The translations under genes were made by a program, and so were the position numbers. Under the pieces are notes generated by a model. That model had not been told where the DNA came from and searched no databases. It saw only the letters and a list, made by a program, of their open reading frames with translations. Positions 1-64,000 of a DNA stretch of 64,000 bases are shown here, one piece after another (within the stretch, counting starts at the first letter, position 1; each line of letters starts with the position of its first letter). Source of the stretch: Rhizaria sp. SCN 62-66 (Eukaryota); assembly GCA_001724265.1 (NCBI GenBank), contig MEDY01000158.1:1-64000 (forward strand), in the 5' to 3' direction.

Positions 1-3000
1 TCATAGTACTCGGCCGACTTGTAGAGCTTGTCGTGATCGGCGCTGGTGATGGCAGAGACCTGCATCATCGGCATCGGCACGTACGTCTCACGAGGAGGAG
101 ACTCCTTAAGAACCTTGCTGGTGCGGTCAAACGAGGCGCCCTCAAGGTAGAGGCCATGGATGTAGACACCCTCGACCGGGGGCTTCAGCTTGCGTGCCAC
201 CTGCGACAGGATGGGATCGTGGAAGCGGTTGTCCGTCACCGTAACCTTGACGAGCACGTCGTCGAGAGTCCAGCGGTCGGCCTTGTGCTTGCGCGTGACT
301 TCCTGGCGTGTCGCAGTGAGGAAGCCCTGAGGGTTGTAGAAGCCGGTGAGCCAGTACGACACGGGGCGCGTGGTGAGGAGCCACGACGACAGCTGCGCCT
401 CGCGGTGCAGCAGGCCCGTGAACCAGAGCGAGAGGTTGGGCACCACCCAGGCGATCTCGGCGCCTGAAGGGTCGATGTACCACATCTGCGGCGGGCGCAT
501 CTGGTACACCGAGTCGAGCGCGTTCTGCAGCTCGGGAGTCATGATGATCTCACCCTGGATCGCGGCCTTGAGGTCACGCAGCGTCTGGCGCACCAGGCGG
601 ATCGTGCCGTTGAGGCGGTTGATCTCTTGGTACAGGAACATGTTGAGCGGGATGGTGAAACCGTCAACGGGCTTGCCGTCGGCGCCAACGCCCGCGCCCG
701 GACCCAGCACGAGGTCAAGCTCCTGACGGGGGCGCTGCATGATGCGGTCACGGACCTCATCATCAACAAAGCCCTTGGGGAGCTGCTTGAGCAGCTCATC
801 AGCACGCTCGTACACCTGCTCCTCGCGTGTCTTGCCGCCGCCAACAGAGCTGTTCTGCTTGGGCAGCGTGTCGGCGATCGCATCGAAGATCATCTTAGCC
901 TCGTTGTCGCCGAACGTGAGCTCGGCGTTCTGGTGCAGACCGAAGATGTCGGGACTGTCGTGTGCGGGCAGCGTGGAGATGTATTTGAGGAAATCCTCGT
1001 GGGTCTCGTGGCCGTTGGGAATCTTGTACACGAAGCCGTTGTTGCTGGGGCCCGACGTCGCGCCGAGAGCGGGGCCGGAAGCAGCAGAAGCGTTGGCAAA
1101 GCCAAACGTGAACTTGTTCTCCTGGAACGACTCGGACGAGAGCCAGAAGTCACCAAACGTGGTGAAGAGCTTGCGGTCAAACTCGTCCGTGATACGGCCA
1201 CCGTACTGCACCTGGCAGATCATGTAGCGGATCGTGTCCCAGTTAAGGCCCTGGTTGGCGAAGAAGTGCTTCTCTAGGAACTTGAGCGAGGCCTCGAGGT
1301 CTGAGATGGAGAACTCGTATGCAATGCACCAGCCGATTGGGCCGAACTTGCGGCGCTCCAGGATGGCCGAGTGCAGGAAGCACGTGCAGAAGACGAGGTC
1401 GCGCCACTCCTTGGCCTCAACAGAGGCAATGAGCTTCGAGTCCACGACGGACTGGAACGAGCGCAGCAGACCGGCCTTCATGCCGCGCGGGGGCTCGTTG
1501 GTGACCTTGATGGACATCTGAAGCAGCGTGACGGGGAACTGCGGGTGAGGCTCGCAGGTGATCCAGAGACGGAAGTTGGGGTGCAGACGGTCCTCGTTGG
1601 CGGCATTGATGAGCTCGTCGTCGACGCGGTTCATGAAGCCGAGACCGAGGTGGCAGTTCTGCAGCAGAGTCCACGCGCCAGACTCCATCGACAGGCGCAT
1701 TGCCTTGGCGGCGTGGGGGTCCTGGCCCTCACCCATCGAGACGGAGTAGACCTTGATGCCCTTGCGCTTGCCCAGCTCCTCGAGCTGCGACGTGGGGTCA
1801 GCACCGGGCGTCAGCAGCAGAACGATGGGCGTCTCGGCGCCGGCGTCCTCCTGGATGTCGTCGAACGACGTCGGCACAGGCTCGACATAGCGCTCACCGA
1901 GCACGGAGGCGATGAACTTGGTCGCCGCCAGACGTAGACGGTCAGGACGGAATGAGCGCACAACGAGCAGACGCATAAAGGCGCCGAGCGAGTTGCTCTG
2001 CAGACGGTCGTCGACGCGCGGGATGGGGAGCTCTTCGGGCGCCTCGGCCTCGTACCACTGGCGCCAGTCCTTCTCGGCCGCGGGGGCCTCGACGAGGGAC
2101 TTGAGGTCACCGAGGAAGTCGAGCGACTGCGACACGCACACGACGTTCTGCCACGGCACGGGCTGCAGCCACTCGGGACGGCGCGGGAGCTGCTCCAGAG
2201 TCATGGCGCTGCCGCCGTGGAGCAGGAGCTGCACCATGTCGTCCGTGAGGCCGTTCTTGTTGTGCTCCGAGCCCTCGGCCTGCATGATACGCATGGTGAC
2301 CATGAGGCGGAACGTGAGCTTGTCGCGCTCGAACAGACCCTGGTTGATCTGGCGGTAGACGTTGTAAGTGAGGTGCGACATGAGGTTCTCAACACGCTTG
2401 TTGATGTTGTTCGCCTGCTCGGCAGCCTTAAGCGAGTGGTCGAACCACGACAAGAACTGCGCCAGCGACGTCTGGTACATGCAGTTGATCTGCGCGAGGG
2501 CGACGACGACAAAGTACACGACGGAGCCGCGGGTGGCGACAGGGCGGTACTGCTCACGCTTCTTGTTGATCATGTCCTCGGTCTTCTTGGACGCGTCGAT
2601 CTTCTCGTGCACTTCCTGCGCCTTAAGCTTGGTGTCAGAGAGCACGCCGATAAGCGCGACGTCGTCGAGGAGACGGCCACCGGCGCTCGAGCTGAGGCGC
2701 TCGAGCAGGAGCTTATCGAGCATCTGGAGCGAGATGGTGTTCTGGTTGACCTCATCGATGAGCTTCTTGCGCTGGTCCTCGAGCGACTGCTGCTCCTCCA
2801 TGATGACGCGCGACAGCAGCTGGTCCTCGAGACCCTTCTGTGTGACGGAGAAGTCGACGATTGTGGTCTTGGCCGAGAGCTCGGGCGAGAAGACCGGGTT
2901 GCCGATCTTGGTGATGAGGTAGAGACGGAAGCCAGGGGAGATCTGCATCTGCTTCTCGCCGACCATGATATACTGCTGACGGCCGCGGGTCACGATGTTC

Positions 3001-6000
3001 TTGTCGAGGATAGGGTCGAACATGGGGTCGACGTCCTTGACGAGGCCCTCGACGATGAGCGGCTTGCCCTCGCCCATGCAGAACTCGAGCTGCTCGCGCA
3101 ACTTGGGGTTGTTGACCGTGGTGGTACCGAACCAGGGCAGCTCGTCGGCCTCGCGCTGCTTGATCCACGCCACGGCCTGGCCCTGGGGGTCGATGAGCAG
3201 TGGGAAGCGAGAAGCCTTATTGACGAGGATACCGTTCTGGATCGACAGATCGTCCTTGGGCAGGCCCTGCGAGTTCCACTCGGCGATGGTGGCGTCATCA
3301 ACGAGGAACTGCGTCAGACGCAGGTCCTTGGAGACCGGGATACGGTACTCGACGCACTCGCGGTAGAAGTTCTGGTTCAGCAGGCGCTGGCGGAAGTGGT
3401 GGTTAAAGGGACCAAGGTAGGAGATGAAGGCGCAGGCGAGAGCACAGTCACCGACAAGCTTCTTCTTGTTCTCCGCAAACAACACGGCGTCCTGGTTCCA
3501 GCGCTTCTTCTCGCCGCCGAGGGACTGGATGAGGTTGTTGGCGGCGGTCATCTTGGCCTGCGTCGCGCGCGCCTTATCCTCGAGGTCACCCTTCTCTTGC
3601 ATCGTGGCCTGGAACGAAGCCTGGAGCTTGTCCACCTCAGCCTGCGCCGCCTGCGAGACGGCCTTGGCCTTGGCGAGCTTGCTCTGCGCGACCTCGAGCT
3701 GGTTCGTCTTGATTTGCACGAGCTCGATCTTGGGCTGGGCAGCGATCGAGTAGATGTGATACGACGCCAGCGCACGGACCCACATGCAGAGCGACTCGGC
3801 GGCGTTGGCGACCTGCTTGGCACGCTCGGCGTTGAAGTCAGGCACGGTGAGGTAGGGCTCAAGGAACTCCATTGTTTCCTCGTTGATCTTGTCCTTCTCA
3901 AACTTGACGAAGTTGGTCAGAGTCTGCATGAAGTTGGTATCAACCATGGTCTTCTTGGCGTAGGTCTCGTACGAGTCGCCGATGAAAAGCTGGGCCTCGT
4001 TCTTGCGCAGCTCCATCGACACAGGCTGGACCTTGTCGAGCGGGCGATGCAGCAGGATGAGCACGCAGTCCATGATAATCTTGATCAGCGCGGGCGGCTT
4101 GGCGTACTTCTGCACCTGACCGATGCTCTGCTTCGTGAGGCCGTTGGCGGCCGTCTCGGCGGCGCGCACGTAGGGCATGGCCTCGGCGAGCTCCTGGTCA
4201 GCGAGCGCCTTCTCCTTGTTGATGATGTTGGCGGCCTCGAGGCACTTGGTCTCGATGCGGTCAGCGGCGTCCTTCTTGGTGCGCGCCTCGGCGGCACCGT
4301 GCTCGAGCTTGACGAGCATGGCCGACGCGGCCTGGTCGGCGTACGCGAGCTCCTCGTTCTGGCGCACGAGCTCGACCTTAAGGTTCTCAACGTCGATCTC
4401 GGCCTCCTTGAGGCGCTGCAGACCCATGGCGACGTTGTCCATCTGGCGCGTGATGTCGTCGTGCTTCTGGCGGTACACCTGTTTGTAGCTCTGGATGTAC
4501 GACAGGTACGACTTGGGCGTGACAAACACCTGGCGACGGAACTTCTGGAAGTACTCGTCGCACGCGTCAGTGACAATCTGGTGCACGTTGGCAATGTAGC
4601 GGCCAAGCTGGCGCTCGACAGTGCTGGTGGCGTTGACCTTAAAGTCCTTATCCTCGGTCAAGAACTTCATCGACACGTCCGTGAGGGCCTGCTCGGGCCA
4701 GCGCAGGAACCAGTCGATGGTGCAGTTGTTGATAATACCGGGGAAGCGGCGCGCACGCTCGGCAAACTTCTCGTTGGCCGGGGAGAAGCACATGACAATG
4801 TGCAGGTTGTCGCGTACGCGGTCAACAAAGTAGCGGTACTTGTTATCGGGCGTGTCGACGAAGTTGGGGTTCTCCTTGCGGGCGGGAATGCGGAGCTCAG
4901 CACACATTATGTCACGCTCGTCCTTGGGGAAAAGACCGGCGATCTCACCAGTAGCGAGCAGCGCATTGACGTACTCGAGCATCTGGTCGTCAATAATCTC
5001 GAAGTCAGTGAGGATCCACGTCATGTGCTTGCCGTCCTTGCCGACAGCCATCTGCATCTTGCGCACGTCCTCCAGGAAGTCGTTCATCTTGTAGTTAGAC
5101 GACAGCTGGATCTGGTACACGTCCTGGCGCGCGATGTAGGCAGCAAGGCGCGTGAGCGACTGACGACCGGAGCCGCCGACACCGACCAAGAGGGCAGAGC
5201 CGCGCGGCAGACCGATGATACGCGAGATGCGCACGACGTGCTCGAGAGCGTCGTCGAAGAGCACGAGGTTCATGTTCTTGGTATGCGACTGCTGGTTGTA
5301 GCGCTCGAGGAAGTCTTCCATGCGCTGGCGCAAGAGCGGGATGGCGGGGGCCTCCTCGTAGATCTGCGGCGCCTCCTCAAGGATCTCGTCCGTCTCCTCG
5401 TCGACCTTGGCGTCGCGGAGGAAGTTGACGAAGAAGTCGGAGTCGCCCAGCGCGCCTGCCGTGCTGGCGGCGGCCGAGTGCGAGGCAGCAAGTCTATCGG
5501 CGTACTCCTGGCCGAAGCGCATCGTGACGAGCTTGTTGGTTTGGTCGGCGAACCACTGCTTGTCCTTGGGGTTGGTGAGCTTGTCGGAGAGCACGCGGGT
5601 GACTTCGTGACGCCAGAGCTTGACGAGCAGAAGCTGCTTGTCGAAGCCGTTGTCATGCTTCATGTACACCTCAAGCGGGCAGTGCAACACGCCCTGGAAG
5701 ATGCGTGAGAGATCACGCATGTTGAAGATGTAGTGGAAGCGCGACGGAGTGGGCAGCATCTTGCCGCGCACCTTGCTCCACAGCTCGATCGTCGTCGCCG
5801 TGAGCGTGTTGACGAGCTCCAGCACAGGGTGGAACGCGACCTCGTTGGCACCGACTTCTTCCTCGAAGCGGTACGTGAGCATCTGGCCGTAGATGTTGTC
5901 GATCGTCTGCTGCGACGGGGGCAGCATGTTGAAGGCGTAGAAGTGGCGCTTGAAGCGGTTGGGCACATCATTGCGGCCGCCACCGGGGTGGGTCATGGCA

Positions 6001-9000
6001 GCGATGTAAATAACGTTCTCGACCTGCATCTTGTCACCGCGCTTGTCCTTGTCAAGCGAGTAGAAGCCGCCAGACTCGATGAGCTGGCGCACGATCTCAA
6101 GTGTGGGCTGGTCGCCCCACTTGTTCTGCTCGGGCATCGACACGTCGTCGAGGAACACGGTCATCCAGCGGCGGTACGGCGGGTTGAGCACCTTGCCGAT
6201 GCCCTTCTCGAGGTCCGCCTCCATAGAGCGCTGGAACATGTTGTGCGTGGTGGCCGAGGAGAAGTTCATCTTCTTGAGCAGCATGTCGGGGATGCCCGCG
6301 GCAGACTCGAACGTCTTGGCGTACTGCAGCACGACCGACGTCTTGGCCGTACCGGAGGAGCCGGTGAGCAAGACGGGACGGTGCAGCTTGTCGAGCACGA
6401 GGTCGATGAGGTACTGCGCGCGCTCGCTGTCGGCCGTGGGCACAAGGCACGTGGAGAACTTGAACGTCGCGCCACTCTCGAGCGGGTTCCACTCAGCCGC
6501 CTCCCACTGGTGCCACTCAAGCGAGTCGGGGTCGACGAAGAAGTCCCACAGCGTCTGTCCGTCCTGCAGCAGCGGCAGCTGCGCGGGGTCAACGGCCTGG
6601 TAGATGACCTGGTTGAACAGCACGCGGTGGTCCTGCTCCAGCAGCGAGCCCAGCGACCAGCACATGGCGTAGACAAAGATGCGTTCGAGCTGGAACGGCT
6701 CGTGCGCGCGGTGCTGCTGCTGCTGTTGCGCCGCGGCGGCGCCGCCGGCGGCGGCGCCCACGAGGTCGCCGCCGAGAAGGCCCTCGAGCAGCGTGCATAG
6801 GTTAGAGATGAGGTGCATGTGCGACGTGGGGACGACGTTGCGCGTGTTGCGCTTAAGGAACTCAAGCAGCTGCGTCGACACCACGAGGCGGTTGAAGATC
6901 TCGCGCAGAATGCGGACTTCCTCCTCGCGGTGCGTGGCGCGCGCCAGCAGCCAGGCCTCGAACACGGGCTCCCAGCCGAGGTCGTCGTGCGAGACGAAGA
7001 TGATACCGGCACGGGAGACAGTGGCGGGCGAGGCGTTGCGGAGGTCCTCGGCCTCGAAAAGCAGACGCACGTTGTCGGTCATCGGCAGACGGTCACCGGA
7101 GGCGAGGGTGAGGATCTTGTTGTCATCGAGGACGGTGTTCATGTTCTCGATCCAGATGGCGTCGACGGGGCCGTCGCAGACAAGCCAGGTGTTGTGCTTC
7201 TTGGAGTCATTGAACTTCTCCCAGAGCTTGGAGAATACACCGTCGGTCCACTCGCCGGAGATGGGGTCTTTCTGGCCGAACATCTGCTCCGACGTGATAG
7301 CCTTGGGGTTCATGCGCACCATGATTGTCTTGTTGCGCGGGTTCGTCTCCGTCATGGCCTCGAGTAGCATCTTGGTCGCCATCGTCTTGCCGCCGCCCGC
7401 GGGGCCGACCATCATGAGACCGTGGCGCACCAGCGACGTCTCGTACAGCTGGATGCACTTGGTGACCCACGACGGGTGCGGCAGGATCTTGGGAGTATGG
7501 TTCTGGATCACACGCGCGAGAGCGGGCTCGAGCTGCTCGTGGGTGCGCTTCTCGGGCTCCGTCTGCGCCGGAAAGAGGTCGAGCAGGAGCATGAGGAACA
7601 GACCGACGTCGTACGAAACAAGCTTGGAGAGGTTCATGTCACGCAGCGTGCGCATGATGATCATCTCCTCGAGCCACGCGCGCTGGTTGGGCGGGATCTG
7701 CGCCGACGGCGTTGGCTGACGGTCCAGCTCGTAACGCAGGTTGTCACCAGCAGTACGAAGCACGGAGAGAATGTTGCGGAGACCGAAGTCGTAGTGGCGC
7801 TGCTTCGACAGCTGCTGCTCGCAGAGCTTGTACAGGATGTAGAACTTGGGGCACAGAGTGTCGTAGGTCATGTAGCCGACGGACGAAAGCTTGACCTTGA
7901 TAATGACGTCAGACTCGGGCACCATCATGGCGACGGAGCGGAAGAGCGCCTTAAGGTTCTCGGGCAGCTCCTGGCGGCCGGCGTAACCGGGGTTCATGGT
8001 GATGAAGATGCCGCAGCGGGGGTCGAGCAGGACCTGGGAGGACTGCGTCTGGTCGTCACCGGGGAAGATGAAGTAATCGGCCTGGGCGCGGATGGCGTTA
8101 AAGATGGCCTGAACCTGCTGCGCGACGACAGAAAGCACTTCGAGATCGATACGGTTGAACTCGTCGAAGCAACCCCAGGAGCCGGACTGGCAGAGACCCT
8201 TGTAGATCTTCATCGTGTCCGAGTTGCGCATCTGGTCACTGCAGTTGAAGACGACGACCATCTTGCCGAGCGCGCGGCCGAGGTCCTTGACCGTCTCGGT
8301 CTTGCCAGTACCGGCCGGACCGGCGGGCGCACCACCGAAGCCCATGCCGAGGGCCTGGGAGAGCGAGATGTAGCAGCGGTCCGTGAGCGCGGTGACGACA
8401 AGACGCTCCTTGCAGCCGAGGTACTCGTAGCAGTACGTGAAGTCGACATCGGCGATCTTGACAATGGCGTCGTCGTCTTCGACGGACCAGTAGCAACGGA
8501 GCTGCTTCTGCCACTCGAAGTCGGTGGTGTCGATGCGCTTGCGCTCGCGGAAGCGCTTCATGAGGTCGAGCACGAGCACGTCACGCTGGTGGACCTGGAT
8601 CGTCACGAGCGTCTCGATCTTGGTGCGTTCCATCTTGGTCTTGATCTGCGAGGCGTCGAGCGTGAGCTGCGAAAGCTGCGCCAGCACGTCCTCCTGCTTG
8701 ATGCGGCACGCAGTCAGCGCCTGTCGGTCGTGCTTGCTGCGGTTCAGGTGGTCCGTGCACTGCGACGTCCACAGGAACTGCACGCCGAGCAGGGCGACCT
8801 GGGCGCAGTAGTTCTTGATGAAGGCCGAGACCGGCGGCACGTCGTAGTCTCCGGCGGCGCGGCGAACGATGTCCTTGATAGTGCGGGTCATCTCGCGGAG
8901 CAGCACGTTGAGCCAGTCCTCGATGTTGCCCTTGGCGGGTACGGCCTTGGTGAGCACGATCTCCTCCTGCTCCATCTGGCCGTCCTTACCGCCGCGGATC

Positions 9001-12000
9001 GAGCGCATCTTGGTGATCGAGTTGCCCTGGAACTCGACGCGGTCGACGGCGTCGAAAACCTTGGCGAAGCACTGCTGCACCTTCTCCTTGTCGGAGCCCT
9101 GCGAGAGGATCTGCAGCAGCGCCGGGTTGGAGACGAAGTAGAAACGAGGGAACTTGCCACGCTTGGCCTCGAGGTAGCCGTCGAGCGCCTTCTGGCACTT
9201 CTCGAGATCGGCAAACATCGTGGGGAGCATGTTCTTGATGTACTCGTTTTGGCAGCAGTCGACGACGTTCTTGACGTCCTTAGCCTTGTTCATAAGGCGC
9301 GTGGTCCACTCCTTGTCCCACTTCATGAACATGCGCGTGTCCTGCGGCATCTGGCGCGAAATGTCACCGAAGATGAACACGGCCTCGAGCGACATCCAGA
9401 GCTGCTGGACCTTGACCCACTGGTCGAGCACGTCGTTGACGTCCGAAAGCTTCTTGAGCCAGGTCGACGCGTCCTCCTTGAAGGGCGCGATGTGGCGTTG
9501 CGTGAGCATCTGGATCAGCGACGACTGGCTGTCTTCGAGCAGCTCCACGATCGTGGTGACGCTCTGGCCGCCAAGGATCACGTCACCGCGGTTCTTCCAG
9601 TTGGCAAAGTCGAACGTCTGCGTGTCCCACAGCAAGCGGATCTGCTGCAGTTTCTGCTCGATGGCGAGCTGCTTCTCGGCAGAGTCGGTGATCTCCTCGA
9701 TGTCCTCACGGCAATCAAGCAGACGCGCCTCAAGGACCTGCTTGAGCTTAAGCTCGGAGAACTTCTCCATGTCGAAGTCGTGGCCCGTGAGCGTGGAGAT
9801 CATCTGCCAGTGGCGCTGACGCATCGCCGGCTTCGAGAGCTCGGTGAGCAACGGGAGAACCTCGATGAAGTTCTCAATCTCGCGCGCGAGCTCGGTGTAG
9901 GCGTCCCACTGCTTGAGACCACGGGGCAGGCGCTTGCACTTCTCGTTGAACTGCTCAACAGTCTCGTTCATCTCAGTGATGTTGGCCACGACGTCGGCCC
10001 ACGGGATGGTCTTGTACTCGTCGACAGTGGAGATGACCTGCTGGTACAGCGAGTAGAGCTGGTCCAGCAGACGCAGGTCCTTGCGGATCTTGTCGAGAGT
10101 CTCGTACTTAGACTCGGGCAGGCCGAAGAGCTTCTCGCCGCCGTGGTAGAGCTCGTACTTGCGATTCAGCGTCTCGAACTCGCGCTTGTACTTGGACAGA
10201 CGCGTGATGGCCTCCTGGGGAGTGATCTTTTGCACCATGGGGCCGTTGTTGTTGTAGTCCGTCTTAAAAGTCTCGACGTTGGTCTTGAAAAGCTTGACGT
10301 TCTCCACGAGGTCATCGCGGAAGCCGCCCTGGAGGGAGTTGACGACGTTCTGAACGCCGTCAGAGAGGCCGAGGATCTTGACCCACTCGGTGCGCAGCAC
10401 AGACTTACCGTCCATCTCGTCCTTGGTGATGGTGCCGGGAGGCAGGAAGCGCTCCACAGTCTCATACTTCTCCAGAATGGCGTTGAACTTGCTCTCGATC
10501 CACGATTGCGTCTCGCGCACGTCGTGCTGGGCGTCCATGACGAACTTAAGCGATGTAAAGTCCTTGACTTCGCGCTCGAGGCGCGAGCGCAGGTCATGCA
10601 TCATCTCGGTGTGGTTCTCCATGTCGGCCTTGACCTCCTGGTGCAGCTTCTCAGCGTAAAAGTGCTTCCAGCGCTCGCACTCGGCCTTGAACTGCGCCTT
10701 GAGGTTGGTGGTGCGCAGGTTGAGCGAGCCGAGGGGCACGGCCGAGGGCAGGTTGCTGAGCTCAGCGTCGAGCTTGACGAAGCGCTGAAGCTCGGCGACC
10801 CAGTCCTCGAGGATGGGCTTCTGCTCCGTGGCGACCTTGGCGAACTGCTCGTCGGGGTCCTGCGACCAGAGCCAGGCGTAGCCCGAGTAGGCCTGCAGAC
10901 GCGCGCGCGCCTGGGCCTTGGTGTCCTCGACAGAGCCGGTGAGGAGCAGGAGCACAATGGCGATCTGCTTGTCGCTCGCCAGCTTCTCGAAGAACGAACG
11001 ACGCGGGCGCGTCGCAGTCTGGAGGTCGACACCCCAGTCGAGCACGCTCTTGGAGCACTGCAGCACTTCGCGGGCGACCGTGTTGACGACGTCATGGATC
11101 TCCTGCAGCGACGGGCTGACGACGACGTTGGGCGCCTGCAGAGACATGTCGATCTCGAACAGTGCCGACTCGAGGTGCTGGCTCAGCGCGGCCGCAGAGC
11201 CGTCGCGCGGCTTCGAGACCTGCACACGGCGCTTGAGCGCGTTGAGCGACTTCTTGACGGAGCTGAGGAGCGCGTGGTACATGTGGTTGCAGTAGAAGAA
11301 GCGGAGCCAGTTGACGTCCGTCTTGGACGGGCGCTGGATCGACTCGTGCAGCGGGTAGTTGACGACGGCCTCGATGAGGTCATTGACGGCGCGCTCGACC
11401 TCGACGTTCTTGGCGACGAGGAACTTGACGCTCGACTCGATGTGCTTCTTCTGCTCGGGGTAGAACTCGCGCACAGGGAACGTCTTGGTGGGCGGCAGGT
11501 TGAGCACGTGGAAGTTGGCGATCCACGCCAGGTTCTTCTCGATGCGGTTCGTCGTGATGTCGTTGATCTGCGTGACGAGGTGCTCAAAGCGCGCGAGCAC
11601 CTGGCGCAGGTTGACGAGGAACTGGTCGATATTCATCGACGTCCACGTCATGGTCGTCACAGCGGGCGAGATGGCGCGCTCGAGGTCGTGCAAGTGCGGC
11701 GTGAGCAGCGAGCGTGTGATGGGCGTCACCTTGTCCACGGCGCGGTGGTACAGCTCGAGCGCGTGCGTCATCTCGGCGTAGTACCCGCGCAGCTTGTCCT
11801 CGAGCAGCAGGATCATGCGCGCCGAGTTGGGGAGCTCGAAGCCCATGAGCTGGAGGTGGCGCGCCTCGCGGATCAGCACCAGCACGCCCTGGTCGAAGTT
11901 GACCGCCAGCTTGTGCGTCTTAGGGTCGGCGACGATGAGGCGCGAGCGCAGGCCCTTCTTAGCCTGTTCCGTCGAGCGCTGCCACGCCTGGAACCAGAGC

Positions 12001-14110
12001 GACTCGTACTCGATCAGCTGGTTGCACAGCTTGTTGAACTGCTTCTGCACGAACGTCTTGGCCTCACGCGACTGGAACACCTTGGGGTTCTCCTGGAACT
12101 TGCGCATGGGTGACGTGACGCGGCGCAGCAGCTGGCGCGACCACTGGATGCAGCCGGCGATCTTGGTCATGTTACGCGGGATCGGCGGCGTCTCACGGTA
12201 GTACTTCTCGAACAACGCCGAGATGTGCTCCAGGTCGGCGCCGTAGAGCTTGAACACGTAGGCGTACTTCTGCTCGAGCTCATCCTGCAGCGCACGGCGG
12301 TGCAGCACGTCCTTGAAGCGCTTCATCTGCTCCAGCTGGTGGTCGATCGACGACATCTGCTGCAGCAGCTTCTGCATGAAGTCCTGGATCGCGTTCTCGA
12401 GGCCGGAGTTGTACTGGGTGAACTCGACAAAGTCGCGCTCGAAGGCCGTGTTGTAGAAGTCAAGCAGGTCGTGGCGCTTGTCGCGGAAACGGCGGATAAG
12501 CTCATGGAAGGCACCGATGAGGCGCTCCATACCGTCGATGCGCTTCTCCTCAAGCGCGTTGAACTGCTTGATGGAAGAGAACATGTCGATGAGCTTCTCA
12601 AGGCGGTGGCGGAAGCGGGTGAACTTGCCGAAGATGGCCGTCTCGTCAAAGTCAAACTGCTTGCCCTTAGGCATCGTGGCCAGCTTGGCCTTGGTCTCCT
12701 TGTACTGCTGGCGGTACGCCTCGCAGAGCTCGATCGACGCGTGCATCTTAGCAATGACCTCTGAAGGGTCCTGAGCCCACAGCTCGTCGGGCTCAGCGCC
12801 TGCGTAGACCTCGTGCTTGCAGCGCTTGATAAGCTGGTTGGTGGTGAGCTGGAAGAGGTTCGTCATGCGGACTTCGGTGCCGTAGTGGCGCGACAGCGTG
12901 TGGATCATTTTGATGCTGTTCATGAGAGCAGGCATCGTCTCGCGGATCACCTGCGGCGACTCGATGTACAGCGGCTCGACGACCTTCTGCAGGTTCTCGA
13001 GGAAACGCACGTTGTCCTTGGCCTCGTTGAGCGCGTCGGTGATGGAGATGTCGACGTTGCGCCAGCGGTCCATGACGGCCTTGATCTCCTCGCGGCCCGT
13101 CTCGGCCGGGTCAGTCTTGTTGTCCTCGCTGGGGTTGCGCAGAGAGCGGACCTTAAGCACGCCCGTCACCACGCGGTTCGCCTTGGTCTTAAGCTGCTCG
13201 GTGATGGAGATGAGCGTAAGCATGCGGCGCGACCAGTACTCGATCTCGCGCTCGGGCCCGTCGTCGCAGGTCACGTCAAGCGGTACCGTGGAAGGGTCGT
13301 TGAGCATGTAGTCCTGGATCGTGGCGCACCACGACTCGACGATGGCGCGGAAGTGCTGCAGCACGGCTGGGTCGCGCGCGGCCTTGGCGTACGACGCAGG
13401 CTTGGGCTCGATCTTGTCGTGCGGCGCGCGGGGGGACTCGAGCTGGATGTCGCCGCGGAGGTTGGCAATCTTCTTGCCGAGGTCAGAGTGGAACTTGTTG
13501 AGCTGCGTAAGGAACTGCGTCTTTTCCTTGTCGCGCTTGATCTGGCCCCACTCCTCCTGGTTGGCCAGGATAGGAGCGTAGACGCGAGAGATGGTGTTCT
13601 CGAACGTCTCGAGGATGTCCGCCGTGAGCTCACCCACCAGGACGGAGTTGTCCATCGAGATGTGCGTGCGCACGGGCTTCTTCGTGTCGCGCACGAAGTA
13701 GATGCACTTATCCGTCAGCTTCTCGCCGCTGCCGTCTGTGAAAGAGCAAAGAAGAGGAAGAAAGAGCAAGTGCAACAAACAGGGTGAGGCAGAGGGAGGA
13801 GGTGAGATTTGGATGGCGCTGAAGAAACAGTCGAGGTGGGAAGCTTGGCGAGGTAGAGACAAGGGAAAACGCAAACGGGAAAGAGCAAGAGAAACGTACT
13901 GACAGAGACAAAGAGCTCGGGCTTAGCCTGCTGACGCTTCTGGTAGAAGAAGAAGATCTTAGGAGGCGCACTGGCATCGTTGTTGAGGAAGGCATCGAGG
14001 CGCTTCTTGTTGTCGCGGAAGCACTTCTCGACAGTCGCAGCGTCAAGGGCGAAGCCCTTGACGACCTGCTGAGCCATCCATTGCTGGCGCTTGGAAAGAA
14101 CGAACGACAT
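1..14110 (-). CDS. Axonemal outer-arm dynein heavy chain, gamma/DNAH5-DNAH8 type; exons 14110-13900 and 13735-<1, last residues and stop beyond the left edge
   Basis: Minus frame open from 13735 to the edge (absent from the ORF track because there is no stop). P-loops GPAGTGKTET (~8330), GPAGGGKT (~7400), GSSGTAKT (~6350), GVGGSGRQSL (~5180). Tail segment IAGCIQWSRQLLRRV...AVNFDQGVLVLIRE resembles DNAH5/ODA2. GTACGT...CACAG intron 13899-13736 joins the frames (VSVN-GSGEKL). Confidence 0.93.
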
Positions 14111-14664
14111 GCTGTTGCTGCGAGATGAGAAACGGCTGCGTATCCGCTCCTTAAGGCCTCGAAAACAACGAGTAGGTCAACGACTCTTCAATCGCCGGGT
14201 TGGTTGGCTTCGGTTAGAGCAAAAACTTGCACTGACCTGTGGGTGAATAGCAAAGTAAATAAAGAAACAAAACGTGAGACAAATCAATACATATTCAGTG
14301 CAAATTAGAAATCAACCGATGATCACTGTCAAGCGCTATTTTTGAATCCGAGTCCGGCTCGAGAGCTCGCCTGAGAAACCGCCCTCGCCCACCCAAACCG
14401 ATTTCTCGAGCCCTTACACCGTCGGCCCGGCCCTTACAGCCCTCTGACTCTCAAGCCACAGCCCAACGGCTCGATCGACTTCGAAGCCCCAATAGTGTGA
14501 GGAGAAGAGGGGTGACTGGGGATTGAATTGTTTGCGTCGCACAGTCCGTTGTTACGTTGATTTTTTCTGCTTTGGGTTGTTTCTGTGTTGTTTTTATCTA
14601 TTTGATAATATCTGATTGACTGCAGTACGACACAGCAACACAAAGCGAACTTCAAAACCCCCCT

Positions 14665-15099
14665 ATGTCCAAGGCTCGTCAGAACCGCCGCAACCGCGCC
14701 CCCGAGGGCTTCGAGATCCTCGCCCCCACGCTCGAGGGCTTCACGCGCAAGATGCGGGAGGCCGAGGCCGAGTCGCTCGAGACGCGGCGCCCCGACGAAG
14801 TGCTGTGGCCCATCCTGCACATCCACCACCAGCGCTCGCGGTACATCTACCAGCAGTACTACGAGAAGAAGGCCATCTCCAAGGAAGTGTACGAGTACTG
14901 CCTCACGCAAAAGCTCGCCGACGCGAACCTCATCGCCAAGTGGAAGAAGCCTGGTTTTGAGCACCTCTGCTGCCTCAAGTGCGCGCAAGCGACGTCGAAC
15001 TTCGGCACGGCGTGCGTGTGCCGCGTACCAAAGAAGGACCTCGCCGCGGACGCAAACTTTGAGTGCAAGTCCTGCGGCTGCCGCGGATGCTCCAACTAA
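14665..15099 (+). CDS. BUD31: BUD31/G10 spliceosomal protein
   Basis: LWPILHIHHQRSRYIY, ADANLIAKWKKPGFEHLCCLKC, CVCRVPK and CKSCGCRGCS are G10 family signatures; stop TAA. Confidence 0.96.
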   Translation: MSKARQNRRNRAPEGFEILAPTLEGFTRKMREAEAESLETRRPDEVLWPILHIHHQRSRYIYQQYYEKKAISKEVYEYCLTQKLADANLIAKWKKPGFEHLCCLKCAQATSNFGTACVCRVPKKDLAADANFECKSCGCRGCSN

Positions 15100-15611
15100 G
15101 GTGCAACGCGCGCAACAGCGGCGTCGATGCCTTCGGAGAGCCAATGCTCCTCCGCCACAGCGCTAACTGCCGCTTTCTTAGCGGTTTTTCCCTCTGCTAC
15201 ATAGTCTTCAAACATACCTCCGTTGCAGCAGTCCCAAAGACGACACAACAACATCTTTTCAGTGCGCTACTGAGGCATCTCAGCGCGCACTGAGTCATTG
15301 TTTGACACTTTCTGCAAGCACACTCGCTTACATGTGCTAGTTTTGCGTGTGTCCTAGATGCTGCATGGTGTGTGTTATTTTTAAATTAGATCCGTAATAC
15401 AAAACAGAATCTCTCTCAATCTCTCTCAATCAACACAAATTCTCTCACGCAAGCCATAAAATTGAAACAAGATATCCACATCAAACGTTCAAAAATAAAA
15501 ATGTTTTCACTATGTATCATTGCATGCTCGCCATTCACCTCTCATTCTCACTCGCCAGCTCGCAAAGCATTGGCCGGCGTCACTCCAGACGTTGTTGACT
15601 TCCGCTCACAG

Positions 15612-16062
15612 TCACTTGGCGTCCGCACTGTCCGCATTGTCTGCGCTCGCAGCCGGCGCACGCGACACGCCCACAATGTGCACACACAAGTTCTCACTCC
15701 CAGTGGCTGCATTTGCATCACTGCCACCAGCAGCAGGAGCAGTCTCAGCGCTCGTTCCAGTGCTCTCTGCGGATGCCTCGGCATTCTCGGCAGCGGTTGC
15801 CTCGTCGCTCTCCTCGCGCGCGCGACTGCGGGCCCGCGTCATGCGCCCCTCAAGCTTGGCCGCATTGGTGCGACCGCTGCCGCCCTGCTGCTTAGCAGCA
15901 GTGCGTGAGGACGCGGGCGCGAGCTCGATGTCGACGCGGAGCCCGTCAAAGAGGAAGTGGTACGCGTGAGCCCCGCGTTCCCGCTGGTGCCGCGACCGGA
16001 AGTCTTGCATAGCGCATAGCTCCAACAGAGTCCGCCGCAGAGCATCCAGTTCACCGTCACCG

Positions 16063-16130
<68 letters not shown>

Positions 16131-17520
16131 GGTGGTGGTGGTGGTGGTGGTGTTGGTGGTGGTGGGGGTGGTGGTGCTGCTGTTGTTCTTCGTTGCTGTC
16201 GAGCTGTTGCTGTTATTGTTGTTTGCATATGAGTAGAAGCGGCAGGGCCACACTGCTGCAGCCGCGGACGCAGCTGCAGAGGCCGCATTGGACTTCCCTA
16301 GCTTCACCGCACTCGCGGCTGCCGTGGCAGAGGCGGCAGCCGCGGCAGAGGCGGCAAGTGCACGGAGCTGCCTCTCGGCGACATCGGTCCACACAGGCGC
16401 CTCGTTCCACGCCGCACGCACTGCACTGCTCTCAGTGCGAGCGCTAGAGCCAGCATCAGCGCTCGAGTGCGCGATTGTGGTCACGGCGTGTGGCTGCGCA
16501 GCGCCGGAGCCCTCGATGACCCAGGCAGGGACGCGGCAGCGCGGGCGGGACTCGAAGTTGCCGAGGTAGGGCTTCACGTCGTAGATCGGGGTGCCGTCGA
16601 GCAGGTCGGCGCCGCCCACGGTCAGCACGGAGCCGTCGGGCGAGACTGAGAGCAGCTCCACCAGAGACAAACCGACTGTGCGAGTCGCAACAAAACAAGC
16701 GAGAAGAAGGTAATGGGAATGAATCAGACTTAATCACGCAAAATGGAGCAAAATAAAGTTGATTTGTAAAATAATAGTAGCTGTTATTTACTATATTCAT
16801 AGTTAGTGTTATTTTCGCGATGGTATGCTCCATAAACGTACTGGGGTTATGGCGGTGCGGGGTGCGGGTTGCGTAAATGCCAACGCGTGCGCCGCCAGCG
16901 CGCGGGGGCGCGACCTTAGTCTTGATAGCCGCCGACGCCGCGTTGGTGTTTTCGTGAAACTCCCAAATCAGCCACACGTGCGAATACGCTGCGAGCCCTT
17001 CAGTGGACTCCCGGGGCGCGATGCGTTTGTCTAGCACGACGCGCGAGCGCACCGAGGGCACCAGTCCGCCCTGGCGCGGAGTCCCGTTGCGCGCGGAGAA
17101 CGGAGCCTCCACGCGCCCAATCGGAACAAACAAACCGCCGCCCGTGCGCGGAAAGCGTACGTTGGCCGCCCCGCGCTCTGCGGCGGACAGCGCGGGCGCG
17201 GTGACGACCGCAGGGCTGCCCGGCGAGCCAGAGGCAGCGTTGGCGTCGCCGCCGTGTCGCACCGCGGACTGCGACTGCTGTAACTGGCGGAGACGCTTCT
17301 CCGCGGTAACGCGGCCTTGACGTTCAGCGGCTACCATTGAGCGCAGATGCTCGACCTCGCTGTCCGACACCGCGGCTGGCGCAGACTGGGCGTCGGGGAG
17401 ACGCTCAACGAGCTTCGGGGAGGACGCGGAGTTGCGGGCGATAATAACGCCGAGGATGAACGCGAAAGTCGATGTAATAAGCACATCAGTTGTATATCCA
17501 TATGAAGATACCTGGCCCAT
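15612..17520 (-). CDS. TRMO: TrmO/TsaA-like tRNA (adenine37-N6)-methyltransferase with N-terminal hydrophobic segment; exons 17520-16842 and 16675-15612
   Basis: PIGRVEAPFSARNGTPRQG, SHVWLIWEFHEN and GIYATRTPHRHNP in exon 1 join IGLSLVEL...GADLLDGTPIYDVKPY after removing a GTACGT...CACAG intron (16841-16676); stop TGA. Confidence 0.9.
16063..16175 (-). repeat. Coding trinucleotide repeats (ACC)n then (AAC)n encoding poly-Thr/poly-Asn in TRMO
   Basis: Long GTT and GGT runs on the + strand within the open frame. Confidence 0.9.
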
Positions 17521-18589
17521 TCCTCGTGATTCTATCGACGATCAAAATACGTTCCAGCAGACTTATCAGCATCGCACCCGACGTGTTTTGTGCAAGCCTT
17601 CGAGCCGTTGGACGACATTCAGGAACAAGCGTGAAAGTCGTGATATGTCGCGATATAAGCAAGGGCAGTACGATTTAGGGTTTGGGTAAATGAGTTATGT
17701 ATGGAATTTATGAATAATACAGGCGCACGTATCTAAGTATCGTTGTGCGGTCCTCTTCCGCCCCAATCCATTCAGCACAGTCTGTTTTGTCGCAACACCA
17801 TAGCACACACGCGCTCACGGGCTGTTACACACTGCAAGATGCTGTGAGTTTAGCGCCCCGTGCTGCTGTAAGCACTCTCCGTGCACACATTGCTCGTTTT
17901 GTTATCGTCTCGCTTGTCATGCGCCACGTCTCATCACCACCCAGCTGCAGCGCCGAGCCCCTTCCCGCATTGACTCACATGCACGCACACGCAGAAACAC
18001 ACGGATAACTCGCCACGCCCGGCGGCAGTGCCGGGGCATAGGAGTGGTGTAAACACGTCGAATGGTGGAGTATCAGGGCGAGAGCAAAGAACTCAGCAAG
18101 CAGAAGAACGAGACAAGAGCGGCGCCACTGATGAAGCGCGACTAAACACCACAAACAAAGCATATCACAGAGAGAGCGAACAAACAGCACAGCAGAGCGC
18201 ACGCCTCAACAGCCACCGCAGAGAGCAGCAACGCATGCACATGTGTACGTGTCAGTGTCGCGTTGCGAGCGCCACAGAGCAGGCGGCGAGATATCGTAAA
18301 ACAAAAGCAAAAGTATCGTGAGTGTGACCATCACCGAAGACGCGGACACGTGGGGGGGAAGAAGAGATACGAAAAAGAAGAGACATAAGAATAATAGTTG
18401 TTTGTTACTACTCGAAGCAGCATCACTACAGCAGAAACAGACAGTCTCACACACGCACAAGCATGCACAACGCACAAGTGGACATCACAGAGACCTTATT
18501 AGTTCATGTGACACTCATGTTCGCGCATGTATGTACGTCTGCATGTGTAGAATGACCGTGTCCTGCTTCGCATCGAAGCATTTAGGCAT

Positions 18590-20569
18590 TTAAGCGGACC
18601 AGAGCTCCTGGACGTAGCGGTTCTGGCGGATCATCTTGTCGACGTAGGTCTCACCGGCGGCCTGCGTCATCTTGCCGTGCTCGACACACAGGTCCACCAC
18701 GGTCTTAAGCACGTCGCGGCCCATGAGCGTGGCGCCGCAGACGTAGATGTACGCGCCGGCAGAGATGAGCTCCCAGGTGCGCGCGGCGTTCTTACGCAGC
18801 AAGTCCTGCACGTAAACCTTCTCGGCCGTGTCGCGCGAGAAGGCGAGGTGGAGCTCGGTGAGCACGCCGGACGCCTTGGCAGCCTCGAGCTCCTCGCGGT
18901 AGATGTAGTCGCGGTCGGCGTTGCGGCAGCCGAAGTAGAGCACGGTGTCGCCGAAGCGGTGCTCCTCCTTGCGCGTGGCAAACTCCTGGATGAAGCCGCG
19001 GAAGGGCGCGATGCCGGTGCCAGGGCCGATCATGATCACGGGAGTGCCGCCGCGGACCGGCAGGCGGAACGACGACTGGCGGACGAACACCACGAGCTGC
19101 TGCGCGGCGGCCTTGGCCACGGGGTCCTCGGCCGCCGAGTCGCAGAGCAGCGCGGATGCCACACCGGCGTGTTCGCGGCCGTGCGGCTTCTCCTTGACGA
19201 GGCGGGAAACAGTGAGCGCCATGCGCTTGGGCTGGACCTTAGCCGAGGACGCGATGGTGTAGTAGCGCGGCTGGAGACGCGGAACCATCTCGAGGAAGTG
19301 CGAGAACGGCATGTCAACGCCCGGGAAGGCCTCGAAGAACTCGAGCCAGTTGTAGCGCTCGTTGTGGAACTCCTCCTTGCCGTCGTGGTCGTTGGCGAAG
19401 TGCTCAAGACGGCGCTTCTCAGACTCGTCGTTGGTGTAGGTCGCGAAGATGGCGGGGAACTTGCCGCGCGGGCATGAGTTGATGTCGCAGAAGTACAGCA
19501 GAGCGTCCTCAACGGAGCACGGGGAAGGCACGTGAAGCTTGCGGTTGGTCTTGGCCTTGACTGCGAAGAGCGCGGACATCTCGACGCCGAGACGGCGCGC
19601 GAGCTTGCCCGCCATCTTAAAGTCGTTGCGCGGGTGGACGCCCGCGTTGTCGGCGGTGCGGTAAGTGAGCTTGGTGGGCGCGAGGTCGAGCTCGAGGTGG
19701 ACGGTGCTCTCGGCGCGGCCGGACACGGGGCGGACCTCGCGGGACTCGGCGACGGTGACGATGGCGGTGGCGTGTTCCTTGGCGGGGTCGTTGAAGAACT
19801 TCTGGACCTTGGGGAGACCACCCTTGTAGTCCTTGGCGGCGGCGGAGTCGGCGGGGAAGAAAGTAACGTCGAGCGTCGAGGTGAAGGCGGCGGCGGCACC
19901 GGCGGCCTGGGCGGAGGACGCCATGTACTTAAGGCGGGCAGCGGCCCAGAAGGCGCCACGCCAGTTGTCGAGGTCCTCCTCCAGAGTGCCGTCGTCGTCG
20001 CCGAGGCCGATGGGCAGGAGGCGTTCGCCGCCCATCGCGGCCATCTCGGCGTCGATGCGCTTGCCGATGGCGCAGAAGTGGCGGTACTGCCGGTTGCCCA
20101 GCGCGAAGACGGCGAAGGTGAGATGCGACATGTCGTTGGGGTCACGCTCGGCGTCGGTGATGTACTCCCAGAAGTTGGCCGCGTTGTCCGTCGGCTCGCC
20201 CTCGCCAAACGTGGCAACAACGAAGACGACCAGCGACTCGTTCGTCAGTGCGGAGGGCTCGAACTCCTCCATGTCAACGGCGCGGGCCGCGAAGCCCTGC
20301 TGGCGGCCCTCCTCGGCAAGGTCGTGCGCGTAATTCTCGGCAGTGCCCGACTGGGAGCCGAAGAGGAACGTGATCGACTGCTTCTTGTCGCCGGACGCAG
20401 CAGCGCCGGAGGCAGAGGAGGCGGAGTTGGAGTTGGACGAAGTGGTCATGCCCTTGGGCTTCTGAACGGCCGCGGGGGCGGATGAGGAGCCGGTGAGGAG
20501 CTTGAAGGCGACGATGAGAGCGACGCCCATGGCCGCAGCCAGGATAACGTCGAGGGCCGCAATAGCCAT
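18590..20569 (-). CDS. POR: NADPH-cytochrome P450 reductase, 659 aa
   Basis: N-terminal TM anchor; flavodoxin motifs FGSQSGTAE, ATFGEGEPTDNA, FALGNRQY; FAD/NADPH motifs LQPRYYTIASS, MIGPGTGIAPFRGF, LYFGCR, KVYVQD, YVCG; C-terminal ELWSA; stop TAA. Confidence 0.95.
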   Translation of the reverse strand: MAIAALDVILAAAMGVALIVAFKLLTGSSSAPAAVQKPKGMTTSSNSNSASSASGAAASGDKKQSITFLFGSQSGTAENYAHDLAEEGRQQGFAARAVDMEEFEPSALTNESLVVFVVATFGEGEPTDNAANFWEYITDAERDPNDMSHLTFAVFALGNRQYRHFCAIGKRIDAEMAAMGGERLLPIGLGDDDGTLEEDLDNWRGAFWAAARLKYMASSAQAAGAAAAFTSTLDVTFFPADSAAAKDYKGGLPKVQKFFNDPAKEHATAIVTVAESREVRPVSGRAESTVHLELDLAPTKLTYRTADNAGVHPRNDFKMAGKLARRLGVEMSALFAVKAKTNRKLHVPSPCSVEDALLYFCDINSCPRGKFPAIFATYTNDESEKRRLEHFANDHDGKEEFHNERYNWLEFFEAFPGVDMPFSHFLEMVPRLQPRYYTIASSAKVQPKRMALTVSRLVKEKPHGREHAGVASALLCDSAAEDPVAKAAAQQLVVFVRQSSFRLPVRGGTPVIMIGPGTGIAPFRGFIQEFATRKEEHRFGDTVLYFGCRNADRDYIYREELEAAKASGVLTELHLAFSRDTAEKVYVQDLLRKNAARTWELISAGAYIYVCGATLMGRDVLKTVVDLCVEHGKMTQAAGETYVDKMIRQNRYVQELWSA

Positions 20570-21005
20570 CGAGCTGCTGTGTGGACAGGCGGAAACAAAA
20601 ACGGGATGGTATTGAAGCGGGTGAGAGCCTTGAAGGGGTGCGAGCGGAGAAAGGCGGGAGTGGGACGAAGACTGGCGTGCTTGGTAGTGCTGACCGTTTG
20701 AGCTAGCGGTTCATTGCGGACGCTAAAAGGCATATTTCGATGTAACCATAAAATAAATATATATCACGTATGTACGTGTTATTCAATTTTCGAAGAAAAT
20801 GTGAACGACGGCTTATAGATGCCGCATTGCATCTATTCCCTCAAGCACCGAGAGTGCGAGTCGCTGACCATCGCCTTCACCGAACTGACCGTGAGTCGAG
20901 TCGCGGTGAACACAGTCACTTCTCCGAGACTGAGAGACTGCCCCGATCGATCGAGAGGTGCTGTGGGAAGGGCTTCTTCTGATCGTCGGGATAGTTTAAG
21001 ATTCC

Positions 21006-22161
21006 ATGACGACTGCACACCGTGCGACTTGGTACGTTATCTGTTTTTCATTTCCGCATAGATCCCGATCTTTCCTTCCATCCGACTCTCTGCGCTCACC
21101 TCTTGCCCTCCGTTCATGCTTCAACGGACACTCTGCGCCCTTGCCCCTTCCCAGGCACCCCGCCGTGGCCTCGCTGTCCAACGGCGGTATCAAGAACCTC
21201 CAATCCGTGATCATTTCCTCTAAGGACATTGCAGGTCATACCAAGCTCAAGTTTCGGTACGTACCTCCCCTCGCAAGCGTTGCCTGCACCTTCTTTGTTC
21301 ATCCCTGTGTCTCGGTACATCCACACACGCTCACTCACCCCCAATCTCTCTTCTGTGTCTTTATTCGCCCCTCACAGTCAAGCTGGCCAGGCTGGCGAGA
21401 GCGAAGTCGGCGCGCGCGACCTCAAGGCGGAGCTCCTGGCCCGCGAGCGGCTTCACTTCGAGAAGGTCGCTCAAGACAAAGCCCGCGCCGGCGGACTCCT
21501 AACCTACTCCGCTCCGGCCGGTTCAGCCGCCGCAGCGGTCCCGGTGTCCGCGGCGGGCGCGGCGGCGGCGGAGGCGGGCGACGCGGGCCCGCTGCGGCTG
21601 CAGGACGTCGACTTCAGCCAGTTTGACGACGCCGACGCCGACCTCGCCCTCTCCAGCGATGAAGACGATGATGATGCCGATGGGAGCAAAGACGGGCCTC
21701 GCACCAAGCGCAGCCGCGCGGCCGCCGCCAAGGGCAGCAACGACGGCGGCGACAGTGACGATGACAGCGACGACGACGACGACGACGACAGCGAGGACGA
21801 GGAGGCTGAGCTCATGCGTGAGCTTGCGCGGATCAAAGCCGAGCGCGCCGCTGAAAAGGCCGCCGCGGAGGCCGAGGCGCGCGCCCGGGCCGACGCCGCG
21901 CTCTTCGACGGCGACGGCGCGGGCGCGGACGCCATTCTTGCCGCGAACCCGATCCTCGCCGCGCAAATGGGGCTCTCTAACAGCACTGGCGCTGGCTCTA
22001 GTGCGAGTGGCAGTGGCAGTGGTGGGCTGAAGCGCCGGTGGGATGATGACGTGGTGTTCCGTAACCAGAGCAGGGATACCAAGGAGACGCAGAAACGCGT
22101 TGTTAACGACGTCGTGCGCTCCGACTTCCACCGCAGCTTCATCAAGAAGTACATTCGTTGA
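21006..22161 (+). CDS. CWC15: CWC15/Cwf15 splicing factor; exons 21006-21031, 21155-21256, 21378-22161
   Basis: Spliced product MTTAHRATWHPA...SSKDIAGHTKLKFRQAGQ...EAELMRELARIKAERA...KRRWDDDVVFRNQ...VNDVVRSDFHRSFIKKYIR. Two GTACGT...CAG introns restore the frame; stop TGA. Confidence 0.94.
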
Positions 22162-22475
22162 GAGGGGCTCGTACGTTTAACGCTAGCGCACTCGCCAGTG
22201 AGCGGACCGTGAGGCTCGGCCAAGGTCTGTCCTGCAGGTCCGGGAGGCCATGATAAAGGCCCACTGCAAAAATACATTAGTTTTTACAAGTTACTCTGCA
22301 TCGTTAATCTATAATACACTGCTATCAAGCTTGCGAACGCAATGTCTTGAAATCGCGCAGCTTGTCGGAAAGCAATGCGGTTGTGGCGAGTGTAGAGGAA
22401 CCAACAAGGACGAGATTTTGTGAAGTCAGATAACGGTGGGTCTTCCGTCAAACGCACTTTTGCGACTAGAACTGA

Positions 22476-24308
22476 ATGGAACCTAGTGTTACTGTATCAT
22501 CCTGTATTCCATGCGCTGACAGTGTGTGTGTGTCCTTCACGGGAGCGCTGGACGAAGCCTTCGATACGAGCGTCCCCGTGCAGGCCGCCGTCGAAGCCAC
22601 AACCTGCGGCCACGCCGTTGCAGAAACGTTGCGCTTTGGCGCCACGGTGGGTCGCAGCGTGGAAGCCTTTTACCTGTCCGCACCGACGGTGACCCCCGTC
22701 ACCGCGGGCTCCTGGGTCGGCTCCGTGCGCGCCGGCAGCGGCGTCAACTGTGATCAAATCTCGCTTTGCCCCCACGGCGCCGGCACGCACACAGAGTGCG
22801 TCGGACACATTACGGTACGTCAAAAATAACATCATAATCTATCTCAGCATCTATTCTACTAATTATGTCGTTGGTTTGTCTTAGACTGTCGTTTTACGCT
22901 CACTGTGTGTTGATATCTGTTTGTCATTCCATACGATCGCTTTCTCGTCTCTCTCAACACGCAGCCTGATGGCCCTACGCTGGCTGCGATGCTCCCGCGG
23001 TCGCTCCTAATCCCCGCGCTGGTGCTTACCGTACCCCCGCGTTCCTACACCGGCCCGCACCCTCCCGCCTCAGTCTCCGCTCAGCCCCTCGCCACTGCAA
23101 CTGCAAGCTCGACTCCGCCTACTCTTACTGGTGCATCTGAAAGCGCAGTGTTTCTGCTGCCGTACCCGAGCGCGCGAGCGGGCGACCTGGTCATCGACGC
23201 GCCCGCCGTGCGCGACGCGCTTGCCGCCGCCCTCGCACCCACAGTTTCCGCGCTGACTCCCGCCGCGCGCGCCGCGCTCCGCACCGCCGGCGGCGCCGCA
23301 CTCGCCGCCATCCAATCTCAGACCGAGACTCAGACCGAGGGCGAAACCTCTCGCAGCGCCGGTGTGGAGACAGCGGATCGCGTGCCCGCGGCGGTGGCTG
23401 CGCTGCTGGGGACACTGGCGCCCTAGGCTCTGGCGTTGGCCGCGGCGGCGCGCGCTATGGTGCTGCGCAGTCTCGCGCCTCAGGCGTATCTCTATCACCT
23501 CTATCACCACCGCAGCGCGAGTGTGAATCGCCGCTCCACTGTAAGCAACCACTCTGCCGCGAGCGGCAGCGAGATTCCTGAAAGCGCACAGTGCTCGCTC
23601 GCTGACGCGTTTGCACACGTGCACCACTCAGCGACTAATGATGCTCACGGCCACTCTGCCGCTGCTCACTGCCACCCCGCGTCGTCCCCGCAGTGCTCCG
23701 CCCCCGGCCGCGTCTGCTACTCGGGATCTAATCCGCCGTACATTACGGCCTGCGCGGCGTCACTCCTCGCCGCGCTCGGCGCGCGCGCCCTCGTCCTCGA
23801 CTTGCCCTCGCCGGACCGCGAAGATGACGCCGGCGCGGTCGCAGCGCACCATGCTTTTTTTCGGTCCCGCTGGTGGCGCGCCGCACGCACCGCCGCTGCA
23901 GACGCCGCCGCCGCCGCCGCTGGAGCGAGCGAGACCGAGACCGCGGCTGCGGGCGCAGATGCGCGCGCGCGGGTGCTTCGGAGCGCGTGTGATGCCGTTG
24001 AGTTGTCGCGATTGCGGGCCGAGCCCGCGACGGTGACTGAGCTGGCCTGGCTGCCTGCTCCGCCCTGCTCCGCCGCCGCTGTCACAGCCACCACCACTGC
24101 CACAGACAGCCAGTCTGCGCGGGTGACTGCGTGTGCTATGTGCGGGGCGCGGGGGCTGCGGGACGGGCCGGCGCTGCTCGCGCTGGGGGTGCCCGCGGTT
24201 GAGAGCGACGCTGCGCCCGCGCGCCCGCTGCTGGCGCCCGCTGTGCTCACGGTCACGCCCCCGGTCTCTGCCCCGCAGCCACAGCCACTGTCGCTGAGTG
24301 GACAGTGA
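22476..24308 (+). CDS. Cyclase family / kynurenine formamidase-like metal-dependent hydrolase; exons 22476-22814 and 22965-24308, with an in-frame TAG at 23424-23426
   Basis: PHGAGTHTECVGHI metal-binding motif in exon 1. GDLVID lies before the TAG; MVLRSL, YSGSNPPYI, LVLDLPSPDREDDAGAVAAHHAFF, TVTEL and ESDAAPARPLL lie after it in the same frame. GTACGT...GCAG intron 22815-22964; stop TGA. Confidence 0.8.
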
Positions 24309-24556
24309 ACAGTGGTCGAGAGATGCGTTTGACAATGCTTGAGTGAAGTGAATGTTGATTACAAAACAGGAATAGTGTATTGGAGCGGGATTAATATTAT
24401 TAGGTTATATTCGCTATGCTTGGGATTTATACCAAGCTATTGACGGTACAACATCAAGTACAGTACCATACTACTATATTAACTTAACGTTCGCAGTCTC
24501 AGTTTGTTCCGCTTGCGGTGGCGGTGCAGCCATTGTCGCAGTTGATTGCGATCAGG

Positions 24557-24598
24557 GCTCGCAACGGTCAGCTCGCAATGGTCAGCTCGCAACGGTCA
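24557..24598. repeat. 14-bp tandem repeat GCTCGCAA(C/T)GGTCA x3
   Basis: Three adjacent copies (24557-24570, 24571-24584, 24585-24598) with one mismatch, between two convergent genes. Confidence 0.85.
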
Positions 24599-24773
24599 GC
24601 CGCAGCGGGATTCAATATCTGTGAGCCAATACAACGTCGATTAGTTTAAGCGGGTCCGAGCACGTCTCTACGCTTATATTAGGGGAATAGATCTCTCGGT
24701 TGATGAATTACATAGCATAATACGAAACAGCGGCGCGATTCGCGTTTCTTGTAAGTTCACACACACGGCTTGC

Positions 24774-25751
24774 TTAGTGCTTCTTGCCCTTGCCCTTCTT
24801 GCCGTTCTTGCCCTTGCCGCTCGGCGTGGACATCAGCTCAGCAGCGGCAGCGTCAGCAGCAGCCTCGGCAGCGGCAGCAGCCTTGGCAGACTCGGCGGCA
24901 GCGGTGTCGAGCTCAGCGGCGGCAGCGGCAGCCTCGGAGGCGGCAGTGGCGGCCTCGGAAGCCTTCTCGGCGGCAGCAGCGTCTGCCGCATCAGCAGCCT
25001 TAGCGGCATCGGCGGCCTCGGCAGCGTCAACAGCCTTCTCGACCGCGGCGGCACCGGCGGCGCTCGCGGCCTTAGCGACCTCAGCGGTCGCCGCCTCGTC
25101 GGCGGCGTTGGCGACGGCGGCCTCGGCGGCCTTGGCGGCGTCGGCGGCCTCGGCAGCCTCGATAGCCTTGGCAACGGCCGCGGCGGCCTCCTCCTCAGCC
25201 TTCTTGGCGGCGGCCTCGGCCTCGGCGGCAGCGGCGACGGCGGCGGCGGCGGCCTCCTCAGCCTTCTTGGCGGCGGCCTCCTCCTCAGCCTTCTTGGCGG
25301 CGGCCTCCTCCTCAGCCTTCTTGGCGGCGGCCTCCTCCTCAGCCTTCTTGGCGGCGGCCTCGGCCTCGACGGCAGCGGCGGCGGCGGCGGCGGCGGCCTC
25401 CTCCTCAGCCTTCTTTGCGGTGGCCTCGGCCTCGACGGCAGCGGCGGCGGCGGCGGCGGCCTCCTCCTCGGCCTTCTTGGCGGCAGCGGCGGCGGCGGCG
25501 GCGGCCTCGTCCTCGGCAGTCTTGGCGGCGACCTGTGCCTTCTTGGCAGCCTCGGCTTCAGCCTTGCTGGTGGCGGCCCCGGCCTCTGCCTTCTTGATAG
25601 CAGCGTGAGCGTCAGCGCTGGGCGCAGAGGCGCCGGCGGACGCGACGGCAACCTTCTTAGAGTTGGTGGCTAACCAGTAAATAGCACCGACCGCGACGGC
25701 CGCGACGGCCGCGCCGACAAAGAACGGACCGAACTTCTTTTGAGAGGACAT
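24774..25751 (-). CDS. Membrane-anchored Ala/Glu/Lys-repeat protein (KKAEEEAAA repeats), function unknown
   Basis: 325-aa ORF with strong codon bias, N-terminal hydrophobic stretch FFVGAAVAAVAVGAIYWLA, 27-nt tandem coding repeats, basic C-terminus; stop TAA. Confidence 0.8.
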   Translation of the reverse strand: MSSQKKFGPFFVGAAVAAVAVGAIYWLATNSKKVAVASAGASAPSADAHAAIKKAEAGAATSKAEAEAAKKAQVAAKTAEDEAAAAAAAAAKKAEEEAAAAAAAAVEAEATAKKAEEEAAAAAAAAAVEAEAAAKKAEEEAAAKKAEEEAAAKKAEEEAAAKKAEEAAAAAVAAAAEAEAAAKKAEEEAAAAVAKAIEAAEAADAAKAAEAAVANAADEAATAEVAKAASAAGAAAVEKAVDAAEAADAAKAADAADAAAAEKASEAATAASEAAAAAAELDTAAAESAKAAAAAEAAADAAAAELMSTPSGKGKNGKKGKGKKH

Positions 25752-26238
25752 CTACAATGCGTACGTCGTAAAAAATGGTTGTGACAAACGAAAAAGAGGT
25801 GAGTGTGCAGCTCAACAGCGGGGTTTCGAGCATGCGCTCGTTGGAAGCAAGTGCCGTCCGCAGTGAACGTAGAATGCGATGTGCGCATTCAACACACGGT
25901 TTTCCATGACATAATAAATAGAGAACACGCACAAACATATTTTATACCACAGAAAAATGAAAATATGCTATTGACGTTAGATTACAAGCGAGATATGAAA
26001 CGAAACCCAACACCGCCACAAACGAATTTCGACACATTTTAAAAAGCACGCACGCAGTTCAATTTCGAAAAAGTCACGGGTCTTCTTCAAGTTCATCGTC
26101 AGATGCGACAGTTTAGGCCTTTTGCAATGTATGTGTATGTCACATGTTTGTTTTCCAAGTTCATTTTCTCACACGGCTGTTCCTGCATCTACGCCGCCGT
26201 TCTTTTCGCTCACCGTGCTCCCAGCCTGAGTCCCCCAG

Positions 26239-27676
26239 ATGCTGAGGCGTAGTCTGAAGCTTGCGCAGCGCCCGACCGCCTCCCTGCTGCAGTCCGCGCA
26301 GTCCTCCTTGTTTACTGTCGCACCGACCCATGTGTCGGCACCGCAGTCCCGCGCCGCCGTGAGTGCACCCTCGCGCGGGCTGGCGTCGCGCCCCGCGTCC
26401 GCCACTTCTGTCGGCCGCGGTGGCGCTGGTGAGCCCCCGAAGCCTTTGCAGACGGCAGAGGTTGTCCCGGGCGTGCGCGTGGTGACGATGCAGTCCGCCC
26501 CGCGCGCCTTCAAGACAGCGCTGGAGGGCAGCGTGGTCTACGCCATCGACGACAAGACGTACCGCACTGTGCTCAACCGGCAGACGACCCCGCTTGCAAC
26601 GGCGGGGGCGTCACTCGCCGCGCTCTCGTTCTACCCCTGGGAGCCCTACGCCGTCGCCATGTGGTGCGGCCTTAGTACGTCGCTGCTTGCTATGTTTGTT
26701 TTGGCTACGCTCCACGTTGTGCCCGCAGTTTCGACGCATCCCTGCTCATCAACAATGACACGACCCTGCCTCAATTCGCTCATCACGTTCTGTATCTTCT
26801 TTCTGTGCTTGTATCTTTGACAACTTGTCCCCGTTTTGCGCCACCGTGCTGCCCACAGTAATCTCCAGCGGCTGGGCGACGTGGACGCACTCGCGCGAGA
26901 TCACCCGTCTCGTCGCCTGTCCCCACCCGTCCAGCTCCACGGGCGCTGCCGCCAACGCCGCGAACGCTACCAACGCTGCTAATGCAACAGTTGGCTCTGC
27001 TCCCGCTGCCCCTGTGGGCCCGCCGGTGCGGGATCCGCTGCAGTACCCGCGCGCGGGCCGTCCATTGGACGCACCCACGGGCGGCTGGCTCATCGAGCGC
27101 TTTGGCTTCCCGCTGTTCGCCGCGCCCGTCGAGAAGGTACGACATGTGAGAAACGAGATATCTCAATCACCTTGTTGTCAAACTGTTTGATATTATCTTC
27201 TTGATACATGTTGTATCTCTTGTGGTTTGAGGTGTCATATGTCACGCTATCTTTTTTTCTTTCTTTCTGATACCATGCCCAATTACGCTCTCGAAACTTG
27301 TTGCCCAATATGCATCTCATCATTCATTTATTCTGTTTCTGCGTGATTTGACTTTATTTGATAGCTCGCCGACGGTCCGCTTGTGCGCGTGCCCGAGGCC
27401 CTGTTCCCTCCGCAGTTCGTCACCGCCCCCGCGATCGCAGCGGCAACCGTGCGGCCCTGCTGGACGCGCGTAATCGTCGACGCTGTGGCACCGCAAAAGG
27501 CCAAGATGCTCTTTTACGTGGACCAGATCCGCGATCTCGACCGGTTCAACCAGCTCCTTGCGCGCCAGAACAACGGCTCCGTCGCTGAGGCCGCCGCGCA
27601 GGCTGAGATCGACAAGAAGAAGAAGAAGCCCGCCGCGGAGTCTCCGACCACGACCGAGAGCAAACAGGCTGCGTGA
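26239..27676 (+). CDS. Hypothetical protein with mitochondrial presequence-like N-terminus and hydrophobic segments (possibly TMEM70/186/223-like); exons 26239-26674, 26859-27136, 27365-27676
   Basis: Arg/Ser-rich acid-free N-terminus MLRRSLKLAQRP. Two introns (GTACGT...CACAG 26675-26858; GTACGA...ATAG 27137-27364) join three GC-rich blocks in frame; stop TGA. The family suggestion is weak. Confidence 0.65.
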
Positions 27677-28166
27677 GCGTTGAGTGTGAGTGCGAGTGAT
27701 GCTGAGTCAGCCTTTTCTGGCAAGGGAAAGACTTTCACATCGTATTTTTCTCTTGTGGAGCAACGTTGACGCAAATGTGGGGTAATTATTATGACTAAAC
27801 GGCTGAATATTGTGCTGTAGTACTGGCTGGCCACTGCTATGTGCTGAGTCGGCCATGTGGTGAGCACATGGACCATAATACATTGTACATATACAACTTA
27901 AGAACTCAAATTATACCACATTTTTATGCATTCTTTTAGAAGTGGAATAAACTTTGGAAATGTATTGTCTTGATAAGCTTATGATTAAAGAATCTTGTCA
28001 GTCAGTTATGTTAAGAAATATTTGTTGTGTGGCCCGCAGCCATGACACGACTCACGCATGCCACATCAAGCTGGTATCTGCCAATAACACATCGCAACAC
28101 GTCAGCTCACAGTCTCACTGGGTTTCGTCCAGAAACATTAAAGCGCGCCGCAACGCCAATACGCGC

Positions 28167-28997
28167 TCAGAGCTCGCTGCGGTAGAAGCCCGTACGGTTG
28201 CCGTCGCGCCCATTCTCGGTCTTCTTTTGCTGCTGCTGCTGCTGCTGCTGGCGCTGCTGCTGGCGCTGCTGCTGCTGCTGTCCCTGCTGCAGAGACGCGA
28301 GCAGTTGCAGCACGCGCGCGAAAATCCCGGCGAAGTTGATCAGCGCGGTGAGCGCTGCGCCTGCATGGTCGCGGTGCCCGGCGTCGAACTCGCGGACGAG
28401 GCGCTGCGTGTCGGCGACAGTGACAGCCGAGACAAGCGCGAGGCCGAGCAGGGTGTGGAACCAAGGCGGCAGCACGAGAAGCCCGCCGAGGAAGAAGCGA
28501 AGCGTGGAGACGAGCGAGAGGAACGACAGCACGGAACCGACGGCGGCGCCGAGATAGAGGTAGCGCGGCTGCGTGGCGAGGAGGCCCGTGACGGTGAACG
28601 CGCTGAACACGGCCGCGGTGAGTAAGAAAGCGGTTAGAGGCAGAGAGGGGTCGAGGCGGGCCGCGGACAACACCAGCGGACCGGCGTTGAGGCCGGAGAG
28701 AAAGCCGGCAAACAGGACAAGGTAGAAGCGCGTGGCGAGGGACTGGGAGCGGGACATGTAGAGGTAGGCGACGAGGCCGAGGAAGACGAGCGAGGTGATG
28801 GTGCCGCCCAGCTGGTACTGGACGTGGACGCCGAAGCCGACGGCCGCGAGCAGCAGCGCCGCCGCGAGCGTGCCGTAGACCTTGGCGAGGAACACGCGCA
28901 GGTCAGGGGAAAGGTTCAGCGATAGGAAGTCGGGTGAGAAAGACTTGGAGACGTTGTCGTTCCACCAGCTCTCGCTCGACGCGAACGAGGCAGACAT
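28167..28997 (-). CDS. Bax inhibitor-1 (TMBIM) family membrane protein
   Basis: LSPDLRVFLAKVYGTL, FAGFLSGLNAGPL, AFLLTAAVFSAFT, YLYLG, ADTQRLV, GHRDHAGAALTALINFAGIFARVL; multiple TM helices. Start taken at ATG 28997; stop TGA. Confidence 0.88.
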   Translation of the reverse strand: MSASFASSESWWNDNVSKSFSPDFLSLNLSPDLRVFLAKVYGTLAAALLLAAVGFGVHVQYQLGGTITSLVFLGLVAYLYMSRSQSLATRFYLVLFAGFLSGLNAGPLVLSAARLDPSLPLTAFLLTAAVFSAFTVTGLLATQPRYLYLGAAVGSVLSFLSLVSTLRFFLGGLLVLPPWFHTLLGLALVSAVTVADTQRLVREFDAGHRDHAGAALTALINFAGIFARVLQLLASLQQGQQQQQRQQQRQQQQQQQQKKTENGRDGNRTGFYRSEL

Positions 28998-29692
28998 TCG
29001 AGAGAAGCTGCAGCAAGAAATTTCCGGAAGCAAGTGCACAACAAAGGCAGGTGATCGAGAGAAGATAAAAGTGAGAAATATAATACAAAGCAGCGGCAAA
29101 ATGTAGAACTTGCGACTGAAAGAATTTGACGATAAGGAGCCCTAGATCGGCTGAATGTACTTTTTGCTGACGAAGGAAGCGATCGATCGAAGCGATTGTG
29201 TGGTTGTGGTGGATTCTGATGGCCTGGTTCGCAAAAAAGCATGAAATGATTTGTGTTAGCGACATCAAAACGGCGAGATATCTGCTCCATGTGAACGTCT
29301 ACAGGAGAAGTGTGATTTGTTCATCTACTACCAGAGTGCAAGGTTTTTGTACCTCTTTTTGTTTAATGCAGAGACGCGATTTAACTTGCTGACTGGACCC
29401 TGGCCTCGCAGCGCTGCTTCAGAGTCGCCACTCCCCAAGCTATCTCAAACACCAGCGCTATGTTTAGTCACCATATAAGCTATTTGATAACGATGTCAAG
29501 ATGCCTGGTTATTGAATTGCTGAGACCGACCTATCACATCCTGCAATGACTTATCTGGCCTCTTTTTGTGTTGGTTTCTTTCCCATTCGCGCGTCGACGT
29601 CTCCTCTTTGTGCGCCTCGTGCCTGCCTTCTGCCTGTCGCGTGCGTGTTGTGTCTTGTGTTGCTGTCATGTTCACGTACAGAGTCGTCGTAG

Positions 29693-30736
29693 ATGCAGAG
29701 CGGAATTGCCGTTTCTGAGGCCGTGGTCAAGGAGTGGAACGACAAGCGCGTGCAGAGCAGCATCGACTACGTCAAGTTCCAGATCGTCAACAGCGACCGT
29801 GTTGAGATCACCGCCAGCGGCTCCGTCTCGGGCGCTGCCGATCCCCTGGCCGCCGCCGCGGCCGCCGCGCTTGCGCCCAAGGAGCCCTGCTACCTGTTGG
29901 TGCGCGCCAAGGCCCCCGCGGCTGCCGACGCCGCCGGCGACGCGAACGCCTCCTCGTCAGGCCAGTTCGTGCTCGTTTACTACGTCCCGCCTAACTCGCG
30001 TGTGCACGACAAGATGCTCGCGGCGTCGACGCTGAGCACCGTCAAGCTCGCGCTGAACCCGACGAACTTCTCCACCGAGATCCACGTCGGCGCCGTCGAC
30101 GAGTGCGCGCTGACGCGCCTCGCGCAGCACTCGCACTCGCGGCTGGAGCTCATGACCGTCAACGAACTCCTGGCCCACGAGTCCGCGTACGAGTCCGCGT
30201 CGGGCATCGCCACCGAGGCCAAGGTGTCGGTCGATCTCCCGGTCAAGGTGGCCCCCGAGGTGCTCCCGGCGCTCGCTGCAGTCAAGGACGGCTCCGCGGC
30301 GACTGCTGTGTTCACTCTCACTCTCGACACCGAGACGCTTGAGCTCGTCGGCAAGTCCAACGACTCGATCGACCAGACCTCCGCGGGCTTTACGCGCGAC
30401 GCGCCGCGTTACTGCGTGTTCAACTTTGCGCATACGAACCCGGCGACCGGCGCGGCCGCGTCCGCCGTCGTGTTCGTGTACTACTGCCCTGACAAGGCCA
30501 AGCCGAAGCAGAAGATGTTCTTCTCGGCGGCCAAGTCGCTCGTCGTGCGCCTGGTCGAGGAGCAGGGCGTCGCCATCACCAAGAGCTTTGAGGCCACTGA
30601 AGCGTCTGAGGTCTCGGCGACGAACGCGCTGAGTTACCTCTACCCGGCTGCCGTGGAGAAGAAGGTCATCACCAAGCTCAAGCCCCAGGGGCGCGCGGGC
30701 AAGTCCGCCTTCGTCGTCAAATTCGACGACTGCTAA
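29693..30736 (+). CDS. TWF: Twinfilin (tandem ADF-H domains)
   Basis: MQSGIAVS start, EPCYLLVR, YVPPNSRVHDKMLAAST, PRYCVFNF, VFVYYCP...KQKMFFSAAK, basic tail KPQGRAGK; stop TAA. Confidence 0.9.
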   Translation: MQSGIAVSEAVVKEWNDKRVQSSIDYVKFQIVNSDRVEITASGSVSGAADPLAAAAAAALAPKEPCYLLVRAKAPAAADAAGDANASSSGQFVLVYYVPPNSRVHDKMLAASTLSTVKLALNPTNFSTEIHVGAVDECALTRLAQHSHSRLELMTVNELLAHESAYESASGIATEAKVSVDLPVKVAPEVLPALAAVKDGSAATAVFTLTLDTETLELVGKSNDSIDQTSAGFTRDAPRYCVFNFAHTNPATGAAASAVVFVYYCPDKAKPKQKMFFSAAKSLVVRLVEEQGVAITKSFEATEASEVSATNALSYLYPAAVEKKVITKLKPQGRAGKSAFVVKFDDC

Positions 30737-31167
30737 GCGAAGCAACGTGTAACTGAGAGCAAAACGAAGCAAGGCAAAGTAAAACAAAGTAAATGTGCTG
30801 TGCTGCTTCGCGATGCTTCAGTACGAGCGATCTTGATGCTGTGTGTGAGTGTGAGTAGAGGCGCGTTGTGAGCCACTACCGACGTTAAACGTAAATAATA
30901 TGTACATATTAGTAATAAAACAACCCTTTCAAGTTCTCTCCTTGCTCGCGTTTGTTTACCTAGTTAAATATGCGAAAGTGTCGTTTTGCACGTTGCTTCT
31001 CGTCAAGCCTGCTGGTGCACGCGGGGGGGGGGGGGGGGTCATTCCCAGATCCATGTGACACAGATCGTTCGTCAATTGAGCTGCCATTGTAGTATCATAA
31101 ATAATTTTTATATTTTATATCAGATATCTTTTAACCACTCTATAGAATTTGATTGTCGTGTACAATC

Positions 31168-33035
31168 ATGAGTCAAAGTCGTGCTCATGTTGACCCAGCT
31201 CTAACGGGTTCAACCTACGGCCCTGCGCTGGCTCCACTACACGCCACGATTACGTATTCGCATGAATACACGATATCATCTTCTTCTGATGTCTTTTCTA
31301 GCGATGCATGGCTTTTTGGCGCGCCATCTGCTTGCGAAAGTGCCACTGCAGTCGCCGCTGCCTTGGCGCCTTCCTCAGCCGCTGCCCTCGCGCGCGCTGC
31401 GTCCGTCTCTCGCGCGCTTGAGGACGCTCTCTCCGAGGCCGTACACATTGTTTGCGAGCTGCTGCACGTGCACCCGCGCGCGTGCGCGTCTGCAGCGACT
31501 TTGTTGCGGATGGTCCTGCGCCGCACCGCGCTGACGCGCTTCGACCCGCGTCTCTGCGCCGCAGCTTGCACCTTGTCCTCTCTCAAGGCCCATGACCAAC
31601 GCATCGACCCCGCCTCGCTGTGCACCGCGTTCCGCCGCGCGGTGGGCCCCGCGCGGTTTGTTTACGGCCCCGCGGACGTCGTCGCGGCTGAGCTCGCGCT
31701 GCTCCCGCGTCTCGCGCCGCTGCTCGCCCCGCCCGCGCCCCACGCGTTACTGTCCGCCTTGCTACCGCAGCTCCCGTGGCCCGCCGCGGCGTCGCGGCTC
31801 GCGTGGCGGCTCAACTACGACCTCCACCGCACGCGCGTGCCGGCGGACTACGCGGACGCCGCCGTCGCCGTCGCCACGGCGGCGTCCGCAGCGGCGGCAA
31901 CAGCCGCAGCCTCAACAGCATCGAACTCGGCCTATGATAGGGAGGATAGCGACTGTGGCGCTGCGAGCGCGGCGGGGGCGGCGGCAGGACACCGAGGCGC
32001 GCTGCTGCTGGCGGCCGCGGTGCTGTATTTAGCCGGCGCCGCGCACGGGTACAACTTGGCTGCTGTCTTTAAGGTACGCCGTCGACTGTAGTGTAACATC
32101 CCGGTCACTTTCGCAATGTCCAGCTAGATGTTGTTCGCTGTTCAATGGGTTGTGAGCTGCAACACCAAGTTATGCTGATTTCATGTTATTCGACATTTAT
32201 TTACTGATTTCTTGTTTCGTTCATTCACAGAATTCACTTTCTATTGCTTTGTTTGCTTCGCTATGCTGCTCTCCCATAGCATTTGCGCCTAGCGCGTTTG
32301 CGCGTTGTCTCCGTCGCCGCCGCGCTTCTCGCCTTTTATGCAGCGCGCACCAAGTCTTGCGTTACCGCCAACAGCGCTGACACAAACAGCAGCAGCAGCA
32401 ACGGCAACATCAGCAGTGTTAGTGGTACGAGTGCGGCTACGAGTGAAAGCGCTGACGATGATGACGAGCCCGCGTTTGGCGGCTCCCGTCCCGCCGCCGC
32501 GCGCTTCTTCCGCGCCGCCCTCACCGCGCGTGCGGTGACCGTGAGCACCACGGGTACCCCCGCGAGCTCCCCCGTGAGTCCCGTGAGTACGGGGGCGGCG
32601 CTGGGAGTGGGGGACGCGCACTTGCTGCTGGATTTGGTGCACATCGCACCCTGCGAGGCCGTATTTCGCGTGGCGACCGCGGCGGCCCGCGCGCTCGACG
32701 CACGCAAAACCGAGATTCTCACTGCAGCAGCGACTGCTACTGCGACTGCCAGTGCAGACAATGCGCAGTCTGCGAAAGCTGCAGTCGACGCCAAAACTGC
32801 GGTTGAGACTGCGGCTGAGATTGCGGCTGCGGAGGAGGCTGCGGTGGGTGAGGTGCGGGCGTTTGCGCGTGCGGTACTGTCGGAGAGCGCATACGTGACG
32901 GCGCAGGGCCGTGGCGTGTTCGGGTTCCGGCGCAAGGGCGCGGACAGGCCGGGCGGCGCGAGTGGAGCGCTGTGGCAGCCGCCGGAGGCGGAGCAGGCGC
33001 GCCACAAACCAGCCAAGCCCGTCGGCAACAAGTGA
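31168..33035 (+). CDS. Divergent cyclin-box protein (cyclin C/H/L/T-like); exons 31168-32073 and 32280-33035
   Basis: ACASAATLLRMVLRRTALTRFDPRLCAAACTLSSLKAHD and DVVAAELALL...PH resemble a transcriptional cyclin N-terminal box. GTACGC...CATAG intron 32074-32279 is phase 0; stop TGA. Confidence 0.65.
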
Positions 33036-33364
33036 GAGTTCGTCTTGAAACAAAATCAAATATGTAGTGTTTCATGTTTTCAAAAGGATTATGTGGTTAT
33101 TTATGATATACACAACAATTTCAACTCAAGACAAACTGTAATATGGGAGAGCCACAAACGGCTCGCGGTGGTGCGTGTTGGCGGGGAGAGGTGTCGCGAA
33201 GAATATTCATATTATGTTCGCAGCTTGATCGTCAAGTTGAAATATGACAACATCTTCATGTTTTAGCGTATATTTAATATCTAATCCTTGTAATTATATT
33301 TCTTGCAATCTTCATTCTCTCTTAGGTTTAGCAAAGCTAGTTCTCGAAAGTCCACTGGTACCGA

Positions 33365-36300
33365 ATGAGTACTTCTCCGCACGGAGACGGGAGCTCAAGC
33401 TCTTCAGCCACATCACCAGAGCCAGGCAAGCGTCCCCCTAGTGACGCCACGCATGGTGAGCACACTGACAGTGCCCGCACAGTGAGCAACGAGCTCCTCA
33501 CGTCGCTGCCCCGTCTGGCGCTGCCGGTGCGCGGCCCCTTGCGCGCGCCGGGCCTGTGCCACCGCACGGGCGCGCCTCGCACCGTCGCCGCGCACCCGCC
33601 CGCTGCGGCCGTGATCATGCTTGACGAGCACGGCGCGGAGGACACGTGCCCCGCCGCGGAGGCTGGAGACAGCGCGTCTAGCTCCGCCTCGGCGACGGCG
33701 ACCGCGACTGCGCCGGCAACTGCGACTACGACTGCTGCGAGTGGAAGCGGCATTACAGCGCTGCGTCGCGGCGCCTTTGCGGTAGTCTGCGGCGTGTGCG
33801 AGCGCGCGTTGCCGCAGTACACGTGCCCCAAGTGCGGCGTGCCGTACTGTTCGCTGGCGTGCTACCGCGCAGAGGCCCACGGCGCGCGCTGTGCTGAGAA
33901 GTTCTACGAGGAACAAGTGCGCGCTGAGATGGCGCAGCAAACGCGTATATCGCCTGCGGAGAGCGCTGCCAAAGCGCAGCAGCGAGCGCAGACGCAGCAG
34001 ATGCTTGCACGTGTTGATGCAGACGCGCAACGCGCTAGGTAGGTGTTCATCGATCGATCTCCTGTATTGATACATTTGTTGCGCGTCTCGACTAGATTCT
34101 TATGCATTGTATCTTAACTATTTGCTTACTTGATCTCAACAACAACCACAGGGACGAAGGTTACTTCCCTCAGCTAGCCCCAGCGCCCGGACAGCGAGCT
34201 CCTGCTTCTTTAAAAGATTCTACCGCACCCACAGCCGCGCCGCGAGTGTTGAAGCCTCTCCCGAGCCCCTTCGCGCCCAACGCAGACATCGGTACTAGTG
34301 ATACAGCCGCAACGACTGCACCTGCTGCTATGATTGACGCCGATGATGACTACGATGCGGCGGCTGCGGAAGCGGAGGAAGAGGAGGCTGCAGCGGCGGC
34401 CGCTGCGGCAGCCGCGCAGCACGCGCTCTCGGGACCCGCGCGGCGGCAGCAGATGCTCGCACAACAGGCGGCAGCGCGCCGCGCGGCAGCCGCAGCCGCA
34501 GCAGCAGAAGCTGCGAACTTTGCTGCGGGCGACAACGAGACTGACAGCGACGATGAGAGTCGCGAGGACATCAGCGCCCAGATCCGGGACGACGCGAGTG
34601 TGATTGCGCACGCAACAGCGCTCGCTGCCGCGAAGCCTGCTGCGCAGCATATGCAAGACCCTGACAACGCGTGTGCTGATGGCAATGATGACGACGGCGA
34701 CGACCCTCCATCTGCACCCGCCCCAGCGACTGGCAACTCCACTCTGGCTGAAACTAAGACTGGGACTGGGACTGAGGCAGAGAGTGTGCCGGCGCTATCG
34801 CTGTCTCCAGAGGCCGCTGACCGTCTCCTGGCGCTGGCGCGCGCAGACGCCCTGACGCTGGACGCGCTGTCCTCTTCCGAGCGCGCGCTGTTCTTCACCG
34901 CGCTGCGCCGCGGCGGGGACTGGGCGCTCGCCGCGCAGGCCGCCGCCGGGGTCGGCGCGCGCGACTGGTGGGCCCCCGCCCCGCCGCCCGTCCCCACGGC
35001 CGCCGCCGCGGGTGTCGACGCGGCGGACGGGGAGCGTGTCTTCGTTGTCGCGCCGCACACACAGCGAAACCAGCGGTCGCAGCAGCAACGACAGCACCAG
35101 AGTGCATCGGGGCCGGTGCGTGTGTTTGCCCTGCCGCCGTTGCCGCCCTCGCTGGCGTCGGTCGTTGCAGTCGCCGGGCCTGAGAGCGACAGCGATCACG
35201 ATGACGGCGGCGACGGCAACGACGGCGATGCTGCGAGCCCTGGCGCTGTCGAGACTCGCAAGCTGCGTGAGGCGCAGTTGGCTGAGTGCGAGCGGCGCGT
35301 GACCGCAGCGCTGCCGGTGTACGTACCGCCGCCGCGCCGCGCTTGGCTTGCCCGTCAACTCAGCCTCGTGATGGCCGCGGCGAACGGCGACAAAGCCGGC
35401 GGCAGCACAGCGAGCGACACTGTTGTCGCCGCGGTGGTTGGGGCTCACCTCGCGCGACTGGCCCGTCTCGAAGACCCCCCTATCACGACGGTGGGCTCTG
35501 GCGCTAATCGGAGCGAGAGCGAGAGCGGGAGTGGAAATCAGACACAGAGCAACCAAGTACCTGACGAGGTTAATGATGGTGGGGAGGAAGGGGAGCTTGC
35601 GCCACGCGCGCCTGCGCCACCGCTGCCGCTAGTTCTGCCGCCGCGGTGGGCCGTATTGCGTGGCGCGCGACTGCACGTTGCGCCTTTCGCGCTCGTCCCC
35701 GCCAACGCGCGCGCCGCTGTCGCCGCCGCCAAACACGAGCACGCTGTGTTTCTCGTCCTCCCGCCCGCGGCCACGACATCTGCTACTGCTGGTACTGCCG
35801 CTGCTGCCATTGCAGCGCCGCCGGCGGCGTCGCCCGCGCTGGCGCTGCACGTGACGGAGCTGTTGCTGGGCTACACACTCGCAGCGCGGCGCTGGGCCGG
35901 AGGCGACTTCGCTGCGGCCGCGCCCGCCGAGGCGCTCGCGCTTGTCGCCGCAGTGTCGTCCGTCGCGCGGGACGCGCTCACGCCCCCCGCGCCCGCCGGG
36001 TCTGCTGCGAGCGCGCGCGCGAGCGTGAGTGCATTCGGCACGGCTGCCGGCGCTGGTGCGATGTTGATGGCGGCCGCGGACGGCTTTGTGCGCTACTCGC
36101 GCCAGCGCGGCGACCGCTGGGGCGCTGCCTCTGCATCGCCTCAGTCTGCGTCTGAAGAGCAAGAGTCGTCTCGCAGCGGGCGCCAACACCTTGATGTCGC
36201 AGAGGGCGACAGTATTAACAACTCCGGTGCACCGACCGGGCTGGCTGCGCTCCTGCAGATGTTGCAACCGCCAACAGGCCTTGATAATGACAGTGACAGC

Positions 36301-37518
36301 GACAGCCCGGTGGCTACAGGCGGCGTGCTTGTGGGCCCCGCGGCCGCGGAGGCGACGGCGGGGCTGTGGCAGGCGGCGCAGTTGCTGCTGAACCCGCTGC
36401 GTGTGCTGCGCGCGCTAGTGCATCTGCTTCAGCTCTGCGACGCCGTCGCCGCGCGCGTTGTCGCCAGCGCGCCGCCCGCTCCTGTGACGACGACGACGAT
36501 CGCAACACTTTCGACCACGACAGACGCCGCTGCTGCAGTCACGCAGGACGGGCTCATTGCGCGCGCTGGCTCTGCTGCTGCGACGCGTGAGATGGGACTC
36601 GCAGCGCGGCAGGCGGCGGCTGTGGCCGCCAACGCGCGCGCCCTCCAAGAAGCTCTTGCTGAGCAGGTCGCTGAATCAGCAGCAGCGACCGCAGCGGCAG
36701 CGGCTGCAACGGGCGCGCGGCGGCTCTCCCCCGCGGCGGCAGCGGCGTTGGCGGGCGTGGGACGGCTGCACGCCAAACTGGGTTTTCTGCTCGCTGCTGT
36801 GCGCGACCACTACGTGGCCACCGAGGTCGCCAACGCGAGCGCTAGTCCAGCAGCCGCGGCGGGCGTGCAGAGTGACGCATGCTGTCGATGCAGGAGTTGT
36901 GCGGCGGCAGCGCGTTTGTGGGCGACGGCGGGGGCAACGTCCGCGTCATCCAAGAACGCAGAGCGCTGCCCCGCGTTCCGTTGCTGCGAAGCCGCCGTCA
37001 CCGACGCAACTGTCTCGACAGAACCGGTGACTGACGCTGAGGGTGGCTCGGTTGAAGACGGGCTTGCAGTAGTGGCAGACCTGACCGTGGGCCGCACGCA
37101 CGTGCCACCGCAGTACCCCGCTCGTGTCGCGCGCACCACCGTCCCACGCTGCTGCCGCCACCGCGACGACAGCGCAACCCCCGCTGCCGCAGTGGCTGCC
37201 GCCGCGGGGACGGGCGAGGCCGCGGGCGCGCTGCTGCCGGCGCTGCCCGCGGCCGTGACGGCGCTGCTGCTGCGCGCCGCTGCCGCCGAAAAGGCCGCTG
37301 CGGATGGCATGCGCGCGGGGCCATTCTCCACGCCTGCCGCCGCACCGCTGCTGCGCGCTGTGGCTGCGGACGCGCTTGTGGGGGCGGCGGAGCTCGCGCT
37401 GGCGCTTTGGCGCGTGCGCACGGCGCGCGAGGTGGCTGCCATGACTGGGGGGCATGGCGCTGCAGAGGGCATGGATGGAGATGAGATCTGGGAGGCTGTG
37501 TTTGCGGCTACAGAGTAA
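33365..37518 (+). CDS. HIT-type zinc finger protein (ZNHIT2-like) expanded by low-complexity sequence; exons 33365-34038 and 34152-37518
   Basis: CGVCERALPQYTCPKCGVPYCSLACYRAEAHGARCAEKFYEEQV zf-HIT motif. GTAGGT...ACAG intron 34039-34151 joins the two ORFs in frame; stop TAA. Confidence 0.8.
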
Positions 37519-38181
37519 GCAGAGGTGAGAGCATTAACGTAGACAATAACTTGATACATTAGCAAATCGTTTAAATAAACCCGCACTAAAATGAGGTCGG
37601 CCTAAAAAATACAGCGGAATAGTTGATCGATAAATTTGATGTTGTATAGGGAATATCGGGTGGATAAATCCGGAGGCGTGAATGAGCAAGCAGCGTTTGC
37701 AGTCATGTCTAACCTGACTGCGCTGCTACACCGTCACGCCGCGCGCTCAACGCGCCCCCACTGCTCAATGCACAGAAAAACTACGCGCTCACTAGCGACA
37801 GCAGCAGTCGTCAGAAGTGCGGGATAATTGTTGTTGAAATCACAGTTGGAGTTGTACATGAAAGTGAAGAAGTTGCAAGTGTTGTCATATTGTAAGAGTC
37901 TTGTTATAATTTTTACGCTCCCTATGATGCAATGCGTCGCCGCAACGCGCCACAAGAGCTTTCACAAATGCGCTGTCAACAGAACAGACAGCGCGAAGTC
38001 GCGTCTCGTGTCGCACCAAGCCGAGTCGTTTCAAAATCGCTCGTGTCTCACGAGTCGCTTAATCTCGAACGTGTGTCACCGACGTCTCCTGGTGTTAAGT
38101 CTCACGTCCTACGCACGTGTAACTAAAATGTGGTTAACCATTGTAACACGTGTTCGAGCGTGTCGTGTCAAAACGTGGCGC

Positions 38182-39217
38182 TTACTCGTCGTCCTCGTCG
38201 ATGCCGGTCCACTTCATCAGACCGCAAGCGAACTCAGCAAAGTCAATCTTGCCAGAGTTGTCGAGATCGAGCTCATTGAAGCGCGCCTCAAGCAGCTCAA
38301 TGGTGTTGCTGTGCGTGACAGTGCCGAACAGCGCGGCCTTGAAGTGCGCAACGTCGATCTGCGCGGTGGGGTCGTGCAAACGCGTCGGCTTGTGCGGGTC
38401 AGCACGACCCTGGAGCTCGGGCGATGAGGCCGGGTAGGTCCCGTCCGCGCGCTGCTGCGCGATGGACTCAAACGCGCGCACAATGTTGACAAGCGTGGTG
38501 CGGACCTGGGTGTAGGCGGCCTCGGCGGCGCTCAGCTCAGCGGGCGCCTCGGCCGCGGCCTCGGAGTCGAGGGCGGGGAAAGTGGGCGCGGGCAGAGGGT
38601 GCGGGAGGTAGAGGTTCGTGGCGACAGCGATGAGGAACTCGCCGAAAGAGACGCTCTCGGAGGAGAGCATGGCCTCGGAGAAGATGGTGTTGGCCGGCAC
38701 GGTGACGGCGGCGGGAACGAGCTGTGCGACGATGGCCGGGAGGGAGGCACCGGGGACGGAGACCTTGGAGTAGATGCGCTCGCTGGGGTTCAGCGCGGAA
38801 GCGGAGAAGACCGAGAAGAGGGACTTATACGTCGCGCGAATGCTGGGAAACTGCAGAGCCAGCTTGTTGAACTATGGGGAGTGAAGGAAAGAAACATGAG
38901 GCCCGAAAGTGGAGGTGTGGATGAGTGTCAGTTGGAGCACCGCTTGAGTCGACTTGCGAACAAGCGAGAAAAGTCGGATAAAGGAGGGCAAGGAGCGTAC
39001 CAAGTTGGTCGTAGTCTTGTGGTGGGTGGAGATAGTGTGGGAGGGAAGATCAGAATCATCGTTCCCGGCCATGCCAGCAAGACTAACCCTCTACAATGGG
39101 AGCGAATAGATAGCATGACGACAGAGGGTGGGTGAGCACGGAAGGAAGGAGAGAAAAGCGTTGTGTAGAAGCGAGGGAGACGGCAGAACGACAGGGCCAA
39201 CGTACACGAGAGGACAT
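38182..39217 (-). CDS. EF-hand calcium-binding protein (CML21-like); coding exons 39217-39206, 39090-39001, 38871-38182
   Basis: Spliced MSSR-RVSLAGMAGND...TTNL-FNKLALQFPSIR; canonical EF-hand RFNELDLDNSGKIDFAEFACGLMKWTGIDEDDE. Introns GTACGT...GTAG (39205-39091) and GTACGC...CATAG (39000-38872) are both phase 0; stop TAA. Confidence 0.8.
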
Positions 39218-39645
39218 CTTCGGTCTGAAAAAGAGTATAACAAAAGAACAGCGCGAGAAAAGTGGTTATTGGTAAGCGGTTTTACTTTAAAGCAGGTGAT
39301 CGCATCGCAGCCAGCAACAGTGGTGATCGAGTCGCTTTCAAGACATAGAGCGCACGAAGAGAGCGGATTCAGGGAAAACTTTAATTGAACATAGTCTGGA
39401 GTAAGAACGAAATATCTTAAACACAAAGAATCATTTCAACCACACGTCTCCAAGTATCCGAACGAAGTGATGCGAAATTCGAATCGTTTTTTTATTCTGA
39501 CCACGAGTGACCGTGCCAGCTCGCAACGCAAAGGAGCTGGACGGGACGTGATTAAGAGGGGTTTCAAGGGTTATAATACAGATTTTTCAAAATAAAACTA
39601 GATTTTAAGCTACAGTGCATCATAATTTAGCGACTTCCGGCGCGA

Positions 39646-42600
39646 TTAATAATCCGCGAGCTGCTCCTCATCGTCGTCATCGCCGTCAGAGCCCATCTCG
39701 TCACTATCAACATCGCGGATGGTGTCGACATTGCCCTGGCTCTCCCGCGCCCGCGGCTGCGGTTTGCCGCCCTGTTGCTGCAGCGTGCGCGAGCTGCCGC
39801 TGGGCGAGGAAAAGTTGCCCGCAGCCAGATTGCTGAGCGCGCGCGACTGCCCCAGCGCCTGTGCCAGCGTACTAAGCTGCCGCGGTGCCGGCGACGCCCC
39901 GGTGTCACCGCCGCCGTTCGCGCCGCTGGAGCCCGCGCCGCCGGTGAAAACGAACCCGGCGCGCTGACTCGCGTCGCCGATAGCGTTGGCAATCTGCTGG
40001 CGCGTCTGGTGCTGCGCGCGCTTCTCCTTGTGCTCGACACGGCGCAGCTGCTTCTCGAAGTCCTCTGCCAGGCGCGCCGCGTAGTGGGCGTAGATGAGGT
40101 TGAACTTCTGCCGCACGGAGCGGACTTTCTCCACGCGCAGCGCGACCAGATCCTTCTTGTAGATCTGCAGAATGGCGAAGCGGAACTCGCCGCGCTCGAC
40201 CCAGCCGTCTTGGTTGCGGTCCATGTAATAGAACATGGTCTCGCCAGAGTGAAACCCGGCCTCGCCGCCGCCGTTTTGGAAGTACGTCTTGACGCGCGCG
40301 CGGTTCAGCCGGCCCTTCTTGCGCCGGTCAATGTCGTCAAACCACGCGTTGAGTTCTTCGATGATCTCGTACGGCACCAGCGCCTGGATCCCGCCGAGCG
40401 GCTCTTTGACTTGGCCGAAAGACGTCAGCGTGCGCGTCATCGCGTCGGCCGTCGCGCGCTCGCGGCAGACTTCTTGCAGCTCGAGCTCGCCCCACGGCCG
40501 CGCGAGCGAGACTGTGGTGACGACGGGGTACTGTAGCACGGAGTGGTCGACCTGCAGCAGCAGCGGCGCGATGCCACCGTCGCGCAACCGCACGAGCAGC
40601 GCGTCGGCCGCGCGCGCACAGGGCCCACCGGAGCACTTGAACACACCGGTGGCGTCGAGCGGTGGCACGGCCAGCTCCCAGCCGCAGCGCGGGCAGGGGA
40701 AGTAGAGCCCCGGCGACCCGTCGTCTTTCTCTTCGGGGTACACAACGGGCACGTCGCGCGAGGCGAGCGCGTGGAGGTCATCGACGAGAGGAAGTGAGTG
40801 GCACCCGAAGACGACGTTCTTGCTGGCGAAACCGAGGAACATGCGGCACTCGAGCTCCTGCTCCGAGATGACGCGCGTGACCGTCATGCGCCGCGCCTCG
40901 CCGCCCTGACCGAGATCGGGGTCGCGGTCCAGAGACGCGGCCCAGGACGTCGCCGCGGCGGCGCAGCCCTCGGCGTTGTGGAGCACCTCGGCCCATGGGT
41001 TGATCATCTGCGGCGCTGAACCGCGGCGCGCGCGGGCGCCGCCCATCGCGGAGCTGATGCGCGCACTGGACGACAAACCGCTTGCGCCACCGCCACCGCT
41101 GCTGTGGCCGCCGATGCCGCTGCCCATCATCATCATTGTCGCGCCTCCCGCGGCGGCCGCAGCGGCTGCTGCGGCGGCGGCCGCGGCGGTCGCAGCTTCG
41201 CCGCTGCCCGCGCGGTGATCTGCGGTCGCTCCGCTGCCGAAAAGACGCTCGTCGTCGGTGTGTGGGCCCAGCGCGGCCTCGGCGTCGTCGTCAGCGCCGT
41301 CGTCGTCGTCGCCGATGACCGCGGCTAGGTCAGCCGGAGTCGCGCCGATCTCGCGGCAGGACGTGAAGTAAAGTCCGAAAAAGAGGCGCTCCATGCCGAT
41401 CACCTCGTGCAGCAGCGACGGGGTCGCCGATCCGGGTCCGCCAGCGGCCGCGGAGAACGGCAGCAGCAGGGGGTCCGCGCCGACGCCGCCGCCAGCCGCG
41501 GACCCGGCGAGCGTGGTCGCGGCCGTGCGCGCGGGCGCCGGGCCGACGCGGCGCACGGCCAGCAGCGGCGCGGGCTTGAACGTGCGCAGCAGCGTACGGC
41601 GCAGAAAGCGGTACGCGAGCGCTGTGCGCAGGTAGAACGTCGGCTGCGGCTCGACCGAAAAGGCCGGGCGCAGCGCGAGGGGCTCCACCCCGGGCGGCTC
41701 GGTCGCTGAGGGCGACATGTTGACGCGGTGCACTTCGCGCTGGCCGCCCGAGAGCGCGGCCGCGAACTGCGCCGCGTTGGACTTGGCATAATGCGGGCCG
41801 CGCACCAGCTTCGCGCGCTCAACCGACATGGCGTCTTCGTCGTTGACGAGCCCTTCGAGCGCATATACTGCACGATCGCGCCAGCCGGCGTACTGCCCCG
41901 GCGCGAGCGAGACCTTTCCAGCGGCGACGGCGGCGGCCAAGTGCGCGACTTGCTGCTGCGGGCCCAGCGTCCCGGAGCCGCGCGCGGGCGGCACGGCGGC
42001 CATGGCAGCGTCGAGCTTGTCCTGGTGGCCCATCGCGGGCGGCCGGAACGCGTGGCACGCCTCGCCACGCTTCTGCGGCTCAGCCCAGTGCTGCATCGAG
42101 TGCACGAACGGCGTGTTGACGTCCTTGAGCAGGTCCAGGTACGACGCGTAGGCAACGGAGAGTGGCTTATCGGCGCGCAGCACGCGGCGCGCGACGTCGG
42201 CGCAGTCGCGCGAAAGCGGTCGCCGCAGCAACATGTCCTGCAGATACACAGCCTCGAGCTCAGGATGCCAGTCGTAGACGTCCGTGGGGATGGCCTTGCC
42301 CTGCGCGGCGGCGAGCTCGGTCCACAGCGCGTCCTCGGCCGCCATGACGACCTCGTCCTCTTCAACGGCCTCGAGCAGTGCGCACTCCCAGGAAGCCCAT
42401 TCAGGAGTCGGCTCCAGTGCGGGCGGGAGCTGGCCCGCCGCGGCCGCAGCGGCTGCGGACCCCAGCGAAGACCCGGGGCGTGCGCCTGCGCCCGCGGCGG
42501 CGGCGGCGGTGGCGGCGGCGGCGGCGGAGCCCGTGGCGAGCGCCATCGACGCACGCCGCGGTGGCTTCATCGGGCTCATCGGCGTCGCGCCGCCCTCGCT

Positions 42601-44789
42601 CGTCGGCGGAGTTGACACGTCGCGCGTCTCACCGCTTGTCGCCGCGGCCAGCGCGGCAAGCACGGAGCCTGCTTGGCGGCGCCGGTCAGCGGTCGCGCGT
42701 GCGCGGGCTGCGGCGTCGGCCGTCTCGAAGCGCGCGAGCCACCGGCGCATGGCGGTTACGTTGGCGTCCGCGGCCTCGGCCTCGAGCTGCGCGGCCTCCT
42801 CGGCGAGCAGAGCGGCGACGTGGGCGCGGATGGCGTCCGTGATGCCCTCGCCCTCGAGCGCGCGCACGCGGGACGTGACGAACGCGAGGTCCTCGGCCGC
42901 GACGTCCTTGCGCGCAGTGATGTAGCTCAGCGCGGCGGTTTCCTCGGCGTTGTCGGCCTCGAGCGAGGCCTTGGCGACGGCCTGCATAGCGTCGAGCGCG
43001 TCCGCACGCTGCTCCGCGCCCAGCGCCGCCGCAGTAGCCGTGGCGGGCAGCGCGGCGAGGCGCTCGCGGGACTCCTTAAGGCGGCGCTTGGTGGCCTTGA
43101 GCGCCTCCATACGCTCGACCTCAAGCACACGCAAGTGCTCTTCTTGTTCGGCCAGGAGGTAATCGACCTGCTGCATGTATGCAGCCTCGATGTCTGCGGA
43201 GGATATCTGCGCGCCGAGCCGGCCAGTCACCATCACGGCCTCGCGCGGGACGTCGGCAGGGTCTTCGTCAGAGTCATCACCGCTGCCGTTGCCGTTGCCG
43301 TTGGAGCTGGCTTCAGGCATGGTGGCGAGCACGCCGTCCTCCGGCTCCTCCGCATGTGCACCGAGCAGCGCAGCAGCGACCTTGGGCTTACGCTTGTCTT
43401 TCTTGTCCGACTTTTCCTTGTGCGAGCCCTTCTTGTCGCTCTTGTCGCTCTTGTCGCTGCGGCGGCCCTTGCTGCTGCCGCTGCTGCCGACTTTGGAGGC
43501 GGCGGTGCGGAGCATGGCTTTCTCGTGGCGCGCCAGGTCAGACGACAGCGACTCGTCCTCGTCCTTGTCGCGCGCGGCGGCCGCAGCAGCGAGCTTCGCG
43601 TCCGCCAGCGCCTTAGCGTGCGCGGCTTCAGCCGCCTGTTTCGCCAGCTGCTGCCCCGTGATAGCGTCTAGCACGAGCCGGAACTCCTTGACCTGCTTCG
43701 CGCGCACTGCGCCCGCGGCGGCAGCGGCCTCACGGCGGCCCTCTGCGGCGCCCGGCGCGTCGAGCTCAAGCACCGCCGCGGCCCACTTGGTCAGCACGAG
43801 CGACTGCGCGCGCGGCAGCAGCTTCGCCACAGCGGGCGCCGCCGCGAGTCCCATCAGCCGGTCCGCGCGGCGACGGCGCGTGCGCTCTGCGTTCCTCGCG
43901 CGGGCCTGTGCGCGCGCCGAGAGGTGCTCAGCAGCGAAGGAGAGCACCGTCTCCATGACTGCGTGGCGCATCTCACCGCTCGCGGCGTCGGGCCCGCCGG
44001 CCGCGATGGCGGCGGCGTCGGCGCGGGCGAGCGCGGCGTCGAGCTGACCGGCGCGCGCGTCGACGCTTTTGTGCAGCTGTGTCGTCGCGAGTTGAGCGCG
44101 GACGAGCTCGCGGCGGGAGGCGCGCTGCAGCTCTTCGTGGAACGTCTGCAGCGCGGCAAGCGCCACAGCACGTGCGCGGGGGGGAAGCAGCGGAAGCTCG
44201 GTCTCGAGGCGCGAGACGATGCGCGTCGTCGGCAGCGCGCGCGCGCCGCCAGCGATGAGCGCGGCGGCCAAGTGGCGACGCAGGGTGGAGGCGGCGAGGC
44301 GCAGTGCGGGTGTATCGAGCCCGGAGCCCTGCGAGGAAGTTAAGCCGCCACTGCTGCCGCTGGCATTCGAAGACGGCGTGCCGCGCGCGGCGTTGACCAT
44401 GGCGCGAACGCCGGAAAGCAATCGGAGGAGGATGGCGCCGCGGGATGGCAGCGACGGAGAACCGCGTTGCGCGAGGAGTTCAACGGTCGCGCGGACACCA
44501 GCGTCAAAACGCTCGCATTTCCACGCAGCGACAGCAGCGGAGAGCGTGGTGGCCTGGAGGCGGTAGTCTGGCCGCGGGGAGAGGTCGGGCTGAACTTCAG
44601 CCTGTTCAATAGGGCCCGGCACGGTCTGTGGGGTCGTTTCCTCGACGAAGAAGCGTGTGCCGGTGACGTTGACGGAGTAGGCGCCGATGATGCGCTGCGG
44701 GTCGAACGCCGGCGCCGCGGGCTGCTGCTGCTGCTGCTGTTGCTGCTGGGAGTTGCGGGAGGCGCGGCGGCGGGAGCGGGTGGTGCGAA

Positions 44790-44852
<63 letters not shown>

Positions 44853-45276
44853 TGCTGGCGTGGGGGCGCGCGGAACCCGACTCGTCTTCGGAGTCAGAGG
44901 CGACAATCGTCACGCGCTTCTTGCCCGCGGCGGCCGGGGACGGCTTGGAGGCGGGGCCCTTCTTAACAGGAGCGTCGTCATCGTCGCTTTCCTCGTCATC
45001 GTCAGCGTCAGCCTCAGCGTCGGCGTCAGCGTCTTTGGTGGACACAGCGGCGGCTTCGGGTTCTTCCTCCTCTTCTTCCTCTTCGTCGGCATCAGCCTCA
45101 GCCTCAGCCTCAGCCTCCTCAGCCTCAACTTCAGGCTCGTCCTCAGCGTCAACGTCGGCGTCGACGTCGGCGTTGGAGGCGGCGCCGGAAGCGGCAGCAG
45201 CAGGGGGAGTGTCCGAGTCGGCCTGTGAGGCGTCAACTTGCGGGCTGAGGTTGCCCTCGTCCTCAATGTCAGACAT
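39646..45276 (-). CDS. 1876-aa protein of unknown function: acidic N-terminus, helical/coiled-coil region, unassigned globular region, Cys cluster, C-terminal EF-hand pair
   Basis: Single long ORF; EF-hand loop MDRNQDGWVERGEF preceded by degenerate DDIDRRKKGRLN; CPRCG...CSGGPC; stop TAA. Confidence 0.8.
44791..44850 (-). repeat. Coding (GAC)n repeat encoding poly-Asp
   Basis: About 20 perfect GTC units on the + strand within the 1876-aa ORF. Confidence 0.9.
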
Positions 45277-45884
45277 CAGGAGAGCTGTGTGTTAGCGCGA
45301 GCGAGCTGTGTGGCTGTACTGGGATGCAACTAAGAGAATGCACTTTCACTCAGGCGCGAACTCTTGACAGTGACGCGGGGACACGCAGTGCGGCAGACAG
45401 AGGGCGATTGGTAGCCGTGTGTGTACCGGGGAAAGGTCAAAAGCGGCGCGAGCTTTCACAAACGCGAGGTCTCGGGTGCTTTAGGGGAACGGGAAAGAGG
45501 AGCAAGAGAGTGGGCAAGCAGAGTTGTTAGGCGGGTTACAGTGGAGGATAGTCTCATTAACTGACGATAAAACTAAAATGGTAAAACGAAAACCCAACCC
45601 AATAACGTTGGAAGATATATATTTGCAACATGACAGAGCTGTGAGTCCTAACAGAGATGCTTTCGCGACCCGCTCAGAGAAACGGATTCAAGCCAGTCCA
45701 CTGGACGACCGTGGGCCGACCAGCGATCGGACGGGTGGAGGGCTGAGCTTCGCGCCTGATTTGTCGAAGCGACTGCGCCGTGTACTTCCGTCAACCAGAA
45801 TTGTGTTCGCTGTATGATATCAAACTTCTCATCAAATTTTCTGATTTTGTTTTAACTCTTTTTCCCAGTTTATCTATAGCGTCC

Positions 45885-46499
45885 ATGACGGACCAGCTGA
45901 CGCTGCCCGTCTCGGTCGTGACCAAGTTGCTTAAGTCCGGTCTGCCAGACGACATCGCGCTCGCAGGCGCGACGCGGACGATGTGCGCGCAGGCCACGGG
46001 TGTTTTTGTGTTGCACCTGACTGCCGCAGCGAGCGAGCGCGCGCGCAAGGCTAAGCGCGCGACTCTGAACGGCGACGACGTTCTGGGCGCAATTCAAGAG
46101 CTGGGCATGCCGGTTGTCGCTGCAGGGCTCGCGGCCTACGCGGAGGCCACACGGGGCGCTGCCGACGGGGCCAAGCGCGCGCGCACTGCTGCCGGGGCTG
46201 GTGCAGGCGTTGACGATGAAGAGGCTGACGTTGCGCTCGACGACGTTGACAACAACGACGACGACAACGATTACAACGAGCAAGAAAACAATGACGATGA
46301 GAACGATGATGCGGGCGCTGACAACGAGGAAGAAGAGGAAGAAGAGGAAGGTCAAGGCTCCACGCTGCCGATTGATCCCATGCCGTATAGCGACGACGAC
46401 GCTGGCGCTGGCGCTGGTGATGATGATGATGACAATAACAACGCTGGCTCCGAGGACGAAGGATATGGCGATGAGGGATACGGCGATGGTAACGATTGA
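45885..46499 (+). CDS. POLE3: Histone-fold protein, DNA polymerase epsilon subunit 3 / Dpb4 / CHRAC17
   Basis: LTLPVSVVTKLLKSGLPD...ATGVFVLHLTAAASERARKAKRATLNGDDVLGAIQEL followed by an acidic tail; stop TGA. Confidence 0.82.
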   Translation: MTDQLTLPVSVVTKLLKSGLPDDIALAGATRTMCAQATGVFVLHLTAAASERARKAKRATLNGDDVLGAIQELGMPVVAAGLAAYAEATRGAADGAKRARTAAGAGAGVDDEEADVALDDVDNNDDDNDYNEQENNDDENDDAGADNEEEEEEEEGQGSTLPIDPMPYSDDDAGAGAGDDDDDNNNAGSEDEGYGDEGYGDGND

Positions 46500-48013
46500 G
46501 CACGGCGACCGCTTGAATACTGTATTTGATACTGACTCCGTCTTGTTTGTGACGAATTAGCGCTTATGCGCACCTCTGTGCAGCTCCGGAAATGGCCATT
46601 GTTGCCAACGTAAAGACATTGACGTCGCAGCGGCTTCGCTGATACTACTTGTTCATAGGGCCGATGCTTGGCGAATCTCTCACTGATACTTAGATTACAT
46701 ATGAATACACTATCAACGTTCTTATAAACGCAACTATATCGTTTTAAGTCCTCCGGAGTCATTGCGAAAGCCTGGTGATACGCTCGTTGACATGGGCACG
46801 CGCGCTATTAAGTGGGATTGCAGAGCACAGAAAAATGAGCTCCAAGACAAAACAACATCGCGAAATATAGACATAAATACACCCGTAAACGCACCGTATA
46901 GCTCACAAAAGCAAGAGCCTTAACTAAAGCGCTCTAATGCAAATAACGCGACGCCTGACAAAGATCTGGCCCGTATGATGATTACCAAACAAGCATGCTT
47001 TAGGTAGGTCAAATGAGGGACTTATGTAGCGAAACTCAAGCGATGTATATATGCTACAATACCATATCCTTAAATGTGACATCATCATCATACATTCTGA
47101 TTTACTTACTCAAACGCCTCGTAATGTTCAAAAAACAAGTTGCAGAAACATAATCATCCGTCGCACTCGAACACGGATTTCTCACTGAATCCGTCGTCAA
47201 TAACAAAACTAATAGCAAGGCAGTGTTATCAAAGTCGCAAGGTAACAGAAATTAAGATCAGATGTGGGCCATACCTCGATATACCCCTTCAAGTCGCAAG
47301 AAAGATCCCCCATTTCACGATAGTGCGTTCGAAGGTGTGGCTGTGAGGTCCCACCAGTCGACCCCTTACAACACAGTCGTGCAGCGAGGGTAAATCTCCC
47401 GAAGCGTTGTGTGATCTGAAGTAACTCGGCCTTCCCGAAAGATTGATATGAGTTGCTAAAAGTGTCATGGCTCTCGCTGTGGTAATTTGCTCGGGCCGTC
47501 CTATGGTGCATTTGCAGTCGTATATCCTGATCTTCCGACCGTTCGAGGGCAGCCAGTCGCATCGTGTGGCGTTCAACGAGGGTGCTGCCGTCGCGACACG
47601 TTTCTGGCGCCCCCCGCGCTGGCGATCGTGCAAGGGACGCTTTGTGGACACAGCAGACTTCTTTATTTGCGTGATGATGTGCTTCGCAAACTGTATCTCC
47701 GATTGGTGGCTTCCCCAAGACGCCTCGCCGGTATGATTAGGCCCCTGCCAACCACGAACGCTGTGCTCGAGTGTAGCCACGTCGCTTGCGCTCGCGCGGC
47801 GCGATCCATGGTTCTTTACCGCCGCGTGGATATGCTCCAACTTGTAACACTTCTCTGCGTTGTATTCTCCCCACAATTTTTTTCGCTCACCGATTTGAAT
47901 CGCGTCTTTTCCCCTTTCTCTGCCCCGCTTGTGCGTGTGCCGTTCACTATGCCTCGCGCTGCCCCCACCTGCCCCTCCTTCGTCGCTCTCGTGCTCCCGC
48001 TACAGCAGTCGTT

Positions 48014-48631
48014 ATGTCCCGCGCGGCCAGCTACGACGTTCTCATCAAGCTTCTGTTGATCGGCGATACGGGTGTCGGCAAGTCGTGCCTTCTGCTCCGC
48101 TTCTCCGACGACGCTTTCACCACGTCGTTCATTACCACGATCGGTATTGACTTCAAGATCAAGACCATCGACCTTGACGGCAAGCGCGTCAAGCTCCAGA
48201 TCTGGGACACTGCCGGCCAGGAGCGTTTCCGCACCATTACCACGGCCTACTACCGCGGCGCCATGGGCATCCTCCTCGTCTACGACGTCACCGACGAGCA
48301 GTCGTTCCAAAACATCCGCAACTGGATCCGCAACATCGAGCAGCACGCGTCGTCCGAGGTCGACAAGCTTCTCATCGGCAACAAGTGCGACATGGAGGGC
48401 GATAAGGTCGTCGAGCGTGCCCGCGCCCAGCGCCTCGCTGACGAGTACCACATCAAGCTGTTCGAGACCTCGGCCAAGAGCAACATCAACGTCACAGAGG
48501 CCTTCCTGTCCCTCACTCAGGACATCAAGCGCCGTCTTATCGACGCTCCCGCGCCCGCCGCGGCTCCCAGCAAGGTCAACATCGCCCAGCCCAACTCCGG
48601 CTCCTCTGGCGGTGGCTGCCCCTGCAAGTAA
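48014..48631 (+). CDS. RAB8: Rab8/RabE/Sec4-type small GTPase
   Basis: [18 protein letters not shown], effector loop [45 protein letters not shown]-terminal CPCK; stop TAA. Confidence 0.95.
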
Positions 48632-49964
48632 AGCATCCGCCGGGTAAACCGCGCGAACCGTGCAGGCAGCAACAACTCAACAGTCACCTAGTGCCTGCTG
48701 AGCAGCTTCTTTCGCGACTTTACTTTGCATAAGCTAAAGCATTGAGCACTGCTTTGCCGTGCTTTGCCTGGCTGTGACCTTTGTCCGTCTTTCTCTTACG
48801 TCCTCATATCTCAAACAATCAGTTCAGTGAGCCACGACGCCTAAACGCCCGCATCACAGCGTCAGTGCCAGCGTCTGCGTCTGCGTCTGCGTTAGTTGTC
48901 TGCGTGTAACTCTGTTGTACATGGGTGCTCGTGTGGCTTTGTGCGCGTGTGTGTATGTGTGTGTTGAATAAGTCAAACTATTTGTATTTGTATTGTATTA
49001 GAACACATCATCGTTACATACGCACGCAAGGGCTTGAGATACTTGTGTACAACACACACGACAACGAACACGCATGGGGCGGCTCCCTTTGTCGCTTCTT
49101 GAATATATTTTTTCCCGTCGACCATTTCGTTTCTCGGCATCCACCCGCGCGCGCGTGCAAACGCACTTGAGCCCGGCGCATTCACTGCAATCAAGGTGCT
49201 GCCGTTGCGCGTGCTGTGTTGTGATCGCTCACGTTGTTTTGACACATATGTGATCGATACACACGCTCGCACACGCGCACGCACACACACATTGCGCATG
49301 CGCTTGCTTTTGTGCATTTCGCTCGCGCGCTCGCTCTCTAGTCTGCCTGCGCTGTCTTGTCTGTCCTCTGTCTGTTCGTCCGTTGGCGTCGCTGTTGGTG
49401 GCCTCGGCCTCGGCGTGCGGCAGCGGCGGCGACGACGGTGGCTGTCGCAACTCACGGGCGGGCGCTGCACGCTTGTTGCGTCCGGCGTCTGCGCACCTCT
49501 ATTACTAGCAATACAGAATACCTTCTTTATAACTCTCCTTACTATCACAATCACAATTCAGTCGGCCAATAGATCTGTTCATACTTAAGCGCCTCAATTA
49601 TGTACGTTTTCATCGGTCGATATTATATGGTGTTGTTTGCAATGTAATTTGTTAGCAAGTGAGAAATACATGATTAATAGAGTCCATAGTTGTATTATTG
49701 CACTTAGGAGCTCTCGCTAAGAAACGGAAGAGTCTTTGTTTTGATTTGATATTGTTATTGTTATTATGGGGAGGTTGGCCCTCGCTTGCTTTGATTACCT
49801 GCTTGCATAACGAACGACAGTTAGATGAGGATAGATGTAGTAGAGAGTAGAGAAGAGTGAGGAGTGAGGAATGTGACTGGCTGCCTGATTGACAGTGAAA
49901 CAGGGTCGCCAGCGGTGCGTGCACACGCCCACACACGCCGAACGCCCCGCACAATCACAGCAGA

Positions 49965-50361
49965 CAGACAGACAGACACACACACACACACAAACACTGA
50001 CACACAAACACATACTTACACACACCTACACACACAAACACAACACTGCACACACTTTTCACACTCACTACATTACGCATTACAGCACAGCACAGCACAG
50101 CGCAGCACAGCACAGACATATCTGTGCGGCCACATGACACACGCTAAGAGCCGGATCACACTTATGAACTGGGCGACCCTGCAAAAGTACAGCACAGCAC
50201 AGTCTCGCACAGCAGCAGTACAGTCCGGCGGTCTTCGGCATCACGCTGCTGTTTTACACCGCACAGCAACGCGCCCCGCAGCAAAGCGGGATGACAGCGC
50301 CGCACGGACACAGAACGGATAGCGTTCGCACATATCATGTCAGCCATACCACGTGATAGCA

Positions 50362-50399
<38 letters not shown>

Positions 50400-50780
50400 A
50401 CACACACACACACAAAGAAAATGCACAGTGCACAGTGTCGTCGCTGGAGTCCGAACACGTTACACACTGCGCAGAGTAACACATCGCACGTGCACAGAAC
50501 GCCAAAACGCACGCGCAAGTGTACAAAGCCCACGGTTGCATGTTGTTTTTGCACAACGACGATGGCAGCCACCGCGCAGTACAGTAGTGCCGTTAGGTGA
50601 GTAAAAGCAGTGCAATCAAAAGCAGTGCCGAGCCGCGAGGGCGCGAGTGAATTCCGCGGCCCAAATGTGAGCCGCATCAACACCAGGAGTGAGACGGCAG
50701 TATGATGTAGCTGAATAAGTGTAAGTGTGTGTGAATGAATAAATGAATGAATGAATGAATGAATGAATGAATGAGTGAGT
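49965..50780. repeat. Microsatellite cluster: (CA)n, (CAGA)n, (CAGCA)n, (GAAT)n
   Basis: CA runs at ~49978-50060 and ~50365-50413, CAGCA at ~50083-50114, GAAT at ~50733-50773, in the spacer between the convergent Rab8 and G-beta genes. Confidence 0.85.
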
Positions 50781-51917
50781 AAGCGCGAAACTGCGTGTGA
50801 GCACCACGTGTTTTTGTGAAGAGGAAGCAACGACAAACAGAGGCTTTAAACAAAAAGAAAAAAGAGAGACACATGAAAATAAAAAGCATACGATAGTAGA
50901 CGTATGGCGACACACTATTTGTGACATGCTAACACATAAAAACATATAAACACATGTTTCCCGCACCGCAAACCCGGCCTTCATGCAGACACAGCAACAC
51001 GGTGCAACACGCAACCTCACAATAAGCAGTAGCAGTAGCAGGAGTGGACGTGTGTGCACAAGACAGAAAGCTTGCGCAAACGGCGCAGTGTGTGTCGTGT
51101 TGAGCAAGGAAGGTGGGTGCACGCTGAGGATGACTGTGGGGACGCCAATGCGGGCAAACGAAAGCAGAGGCGGACATCAAAACAAAACATCATATGACTA
51201 TTACACACTAAAACAAAGTATAGATGCTAAGAGCAGCATCAAAATCAATGAAAAACAAAACGACACGAAATGAAACGAACGAACAGCTATACGTAGGTAG
51301 TCGGCCCCCTGCGGCGGCCGCGGCGGCAAAAACACGGAGGAAATATAGGGAAAACATCCGAGTTGGTGAAGCCAGCGAGCCAAGCAGCGGGGGACGGGGG
51401 CAAGGGGGGTGAGTAGAGGGGGAAGCGGGGCAGCGCGCGGTGGGGAGCAGGAGTAGCAATGAGGCTAATGTCGCTGCACACACGTGGTGCCCGTCCAGTC
51501 TGTGTCTCATTTCTATCTCTCTCTCATTCTAAATCTTTCGGGGCCATGTGCGGCGAAGCAAATGCAGCATGCATAGCGCCGCAGACGTAGACGAGAGACA
51601 AAGAGACTGAGAGAAGAAGAGGTAGAGAGAGACAAAGACGAAGTAGTGAATGAAGTGGCGCGAAGCCACAATTACAGGACGCAGAGACCAGATAAATTAG
51701 AAGAAGAGAATTGAGACAGTCTGGAAGCAGAATAAGCAAGCGAGTGCGATTGATTGCAAGCGCGTTGTCTGTCTGCTGTCGGTGAACGCGTCACTTAGTT
51801 AAGACGCAGAAACACAAACAGACAGACATACTGACGCGATTATCACACTCACTGAGTAGCTGCGACCGTGAAGTAAGTACTCTTATCTTGTCTCGTACAT
51901 GTCTTATTCTTCTGCGC

Positions 51918-52988
51918 TTACGCCCAGACCTTAAGGACAGTGTCCCAGGAGCCGGTACAAAGCGCCTTGCCGTCGTTGTTGACGCCCAGGCACGACACGC
52001 GGTTGTCGTGGCCCATCGTGTGAATCAGCGAACCGTGCGCCGTGTCCCACGCGTAGCAGTGGTGGTCGTCGTAGCCAGCAAAGAGCACCTTGCCGGTGTG
52101 GGAGAAGGCGACGGAAGTGATGCCGCAAAGGATCTTGTCCGAGGAGTAGCGGTTGATCTGTGAGATAGCGCGCACGTCAAAGAGACGGCACGTCGAGTCG
52201 TCGGAGCCGGTCGCGAAGGCGTTGCCGTCGGGGAAAAACGCGACAGAGTTGACATCGGACTGGTGGCCGCGGAAGGTCTTGATGCAAGACGACGTGTTGC
52301 CACCGCGCGGGGGCGCGCGCATGTCCCAAAGCTTGGCCGAGGCGTCGACGGAGCCGGAGACGAAAGTGTTGCCGTGGATCGACACAGACATGACGTCGCC
52401 GTAGTGGCCCTGGTACACCTGCACAGCGGTGCGCTTGTTGATGTCCCAGAGCATGCAGGTCGAGTCACCGGAGGACGTGAGGATCTCGTTGTCGTTAACG
52501 AAGCGGCAGCACGAGAGATAACCCTCGTGATTCTGCAGCTCGGCAGACGCGTTAATGCGGACGTCAGCAGAAGTCACGGAGGCGTCCTTGAGTTTGTACA
52601 CGGAGCAGAGGTTGTCGAGGCCACCGCAGGCAACAAGGGAACCTGACTGCGAGTACGCGCAGGTCATAACCCAGGAGGAGCGGAGGTGGATGGCAAAGAG
52701 CTTATTGGAAGTGAAGGCATTCCAGATAATGAGCTTGCCGTCCTGGGAAGCAGAGACGAGGTTGTGGGCAACGGCGGGGGACCACTGCATTGCGTAAATC
52801 TTGCCGAAGTGGCCGCGCAGCGTGCGCTTGATAGCCATCTTGCACTCCATGCGCGGCGTGGCGCGCTGCGAGGCCTGGATCTGAAGAGCGGGGTGGTTGT
52901 CCGCCTCCTCAGCCTTGGCCTCGATTTGCGCCTGCATCTGTTCGATGGCGTGCCGGCAGCGGTTCACCATTCCCTGAATATCAGCCAT
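51918..52988 (-). CDS. GNB: Heterotrimeric G-protein beta subunit
   Basis: N-terminal coiled coil; [84 protein letters not shown]. Start at ATG 52988; stop TAA. Confidence 0.97.
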
Positions 52989-54205
52989 GGTGGTGCCTGT
53001 GGGGAAGAAAAAGAAAGGGCAGCGAGAGGGCAAGGCGTGGCAAGAAAAGAATAGCGGCGTGAGGACGAGAGAAGCGGAGCAAATGAGCCGGATGAAGGGG
53101 ACGCGAGAGCTAGGTCGAGGGGGGCTCCGGCCCCCCCCCTCTGAGACTAGGTCACGAACGCGGCAGATACCGCGCGCTGGTATCACTGCAGCGCAGCTGG
53201 GTCGGCATGCCCGATTATCTGGCATGCGCTGCAGTCGCGCTGAGCAACGCCCCAAGAAAACAACGAAGCCCCGGCCGCGCCAGAGGTCTGAAGTAGGACC
53301 CGCCCCAGAGGGCTCGTCACTGCTGTGTGAATCCTCTAGGGGCATACATTTTAGGGATATTCGATCTCTAGGAAGCCGCTGTGCCTAAAGAAGTAATAAA
53401 AATGCAAATAAAAGACACGAAACAGTTTACACAAAAATTGAATGCTCTCCAAACGGCCTCACCACGCCTAAATGTCATCTGCAAGCCTGCCCATTGAGTT
53501 TGGGCTTGCTTGACGGCCGGCCCTTAGACTGTTTTTTTCGGTCCACTCTGGTCAGGCTTCGGTCCTCGTCGTTCGGCGATTCAGTGGGGTGCTTTCTTTG
53601 GTGGGACTAAAATATTATTATCGGAGGTATGATCGCCTCAAAAACGCTTCATTTTGAAATATATTATTTGCGAGATGAGTGTATATGTTGTGCTCGCAAT
53701 TTTAAATTCGAGCAGAGTGAATCCATTACGAGTTGCGAGTCAACTCAATGCATCCGTTCTTTCAGAAAAGTAACCAAGCTGAGCTAGAAAATATATCACT
53801 CCAACGTTGTATAATAGGGAGAAATAGATGTCATGAGATGAACATTGAGCCATGAGAGGTATGTATTGGTGTGAGCATCCAATAAATTACGAAGTTGCCT
53901 ACTTCCAGAAAGCAACACCTAAAGCACCTGCCACCGCGAAACGCGCAGGCTTGTGCTTCAGGAAGAAAGATGACCACTTCCCCAGCGACAACACACGAGT
54001 ATGCGCGCATAGAGAGATGTCACCTCGGGGAGGATATTGAGCAGAAGACGTGGTTGCTACACCACGTCGTCGACGTCATCACCGCGCTAGTTTAACTTTA
54101 ACACTCTTTTGTCAGCTCCCAACACACTACGGTGGATGAGACCGGCATGCCAGGAGTGTTATGAAGACAGAGAGTGATGATAGTTAGTTAGGGGAGGCAA
54201 ATAAC

Positions 54206-55129
54206 TTACTGCTTGTTGTCCTTGAAGGTGGCGATGTACCACTTCTGGACGGCATCGAAGCCCGCGAGCACACCGGCACCGGCAACACCACGGAGGATGT
54301 TGGCACCAGCACCCTTCATGAAGGCGGAAGCACCGTCCTTCTTGAGGATCTGAATACCGCAGTCAATGGAGTTCTTGTACTTGGCACCAGAGCCGACGGT
54401 CATCATCATGCGACGGCGGATGGTGTCGAGGGGGTACGACAGGAGGCCGGAGACGACGGTGACACCGTAAGCGAGGCAGAAGGAGAGGAAGACGGAGGCA
54501 TCCTTGCCGAGGAGGAGGGGGCGGAGGGTGTCGTAGAGGCCGAAGTAGAAGCCACGGTAGACGATGATACCAACGCACGAGATGACGAAGCCACGGTAGA
54601 GGCCGGCAATACCGTCGGTGGCGAGGGTCTTCTTGTAGACGTCAACGAGGCCGTTGTACTGGCGCTCGCCGCCCTTGGACTTAACGTCGGAGGCAAGACG
54701 GGTACGGGCGAAGTCGAGGGAGTAGACGAAAGCCAGGGAGAGGGCACCAGCAGCACCGCCGGAGGCGATGTTCTTGGCGAGCTTGGACGCAGTGGACTCG
54801 TTCTTCTTGGTGGCGAACATCTCCTTGATGGTGTCCTTGAAGGCGAAGTTCAGGGCCTGGGTGGGGAAGTAACGGACGACGTTAGCAGTGTTGCCGCGCC
54901 AGAAGGAGGAGAGACCCTCAGTCTTCATGGTGTGGGTGGTGCAAGCCCAGACACCGCCGTAGGACTTCTCGAGACGGCCAGACTTGATCATCTCAGCCTC
55001 GTTCTGGACGAGGAGCTTCACGCGCTCGATGGGAGCAGCGACGGTCTTGGCAGCGATGGCCGCAGCACCGGAGAGAAGGAAGTTCTCAAGGAAGCTGAGC
55101 TTGGAGGAAGAAGCAAGAGACTCACTCAT
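54206..55129 (-). CDS. AAC: Mitochondrial ADP/ATP carrier
   Basis: [52 protein letters not shown] signature. Start at ATG 55129; stop TAA. Confidence 0.97.
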
Positions 55130-55862
55130 GGCGACTGGACAGAGCAACGTAGCAAGCAAAGAAACAAAGAAATGGTGAGGAGGACAAGCTAGGGTGAGCG
55201 GAGTTTTTGGGCGCGGACGAGATCTCCGGGGGCATCAAACGCGGTGGATAAAACGAAAAAACAAGTGCGCAATGGGGTTTCGCGGAGAAACACCCGTGGG
55301 CTGCGCTACATGAAAGACAGACACGCTTTGACAGCGTGTGAACACGGTTTTCGCCGCGAAACTTAAATTGATGACAGGCCGAAGTAGGGGACGCGGTCGG
55401 GCCGCCACGGAGACGTCGCGAATAGGCAACATTGCGAACCAAGCAAGAAAAATGAATCACGAAACAAATACGTGGCAACGCGGGCCACCGTAATTGCGCA
55501 TCTGCAATCTCTAAGACTGCGCGGGGCGTTCGCTTTGTTCGCTGCGAAAGAAGCGACGAGTCCGTCCTCTGTCTCGCCTCCCCGCTCTGCCGGGGCTAAG
55601 GGCTCGACCCCTTAGACGGTCGCTCACCAGATGACCGTGAGCAGCGTCTGCTGACTGCAACTTGTGGCTTAGATTTGGGGTTATTCAACTGATATCAAAG
55701 TACTATCTATGAAGATACTTCTCATGAATATAGGAACAATGCAGTTTGGTCTGTATTTTTGTTAACTTAAATCTGAAAGGGAGCATATCACCAAACGCAG
55801 AGACACTGGGACCGGGCTCGGCCAACTTGACGCGCCCTCTGTAACGCGCTTTTCCGGCCAAC

Positions 55863-56510
55863 TTAGACGTAATAATACCCGTATGCAGGCTGGACGCTGC
55901 GGTATGTCACCGGCACGTAGCGGTACCCACTGCGGTAGTTGTAGTTGCGAGGCTGTGTGTTCGTGTTGTAGTAGATGTTACCGCGAGTGCGATAACGCAC
56001 CGGACCAGGGCCTGGAGCTGGGCCAGGAGCGGGCGGGCGCGGACGCGGGTTGGGACGCCAGTGGGGCGGGAAAAACGGCCACGGACCGGGCCCGGGCGCG
56101 GGCGCGGGGGGACGTGGCCGCGGCGGCTGCGGCTGCGGGGGAGCGCGCTGGGTGCAGAGGCGCTGCAGCTGGAAAGGGTTCATCGAGCGGCATGTTAGAT
56201 ACGGCTCGAAACCGCGCTGGCAGCAGTACCGCGGGTCGATCGGCTGCGAGAGGTCCACGGGGGCCGGCGCCGGGGCCGGGGCAGGCTCGGGAGCGGGCTC
56301 AGGGGCCGGAGTAGGAGTGTCGGTTTCCGTCTCGTCGGGAGTTGCGGTCTCATCAGTGGTGTCTGACGACAAGGGGGCGGGAACCTCCTCGCCGAGGCCC
56401 TCGTTGCGGTGCTTGAGCGAGGGGTCCGCTGAGTCGAGCGCGGTGGCGGAGAGCACAGCGACCGCGAGGGTCGCGAGCAAGAGCAGGAGCGTCAGGCGTG
56501 AGCGGGCCAT
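55863..56510 (-). CDS. Secreted Pro-rich protein with a small Cys cluster and Tyr/Arg-rich tail
   Basis: Signal-peptide-like MARSRLTLLLLLATLAVAVLSATA, acidic/Thr linker, PAPE/PAPA repeats, YCCQRG...C...C; stop TAA. Confidence 0.75.
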   Translation of the reverse strand: MARSRLTLLLLLATLAVAVLSATALDSADPSLKHRNEGLGEEVPAPLSSDTTDETATPDETETDTPTPAPEPAPEPAPAPAPAPVDLSQPIDPRYCCQRGFEPYLTCRSMNPFQLQRLCTQRAPPQPQPPRPRPPAPAPGPGPWPFFPPHWRPNPRPRPPAPGPAPGPGPVRYRTRGNIYYNTNTQPRNYNYRSGYRYVPVTYRSVQPAYGYYYV

Positions 56511-57058
56511 GCTGTGCGAGAGAGTGGGATAGGACGCGAACAGAAGATCGAGCGCGATGATACTAAGAGCTGCAACATAAATAATAATGAATATAGATAC
56601 AATAACTATTTATGTATCCGAACGTGCGAAGTTCGAACTTGAATTTATCAGTATTTCACTTAAAGGCAATCATTGCAAATCACTTACGATGTCGATGTCA
56701 CCGTGGTTCGCAAAAAAATCGTGAAGCAGCCAAAAACAAGGACTCGCCGTTCAAATCTTCGAGGGAGTAACTCTCTCTGCCGCAATCCAGCACTTATACT
56801 GAAATAGAATGTGATTGTCGCGCTTGATTTACGACCGTTTTTGTGTTTAAATACTGTGTTGAACGATCATATCCCGCAGAATTGACAAATTCTTTATCGT
56901 CGAAGCACCGAATTACAAGCGCTTCAACCTCATTAAGCAGCGCTAGCGCCATGAAACTACGCTTATAAGTACCATGTGCAATGTTTTTTTTATTTCACGT
57001 TGTTTTCTATAGACTTGACACAAAAGCAGACACTTAAATCTCTTTCCTCGCGTGCAGC

Positions 57059-58730
57059 ATGGACTTTCGGGGGGACGTCGAAATTGGCGCCTCTCAGGGC
57101 GGTGGATACCACGCACGAACCGGGACACAAACCCGGTCCGGAGTGCCTGCCACGCCCAACAGTGCTTTGCAACCCACCCTCGGACCCTCACGGCCGCCGT
57201 CCTGGCACCCCAGCCAAGTGTCTATGCGTTCCCACGGCCCTGCCCCCACATCCTCGTCATCGTCCTCAGCTTCGTCGTCATCATCATCATCATCGTCGTC
57301 GTCAGCTGCAGCAGCAGCGCAGGGCGCAACTGGCCCTGGTCCGGCGCGCTTGCCCGTTGCCACGCTGACGCCCGAAGGCACGGCCTCGCTCTACAAGCTC
57401 GTCAACACGCTCGCTGCATCGCTCACACCGCAACTCGCAGCCGCGCTCATGGTCGAGCCTCCTTCGTCTATCGCGGCCGCCACACCCGCTACCGCTGCTG
57501 CAGAGGGCTCCGCGGGTGAGGACGTGCTGCTGGACGCGTTTCTGCTGCAGCACTCTCGCGCATACGCCTTCCCTTCCCCTGTAGACTCTGCCGCCGCCAC
57601 CGACGCCACAAACGACGGAGGCAACGGCGGCAACAGCAGCAGCAGCAGTGGTAGTAATGTGAACAATGTGAGCGCTGCAGACGGACCCGGTGCTCCATAC
57701 CCGCAACTCGCCGCCGCGCTACTGTGCGCGCGTGTTCTTAGCCCCTCTTTCTGTCCACCGCCACCCTCCGCAGCTACAGCAACAACAACAACATCAGTCT
57801 CAGTCTCAGTCTCCAGCACAACTAGCTCGAGTTCTGGCTCTAGTTCAAGCACTGGCGCTGGCTCTGGCGCTGGCGCTAGTGGAGTGGTGGTCTTACAGTC
57901 TACGCTGTGGGCTGCCCCGGCGCGCGCGCACCGGCTCCGCGTTCTGCGCTGTCTCCGTGTGCTATCCCGTGATGGACGCCTCGCTGAACGCTTGCTCTAC
58001 CCGCGTCCCTTACCTGCGCCCCTCACAAACGCCTCAGCCGCTGCTAGCAATGCTGCGGCGGCGGCGGCGGTGTCGGGTCTTGACTACCCCGCGGCGGTCG
58101 CGGGGCCCGGCGACGTGCCGCCACCGCTGCGCGCGCTGTCTCGAGCGCTGTCGGTCCACGCGCAGGCGCACTTCGCGGCGGCGGCGGCGGCGGCGGGCAA
58201 GCCTGGCGCCCCCGCGCTGCGTGGCGTGACTTGGGAGCGCTCTCCGCCGCTTTACTTAGAGGAAACACTCGGCGAGCTCACGTCTCTTGTCAAGCGCGTT
58301 GCGCTGCTTCCGCTCCTTGTCCCCAGCAACAACAACACCAGTTCGAATGCGAGTTCAAGTGCTGGGGTGAATAGTGACAACGGCAGTGCGATGTTGATGG
58401 CAAACGAGCTGCTTTTGCGTGCAGACGCGCATGCACCGTTGCTGCTATTGCTTTGCTCTGCGTCGCCCTTTGTTGTGCAAGCCGCGCTTGTTGCGCTGTT
58501 GCACTTGCGTGGTGCCGCGGCAAACGCGGCCGCGCAGGGCACGTCCGCCGCCGCCGCCGCCGCCGCCGCGGGCTTCGCTGTTACCACCACTGCCACGACT
58601 ACCGACGGCGAGGTGGAGGCTGAGCTGGCCGCCGCGGAGGCCAGCGTTGCAGCGGCGGCGGGCGCGGCGGCGGCGGCTGTGGCGGACGCGATCGCGGCGT
58701 TTTCGTTCCCTCACGCGCGCGTTTGCGCCC

Positions 58731-58772
<42 letters not shown>

Positions 58773-61461
58773 GCAATAGCAGTGCAAATAGTGAAGAATT
58801 GTACTGTTGCTGTGCGCGCGACGGCCCCGGCGGTGCGCCGTGCCCACCCCCGCCAGTCTTCAGCAACAACACGAGCATCGGGCGCAATAACGCTGATAAT
58901 GACAACAATGACGCTGCCGCCGCTGCCGCTCGCGAGTGGGCATGCTGGGACCACGCTTATATGAGCGACCGTGACCGTGACCGTGCGCAAAGTAACCGTG
59001 AGCGCCTCACAACTGACCGTGAGCTCGGTGACGACGCCGCGAGTGATTCCGACAACGACTGGGGTTCTGGCGGGGGCAACGCCCTCACGGCCGCGCTCGC
59101 GATCGTTGCCGGCACTGCGCCGTGCTTCCGCGTTCACAGCAGTTACAACAACAGCGGGAGCACTGAGCGCGCTACTTCCGCCAACTCTAGCAGCGCAAGC
59201 GCAAGCTCTCTCGTCGCGCTGCGCCGCCTCGCAGCCGATCTGCTCGCGTTTCTCCTGCACAACTCTGCCTTGGCGCGCGCGCGCTTTGCCGCCGCGGCGG
59301 GCGCGCCGCGTCTCGTCGCCGCCGTCGCCGCGCTGACCCCGGCGCGCGCGCTTCTGCGGGGCCGGCCCGCCGCAGCCCTGGCCGCCGACGCGGAAGACCT
59401 GCTCTGCTCGCTGCTGCGGCTGCTGGGGGACGCCGCCGCACACTGGGGGTCTGCGGAGGCCGCACTCGCCGCCGGCGCGGCGCCGCTGCTGTTGCACGCG
59501 CTGCACTCCACTGTTGCCCCGCAGCAACAGCACGCGCTCGCGGCCGACTCGTCATCATCGTCATCCTCTGCGACTACGACTGCGAGTACAAGTGGGTCTG
59601 TGACCGCGGCGGCGCCCGTGGTCCCGGCCGGCTGGGCCGCGGCAGCACTAGGCGCGGGCTTCCTCCCGCTCCGCGCCGACTCCGCCCCCGCGGCGCTGCG
59701 CGCGCTGTCCGCGCTGTCCTTCGCGCCCCTGGGGTAGCCCGTTCGCCCCAGTCCGTTGTTAGACGTGTTGGGCCCCAGTGTGCGCCCGCTGTGTCTGCCG
59801 CCGCCGCGGTCGGAGCTGTGGTGTTGGCGCCGCGCCGCCGCCGCCGCCACGGCCCTTGCGCAGTTGCTGCTGCATGACGCACGCCCTGCGCCGCGCCGCA
59901 TCCGCTACCGCGCGCCTGGCACGTCGTCGGCGACAGCAACAACAACAGCAGCTCAGCCTCTCGGAACCACTGCGACCGCGAGTGTGAATGAGACTGATAC
60001 CGTGGGTGAGACTGCGATGGCGCTCCAGCCGCGGTCTAGCGCCGTGGCGGACGCCGTCCTCGCGGCTGGCGGCGCCGGCACTGCCGCGCTGCTCTTCGCC
60101 CAAGCGCACCCGCACGCGCAGCCGCAGGCGCCGGAGGCTCCCGGCCGCGCTGCCGCGGCGGCGAGCGACGCGCAGACGGCGCTGCTGCGGGTGCTGGCGC
60201 TGCTGCTGAGCCCGCCGCCCCCGCTCGCGCCGCCGCCGCCCGCGGCGCTGCCCGCGCTGCCGCACGGCTGCTGCGGCCCCGCGCTGTGCGCCACCGCGCT
60301 CGCCGCGCGCGACTGCGAATGCGACTGCACGCAAGAGAGTTCGCGCGGTGACGGCGGCAGCGCCAGCGGCGGCGAGAGCGGTGCCGCGACGGTGGATGTG
60401 GTGTTGCCGGCGGCGCTGCTGCTGGCGGGTCCCAGCGCGCTGCCCGCCGCGCTGAGCTCCGTCGCCGCGCGGCTCGGCGCGTGGCTCCGTCCGCTCGCCG
60501 CAGCGCACGCAGCAGCACCGGCCCCCGCGCTCGCGCTCGCTCTCGCTCCATCAGTCACCGTCTCGGCCGACTGGACGGGGGTCGAGTCCGGGGAGTGCGA
60601 CGGCTGCGCGCCACACGCGGCCGCGGTCGCGAGGCCGTGTCTCGTCGACTTGCTCTCGCCGTTGCTGCCGCCGTCAGTCCTCACCTCGCTTCTGGCCGCG
60701 GTCGCGCCCGCCAGCGCAAGCGCTGGCTCCGCGAACAACAGCAGCAGCAGCGGCGGCAATGGTAATGGTAATGGTAATGGTAATGGTAATGGTAATGGTA
60801 ATGGTAATGGTAATGGTAATGGTAATGGTCTTGTCACCGTGTCGGCCGCGTTGGCGACCGCGGGCGCGGCGGCGGCTGACCCGTCCGTGCTGCGACCCGC
60901 TCTCAGGCTCTGGGCCGACCATCTCTCAGGCCTCTCAGCTGCCGCAGCCGCCGCTGGCGACCGACCGTTCTCACCGTCCCAGTCTGGCACCGCTGCCCAG
61001 CAAGGCGGGGGCGGTGGGTTTTTTGCTCCAACGCAGACGCAAGGGCTTGGCCCCGCGACACCGTCCTCTGCTGCGGGCGGCGTCCGGCCCCGGTCTTTCA
61101 GCCGCACCTCCACCGCGACCGGCACGGGAACTGGCGGCCAGTGGGTCACAGGTACTGGAACCAGTGGTAGCGGGTTACCCGCGGCCCCACTGTCCCCCGG
61201 CGCTGCCGCGGCGTTCGCGGCCGCAGCGCACGCCGCGCACCTCGACGCCGCGGCCGCCGCCGCCTGCGCCGCCGCCGCTGCAACGGTCTCCCCGCAGTCG
61301 ACCACCGCCATGTCGCAGCGCGGCTCGCCGTTGACCGGGGCCGGAGACAGCGGCAACGACTTGGACTTTGACGCGGCCGCGGAGGCCGTGCGTGGTCTGC
61401 GCGCGCTGGCGGCTGCGGGCGGCGCGGGCGCGGCGGCGGCGGCGCTGGCCACGGCCGGCGC

Positions 61462-61492
<31 letters not shown>

Positions 61493-64000
61493 CCGCGCGG
61501 CGGCGGCGGCGCTCTCGCGCTGGGCTGGGCGCTCACTGTTGCGCGCGTGGTCCGCGGGCTCGGCGCTGCGCTGCGGTGCGAGCCGGAGACTGTGGAGAGC
61601 CGTGACGGGCGGGCGCGGGCGCGGGCTCTGGCGGGCGCACTGCAGGGTGTGTTAGCCGGTGACGCTACGCTGCCTTGTCACGAAACTGCGGCAAACGCAC
61701 TCGTACGGAGCGATAATGTCGACGGACTCAGTCAAGACAGCGATGATGACGAGAATGTTGGTGCCAGCGATGCAAGGCTGAGCAGACACTGCTTGCGCAG
61801 CCCTCTGGACCGGCTCCTGGGCCCGCGCGGCCGGCTCCAGCTCTCCAGCGCCGCCTCCGCCTCTTCCTCTGCCGTTACAGCGTCGTCTCTCACTGCGACC
61901 GCTGGTGTTGCTGCGGACGAAGACTGCGAGCTTTTCGCGCTTGCAGTCGCCGCGGCGGCGTGGGCGTCCGGCGCCGCGCTGCCCGCCTTTGCACCCGCCT
62001 ACCTCCCCGCGCTGCTCGCCACGGCCGCCAATACAAGCGCTGATTCTGACAGCGGCGCCGGCCCGCGCGCGTCCCCGTCGCCGCCGCCCGGGCACCCGCA
62101 GGCGTCGCCGCTTGTGTCACCAATCCCGCTCACCGCGCCCGCGCTCGTGCTCGCGCCCAGCGCGCTTGCCCCCGTCCCCACGGGCGCCAGCACCGGCACC
62201 AGCACCACTGTCGGCTTCAACACCGCCGCCGCCGCTGCCACTGCTGGCGCTGTATCCGTCATCTGTGAGCCGCCCGCAGTGGTGCTCACGCCCGCAGCGC
62301 CGCCGCACGCGCTGCCGCGGCTCGTCCGCGGCTTCCTTCTCGCTGAAGTGCTGGGCCGCGGCGCGTTCGGCGTCGTCTTCCGCGCGCTGCCCACGCCCGC
62401 AGCCTACGCGCCCGTGCTCGGCGACGCTGTGACACCGCCGCCAGCGACCGCGCCGCTGTTCGCGGACTGGCCGCGCGCGCTCGCGGACCGCCTGCGCCGC
62501 GCCGCACCGCCCGCCTCGGCGGCGGCCTTCGCAGCGGCGGGCGTCGCGGCGGCCAGCGCGGCGGCCGAGGCGGCCGGACTGGCTGGAGAGCCCGCCGAGG
62601 GGCCCGTGGCGATCTCGCGCTGCCTGCCGTCGCACGTCGCGGTCAAAGAGCTACCGCTGAGCGCGCTGGCGGGCGCGGACGGTCCTCCCTTGGAGCCCGA
62701 TGAGCTCGCCGCTGCCGACGCCGCGCTGCAGCAGGAGGCCGCCGTCGCCGTCGCCGCGCGCGCCGAGGCCGTGTGCCGCGAAGTCGCGATCGCCGCGCAG
62801 GTGACGCACCCGTACATCGTGCGCTACCACACGTCGTTCGTGTCGGCCGCGCGCCTGCACTTGGTGTCAGAACTCGTCGCCGGCCCCACCGTCTCCGACC
62901 TGGCCGCCGCGCTGCACGCTCGTGCGCTGCGACTGCCGGAGACGCTGTTGTGGTCGCTCTTCGCGCAGCTGTGCCTTGCTGTCACGCACTTGCACGCGGA
63001 CTTGCGCGTTGTGCACCGTGATATCTCGCCCGCGAACGTGCTTGTTGCCGTCCGCGCGCCGCCGCAGAGCCCTGCGCCGCGCGCACACGCCGACGCCGTT
63101 TTCGCTGGCTTCCCCGCGCCCGCGCCGATGCATACGCACACGCGCGCTGCTGGAAGTTGGGGCGATGTGTCTTCTGCGGCGGCCGCGACGGCGGCTGCGT
63201 GGGCGGAGGCGGATTACGTCACGGGGCTCTTCACAGCTGAACCGGGCGCGTACACGCACCACTGCCCCGACGGGCTCTGGCAGCGCCTCCTGCGTCGTCG
63301 CGCGCGTCCGCGCTGCGCCGCCTGTCTCGGCACGCTCTCACGGTCGCGCTTCGGCGCCTCAGCACGGCCCGCGCTTGCAGCGAGCTTCCCCGCCCCGCAC
63401 TGGCAAGACGCACTGCCGCTCTCCGTCGCCGACGCCGTCATCAGCGCCTTGTTGTCTTCGCAGAGCGGCTTCGGTCTCACTGGCGCGTTCGGCGGGACCG
63501 GGGCGTTCTCTGTGCTGGCCACAGGCACCGGTGGCGGCGGCAACGGCGGCGCGCTGCTGGGGCCGCAAGCGCTGTCCCGACAGCCGTCTGGCCCGCAAAC
63601 GCCCGCGCACGGCCGCACGGCCGCACTCGACGCCGCCGGTCCACCCGCCGCGGTCGCGGTCTGGCGCGGCGGCGCGCTGTGCACTGCGGTATCGTGCGCG
63701 TGTGCCTGTGCAGCGCGCGAGAGCGACGACGCCGCCGCGTGTGCGAGTGCGGTCGGCGCGGCGGACTCGGCGCCGTTCCCGCTGCTGCTGACAGTCAAAG
63801 TAACCGATTTCGGCCTCGCACGGCAGACCGCGCCCGGCCACACGCTGCTGCAATCCTCGGTCGGCACGGTGTCGTATTCCTGCCCCGAGATTATCTTGCG
63901 CCAGCCTTACACGGCCAAGGCTGACGTGTGGTCGCTGGGCTGTGTGCTGTACCACCTCGCTGCGCGCCGGCCGCCGTTCGCCGGGTCGAACCCGCTGCTG
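57059..64000 (+). CDS. NEK10: NEK10-like kinase (N-terminal armadillo region plus kinase domain) with an in-frame TAG at 59735-59737; runs off the right edge
   Basis: ARM-like blocks LRVLRCLRVLSRD, AHAPLLLLLCSASPFVVQAALVALLHL and LRRLAADLLAFL lie before the TAG. The same frame stays open to the edge with LGRGAFGVV (62351), VAVKE (62636), HPYIVRYHTSF, VVHRDISPANVL (63014), VTDFGLARQ (63806) and SSVGTVSYSCPE...KADVWSLGCVLY. Confidence 0.82.
60758..60829 (+). repeat. Coding hexanucleotide repeat (AATGGT)n encoding Asn-Gly in the NEK10-like gene
   Basis: About 12 perfect units; the length preserves the reading frame. Confidence 0.9.

What the first reader, a model, noticed from the sequence alone, without database searches (positions are those of the whole stretch)
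14665..64000. Candidate variant nuclear genetic code: UAG as a sense codon, UAA/UGA as the only stops
Seen: all 18 modelled gene ends in the window use TAA (11) or TGA (7), none TAG. Two unrelated genes (cyclase, 23424; NEK10-like, 59735) each carry exactly one in-frame TAG with family motifs on both sides and no frameshift or other stop. Known: UAG-only reassignment with UAA kept as stop is very rare in nuclear genomes, described as Leu in an uncultured rhizarian and Gln in the fornicate Iotanema. Inference: this organism decodes UAG as an amino acid and uses it rarely, since it is absent from ~4600 dynein codons and appears only in weakly biased genes. Both TAGs fall in unconserved inserts, so the amino acid cannot be read from this window.
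Basis: partly seen in the sequence, partly recalled or inferred. Interest (0 to 1): 0.9.

Follow-up and report, generated by a model that had tools for sequence, protein, structure and literature searches.

The report
Possible rare sense use of TAG
In this stretch of an uncultured wastewater protist genome no gene ends with the stop codon TAG and two genes carry one TAG inside their reading frame, which may mean the organism has begun to read TAG as an amino acid, but this one window cannot prove it.

Summary
The window is a GC-rich, intron-poor contig of an uncultured eukaryote from wastewater and bioreactor metagenomes. Dynein similarity and a quick tree place it in Rhizaria, probably Cercozoa. 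I modelled 20 genes. All 18 complete 3' ends use TAA (11) or TGA (7), none TAG. Three ORFs that seem to end in TAG are an intron start (two) or antisense (one).

Two genes carry one in-frame TAG each, at 23424 and 59735, with no in-frame TAA or TGA. The sequence around both is GC-rich and coding-like, unlike all 18 AT-rich spacers between genes and the introns I located. Other assemblies reproduce both TAGs.

The cyclase-like gene matches its family weakly on both sides of the TAG. The NEK-like gene has a family signal only downstream. Its upstream 892 codons are orphan.

Against an established reassignment, TAG is 2 of about 14,700 codons and occurs in 2 of 20 genes. Published UAG-reassigned lineages have it in 78-91% of genes.

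No suppressor tRNA, eRF1, whole genome, RNA across either TAG or orthologue at the sites was available.

Odds: UAG read as sense, nascent or leaky, about 0.42. Ordinary stops or nonsense alleles, about 0.30. Removal from mRNA, about 0.15.

The parts
23424..23426 (+). In-frame TAG no. 1, codon 154 of exon 2 of the cyclase-like gene
   Evidence: Sequence and translation. The coding score favours this frame on both sides: +29.1 before the TAG, +9.8 and +22.9 after it. The 145-aa ORF that ends exactly at this TAG is on record on 7 contigs from JGI, Logan and ENA.
22476..22814 (+). Cyclase-like gene, exon 1 (ATG to ...CAC ATT ACG)
   Evidence: It carries the stretch that matches PF04199 profile positions 17-49.
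22815..22964 (+). Intron of the cyclase-like gene, 150 nt, GC 0.39, GTACGT...CACGCAG
   Evidence: Both exons lie in the same genomic frame.
22965..24308 (+). Cyclase-like gene, exon 2, ends in TGA, contains TAG no. 1
   Evidence: Residues downstream of the TAG match kynurenine formamidase chains 4cz1 and 4co9 at positions 124-167 (E about 1, the only two matches).
59735..59737 (+). In-frame TAG no. 2, codon 893 counted from ATG 57059
   Evidence: Sequence and translation. A contig of a DNA run from another study (X3) covers 59581-60696 with 0 differences.
57059..64000 (+). Long open frame of 2314 codons to the window's end: orphan low-complexity N-terminal part, TAG no. 2, then a NEK-like kinase domain from about 62591
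   Evidence: The 279 nt from the TAG to the next ATG (60017) have GC 0.70 and a 100-nt minimum of 0.61, unlike 18 of 18 spacers between genes. The codon signal in that stretch is weak, +2.7.
14620..56609 (.). Span holding the 18 complete gene ends.
TAA ends: 15097, 18590, 24774, 30734, 37516, 38182, 39646, 48629, 51918, 54206, 55863.
TGA ends: 15612, 22159, 24306, 27674, 28167, 33033, 46497.
   Evidence: Zero of the 18 end in TAG.
34039..34151 (+). Intron (113 nt, GTAGGT...CCACAG) whose start holds the TAG that seems to end the zf-HIT ORF. It joins 33365-34038 to 34152-37518.
32075..32279 (+). Intron start (AAG|GTACGC) holding the TAG at 32089 that seems to end ORF 31168-32091. The 3' end of the intron is not fixed; 32279 is one candidate.

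Best explanation
This uncultured, probably cercozoan, protist no longer uses UAG to end genes and translates the rare in-frame UAG as an amino acid. That is a UAG-only stop-to-sense change with UAA and UGA kept as stops, at an early or inefficient stage.

Shown: the two TAGs, their coding-like surroundings, and the absence of TAG gene ends.

Inferred: a tRNA with anticodon CUA, or a near-cognate tRNA favoured by weakened eRF1 recognition of UAG, inserts an amino acid. Gln or Leu would fit precedent, but the amino acid cannot be determined here. UAG has so far appeared only in weakly constrained, low-complexity parts of weakly biased genes.
For: 1. Zero of 18 complete gene ends use TAG (11 TAA, 7 TGA). 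All three ORFs that seemed to end in TAG are explained as two intron starts and one antisense ORF.

2. The only in-frame stops in 20 gene models are 2 TAGs. There is no in-frame TAA or TGA in the correctly framed pieces.

3. TAG 23424 lies inside one enzyme-domain gene. The PF04199 score rises from 14.9 bits (upstream part) to 20.4 bits (whole gene). The downstream part alone hits kynurenine formamidase structures. The codon model favours the same frame on both sides.

4. TAG 59735 has no spacer behind it. The 279 nt to the next ATG have GC 0.70 (minimum 0.61). All 18 of 18 spacers between genes are 314-1520 nt with GC 0.37-0.54 and a minimum of 0.25-0.38. The frame then stays open for 1421 more codons.

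5. Neither TAG is a single-assembly error. X3, from another study, matches 59581-60696 exactly. The ORF ending at TAG 23424 is on 7 contigs from three sources.

6. No intron with this genome's 5' site (GTA[C/G]G in 5 of 5 located introns; 113-228 nt and GC 0.36-0.39 in the three measured) can remove TAG 59735. None lies within 700 nt upstream.

7. Lineage prior. The dynein's best named relatives are Cercozoa, Plasmodiophora and chlorarachniophytes, and it sits in that clade in a quick tree. A sainouroid rhizarian reads UAG as Leu, and its relative Guttulinopsis almost never ends genes in UAG (PMC5304391, sections read).

8. In the four weakly biased gene pieces (4183 codons), 2 TAGs compare with the rarest sense codons: AGA 1, AGG 5, AAA 6.
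Against: 1. TAG is 2 of about 14,700 in-frame codons and occurs in 2 of 20 genes. Documented UAG reassignments have it in 78-91% of genes and at 6.5-32% of the synonymous codons (PMC11687900 section 10), or 384 times in 71 genes (PMC5304391). By analogy with TTG:CTG (90:502), dozens of TAGs would be expected at equilibrium.

2. The dynein has none in 4551 codons. The dyneins of the 90%- and 66%-identical relatives are uninterrupted ORFs of 4056 and 4719 residues.

3. Zero of 18 is expected 15-40% of the time if TAG is simply a rare stop with a 5-10% share.

4. In these GC3-rich genes, 47-49% of all single-base paths to a stop give TAG, and 55-65% of transition paths do. 'Both are TAG' therefore discriminates little.

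5. The 93 codons after TAG 59735 carry almost no codon signal (+2.7; GC at codon positions 1, 2, 3 of 0.69, 0.70, 0.71). The sequence upstream of that TAG has no homologue. A separate TAG-terminated gene is not excluded.

6. There is no tRNA in the window. There is no eRF1, and no listed RNA contig crosses 59735.

7. The cyclase match is below Pfam's cut-off.
Confidence: 0.42

Rival explanations
1. The code is standard and TAG is simply a seldom-used stop. TAG 59735 ends a separate orphan gene (57059-59737), and the NEK-like gene starts at ATG 60017 or later in the same frame by chance. TAG 23424 is a nonsense allele or young pseudogene of the cyclase-like gene. Alternatively, both are recent nonsense mutations in a clonal lineage.
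For: - The 93 codons between TAG 59735 and ATG 60017 have a near-zero codon signal and no GC periodicity.
- A 93-codon stretch at about 70% GC stays open in the right frame by chance roughly 5-6% of the time (my estimate from base composition).
- Nothing upstream of the TAG has a homologue.
- About half of single-base nonsense paths in these genes give TAG.
- Contigs from different years and studies are identical, so one clone may carry young mutations.
- TAG use is far below that of any known reassigned lineage.
- The cyclase-like protein departs from the family motif as I recall it and scores below the Pfam cut-off.
Against: - It needs two separate accidents among 20 genes. No TAA, TGA or frameshift defect appears anywhere else.
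- A 279-nt spacer with GC 0.70 would be unlike 18 of 18 spacers.
- The frames stay open for 293 and 1421 codons after the TAGs at about 70% GC.
- Both halves of the cyclase-like gene still add to the family score.
Confidence: 0.3
2. The TAGs never reach the ribosome as UAG. Either they are removed by atypical or alternative splicing, or they are changed by RNA editing. For splicing, the known 5' site at 22815 could join an alternative acceptor CCCTAG| at 23426, which gives 612 nt and stays in frame. For editing, A-to-I would turn UAG into UGG, as in some fungi (recalled, not tested).
For: - One search finds the in-frame option 22815..23426, which uses the TAG itself as acceptor.
- Another intron here ends in GATAG|.
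- A relaxed 5' site, GTGGGT at 59592, exists upstream of TAG 59735. By my own count an in-frame partner would lie at 59762.
Against: - All 5 located introns begin GTA[C/G]G. The three measured are 113-228 nt with GC 0.36-0.39.
- The candidate stretches are GC 0.63 or higher and score as coding in frame: +29.1 for 22965-23423, with frame 0 best around 59588-59678.
- No strict 5' site lies within 700 nt upstream of TAG 59735.
- Stop-correcting editing is known to me only from filamentous fungi. This organism groups with Rhizaria.
Confidence: 0.15
3. The TAGs are base-call or assembly errors of the metagenome contig.
For: The source is a short-read metagenome assembly, and the regions are low-complexity and GC-rich.
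Against: - A contig of another study reproduces 59581-60696 with 0 differences.
- The ORFs ending at TAG 23424 and starting just after it are on record identically on 7 and 5 contigs from JGI, Logan and ENA.
Confidence: 0.03

Closest known systems
Rhizarian exLh (Sainouroidea, Cercozoa): UAG = Leu, UAA and UGA remain stops (Panek et al. 2017, PMC5304391; passages and section 8 read)
   Same: Same supergroup, and probably the same phylum, judged by dynein similarity. Gene ends use only UAA and UGA (56 and 15 there, 11 and 7 here). In-frame stops are UAG only. UAG is rarest in highly expressed genes there and absent from the strongly biased genes here.
   Different: exLh has 384 in-frame UAGs in 71 genes, mostly at conserved Leu columns. 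Here there are 2 in 20 genes, both in unconserved stretches, so the amino acid is unknown. The relationship to Sainouroidea is untested. This organism has an axonemal-type dynein and lives in wastewater reactors, not in an insect.
Guttulinopsis vulgaris (Sainouroidea): standard code with UAG almost unused as a stop (PMC5304391 section 8)
   Same: Stops are dominated by UAA, and UAG is nearly absent from gene ends. This is the state expected just before, or without, a reassignment.
   Different: No true in-frame UAG was found there. Here two in-frame TAGs are reproduced across assemblies.
Phyllopharyngean ciliates: three independent UAG-only reassignments, to Leu or Gln, with tRNA-Sup(CUA) (McGowan et al. 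2024, PMC11687900; abstract and sections 4 and 10 read)
   Same: UAG has a different meaning from UAA. UAA is the preferred stop.
   Different: They are ciliates. UAG occurs in 78-91% of genes and suppressor tRNA genes were found. Here no tRNA is available and usage is roughly 20- to 100-fold lower.
Iotanema spirale (Fornicata): UAG = Gln (PMC5304391)
   Same: UAG-only reassignment at fairly low usage, about 8% of Gln codons.
   Different: It is a metamonad. This organism has a mitochondrial carrier and rhizarian affinities. Usage here would be about 0.3% of the Gln set (2 of 581).

Membership tests
UAG-only stop-to-sense nuclear code (UAA and UGA kept as stops) | No genuine gene end uses UAG | tested here: met
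   Zero of 18 complete gene ends (11 TAA, 7 TGA). The sample is small: probability 0.15-0.40 if TAG is a 5-10% stop.
UAG-only stop-to-sense nuclear code (UAA and UGA kept as stops) | In-frame UAG is widespread in protein-coding genes | tested here: not met
   Two of 20 genes and 2 of about 14,700 codons, against 78-91% of genes in published cases.
UAG-only stop-to-sense nuclear code (UAA and UGA kept as stops) | In-frame UAGs align with one amino acid at conserved columns of orthologues | tested here: inconclusive
   Both TAGs lie in stretches without detectable homologues. The cyclase TAG falls between the two matched parts of the domain.
UAG-only stop-to-sense nuclear code (UAA and UGA kept as stops) | A tRNA with anticodon CUA is encoded | tested here: inconclusive
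   ARAGORN finds 0 tRNA genes of any kind in the 64 kb and Rfam finds nothing. No whole genome is held.
UAG-only stop-to-sense nuclear code (UAA and UGA kept as stops) | UAG is present in mature mRNA and translated; eRF1 is altered | not testable with these tools
No eRF1 gene is in the window.
Putative cyclase / kynurenine formamidase family (PF04199) | Score at or above Pfam's gathering cut-off of 23.1 bits | tested here: not met
   20.4 bits, E 6.6e-4, for the whole gene read through. 14.9 bits for the part upstream of the TAG. Single pieces score nothing.
Putative cyclase / kynurenine formamidase family (PF04199) | Similarity to solved kynurenine formamidases in the C-terminal half, including the paired His | tested here: inconclusive
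   4cz1 and 4co9 were the only two matches with exon 2 as query. They were also the top two of three when the whole gene was read through. E is about 1; 45 residues align, including ...AAHH... The N-terminal His-rich motif was read by eye against a recalled consensus and departs from it.
NEK protein kinases | Protein kinase domain with NEK kinases as nearest relatives | tested here: met
   Pkinase 120.8 bits. The best solved relatives are NEK7 (E about 2e-28), NEK1 and NEK2. The domain is cut by the window's end and split by long inserts.
NEK10-type architecture (armadillo repeats before the kinase) | Recognisable ARM repeats N-terminal of the kinase, on both sides of the TAG | tested here: not met
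   No Pfam repeat family. No homologue of residues 650-1250 or 234-1432. The single-sequence fold has mean pLDDT 44.7, which is uninformative.
Ambiguous stop/sense codes (Condylostoma, karyorelicts, Blastocrithidia) | UAA and/or UGA also occur in frame as sense codons | tested here: not met
   No in-frame TAA or TGA in the 20 gene models.

The most novel reading that the evidence does not exclude
This is a free-living cercozoan caught at the very start of a UAG stop-to-sense reassignment. UAG has already vanished from gene ends and has only just begun to reappear inside weakly constrained, low-complexity parts of weakly expressed genes. It would be a natural intermediate of codon capture in a nuclear genome, and a second, independent or shared, UAG change within Rhizaria.
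Probability: 0.33. Interest if true: 0.85.

Novelty: new member of a known kind. Interest (0 to 1): 0.55.

Why it matters
UAG-only reassignments with UAA kept as a stop are rare. They break the usual coupling of UAA and UAG. Every described case is a finished state in which UAG is common.

An organism in which UAG is gone from gene ends but barely used inside genes would show how such a change begins. The tRNA, eRF1 and read-through steps could then be tested in a protist that recurs in wastewater reactors.

If the TAGs instead prove to be ordinary stops, the practical lesson is smaller. In GC3-rich genomes most nonsense changes give TAG, and TAG-free gene ends in about 20 genes are not evidence of a code change.

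Tried and rejected
- **Whole genome:** none is held.
- **RNA evidence:** reads were laid on 44001-64000 only, and one call was allowed. The output was swamped by low-complexity matches. The listed pieces of the polyA RNA run lie at 60238-60696 and 62150-62728, and none crosses 59735.
- **Relatives at the TAG sites:**
  - The metagenome-contig scan with the kinase part gave at best 43% identity.
  - The protein search around TAG 59735 found nothing.
  - The search with the cyclase exon found only the window's own 283-aa ORF.
  - An exhaustive HMMER search of residues 234-1432 gave 25 weak hits (E 2.6e-5 or worse), all on the Gly-Asn repeat.
- **More DNA of the same organism:** a dynein alignment against prokaryote genome contigs found 17 contaminating eukaryote contigs at 53% identity or less. 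None is from this organism. Viral contigs gave none.
- **Atlas look-ups:** family names only, with no taxonomic resolution.
- **Fold prediction across TAG 59735:** mean pLDDT 44.7, not interpretable.
- **NCBIfam and Pfam on single pieces of the cyclase-like gene:** no hits.
- **Earlier notes of this scan:** nothing on this genome or its relatives.
- **Rejected readings of the host:**
  - Trypanosomatid: a G-beta gene and spliceosomal introns are present.
  - Fornicate or other metamonad: a mitochondrial carrier is present and the dynein has rhizarian affinity.
  - Fungus: the dynein is of axonemal outer-arm type and groups with Rhizaria.
- **My crude intron finder:** too noisy to use beyond two introns.
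- one piece (zf-HIT exon 1, 223 codons) was entered one base out of frame. Its 1 TAG and 3 TGA are artefacts. Dropping it leaves 14,721 codons with 2 TAGs. The codon-usage figures quoted still include that piece.
Full report
**What the window is.** The 64 kb are 51-74% GC. No whole genome is held for them. Ten public runs hold at least part of 57000-64000, all from bioreactor, wastewater, activated-sludge or fuel-cell metagenomes, in six studies. The contig therefore belongs to an uncultured organism.

It is eukaryotic and gene-dense. I modelled 20 genes:
- an axonemal-type dynein heavy chain, 4551 codons, running off the left end;
- BUD31, TrmO, a diflavin reductase, Cwc15, a cyclase-like protein, Bax-inhibitor, twinfilin;
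- a zf-HIT protein with a long low-complexity tail, a small EF-hand protein, a 1876-codon protein;
- an NF-YB-like histone-fold protein, a Rab GTPase, G-beta, a mitochondrial carrier;
- four genes without a family;
- a NEK-like kinase running off the right end.

I located five spliceosomal introns, all beginning GTA[C/G]G. Three were measured: 113, 150 and 228 nt, with GC 0.36-0.39. A fourth, in TrmO, I read as 166 nt. The fifth, in the gene at 31168, has no fixed 3' end.

The dynein's motor region is 90% identical to one metagenome protein and 66% to another. Among named proteins it is closest to a Cercozoa transcriptome (56%; taxid checked), Plasmodiophora (55%) and chlorarachniophytes (51%). 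All named stramenopile and apicomplexan entries listed are at 49% or less.

A quick IQ-TREE of 25 rows puts it inside a clade with those rhizarians (SH-aLRT 99). The careful search did not finish. I take the host to be a rhizarian, probably a cercozoan. That rests on one protein.

**The observation.** Read with TAG as X, frame 22914-24308 holds one TAG and frame 57038-64000 holds one TAG in 2320 codons. Neither has an in-frame TAA or TGA.

Of the 18 genes whose 3' end lies in the window, 11 end in TAA, 7 in TGA and none in TAG. Twelve of those 18 are backed by a Pfam match above its cut-off.

I looked for counter-examples and found three ORFs that end in TAG.
- 31168-32091 runs into an intron (AAG|GTACGC).
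- 33341-34042 carries a zf-HIT domain and runs into an intron (AG|GTAGGT). That intron joins it in frame to the 34152-37518 ORF.
- 21504-22277 (-) is antisense to Cwc15.

TAGs just upstream of the Rab and EF-hand genes lie before their start codons.

**Are the TAGs inside genes?**

*Cyclase-like gene.* Exon 1 (22476-22814) and exon 2 (22965-24308) are separated by a 150-nt AT-rich intron.

The whole gene, read through, scores 20.4 bits (E 6.6e-4) on PF04199. The part upstream of the TAG alone scores 14.9 bits. Residues downstream of the TAG give kynurenine formamidases as the only two PDB matches (E about 1). Each hit is weak and the total is below Pfam's cut-off of 23.1. Even so, two libraries point to one family on both sides of the TAG.

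A codon model trained on the window's weakly biased genes favours the same frame before the TAG (+29.1) and after it (+9.8, +22.9). There is no GC dip at the TAG.

*Kinase gene.* Only the downstream part has a family: Pkinase, with NEK7, NEK1 and NEK2 as the nearest solved relatives. The 892 codons before the TAG, and the region around it, have no credible homologue.

The case for continuity rests on structure. The 279 nt from the TAG to the next ATG have GC 0.70 and a 100-nt minimum of 0.61. All 18 spacers between genes are 314-1520 nt long, with GC 0.37-0.54 and minima of 0.25-0.38.

Against it, those 93 codons carry almost no codon signal: +2.7, with no GC periodicity. That partly reflects a Thr/Ser/Ala-rich run like others inside the undisputed ORF.

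**Are the TAGs real bases?** A contig of a DNA run from a different study covers 59581-60696 without a difference. The 145-residue ORF that ends exactly at TAG 23424 is on record, letter for letter, on 7 contigs from JGI, Logan and ENA. The ORF that starts just after the TAG is on 5 contigs. The samples seem to hold one clone, so this excludes assembly error but not a young mutation.

**Weighing the explanations.** A sense reading of UAG explains the missing TAG gene ends and both in-frame TAGs at once. It also fits the lineage. The rhizarian exLh reads UAG as Leu and ends genes only in UAA or UGA, and its relative Guttulinopsis hardly uses UAG as a stop (PMC5304391).

Usage is the main obstacle. 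There are 2 TAGs in about 14,700 in-frame codons (after dropping one mis-framed piece) and in 2 of 20 genes. Known cases have UAG in 78-91% of genes (PMC11687900), or about five per gene. The dyneins of the two nearest relatives are also uninterrupted. Only a nascent or inefficient reassignment fits.

In the weakly biased genes, 2 TAGs in 4183 codons is in the range of the rarest sense codons (AGA 1, AGG 5).

The standard-code rival needs two accidents among 20 genes. Those accidents are not independent of base composition. About half of all single-base nonsense paths in these genes give TAG, and 55-65% of transition paths do. Zero of 18 TAG ends has probability 0.15-0.40 if TAG is a 5-10% stop.

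Removal from the mRNA is possible on paper for TAG 23424. The known 5' site could join an acceptor CCCTAG|, which is 612 nt and in frame. That stretch is GC-rich and scores as coding. For TAG 59735 no strict 5' site lies within 700 nt upstream.

My odds: sense reading 0.42, ordinary stops or nonsense alleles 0.30, removal by splicing or editing 0.15, sequence error 0.03, something else for the rest.

**Comparison and novelty.** UAG-only reassignments are known from rhizarian exLh (Leu), Iotanema (Gln) and three phyllopharyngean ciliate lineages (Leu, Gln).

My three literature searches found no other report for Cercozoa in the held library. They used these terms:
- nuclear genetic code / UAG / reassignment / UAA / stop codon;
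- Sainouroidea / genetic code / UAG;
- Cercozoa / stop codon reassignment / UAG.

If true, this is a new member of a known kind. Its one unusual trait is very low usage.

The amino acid cannot be read from this window. No tRNA gene or Rfam family is present.

Noticed in passing
window 48900-51900: About 3 kb without any family match. It has a lower GC (0.51-0.54) and a strong A excess on the + strand (AT skew 0.33 at 50001-52000). ORFs there lack codon bias. A wastewater run (X8) has contigs over 48015-49480 and 50869-52590. What is encoded is unknown.
   Followed up: partly
window 54518-55075, 50929-51264, 56160-56526: Contigs of the 2025 activated-sludge study differ from the window at 24 of 558, 8 of 336 and 13 of 367 positions, while other contigs of the same runs are identical. 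A second strain, allele or close relative co-occurs and could show what stands at the TAG sites.
   Followed up: no
window 58701-58820 and 60741-60840: A long Asn run (AAC repeats) and a Gly-Asn dipeptide repeat lie inside the NEK-like frame. Low-complexity inserts are common in this organism's proteins and also split the kinase and cyclase-like domains.
   Followed up: no
window 33365-37518: The zf-HIT ORF and the 1138-codon ORF after it are one gene joined by a 113-nt intron. An ORF-only reading would call two genes, the first ending in TAG.
   Followed up: yes
window 3-13655 (-): An intron-less dynein heavy chain of the axonemal outer-arm type, judged by the names of its relatives. The organism therefore probably has flagella. 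A 90%-identical protein from a JGI metagenome shows that a sister species exists.
   Followed up: partly
L010-L026 (for example L013, L014, L019): Seventeen contigs filed under bacterial MAGs encode eukaryotic dynein heavy chains. Three belong to one pond 'Verrucomicrobiaceae' MAG. This is eukaryote contamination of prokaryote bins.
   Followed up: no
window 25752-25754, 29690-29692, 34093-34095: In several genes the nearest upstream in-frame stop is a TAG within 0-2 codons of the ATG (TAG directly followed by ATG at 29690 and 25754). This may be chance or a start-context feature.
   Followed up: no

What the first reader, a model, noticed from the sequence alone, without database searches (positions are those of the whole stretch)
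59735..59737. In-frame TAG between armadillo blocks of the NEK10-like kinase
Seen: an 892-codon ORF ends ...LSFAPLG-TAG and the same frame continues stop-free for about 1420 codons, including further ARM-like helices (ATALAQLLLHD, AQTALLRVLALLLS) and all kinase motifs. There is no AT-rich spacer like those separating other genes here. Known: NEK10 is one ARM+kinase polypeptide. Caveat: GTAGCC at 59734 with CCCCAG at 59751 or 59778 would make frame-preserving 18- or 45-nt introns, much shorter than any other intron here; such tiny introns would themselves be unusual.
Basis: partly seen in the sequence, partly recalled or inferred. Interest (0 to 1): 0.7.

Follow-up and report, generated by a model that had tools for sequence, protein, structure and literature searches.

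The report
Stop codon inside NEK10-like kinase gene
A very long kinase gene of an uncultured, GC-rich wastewater protist is cut by one real TAG stop codon, most likely a recent knock-out mutation, though a second such TAG nearby leaves open that this organism reads TAG through.

Summary
TAG at 59735-59737 is the only stop in a reading frame of at least 2,320 codons: 899 before it and at least 1,421 after it, running to the window end. It recurs, with no differences, in a contig of another sequencing run.

The downstream part carries a NEK-type kinase domain with two marks that single out NEK10 among human NEKs. "Armadillo" could not be confirmed by any profile; there are only weak alpha-solenoid leads.

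The tiny-intron idea fails. The six introns verified in this window are 112-206 nt, 35-55% GC, and begin GTA[C/G]G[T/C]. The candidates are 18 or 45 nt, 64-72% GC, and begin GTAGCC.

A two-gene reading is unlikely. All 17 ordinary stops are followed by a GC trough and another in-frame stop within 1-76 codons. This TAG has neither.

Best reading (0.43): one gene with a recent, fixed nonsense mutation, so a young pseudogene or null allele.

Main rival (0.26): TAG is not an efficient terminator here. A second in-frame TAG at 23424 splits a cyclase/kynurenine-formamidase-like gene, and 0 of 17 true terminators are TAG. Against it, there are 0 TAG in 7,986 conserved codons, where about 82 would be expected across all genes for an established Gln codon.

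Raw reads from this organism would settle it.

The parts
56450..57058 (.). AT-rich spacer (GC about 0.36-0.5) upstream of the gene start; the kind of spacer that is missing at the TAG
   Evidence: GC by codon position falls to 0.34-0.48 between 56600 and 57050
57059..59734 (+). Upstream part of the reading frame: 892 codons from ATG, Ala-rich, low-complexity, mostly helical. No Pfam family.
   Evidence: weak alpha-solenoid leads
59735..59737 (+). In-frame TAG (context GGG TAG C). It is the only stop in a frame of at least 2,320 codons.
   Evidence: reproduced in the X2/X3 contig
59734..59778 (+). Candidate mini-introns GTAGCC...CCCCAG (18 nt to 59751, or 45 nt to 59778). Rejected.
   Evidence: GC 0.72/0.64 and no G at +5, against six verified introns of 112-206 nt, GC 0.35-0.55, starting GTA[C/G]G[T/C]
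59738..62320 (+). Continuation of the same frame: 861 codons, Ala-rich and helical, low complexity. The first in-frame ATG is only at 60017 (codon 94).
62321..64000 (+). NEK-type protein kinase domain, cut off by the window end, with large low-complexity inserts. HRDISPAN at 63014, DFG at 63806, CPE at 63881.
   Evidence: Pkinase 2e-35; NEK7 3.7e-28; coordinates
61969..61969 (+). A 1-nt deletion variant seen in one contig each of runs X2/X3 and X4. It would shift the frame upstream of the kinase domain. Unverified.
   Evidence: table 4 (depth with the variant 6.1 and 5.02), (sequence context)
23424..23426 (+). Second in-frame TAG of the window, inside a cyclase/kynurenine-formamidase-like gene (22476-24308, with an intron at 22815-22964). 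It bears on how TAG is read here.

Best explanation
The 57059-64000 frame is, or recently was, one gene. It encodes a very long, alanine-rich, helical N-terminal region followed by a NEK10-like kinase domain. The TAG at 59735 is real DNA sequence, not an error and not part of an intron, and under the standard code it ends translation after 892 residues. The most likely history is a single recent base change in a sense codon; with this codon usage about 60% of all one-step nonsense changes give TAG. That would leave a young pseudogene or null allele, with the kinase half no longer translated from the main start. Shown: the TAG, its reproducibility, the single continuous coding-like frame, the NEK-type kinase, and the failure of the intron model. 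Inferred: that it arose by mutation, that it is recent (no further stop in 1,421 codons), and that it abolishes the kinase product.
For: There is one frame with no spacer. The TAG has flanks of 899 and at least 1,421 codons, and the next best of 2,999 stops has 363. GC stays at 0.73/0.77 after it, whereas the 17 ordinary stops are followed by a trough and by the next in-frame stop within 1-76 codons. The usual GC3 > GC1 > GC2 pattern continues across the TAG. The TAG is present with 0 differences in an X2/X3 contig. The standard code fits the rest of the window: there are 0 in-frame TAG in 7,986 codons of conserved genes, including a 4,624-codon dynein. The expected nonsense spectrum from this codon usage is 60% TAG, so TAG is the likeliest nonsense codon. 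A 1-nt deletion variant at 61969, downstream of the TAG, occurs in contigs of X2/X3 and X4, as expected for a dead reading frame beginning to decay. A relative's dynein (L001, 62% identity) ends in a bona fide TAG. The kinase catalytic residues are still intact, which fits a very recent event.
Against: A second in-frame TAG (23424) in an otherwise intact gene within the same 64 kb makes two recent knock-outs among about 20 genes, which is a lot. None of the 17 true terminators is TAG: 10 are TAA and 7 are TGA. The base after the TAG is C, the weakest termination context (recalled knowledge), while 15 of the 17 ordinary stops are followed by G or A. Contigs of a polyA RNA library lie on both halves. 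No orthologue could be found to show which sense codon stood here. The 61969 variant rests on single contigs of depth 5-6.
Confidence: 0.43

Rival explanations
1. In this organism TAG is not an efficient terminator. It may be read through by a near-cognate or suppressor tRNA, or be at an early stage of stop-to-sense reassignment with TAA and TGA kept as stops. On this reading the full ARM-like-plus-kinase protein is still made.
For: Two in-frame TAGs lie in otherwise intact frames within 64 kb: 59735 and 23424. The second sits between the two conserved motifs of a cyclase/kynurenine-formamidase-like domain (Pfam Cyclase E 6.6e-4 before it; PDB 4cz1/4co9 E about 1 after it). There are no in-frame TAA or TGA in real frames. 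0 of 17 true terminators are TAG. The two apparent TAG stops, after zf-HIT and after orf31153, lie inside introns. The TAG at 59735 is followed by C. TAG occurs as often as the rarest sense codon: 2 times, against AGA 2 times in 14,894 codons. UAG-only reassignments with UAA/UGA kept as stops are known, in the rhizarian exLh and in Iotanema (PMC5304391, passages read).
Against: There are 0 TAG in 7,986 conserved codons. If TAG were an established Gln synonym at the TTG/CTG ratio, about 82 would be expected overall, against 2 seen. The known UAG-reassigned lineages carry 1.6-5 in-frame UAG per gene; here the figure is about 0.1. There is no tRNA gene in the window, no significant RNA structure after the TAG (z 0.32) and no CARYYA-type context. 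With only 17 terminators, 0 TAG has a chance of roughly 0.02-0.2 under ordinary usage (my estimate). The frameshift variant at 61969 fits a dead gene better.
Confidence: 0.26
2. These are two separate genes. An 892-aa helical protein ends at the TAG, and an independent NEK10-like kinase gene starts at ATG 60017 or later.
For: NEK10 needs only a few hundred residues of N-terminal repeats (4 ARM repeats, PMC12564199), and the downstream frame alone supplies about 770 residues between the ATG at 60017 and the kinase domain. No contig of the RNA library was shown bridging the TAG.
Against: The 279 nt between the TAG and the first ATG are 73-77% GC, stop-free in the same frame, and score best in that frame at 59780-59870. 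Every ordinary gene end in the window has a GC trough, and same-strand neighbours are at least about 300 nt apart.
Confidence: 0.1
3. A tiny frame-preserving intron (59734-59751 or 59734-59778) removes the TAG.
For: GT...AG borders with lengths of 18 or 45 nt exist. The 15 codons after the TAG hold 6 codons that are rare in this gene: GTT, AGT twice, TTG twice and TTA. One verified intron starts GTAG (GTAGGT).
Against: The six verified introns are 112-206 nt, GC 0.35-0.55, and all have G at +5. The candidates are 18/45 nt, GC 0.72/0.64, and start GTAGCC with C at +5. No joint at 59734 appears among the joints shown for four runs, though 257 joints were not shown. The second TAG would need a different, equally atypical intron (GTGGCT..CCCTAG, 33 nt).
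Confidence: 0.05
4. The TAG is a sequencing or assembly error.
For: The data are metagenomic with low depth (contig k-mer depth about 5-7). A contig break lies 150 nt upstream in a Ser-codon repeat (X2 records 3 and 4).
Against: The same TAG is present with 0 differences in a separately assembled contig of another run or sample that spans 154 nt before and 959 nt after it. No alternative letter was reported at 59735-59737 in any of the four runs.
Confidence: 0.03

Closest known systems
NEK10 (NIMA-related kinase 10; human NEK10, C. elegans NEKL-4)
   Same: A NEK-type kinase domain placed after a long N-terminal helical region. HRD+2 is a hydroxyl residue (Ser here, Thr657 in human NEK10) instead of the Lys found in all other human NEKs. 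APE-4 is a beta-branched aliphatic residue (Val here, Ile693 in NEK10) instead of Pro (PMC6570481, passages read).
   Different: The N-terminal region has about 1,750 residues against about 500. No Arm repeat is detectable by Pfam. The kinase domain has very large low-complexity inserts. Composition is extreme, with 6 Lys in 2,313 residues. The frame is interrupted by a TAG. Orthology was not tested by phylogeny.
Premature stop alleles and young unitary pseudogenes in protist draft genomes
   Same: A single stop in an otherwise intact long frame, reproducible in reads or contigs, with no other lesion fixed.
   Different: No orthologue or second allele is available to show the ancestral codon. 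A second case lies within 64 kb, and no TAG terminator was seen.
UAG-only stop-to-sense reassignment with UAA/UGA retained (rhizarian exLh, UAG=Leu; Iotanema spirale, UAG=Gln; Panek et al. 2017, PMC5304391)
   Same: In-frame UAG only, and terminators exclusively UAA and UGA (here 10 and 7; there 56/15 and 104/15).
   Different: Those lineages have 384 UAG in 71 genes and 204 in 126 genes, many at conserved positions. Here there are 2 in about 20 genes and none in 7,986 conserved codons.
Programmed stop-codon readthrough (tobamovirus-type UAG-CARYYA; structure-stimulated readthrough)
   Same: A UAG followed by C, with a long in-frame extension carrying a functional domain.
   Different: There is no CARYYA motif and no significant downstream structure (z 0.32). 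Conservation could not be tested.

Membership tests
NEK10 | NEK-family protein kinase domain | tested here: met
   Pfam Pkinase 2e-35. The best distinct PDB proteins are NEK7 (3.7e-28), then NEK1 and NEK2. NEK10 itself was not among the chains matched.
NEK10 | Non-lysine hydroxyl residue at HRD+2 and a non-proline aliphatic residue at APE-4 (Thr657 and Ile693 in human NEK10; Lys and Pro in all other human NEKs) | tested here: met
   HRDISPAN gives Ser at HRD+2, and GTVSYSCPE gives Val at APE-4. The criterion comes from PMC6570481. Both are conservative variants (S for T, V for I), not identical residues.
NEK10 | N-terminal armadillo repeats | tested here: inconclusive
   No Arm/HEAT Pfam hit at E<=10 on 4 segments or on the whole halves. 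Atlas feature hits to Arm, V-ATPase_H_N, RICTOR_N and CFAP69-ARM clusters score 0.89-0.92 with low recognition. The AlphaFold2 single-sequence model is all-helical but has mean pLDDT 44.
NEK10 | Orthology by phylogeny; coiled coil after the kinase domain | not testable with these tools
   The window ends inside the kinase domain. No orthologues were recovered.
UAG stop-to-sense reassigned nuclear code | Frequent in-frame UAG at conserved positions of conserved genes | tested here: not met
   0 TAG in 7,986 codons of 11 conserved genes. The 2 TAGs lie in low-complexity stretches with nothing to align them against.
UAG stop-to-sense reassigned nuclear code | UAG never used as a bona fide terminator | tested here: met
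   0 of 17 terminators are TAG (TAA 10, TGA 7). The sample is small.
UAG stop-to-sense reassigned nuclear code | tRNA with anticodon CUA; altered eRF1 | not testable with these tools
   No tRNA gene in the window, no eRF1 gene in the window, and no genome held.
Programmed readthrough | Stimulatory context or downstream RNA structure | tested here: not met
   The context is TAG CCC GTT. Folding 59735-59860 gives z 0.32, with 126 of 200 shuffles folding at least as well. Only the +4 C fits.
Spliceosomal intron of this genome | 5' site GTA[C/G]G[T/C], length 112-206 nt, GC 0.35-0.55, ending YAG | tested here: not met
   The candidates start GTAGCC, are 18/45 nt, and have GC 0.72/0.64. There is no GTACGT on the + strand in 57000-64000.
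Nonsense allele / young pseudogene | Stop reproducible in independent data | tested here: met
   X2/X3 contig covering 59581-60696 with 0 differences.
Nonsense allele / young pseudogene | Orthologues or the other allele carry a sense codon at the site; relaxed constraint | not testable with these tools
   No relatives of this locus in 1.84 billion representatives, in JGI metagenome contigs or in GTDB contigs. The only hint is a 1-nt deletion variant at 61969.

The most novel reading that the evidence does not exclude
This uncultured GC-rich, intron-poor wastewater eukaryote has stopped using UAG as a terminator and tolerates or decodes rare in-frame UAG, while keeping UAA and UGA as stops. That would be an early, low-frequency stage of a UAG-only codon reassignment, caught in two long low-complexity genes (the NEK10-like kinase and a cyclase-like gene).
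Probability: 0.22. Interest if true: 0.8.

Novelty: new member of a known kind. Interest (0 to 1): 0.4.

Why it matters
If the TAG is an ordinary nonsense mutation, this is a routine young pseudogene in a highly diverged NEK10-like gene of an unknown protist. Its main use is as an annotation warning: gene callers will split the gene, as they already split the cyclase-like gene at 23424.

If TAG turns out not to terminate in this organism, it would be a rare UAG-only code change outside the ciliates. It would also be at an unusually early stage, with almost no UAG yet in coding sequence. Theories of codon capture and ambiguous intermediates predict that state, but it is seldom observed. Public runs already hold this organism, so the question can be tested directly.

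Tried and rejected
**Homologue searches for the region around the TAG**
- Word-indexed search of residues 560-1260 of the read-through protein: none of 8,000 candidates scored.
- Full HMMER search of 1,200 residues against 1.84 billion representatives: 24 hits, all at E >= 3e-6 and all on the Gly-Asn repeat.
- Kinase-region search: 4 multidomain kinases at 40-49% identity over 12-13% of the query, with TPR/AAA-type Pfam domains, of no use here.
- JGI metagenome contigs and GTDB genome contigs with the locus: 595 and 601 pattern matches, none confirmed.
- The cyclase-like gene: only the window's own 283-aa product P0029, and none in GTDB contigs.
- The exact 892-aa product is not in the protein collection.

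**Structure and RNA signals**
- AlphaFold2 on 59207-60715 with X at the TAG gave mean pLDDT 44 and pTM 0.27. That is too poor for a fold search, so none was run.
- RNA folds around the TAG: z 0.32 and -1.53, not significant.
- Rfam on the window: 0 matches. tRNAs: 0.
- The bacterial promoter/terminator scan found 0 sites and is not relevant to a eukaryote.

**Read data**
- Only contigs were available.
- No contig of the polyA RNA run X5 was shown across 59735, and none of the 15 joints shown lies at 59734 (257 were not shown).
- X5 shows no cover over 56534-57334, where the DNA runs have cover. Splicing, transcript continuity and allele frequency therefore all stay untested.

**Other**
- Earlier findings of the scan: nothing on this genome or on look-alikes.
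- Established TAG=Gln was considered and rejected on codon counts.
- UAR=Gln, as in Amoeboaphelidium, was rejected because TAA is the main terminator here.
Full report
**What the window is**

The 64-kb window comes from a GC-rich eukaryote: coding regions are 60-76% GC and spacers about 28-50%. No whole genome is held for it. Public runs that hold the stretch are bioreactor, wastewater and activated-sludge metagenomes. A 1,264-nt JGI contig (L004) is 100% identical to the dynein 5' end.

Genes are mostly uninterrupted:
- The dynein heavy chain is 4,624 codons in one ORF.
- Other recognisable genes are G-beta, a CPR-like reductase, BUD31, Cwc15, TrmO, a Bax-inhibitor, a twinfilin/cofilin-like protein, a Rab, a mitochondrial carrier, zf-HIT, an EF-hand protein and an NF-YB-like protein.

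**The observation**

TAG at 59735-59737 is real. Its frame is open for 899 codons before it, with an ATG at 57059 giving 892 aa. It is open for 1,421 codons after it, to the window end.

I ranked all 2,999 stops in the six frames by the shorter of their open flanks. This TAG is first with 899 codons. The next has 363 and lies in a shadow frame of the dynein gene.

A separately assembled contig of run X2 (1,207 nt, 59581-60696) contains the TAG with 0 differences. The X3 contig has identical length and depth, so I count the two as one data set. X2 belongs to the same study as the possible source run. A sequencing error is therefore unlikely.

**One frame or two genes**

For the 17 terminators I accept as real:
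- The lower of the first two 100-nt blocks downstream has GC 0.28-0.49 (measured for 16 of them; orf27365 was not in that table).
- The next in-frame stop follows after 1-76 codons.

After TAG 59735:
- GC is 0.73, 0.77 and 0.60.
- No further stop occurs in 1,421 codons.
- The GC3 > GC1 > GC2 pattern continues.
- The codon score is best in the same frame at 59780-59870.
- The first in-frame ATG is 94 codons downstream, at 60017.

This speaks for one (ancestral) gene. Contigs of a polyA RNA library lie on both halves (58120-58408; 60238-60696 and on to 64000). None shown bridges the TAG, so transcript continuity is untested.

**What the gene is**

The downstream part ends in a protein kinase domain:
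- Pfam Pkinase scores 2e-35.
- The best solved relatives are NEK7 (3.7e-28), then NEK1 and NEK2.
- The catalytic motifs are intact: GRGAFG, VAVK, HRD, DFG and CPE.

The catalytic loop reads HRDISPAN, and the P+1 loop reads GTVSYSCPE. According to van de Kooij et al. 2019 (PMC6570481, passages read), human NEK10 alone among NEK1-10 has Thr at HRD+2 instead of Lys, and Ile at APE-4 instead of Pro. Here the residues are Ser and Val, the same kind of departure. NEK10 is also the only human NEK with N-terminal ARM repeats (PMC12564199, passages read). "NEK10-like" is therefore reasonable.

"Armadillo" is not shown:
- There is no Arm/HEAT hit even at E<=10.
- The language-model look-alikes for both halves are alpha-solenoid families (Arm, V-ATPase_H_N, RICTOR_N, CFAP69-ARM, SYO1-TPR, HEATR5A), but only at 0.85-0.92 with low recognition.
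- The AlphaFold2 model is all-helical on both sides of the TAG, but its mean pLDDT is 44.

The protein is extreme in composition: 24% Ala and 6 Lys in 2,313 residues. No relative of the repeat region exists among 1.84 billion representatives.

**The intron idea**

Six introns in the window can be verified, either by profile continuity or by exact in-frame joining:

| Intron |
|---|
| Cwc15, first |
| Cwc15, second |
| TrmO |
| Cyclase-like gene |
| orf31153 to orf32280 |
| zf-HIT to orf34096 |

- They are 112-206 nt long with GC 0.35-0.55.
- Their 5' sites are GTACGT (4), GTACGC (1) and GTAGGT (1), so G at +5 occurs in 6 of 6.
- They end CAG (5) or TAG (1). The zf-HIT intron is 34039-34151, 113 nt, by my reading.

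The candidates at the TAG are 18 or 45 nt, GC 0.72/0.64, and start GTAGCC. No GTACGT lies on the + strand of the gene. The 15 codons after the TAG do hold 6 codons that are rare in this gene, which is the only point in the idea's favour.

**The unexpected part**

The two apparent TAG terminators in the window, after zf-HIT and after orf31153, lie inside those introns. The true terminators are therefore TAA 10, TGA 7 and TAG 0, out of 17.

There is also a second in-frame TAG, at 23424. It has 170 open codons before it and 293 after it, and GC after it is 0.67/0.62/0.70.

Read through, that gene matches Pfam Cyclase at E 6.6e-4, on an HxGTH-like motif in exon 1. The score of 20.4 bits is below the gathering score of 23.1. 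After the TAG, its only PDB matches among the three at E<=10 that fall in this part are kynurenine formamidases 4cz1 and 4co9 (E about 1). These align a GxDxPSxD...HH-type stretch. Both hits are weak, but they fall on the same family on either side of the TAG.

The 283-aa ORF that starts just after this TAG is on record from 5 contigs. That indirectly indicates the TAG is reproducible. No in-frame TAA or TGA interrupts any real frame.

**Weighing nonsense mutation against read-through**

For read-through or a nascent reassignment:
- There are two TAGs among about 20 genes.
- No TAG serves as a terminator.
- The base after the TAG is C.
- There is precedent for UAG-only reassignment with UAA/UGA stops (PMC5304391).

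Against it:
- There are 0 TAG in 7,986 conserved codons.
- If TAG were an established Gln synonym at the TTG/CTG ratio, about 82 would be expected in 14,894 codons, and 2 are seen.
- Known cases have 1.6-5 UAG per gene.
- No structure or motif that would stimulate read-through was found.
- With this codon usage, 60% of one-step nonsense mutations give TAG, so two TAGs and no TGA/TAA is not surprising (probability 0.36).
- A 1-nt deletion variant at 61969, inside the downstream frame, is seen in single contigs of X2/X3 and of X4, a different study from 2025. It is the only variant reported inside the gene in the DNA runs laid. A dead frame starting to decay would look like this, but the variant rests on contigs of depth 5-6.
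- A distant relative's dynein (L001) ends in a genuine TAG.

**Verdict**

My probabilities are:

| Reading | Probability |
|---|---|
| Nonsense mutation in a single gene | 0.43 |
| TAG read through or decoded | 0.26 |
| Two genes | 0.10 |
| Mini-intron | 0.05 |
| Sequencing or assembly error | 0.03 |

The reading "one ARM+kinase polypeptide interrupted by TAG" is partly supported: one frame and a NEK10-like kinase are supported, ARM is unproven, and the meaning of the TAG is open. The tiny-intron caveat is rejected.

As it stands this is most likely an ordinary young pseudogene in an unusual gene of an unknown protist. The second TAG and the lack of TAG terminators keep a code-level explanation alive, and it is cheaply testable with the raw reads of the runs listed.

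Noticed in passing
window 22476-24308 (+), TAG at 23424-23426: A second in-frame TAG in an otherwise open frame (170 + 293 codons) of a cyclase/kynurenine-formamidase-like gene with one intron (22815-22964). GC stays at 0.62-0.70 after it. Gene callers start a 283-aa product (P0029, seen on 5 contigs) just behind it.
   Followed up: partly
window 33341-37518 (+): The zf-HIT ORF and the 1,138-codon ORF behind it are one gene, joined in frame by a 113-nt intron (34039-34151, AG|GTAGGT...CACAG). The apparent TAG stop at 34040 is part of the 5' splice site.
   Followed up: yes
window 31153-33035 (+): orf31153 and orf32280 are joined in frame by a 206-nt intron (32074-32279, AAG|GTACGC...CATAG). 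The apparent TAG stop at 32089 is intronic.
   Followed up: yes
whole window: Terminator usage of the 17 accepted genes is TAA 10, TGA 7 and TAG 0. 15 of the 17 are followed by G or A.
   Followed up: partly
window 62321-64000 (+): The kinase domain carries very large low-complexity inserts: about 100 residues in the N-lobe and about 250 between the catalytic loop (63014) and DFG (63806). The whole protein has only 6 Lys in 2,313 residues.
   Followed up: no
window 61969: A 1-nt deletion variant occurs in single contigs of runs from two studies (X2/X3 and X4). It would frameshift the NEK10-like frame upstream of the kinase domain.
   Followed up: partly
L001, L002, L003 (JGI metagenome contigs, about 14 kb each): Each holds an intronless dynein heavy-chain gene of 4,589-4,685 codons, 59-62% identical to the window's over its first 1,500 residues. 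Their GC is 0.46-0.62. L001 ends in a bona fide TAG; L002 and L003 end in TAA.
   Followed up: partly
window 3-13922 (-): The dynein heavy chain is at least 4,624 codons in one exon, with a GTACGT 5' splice site at 13899. This suggests a short first exon upstream.
   Followed up: no
window 50001-52000: A stretch with strong AT skew (0.29-0.37) and about 50% GC, with no recognised gene. Unexplained.
   Followed up: no
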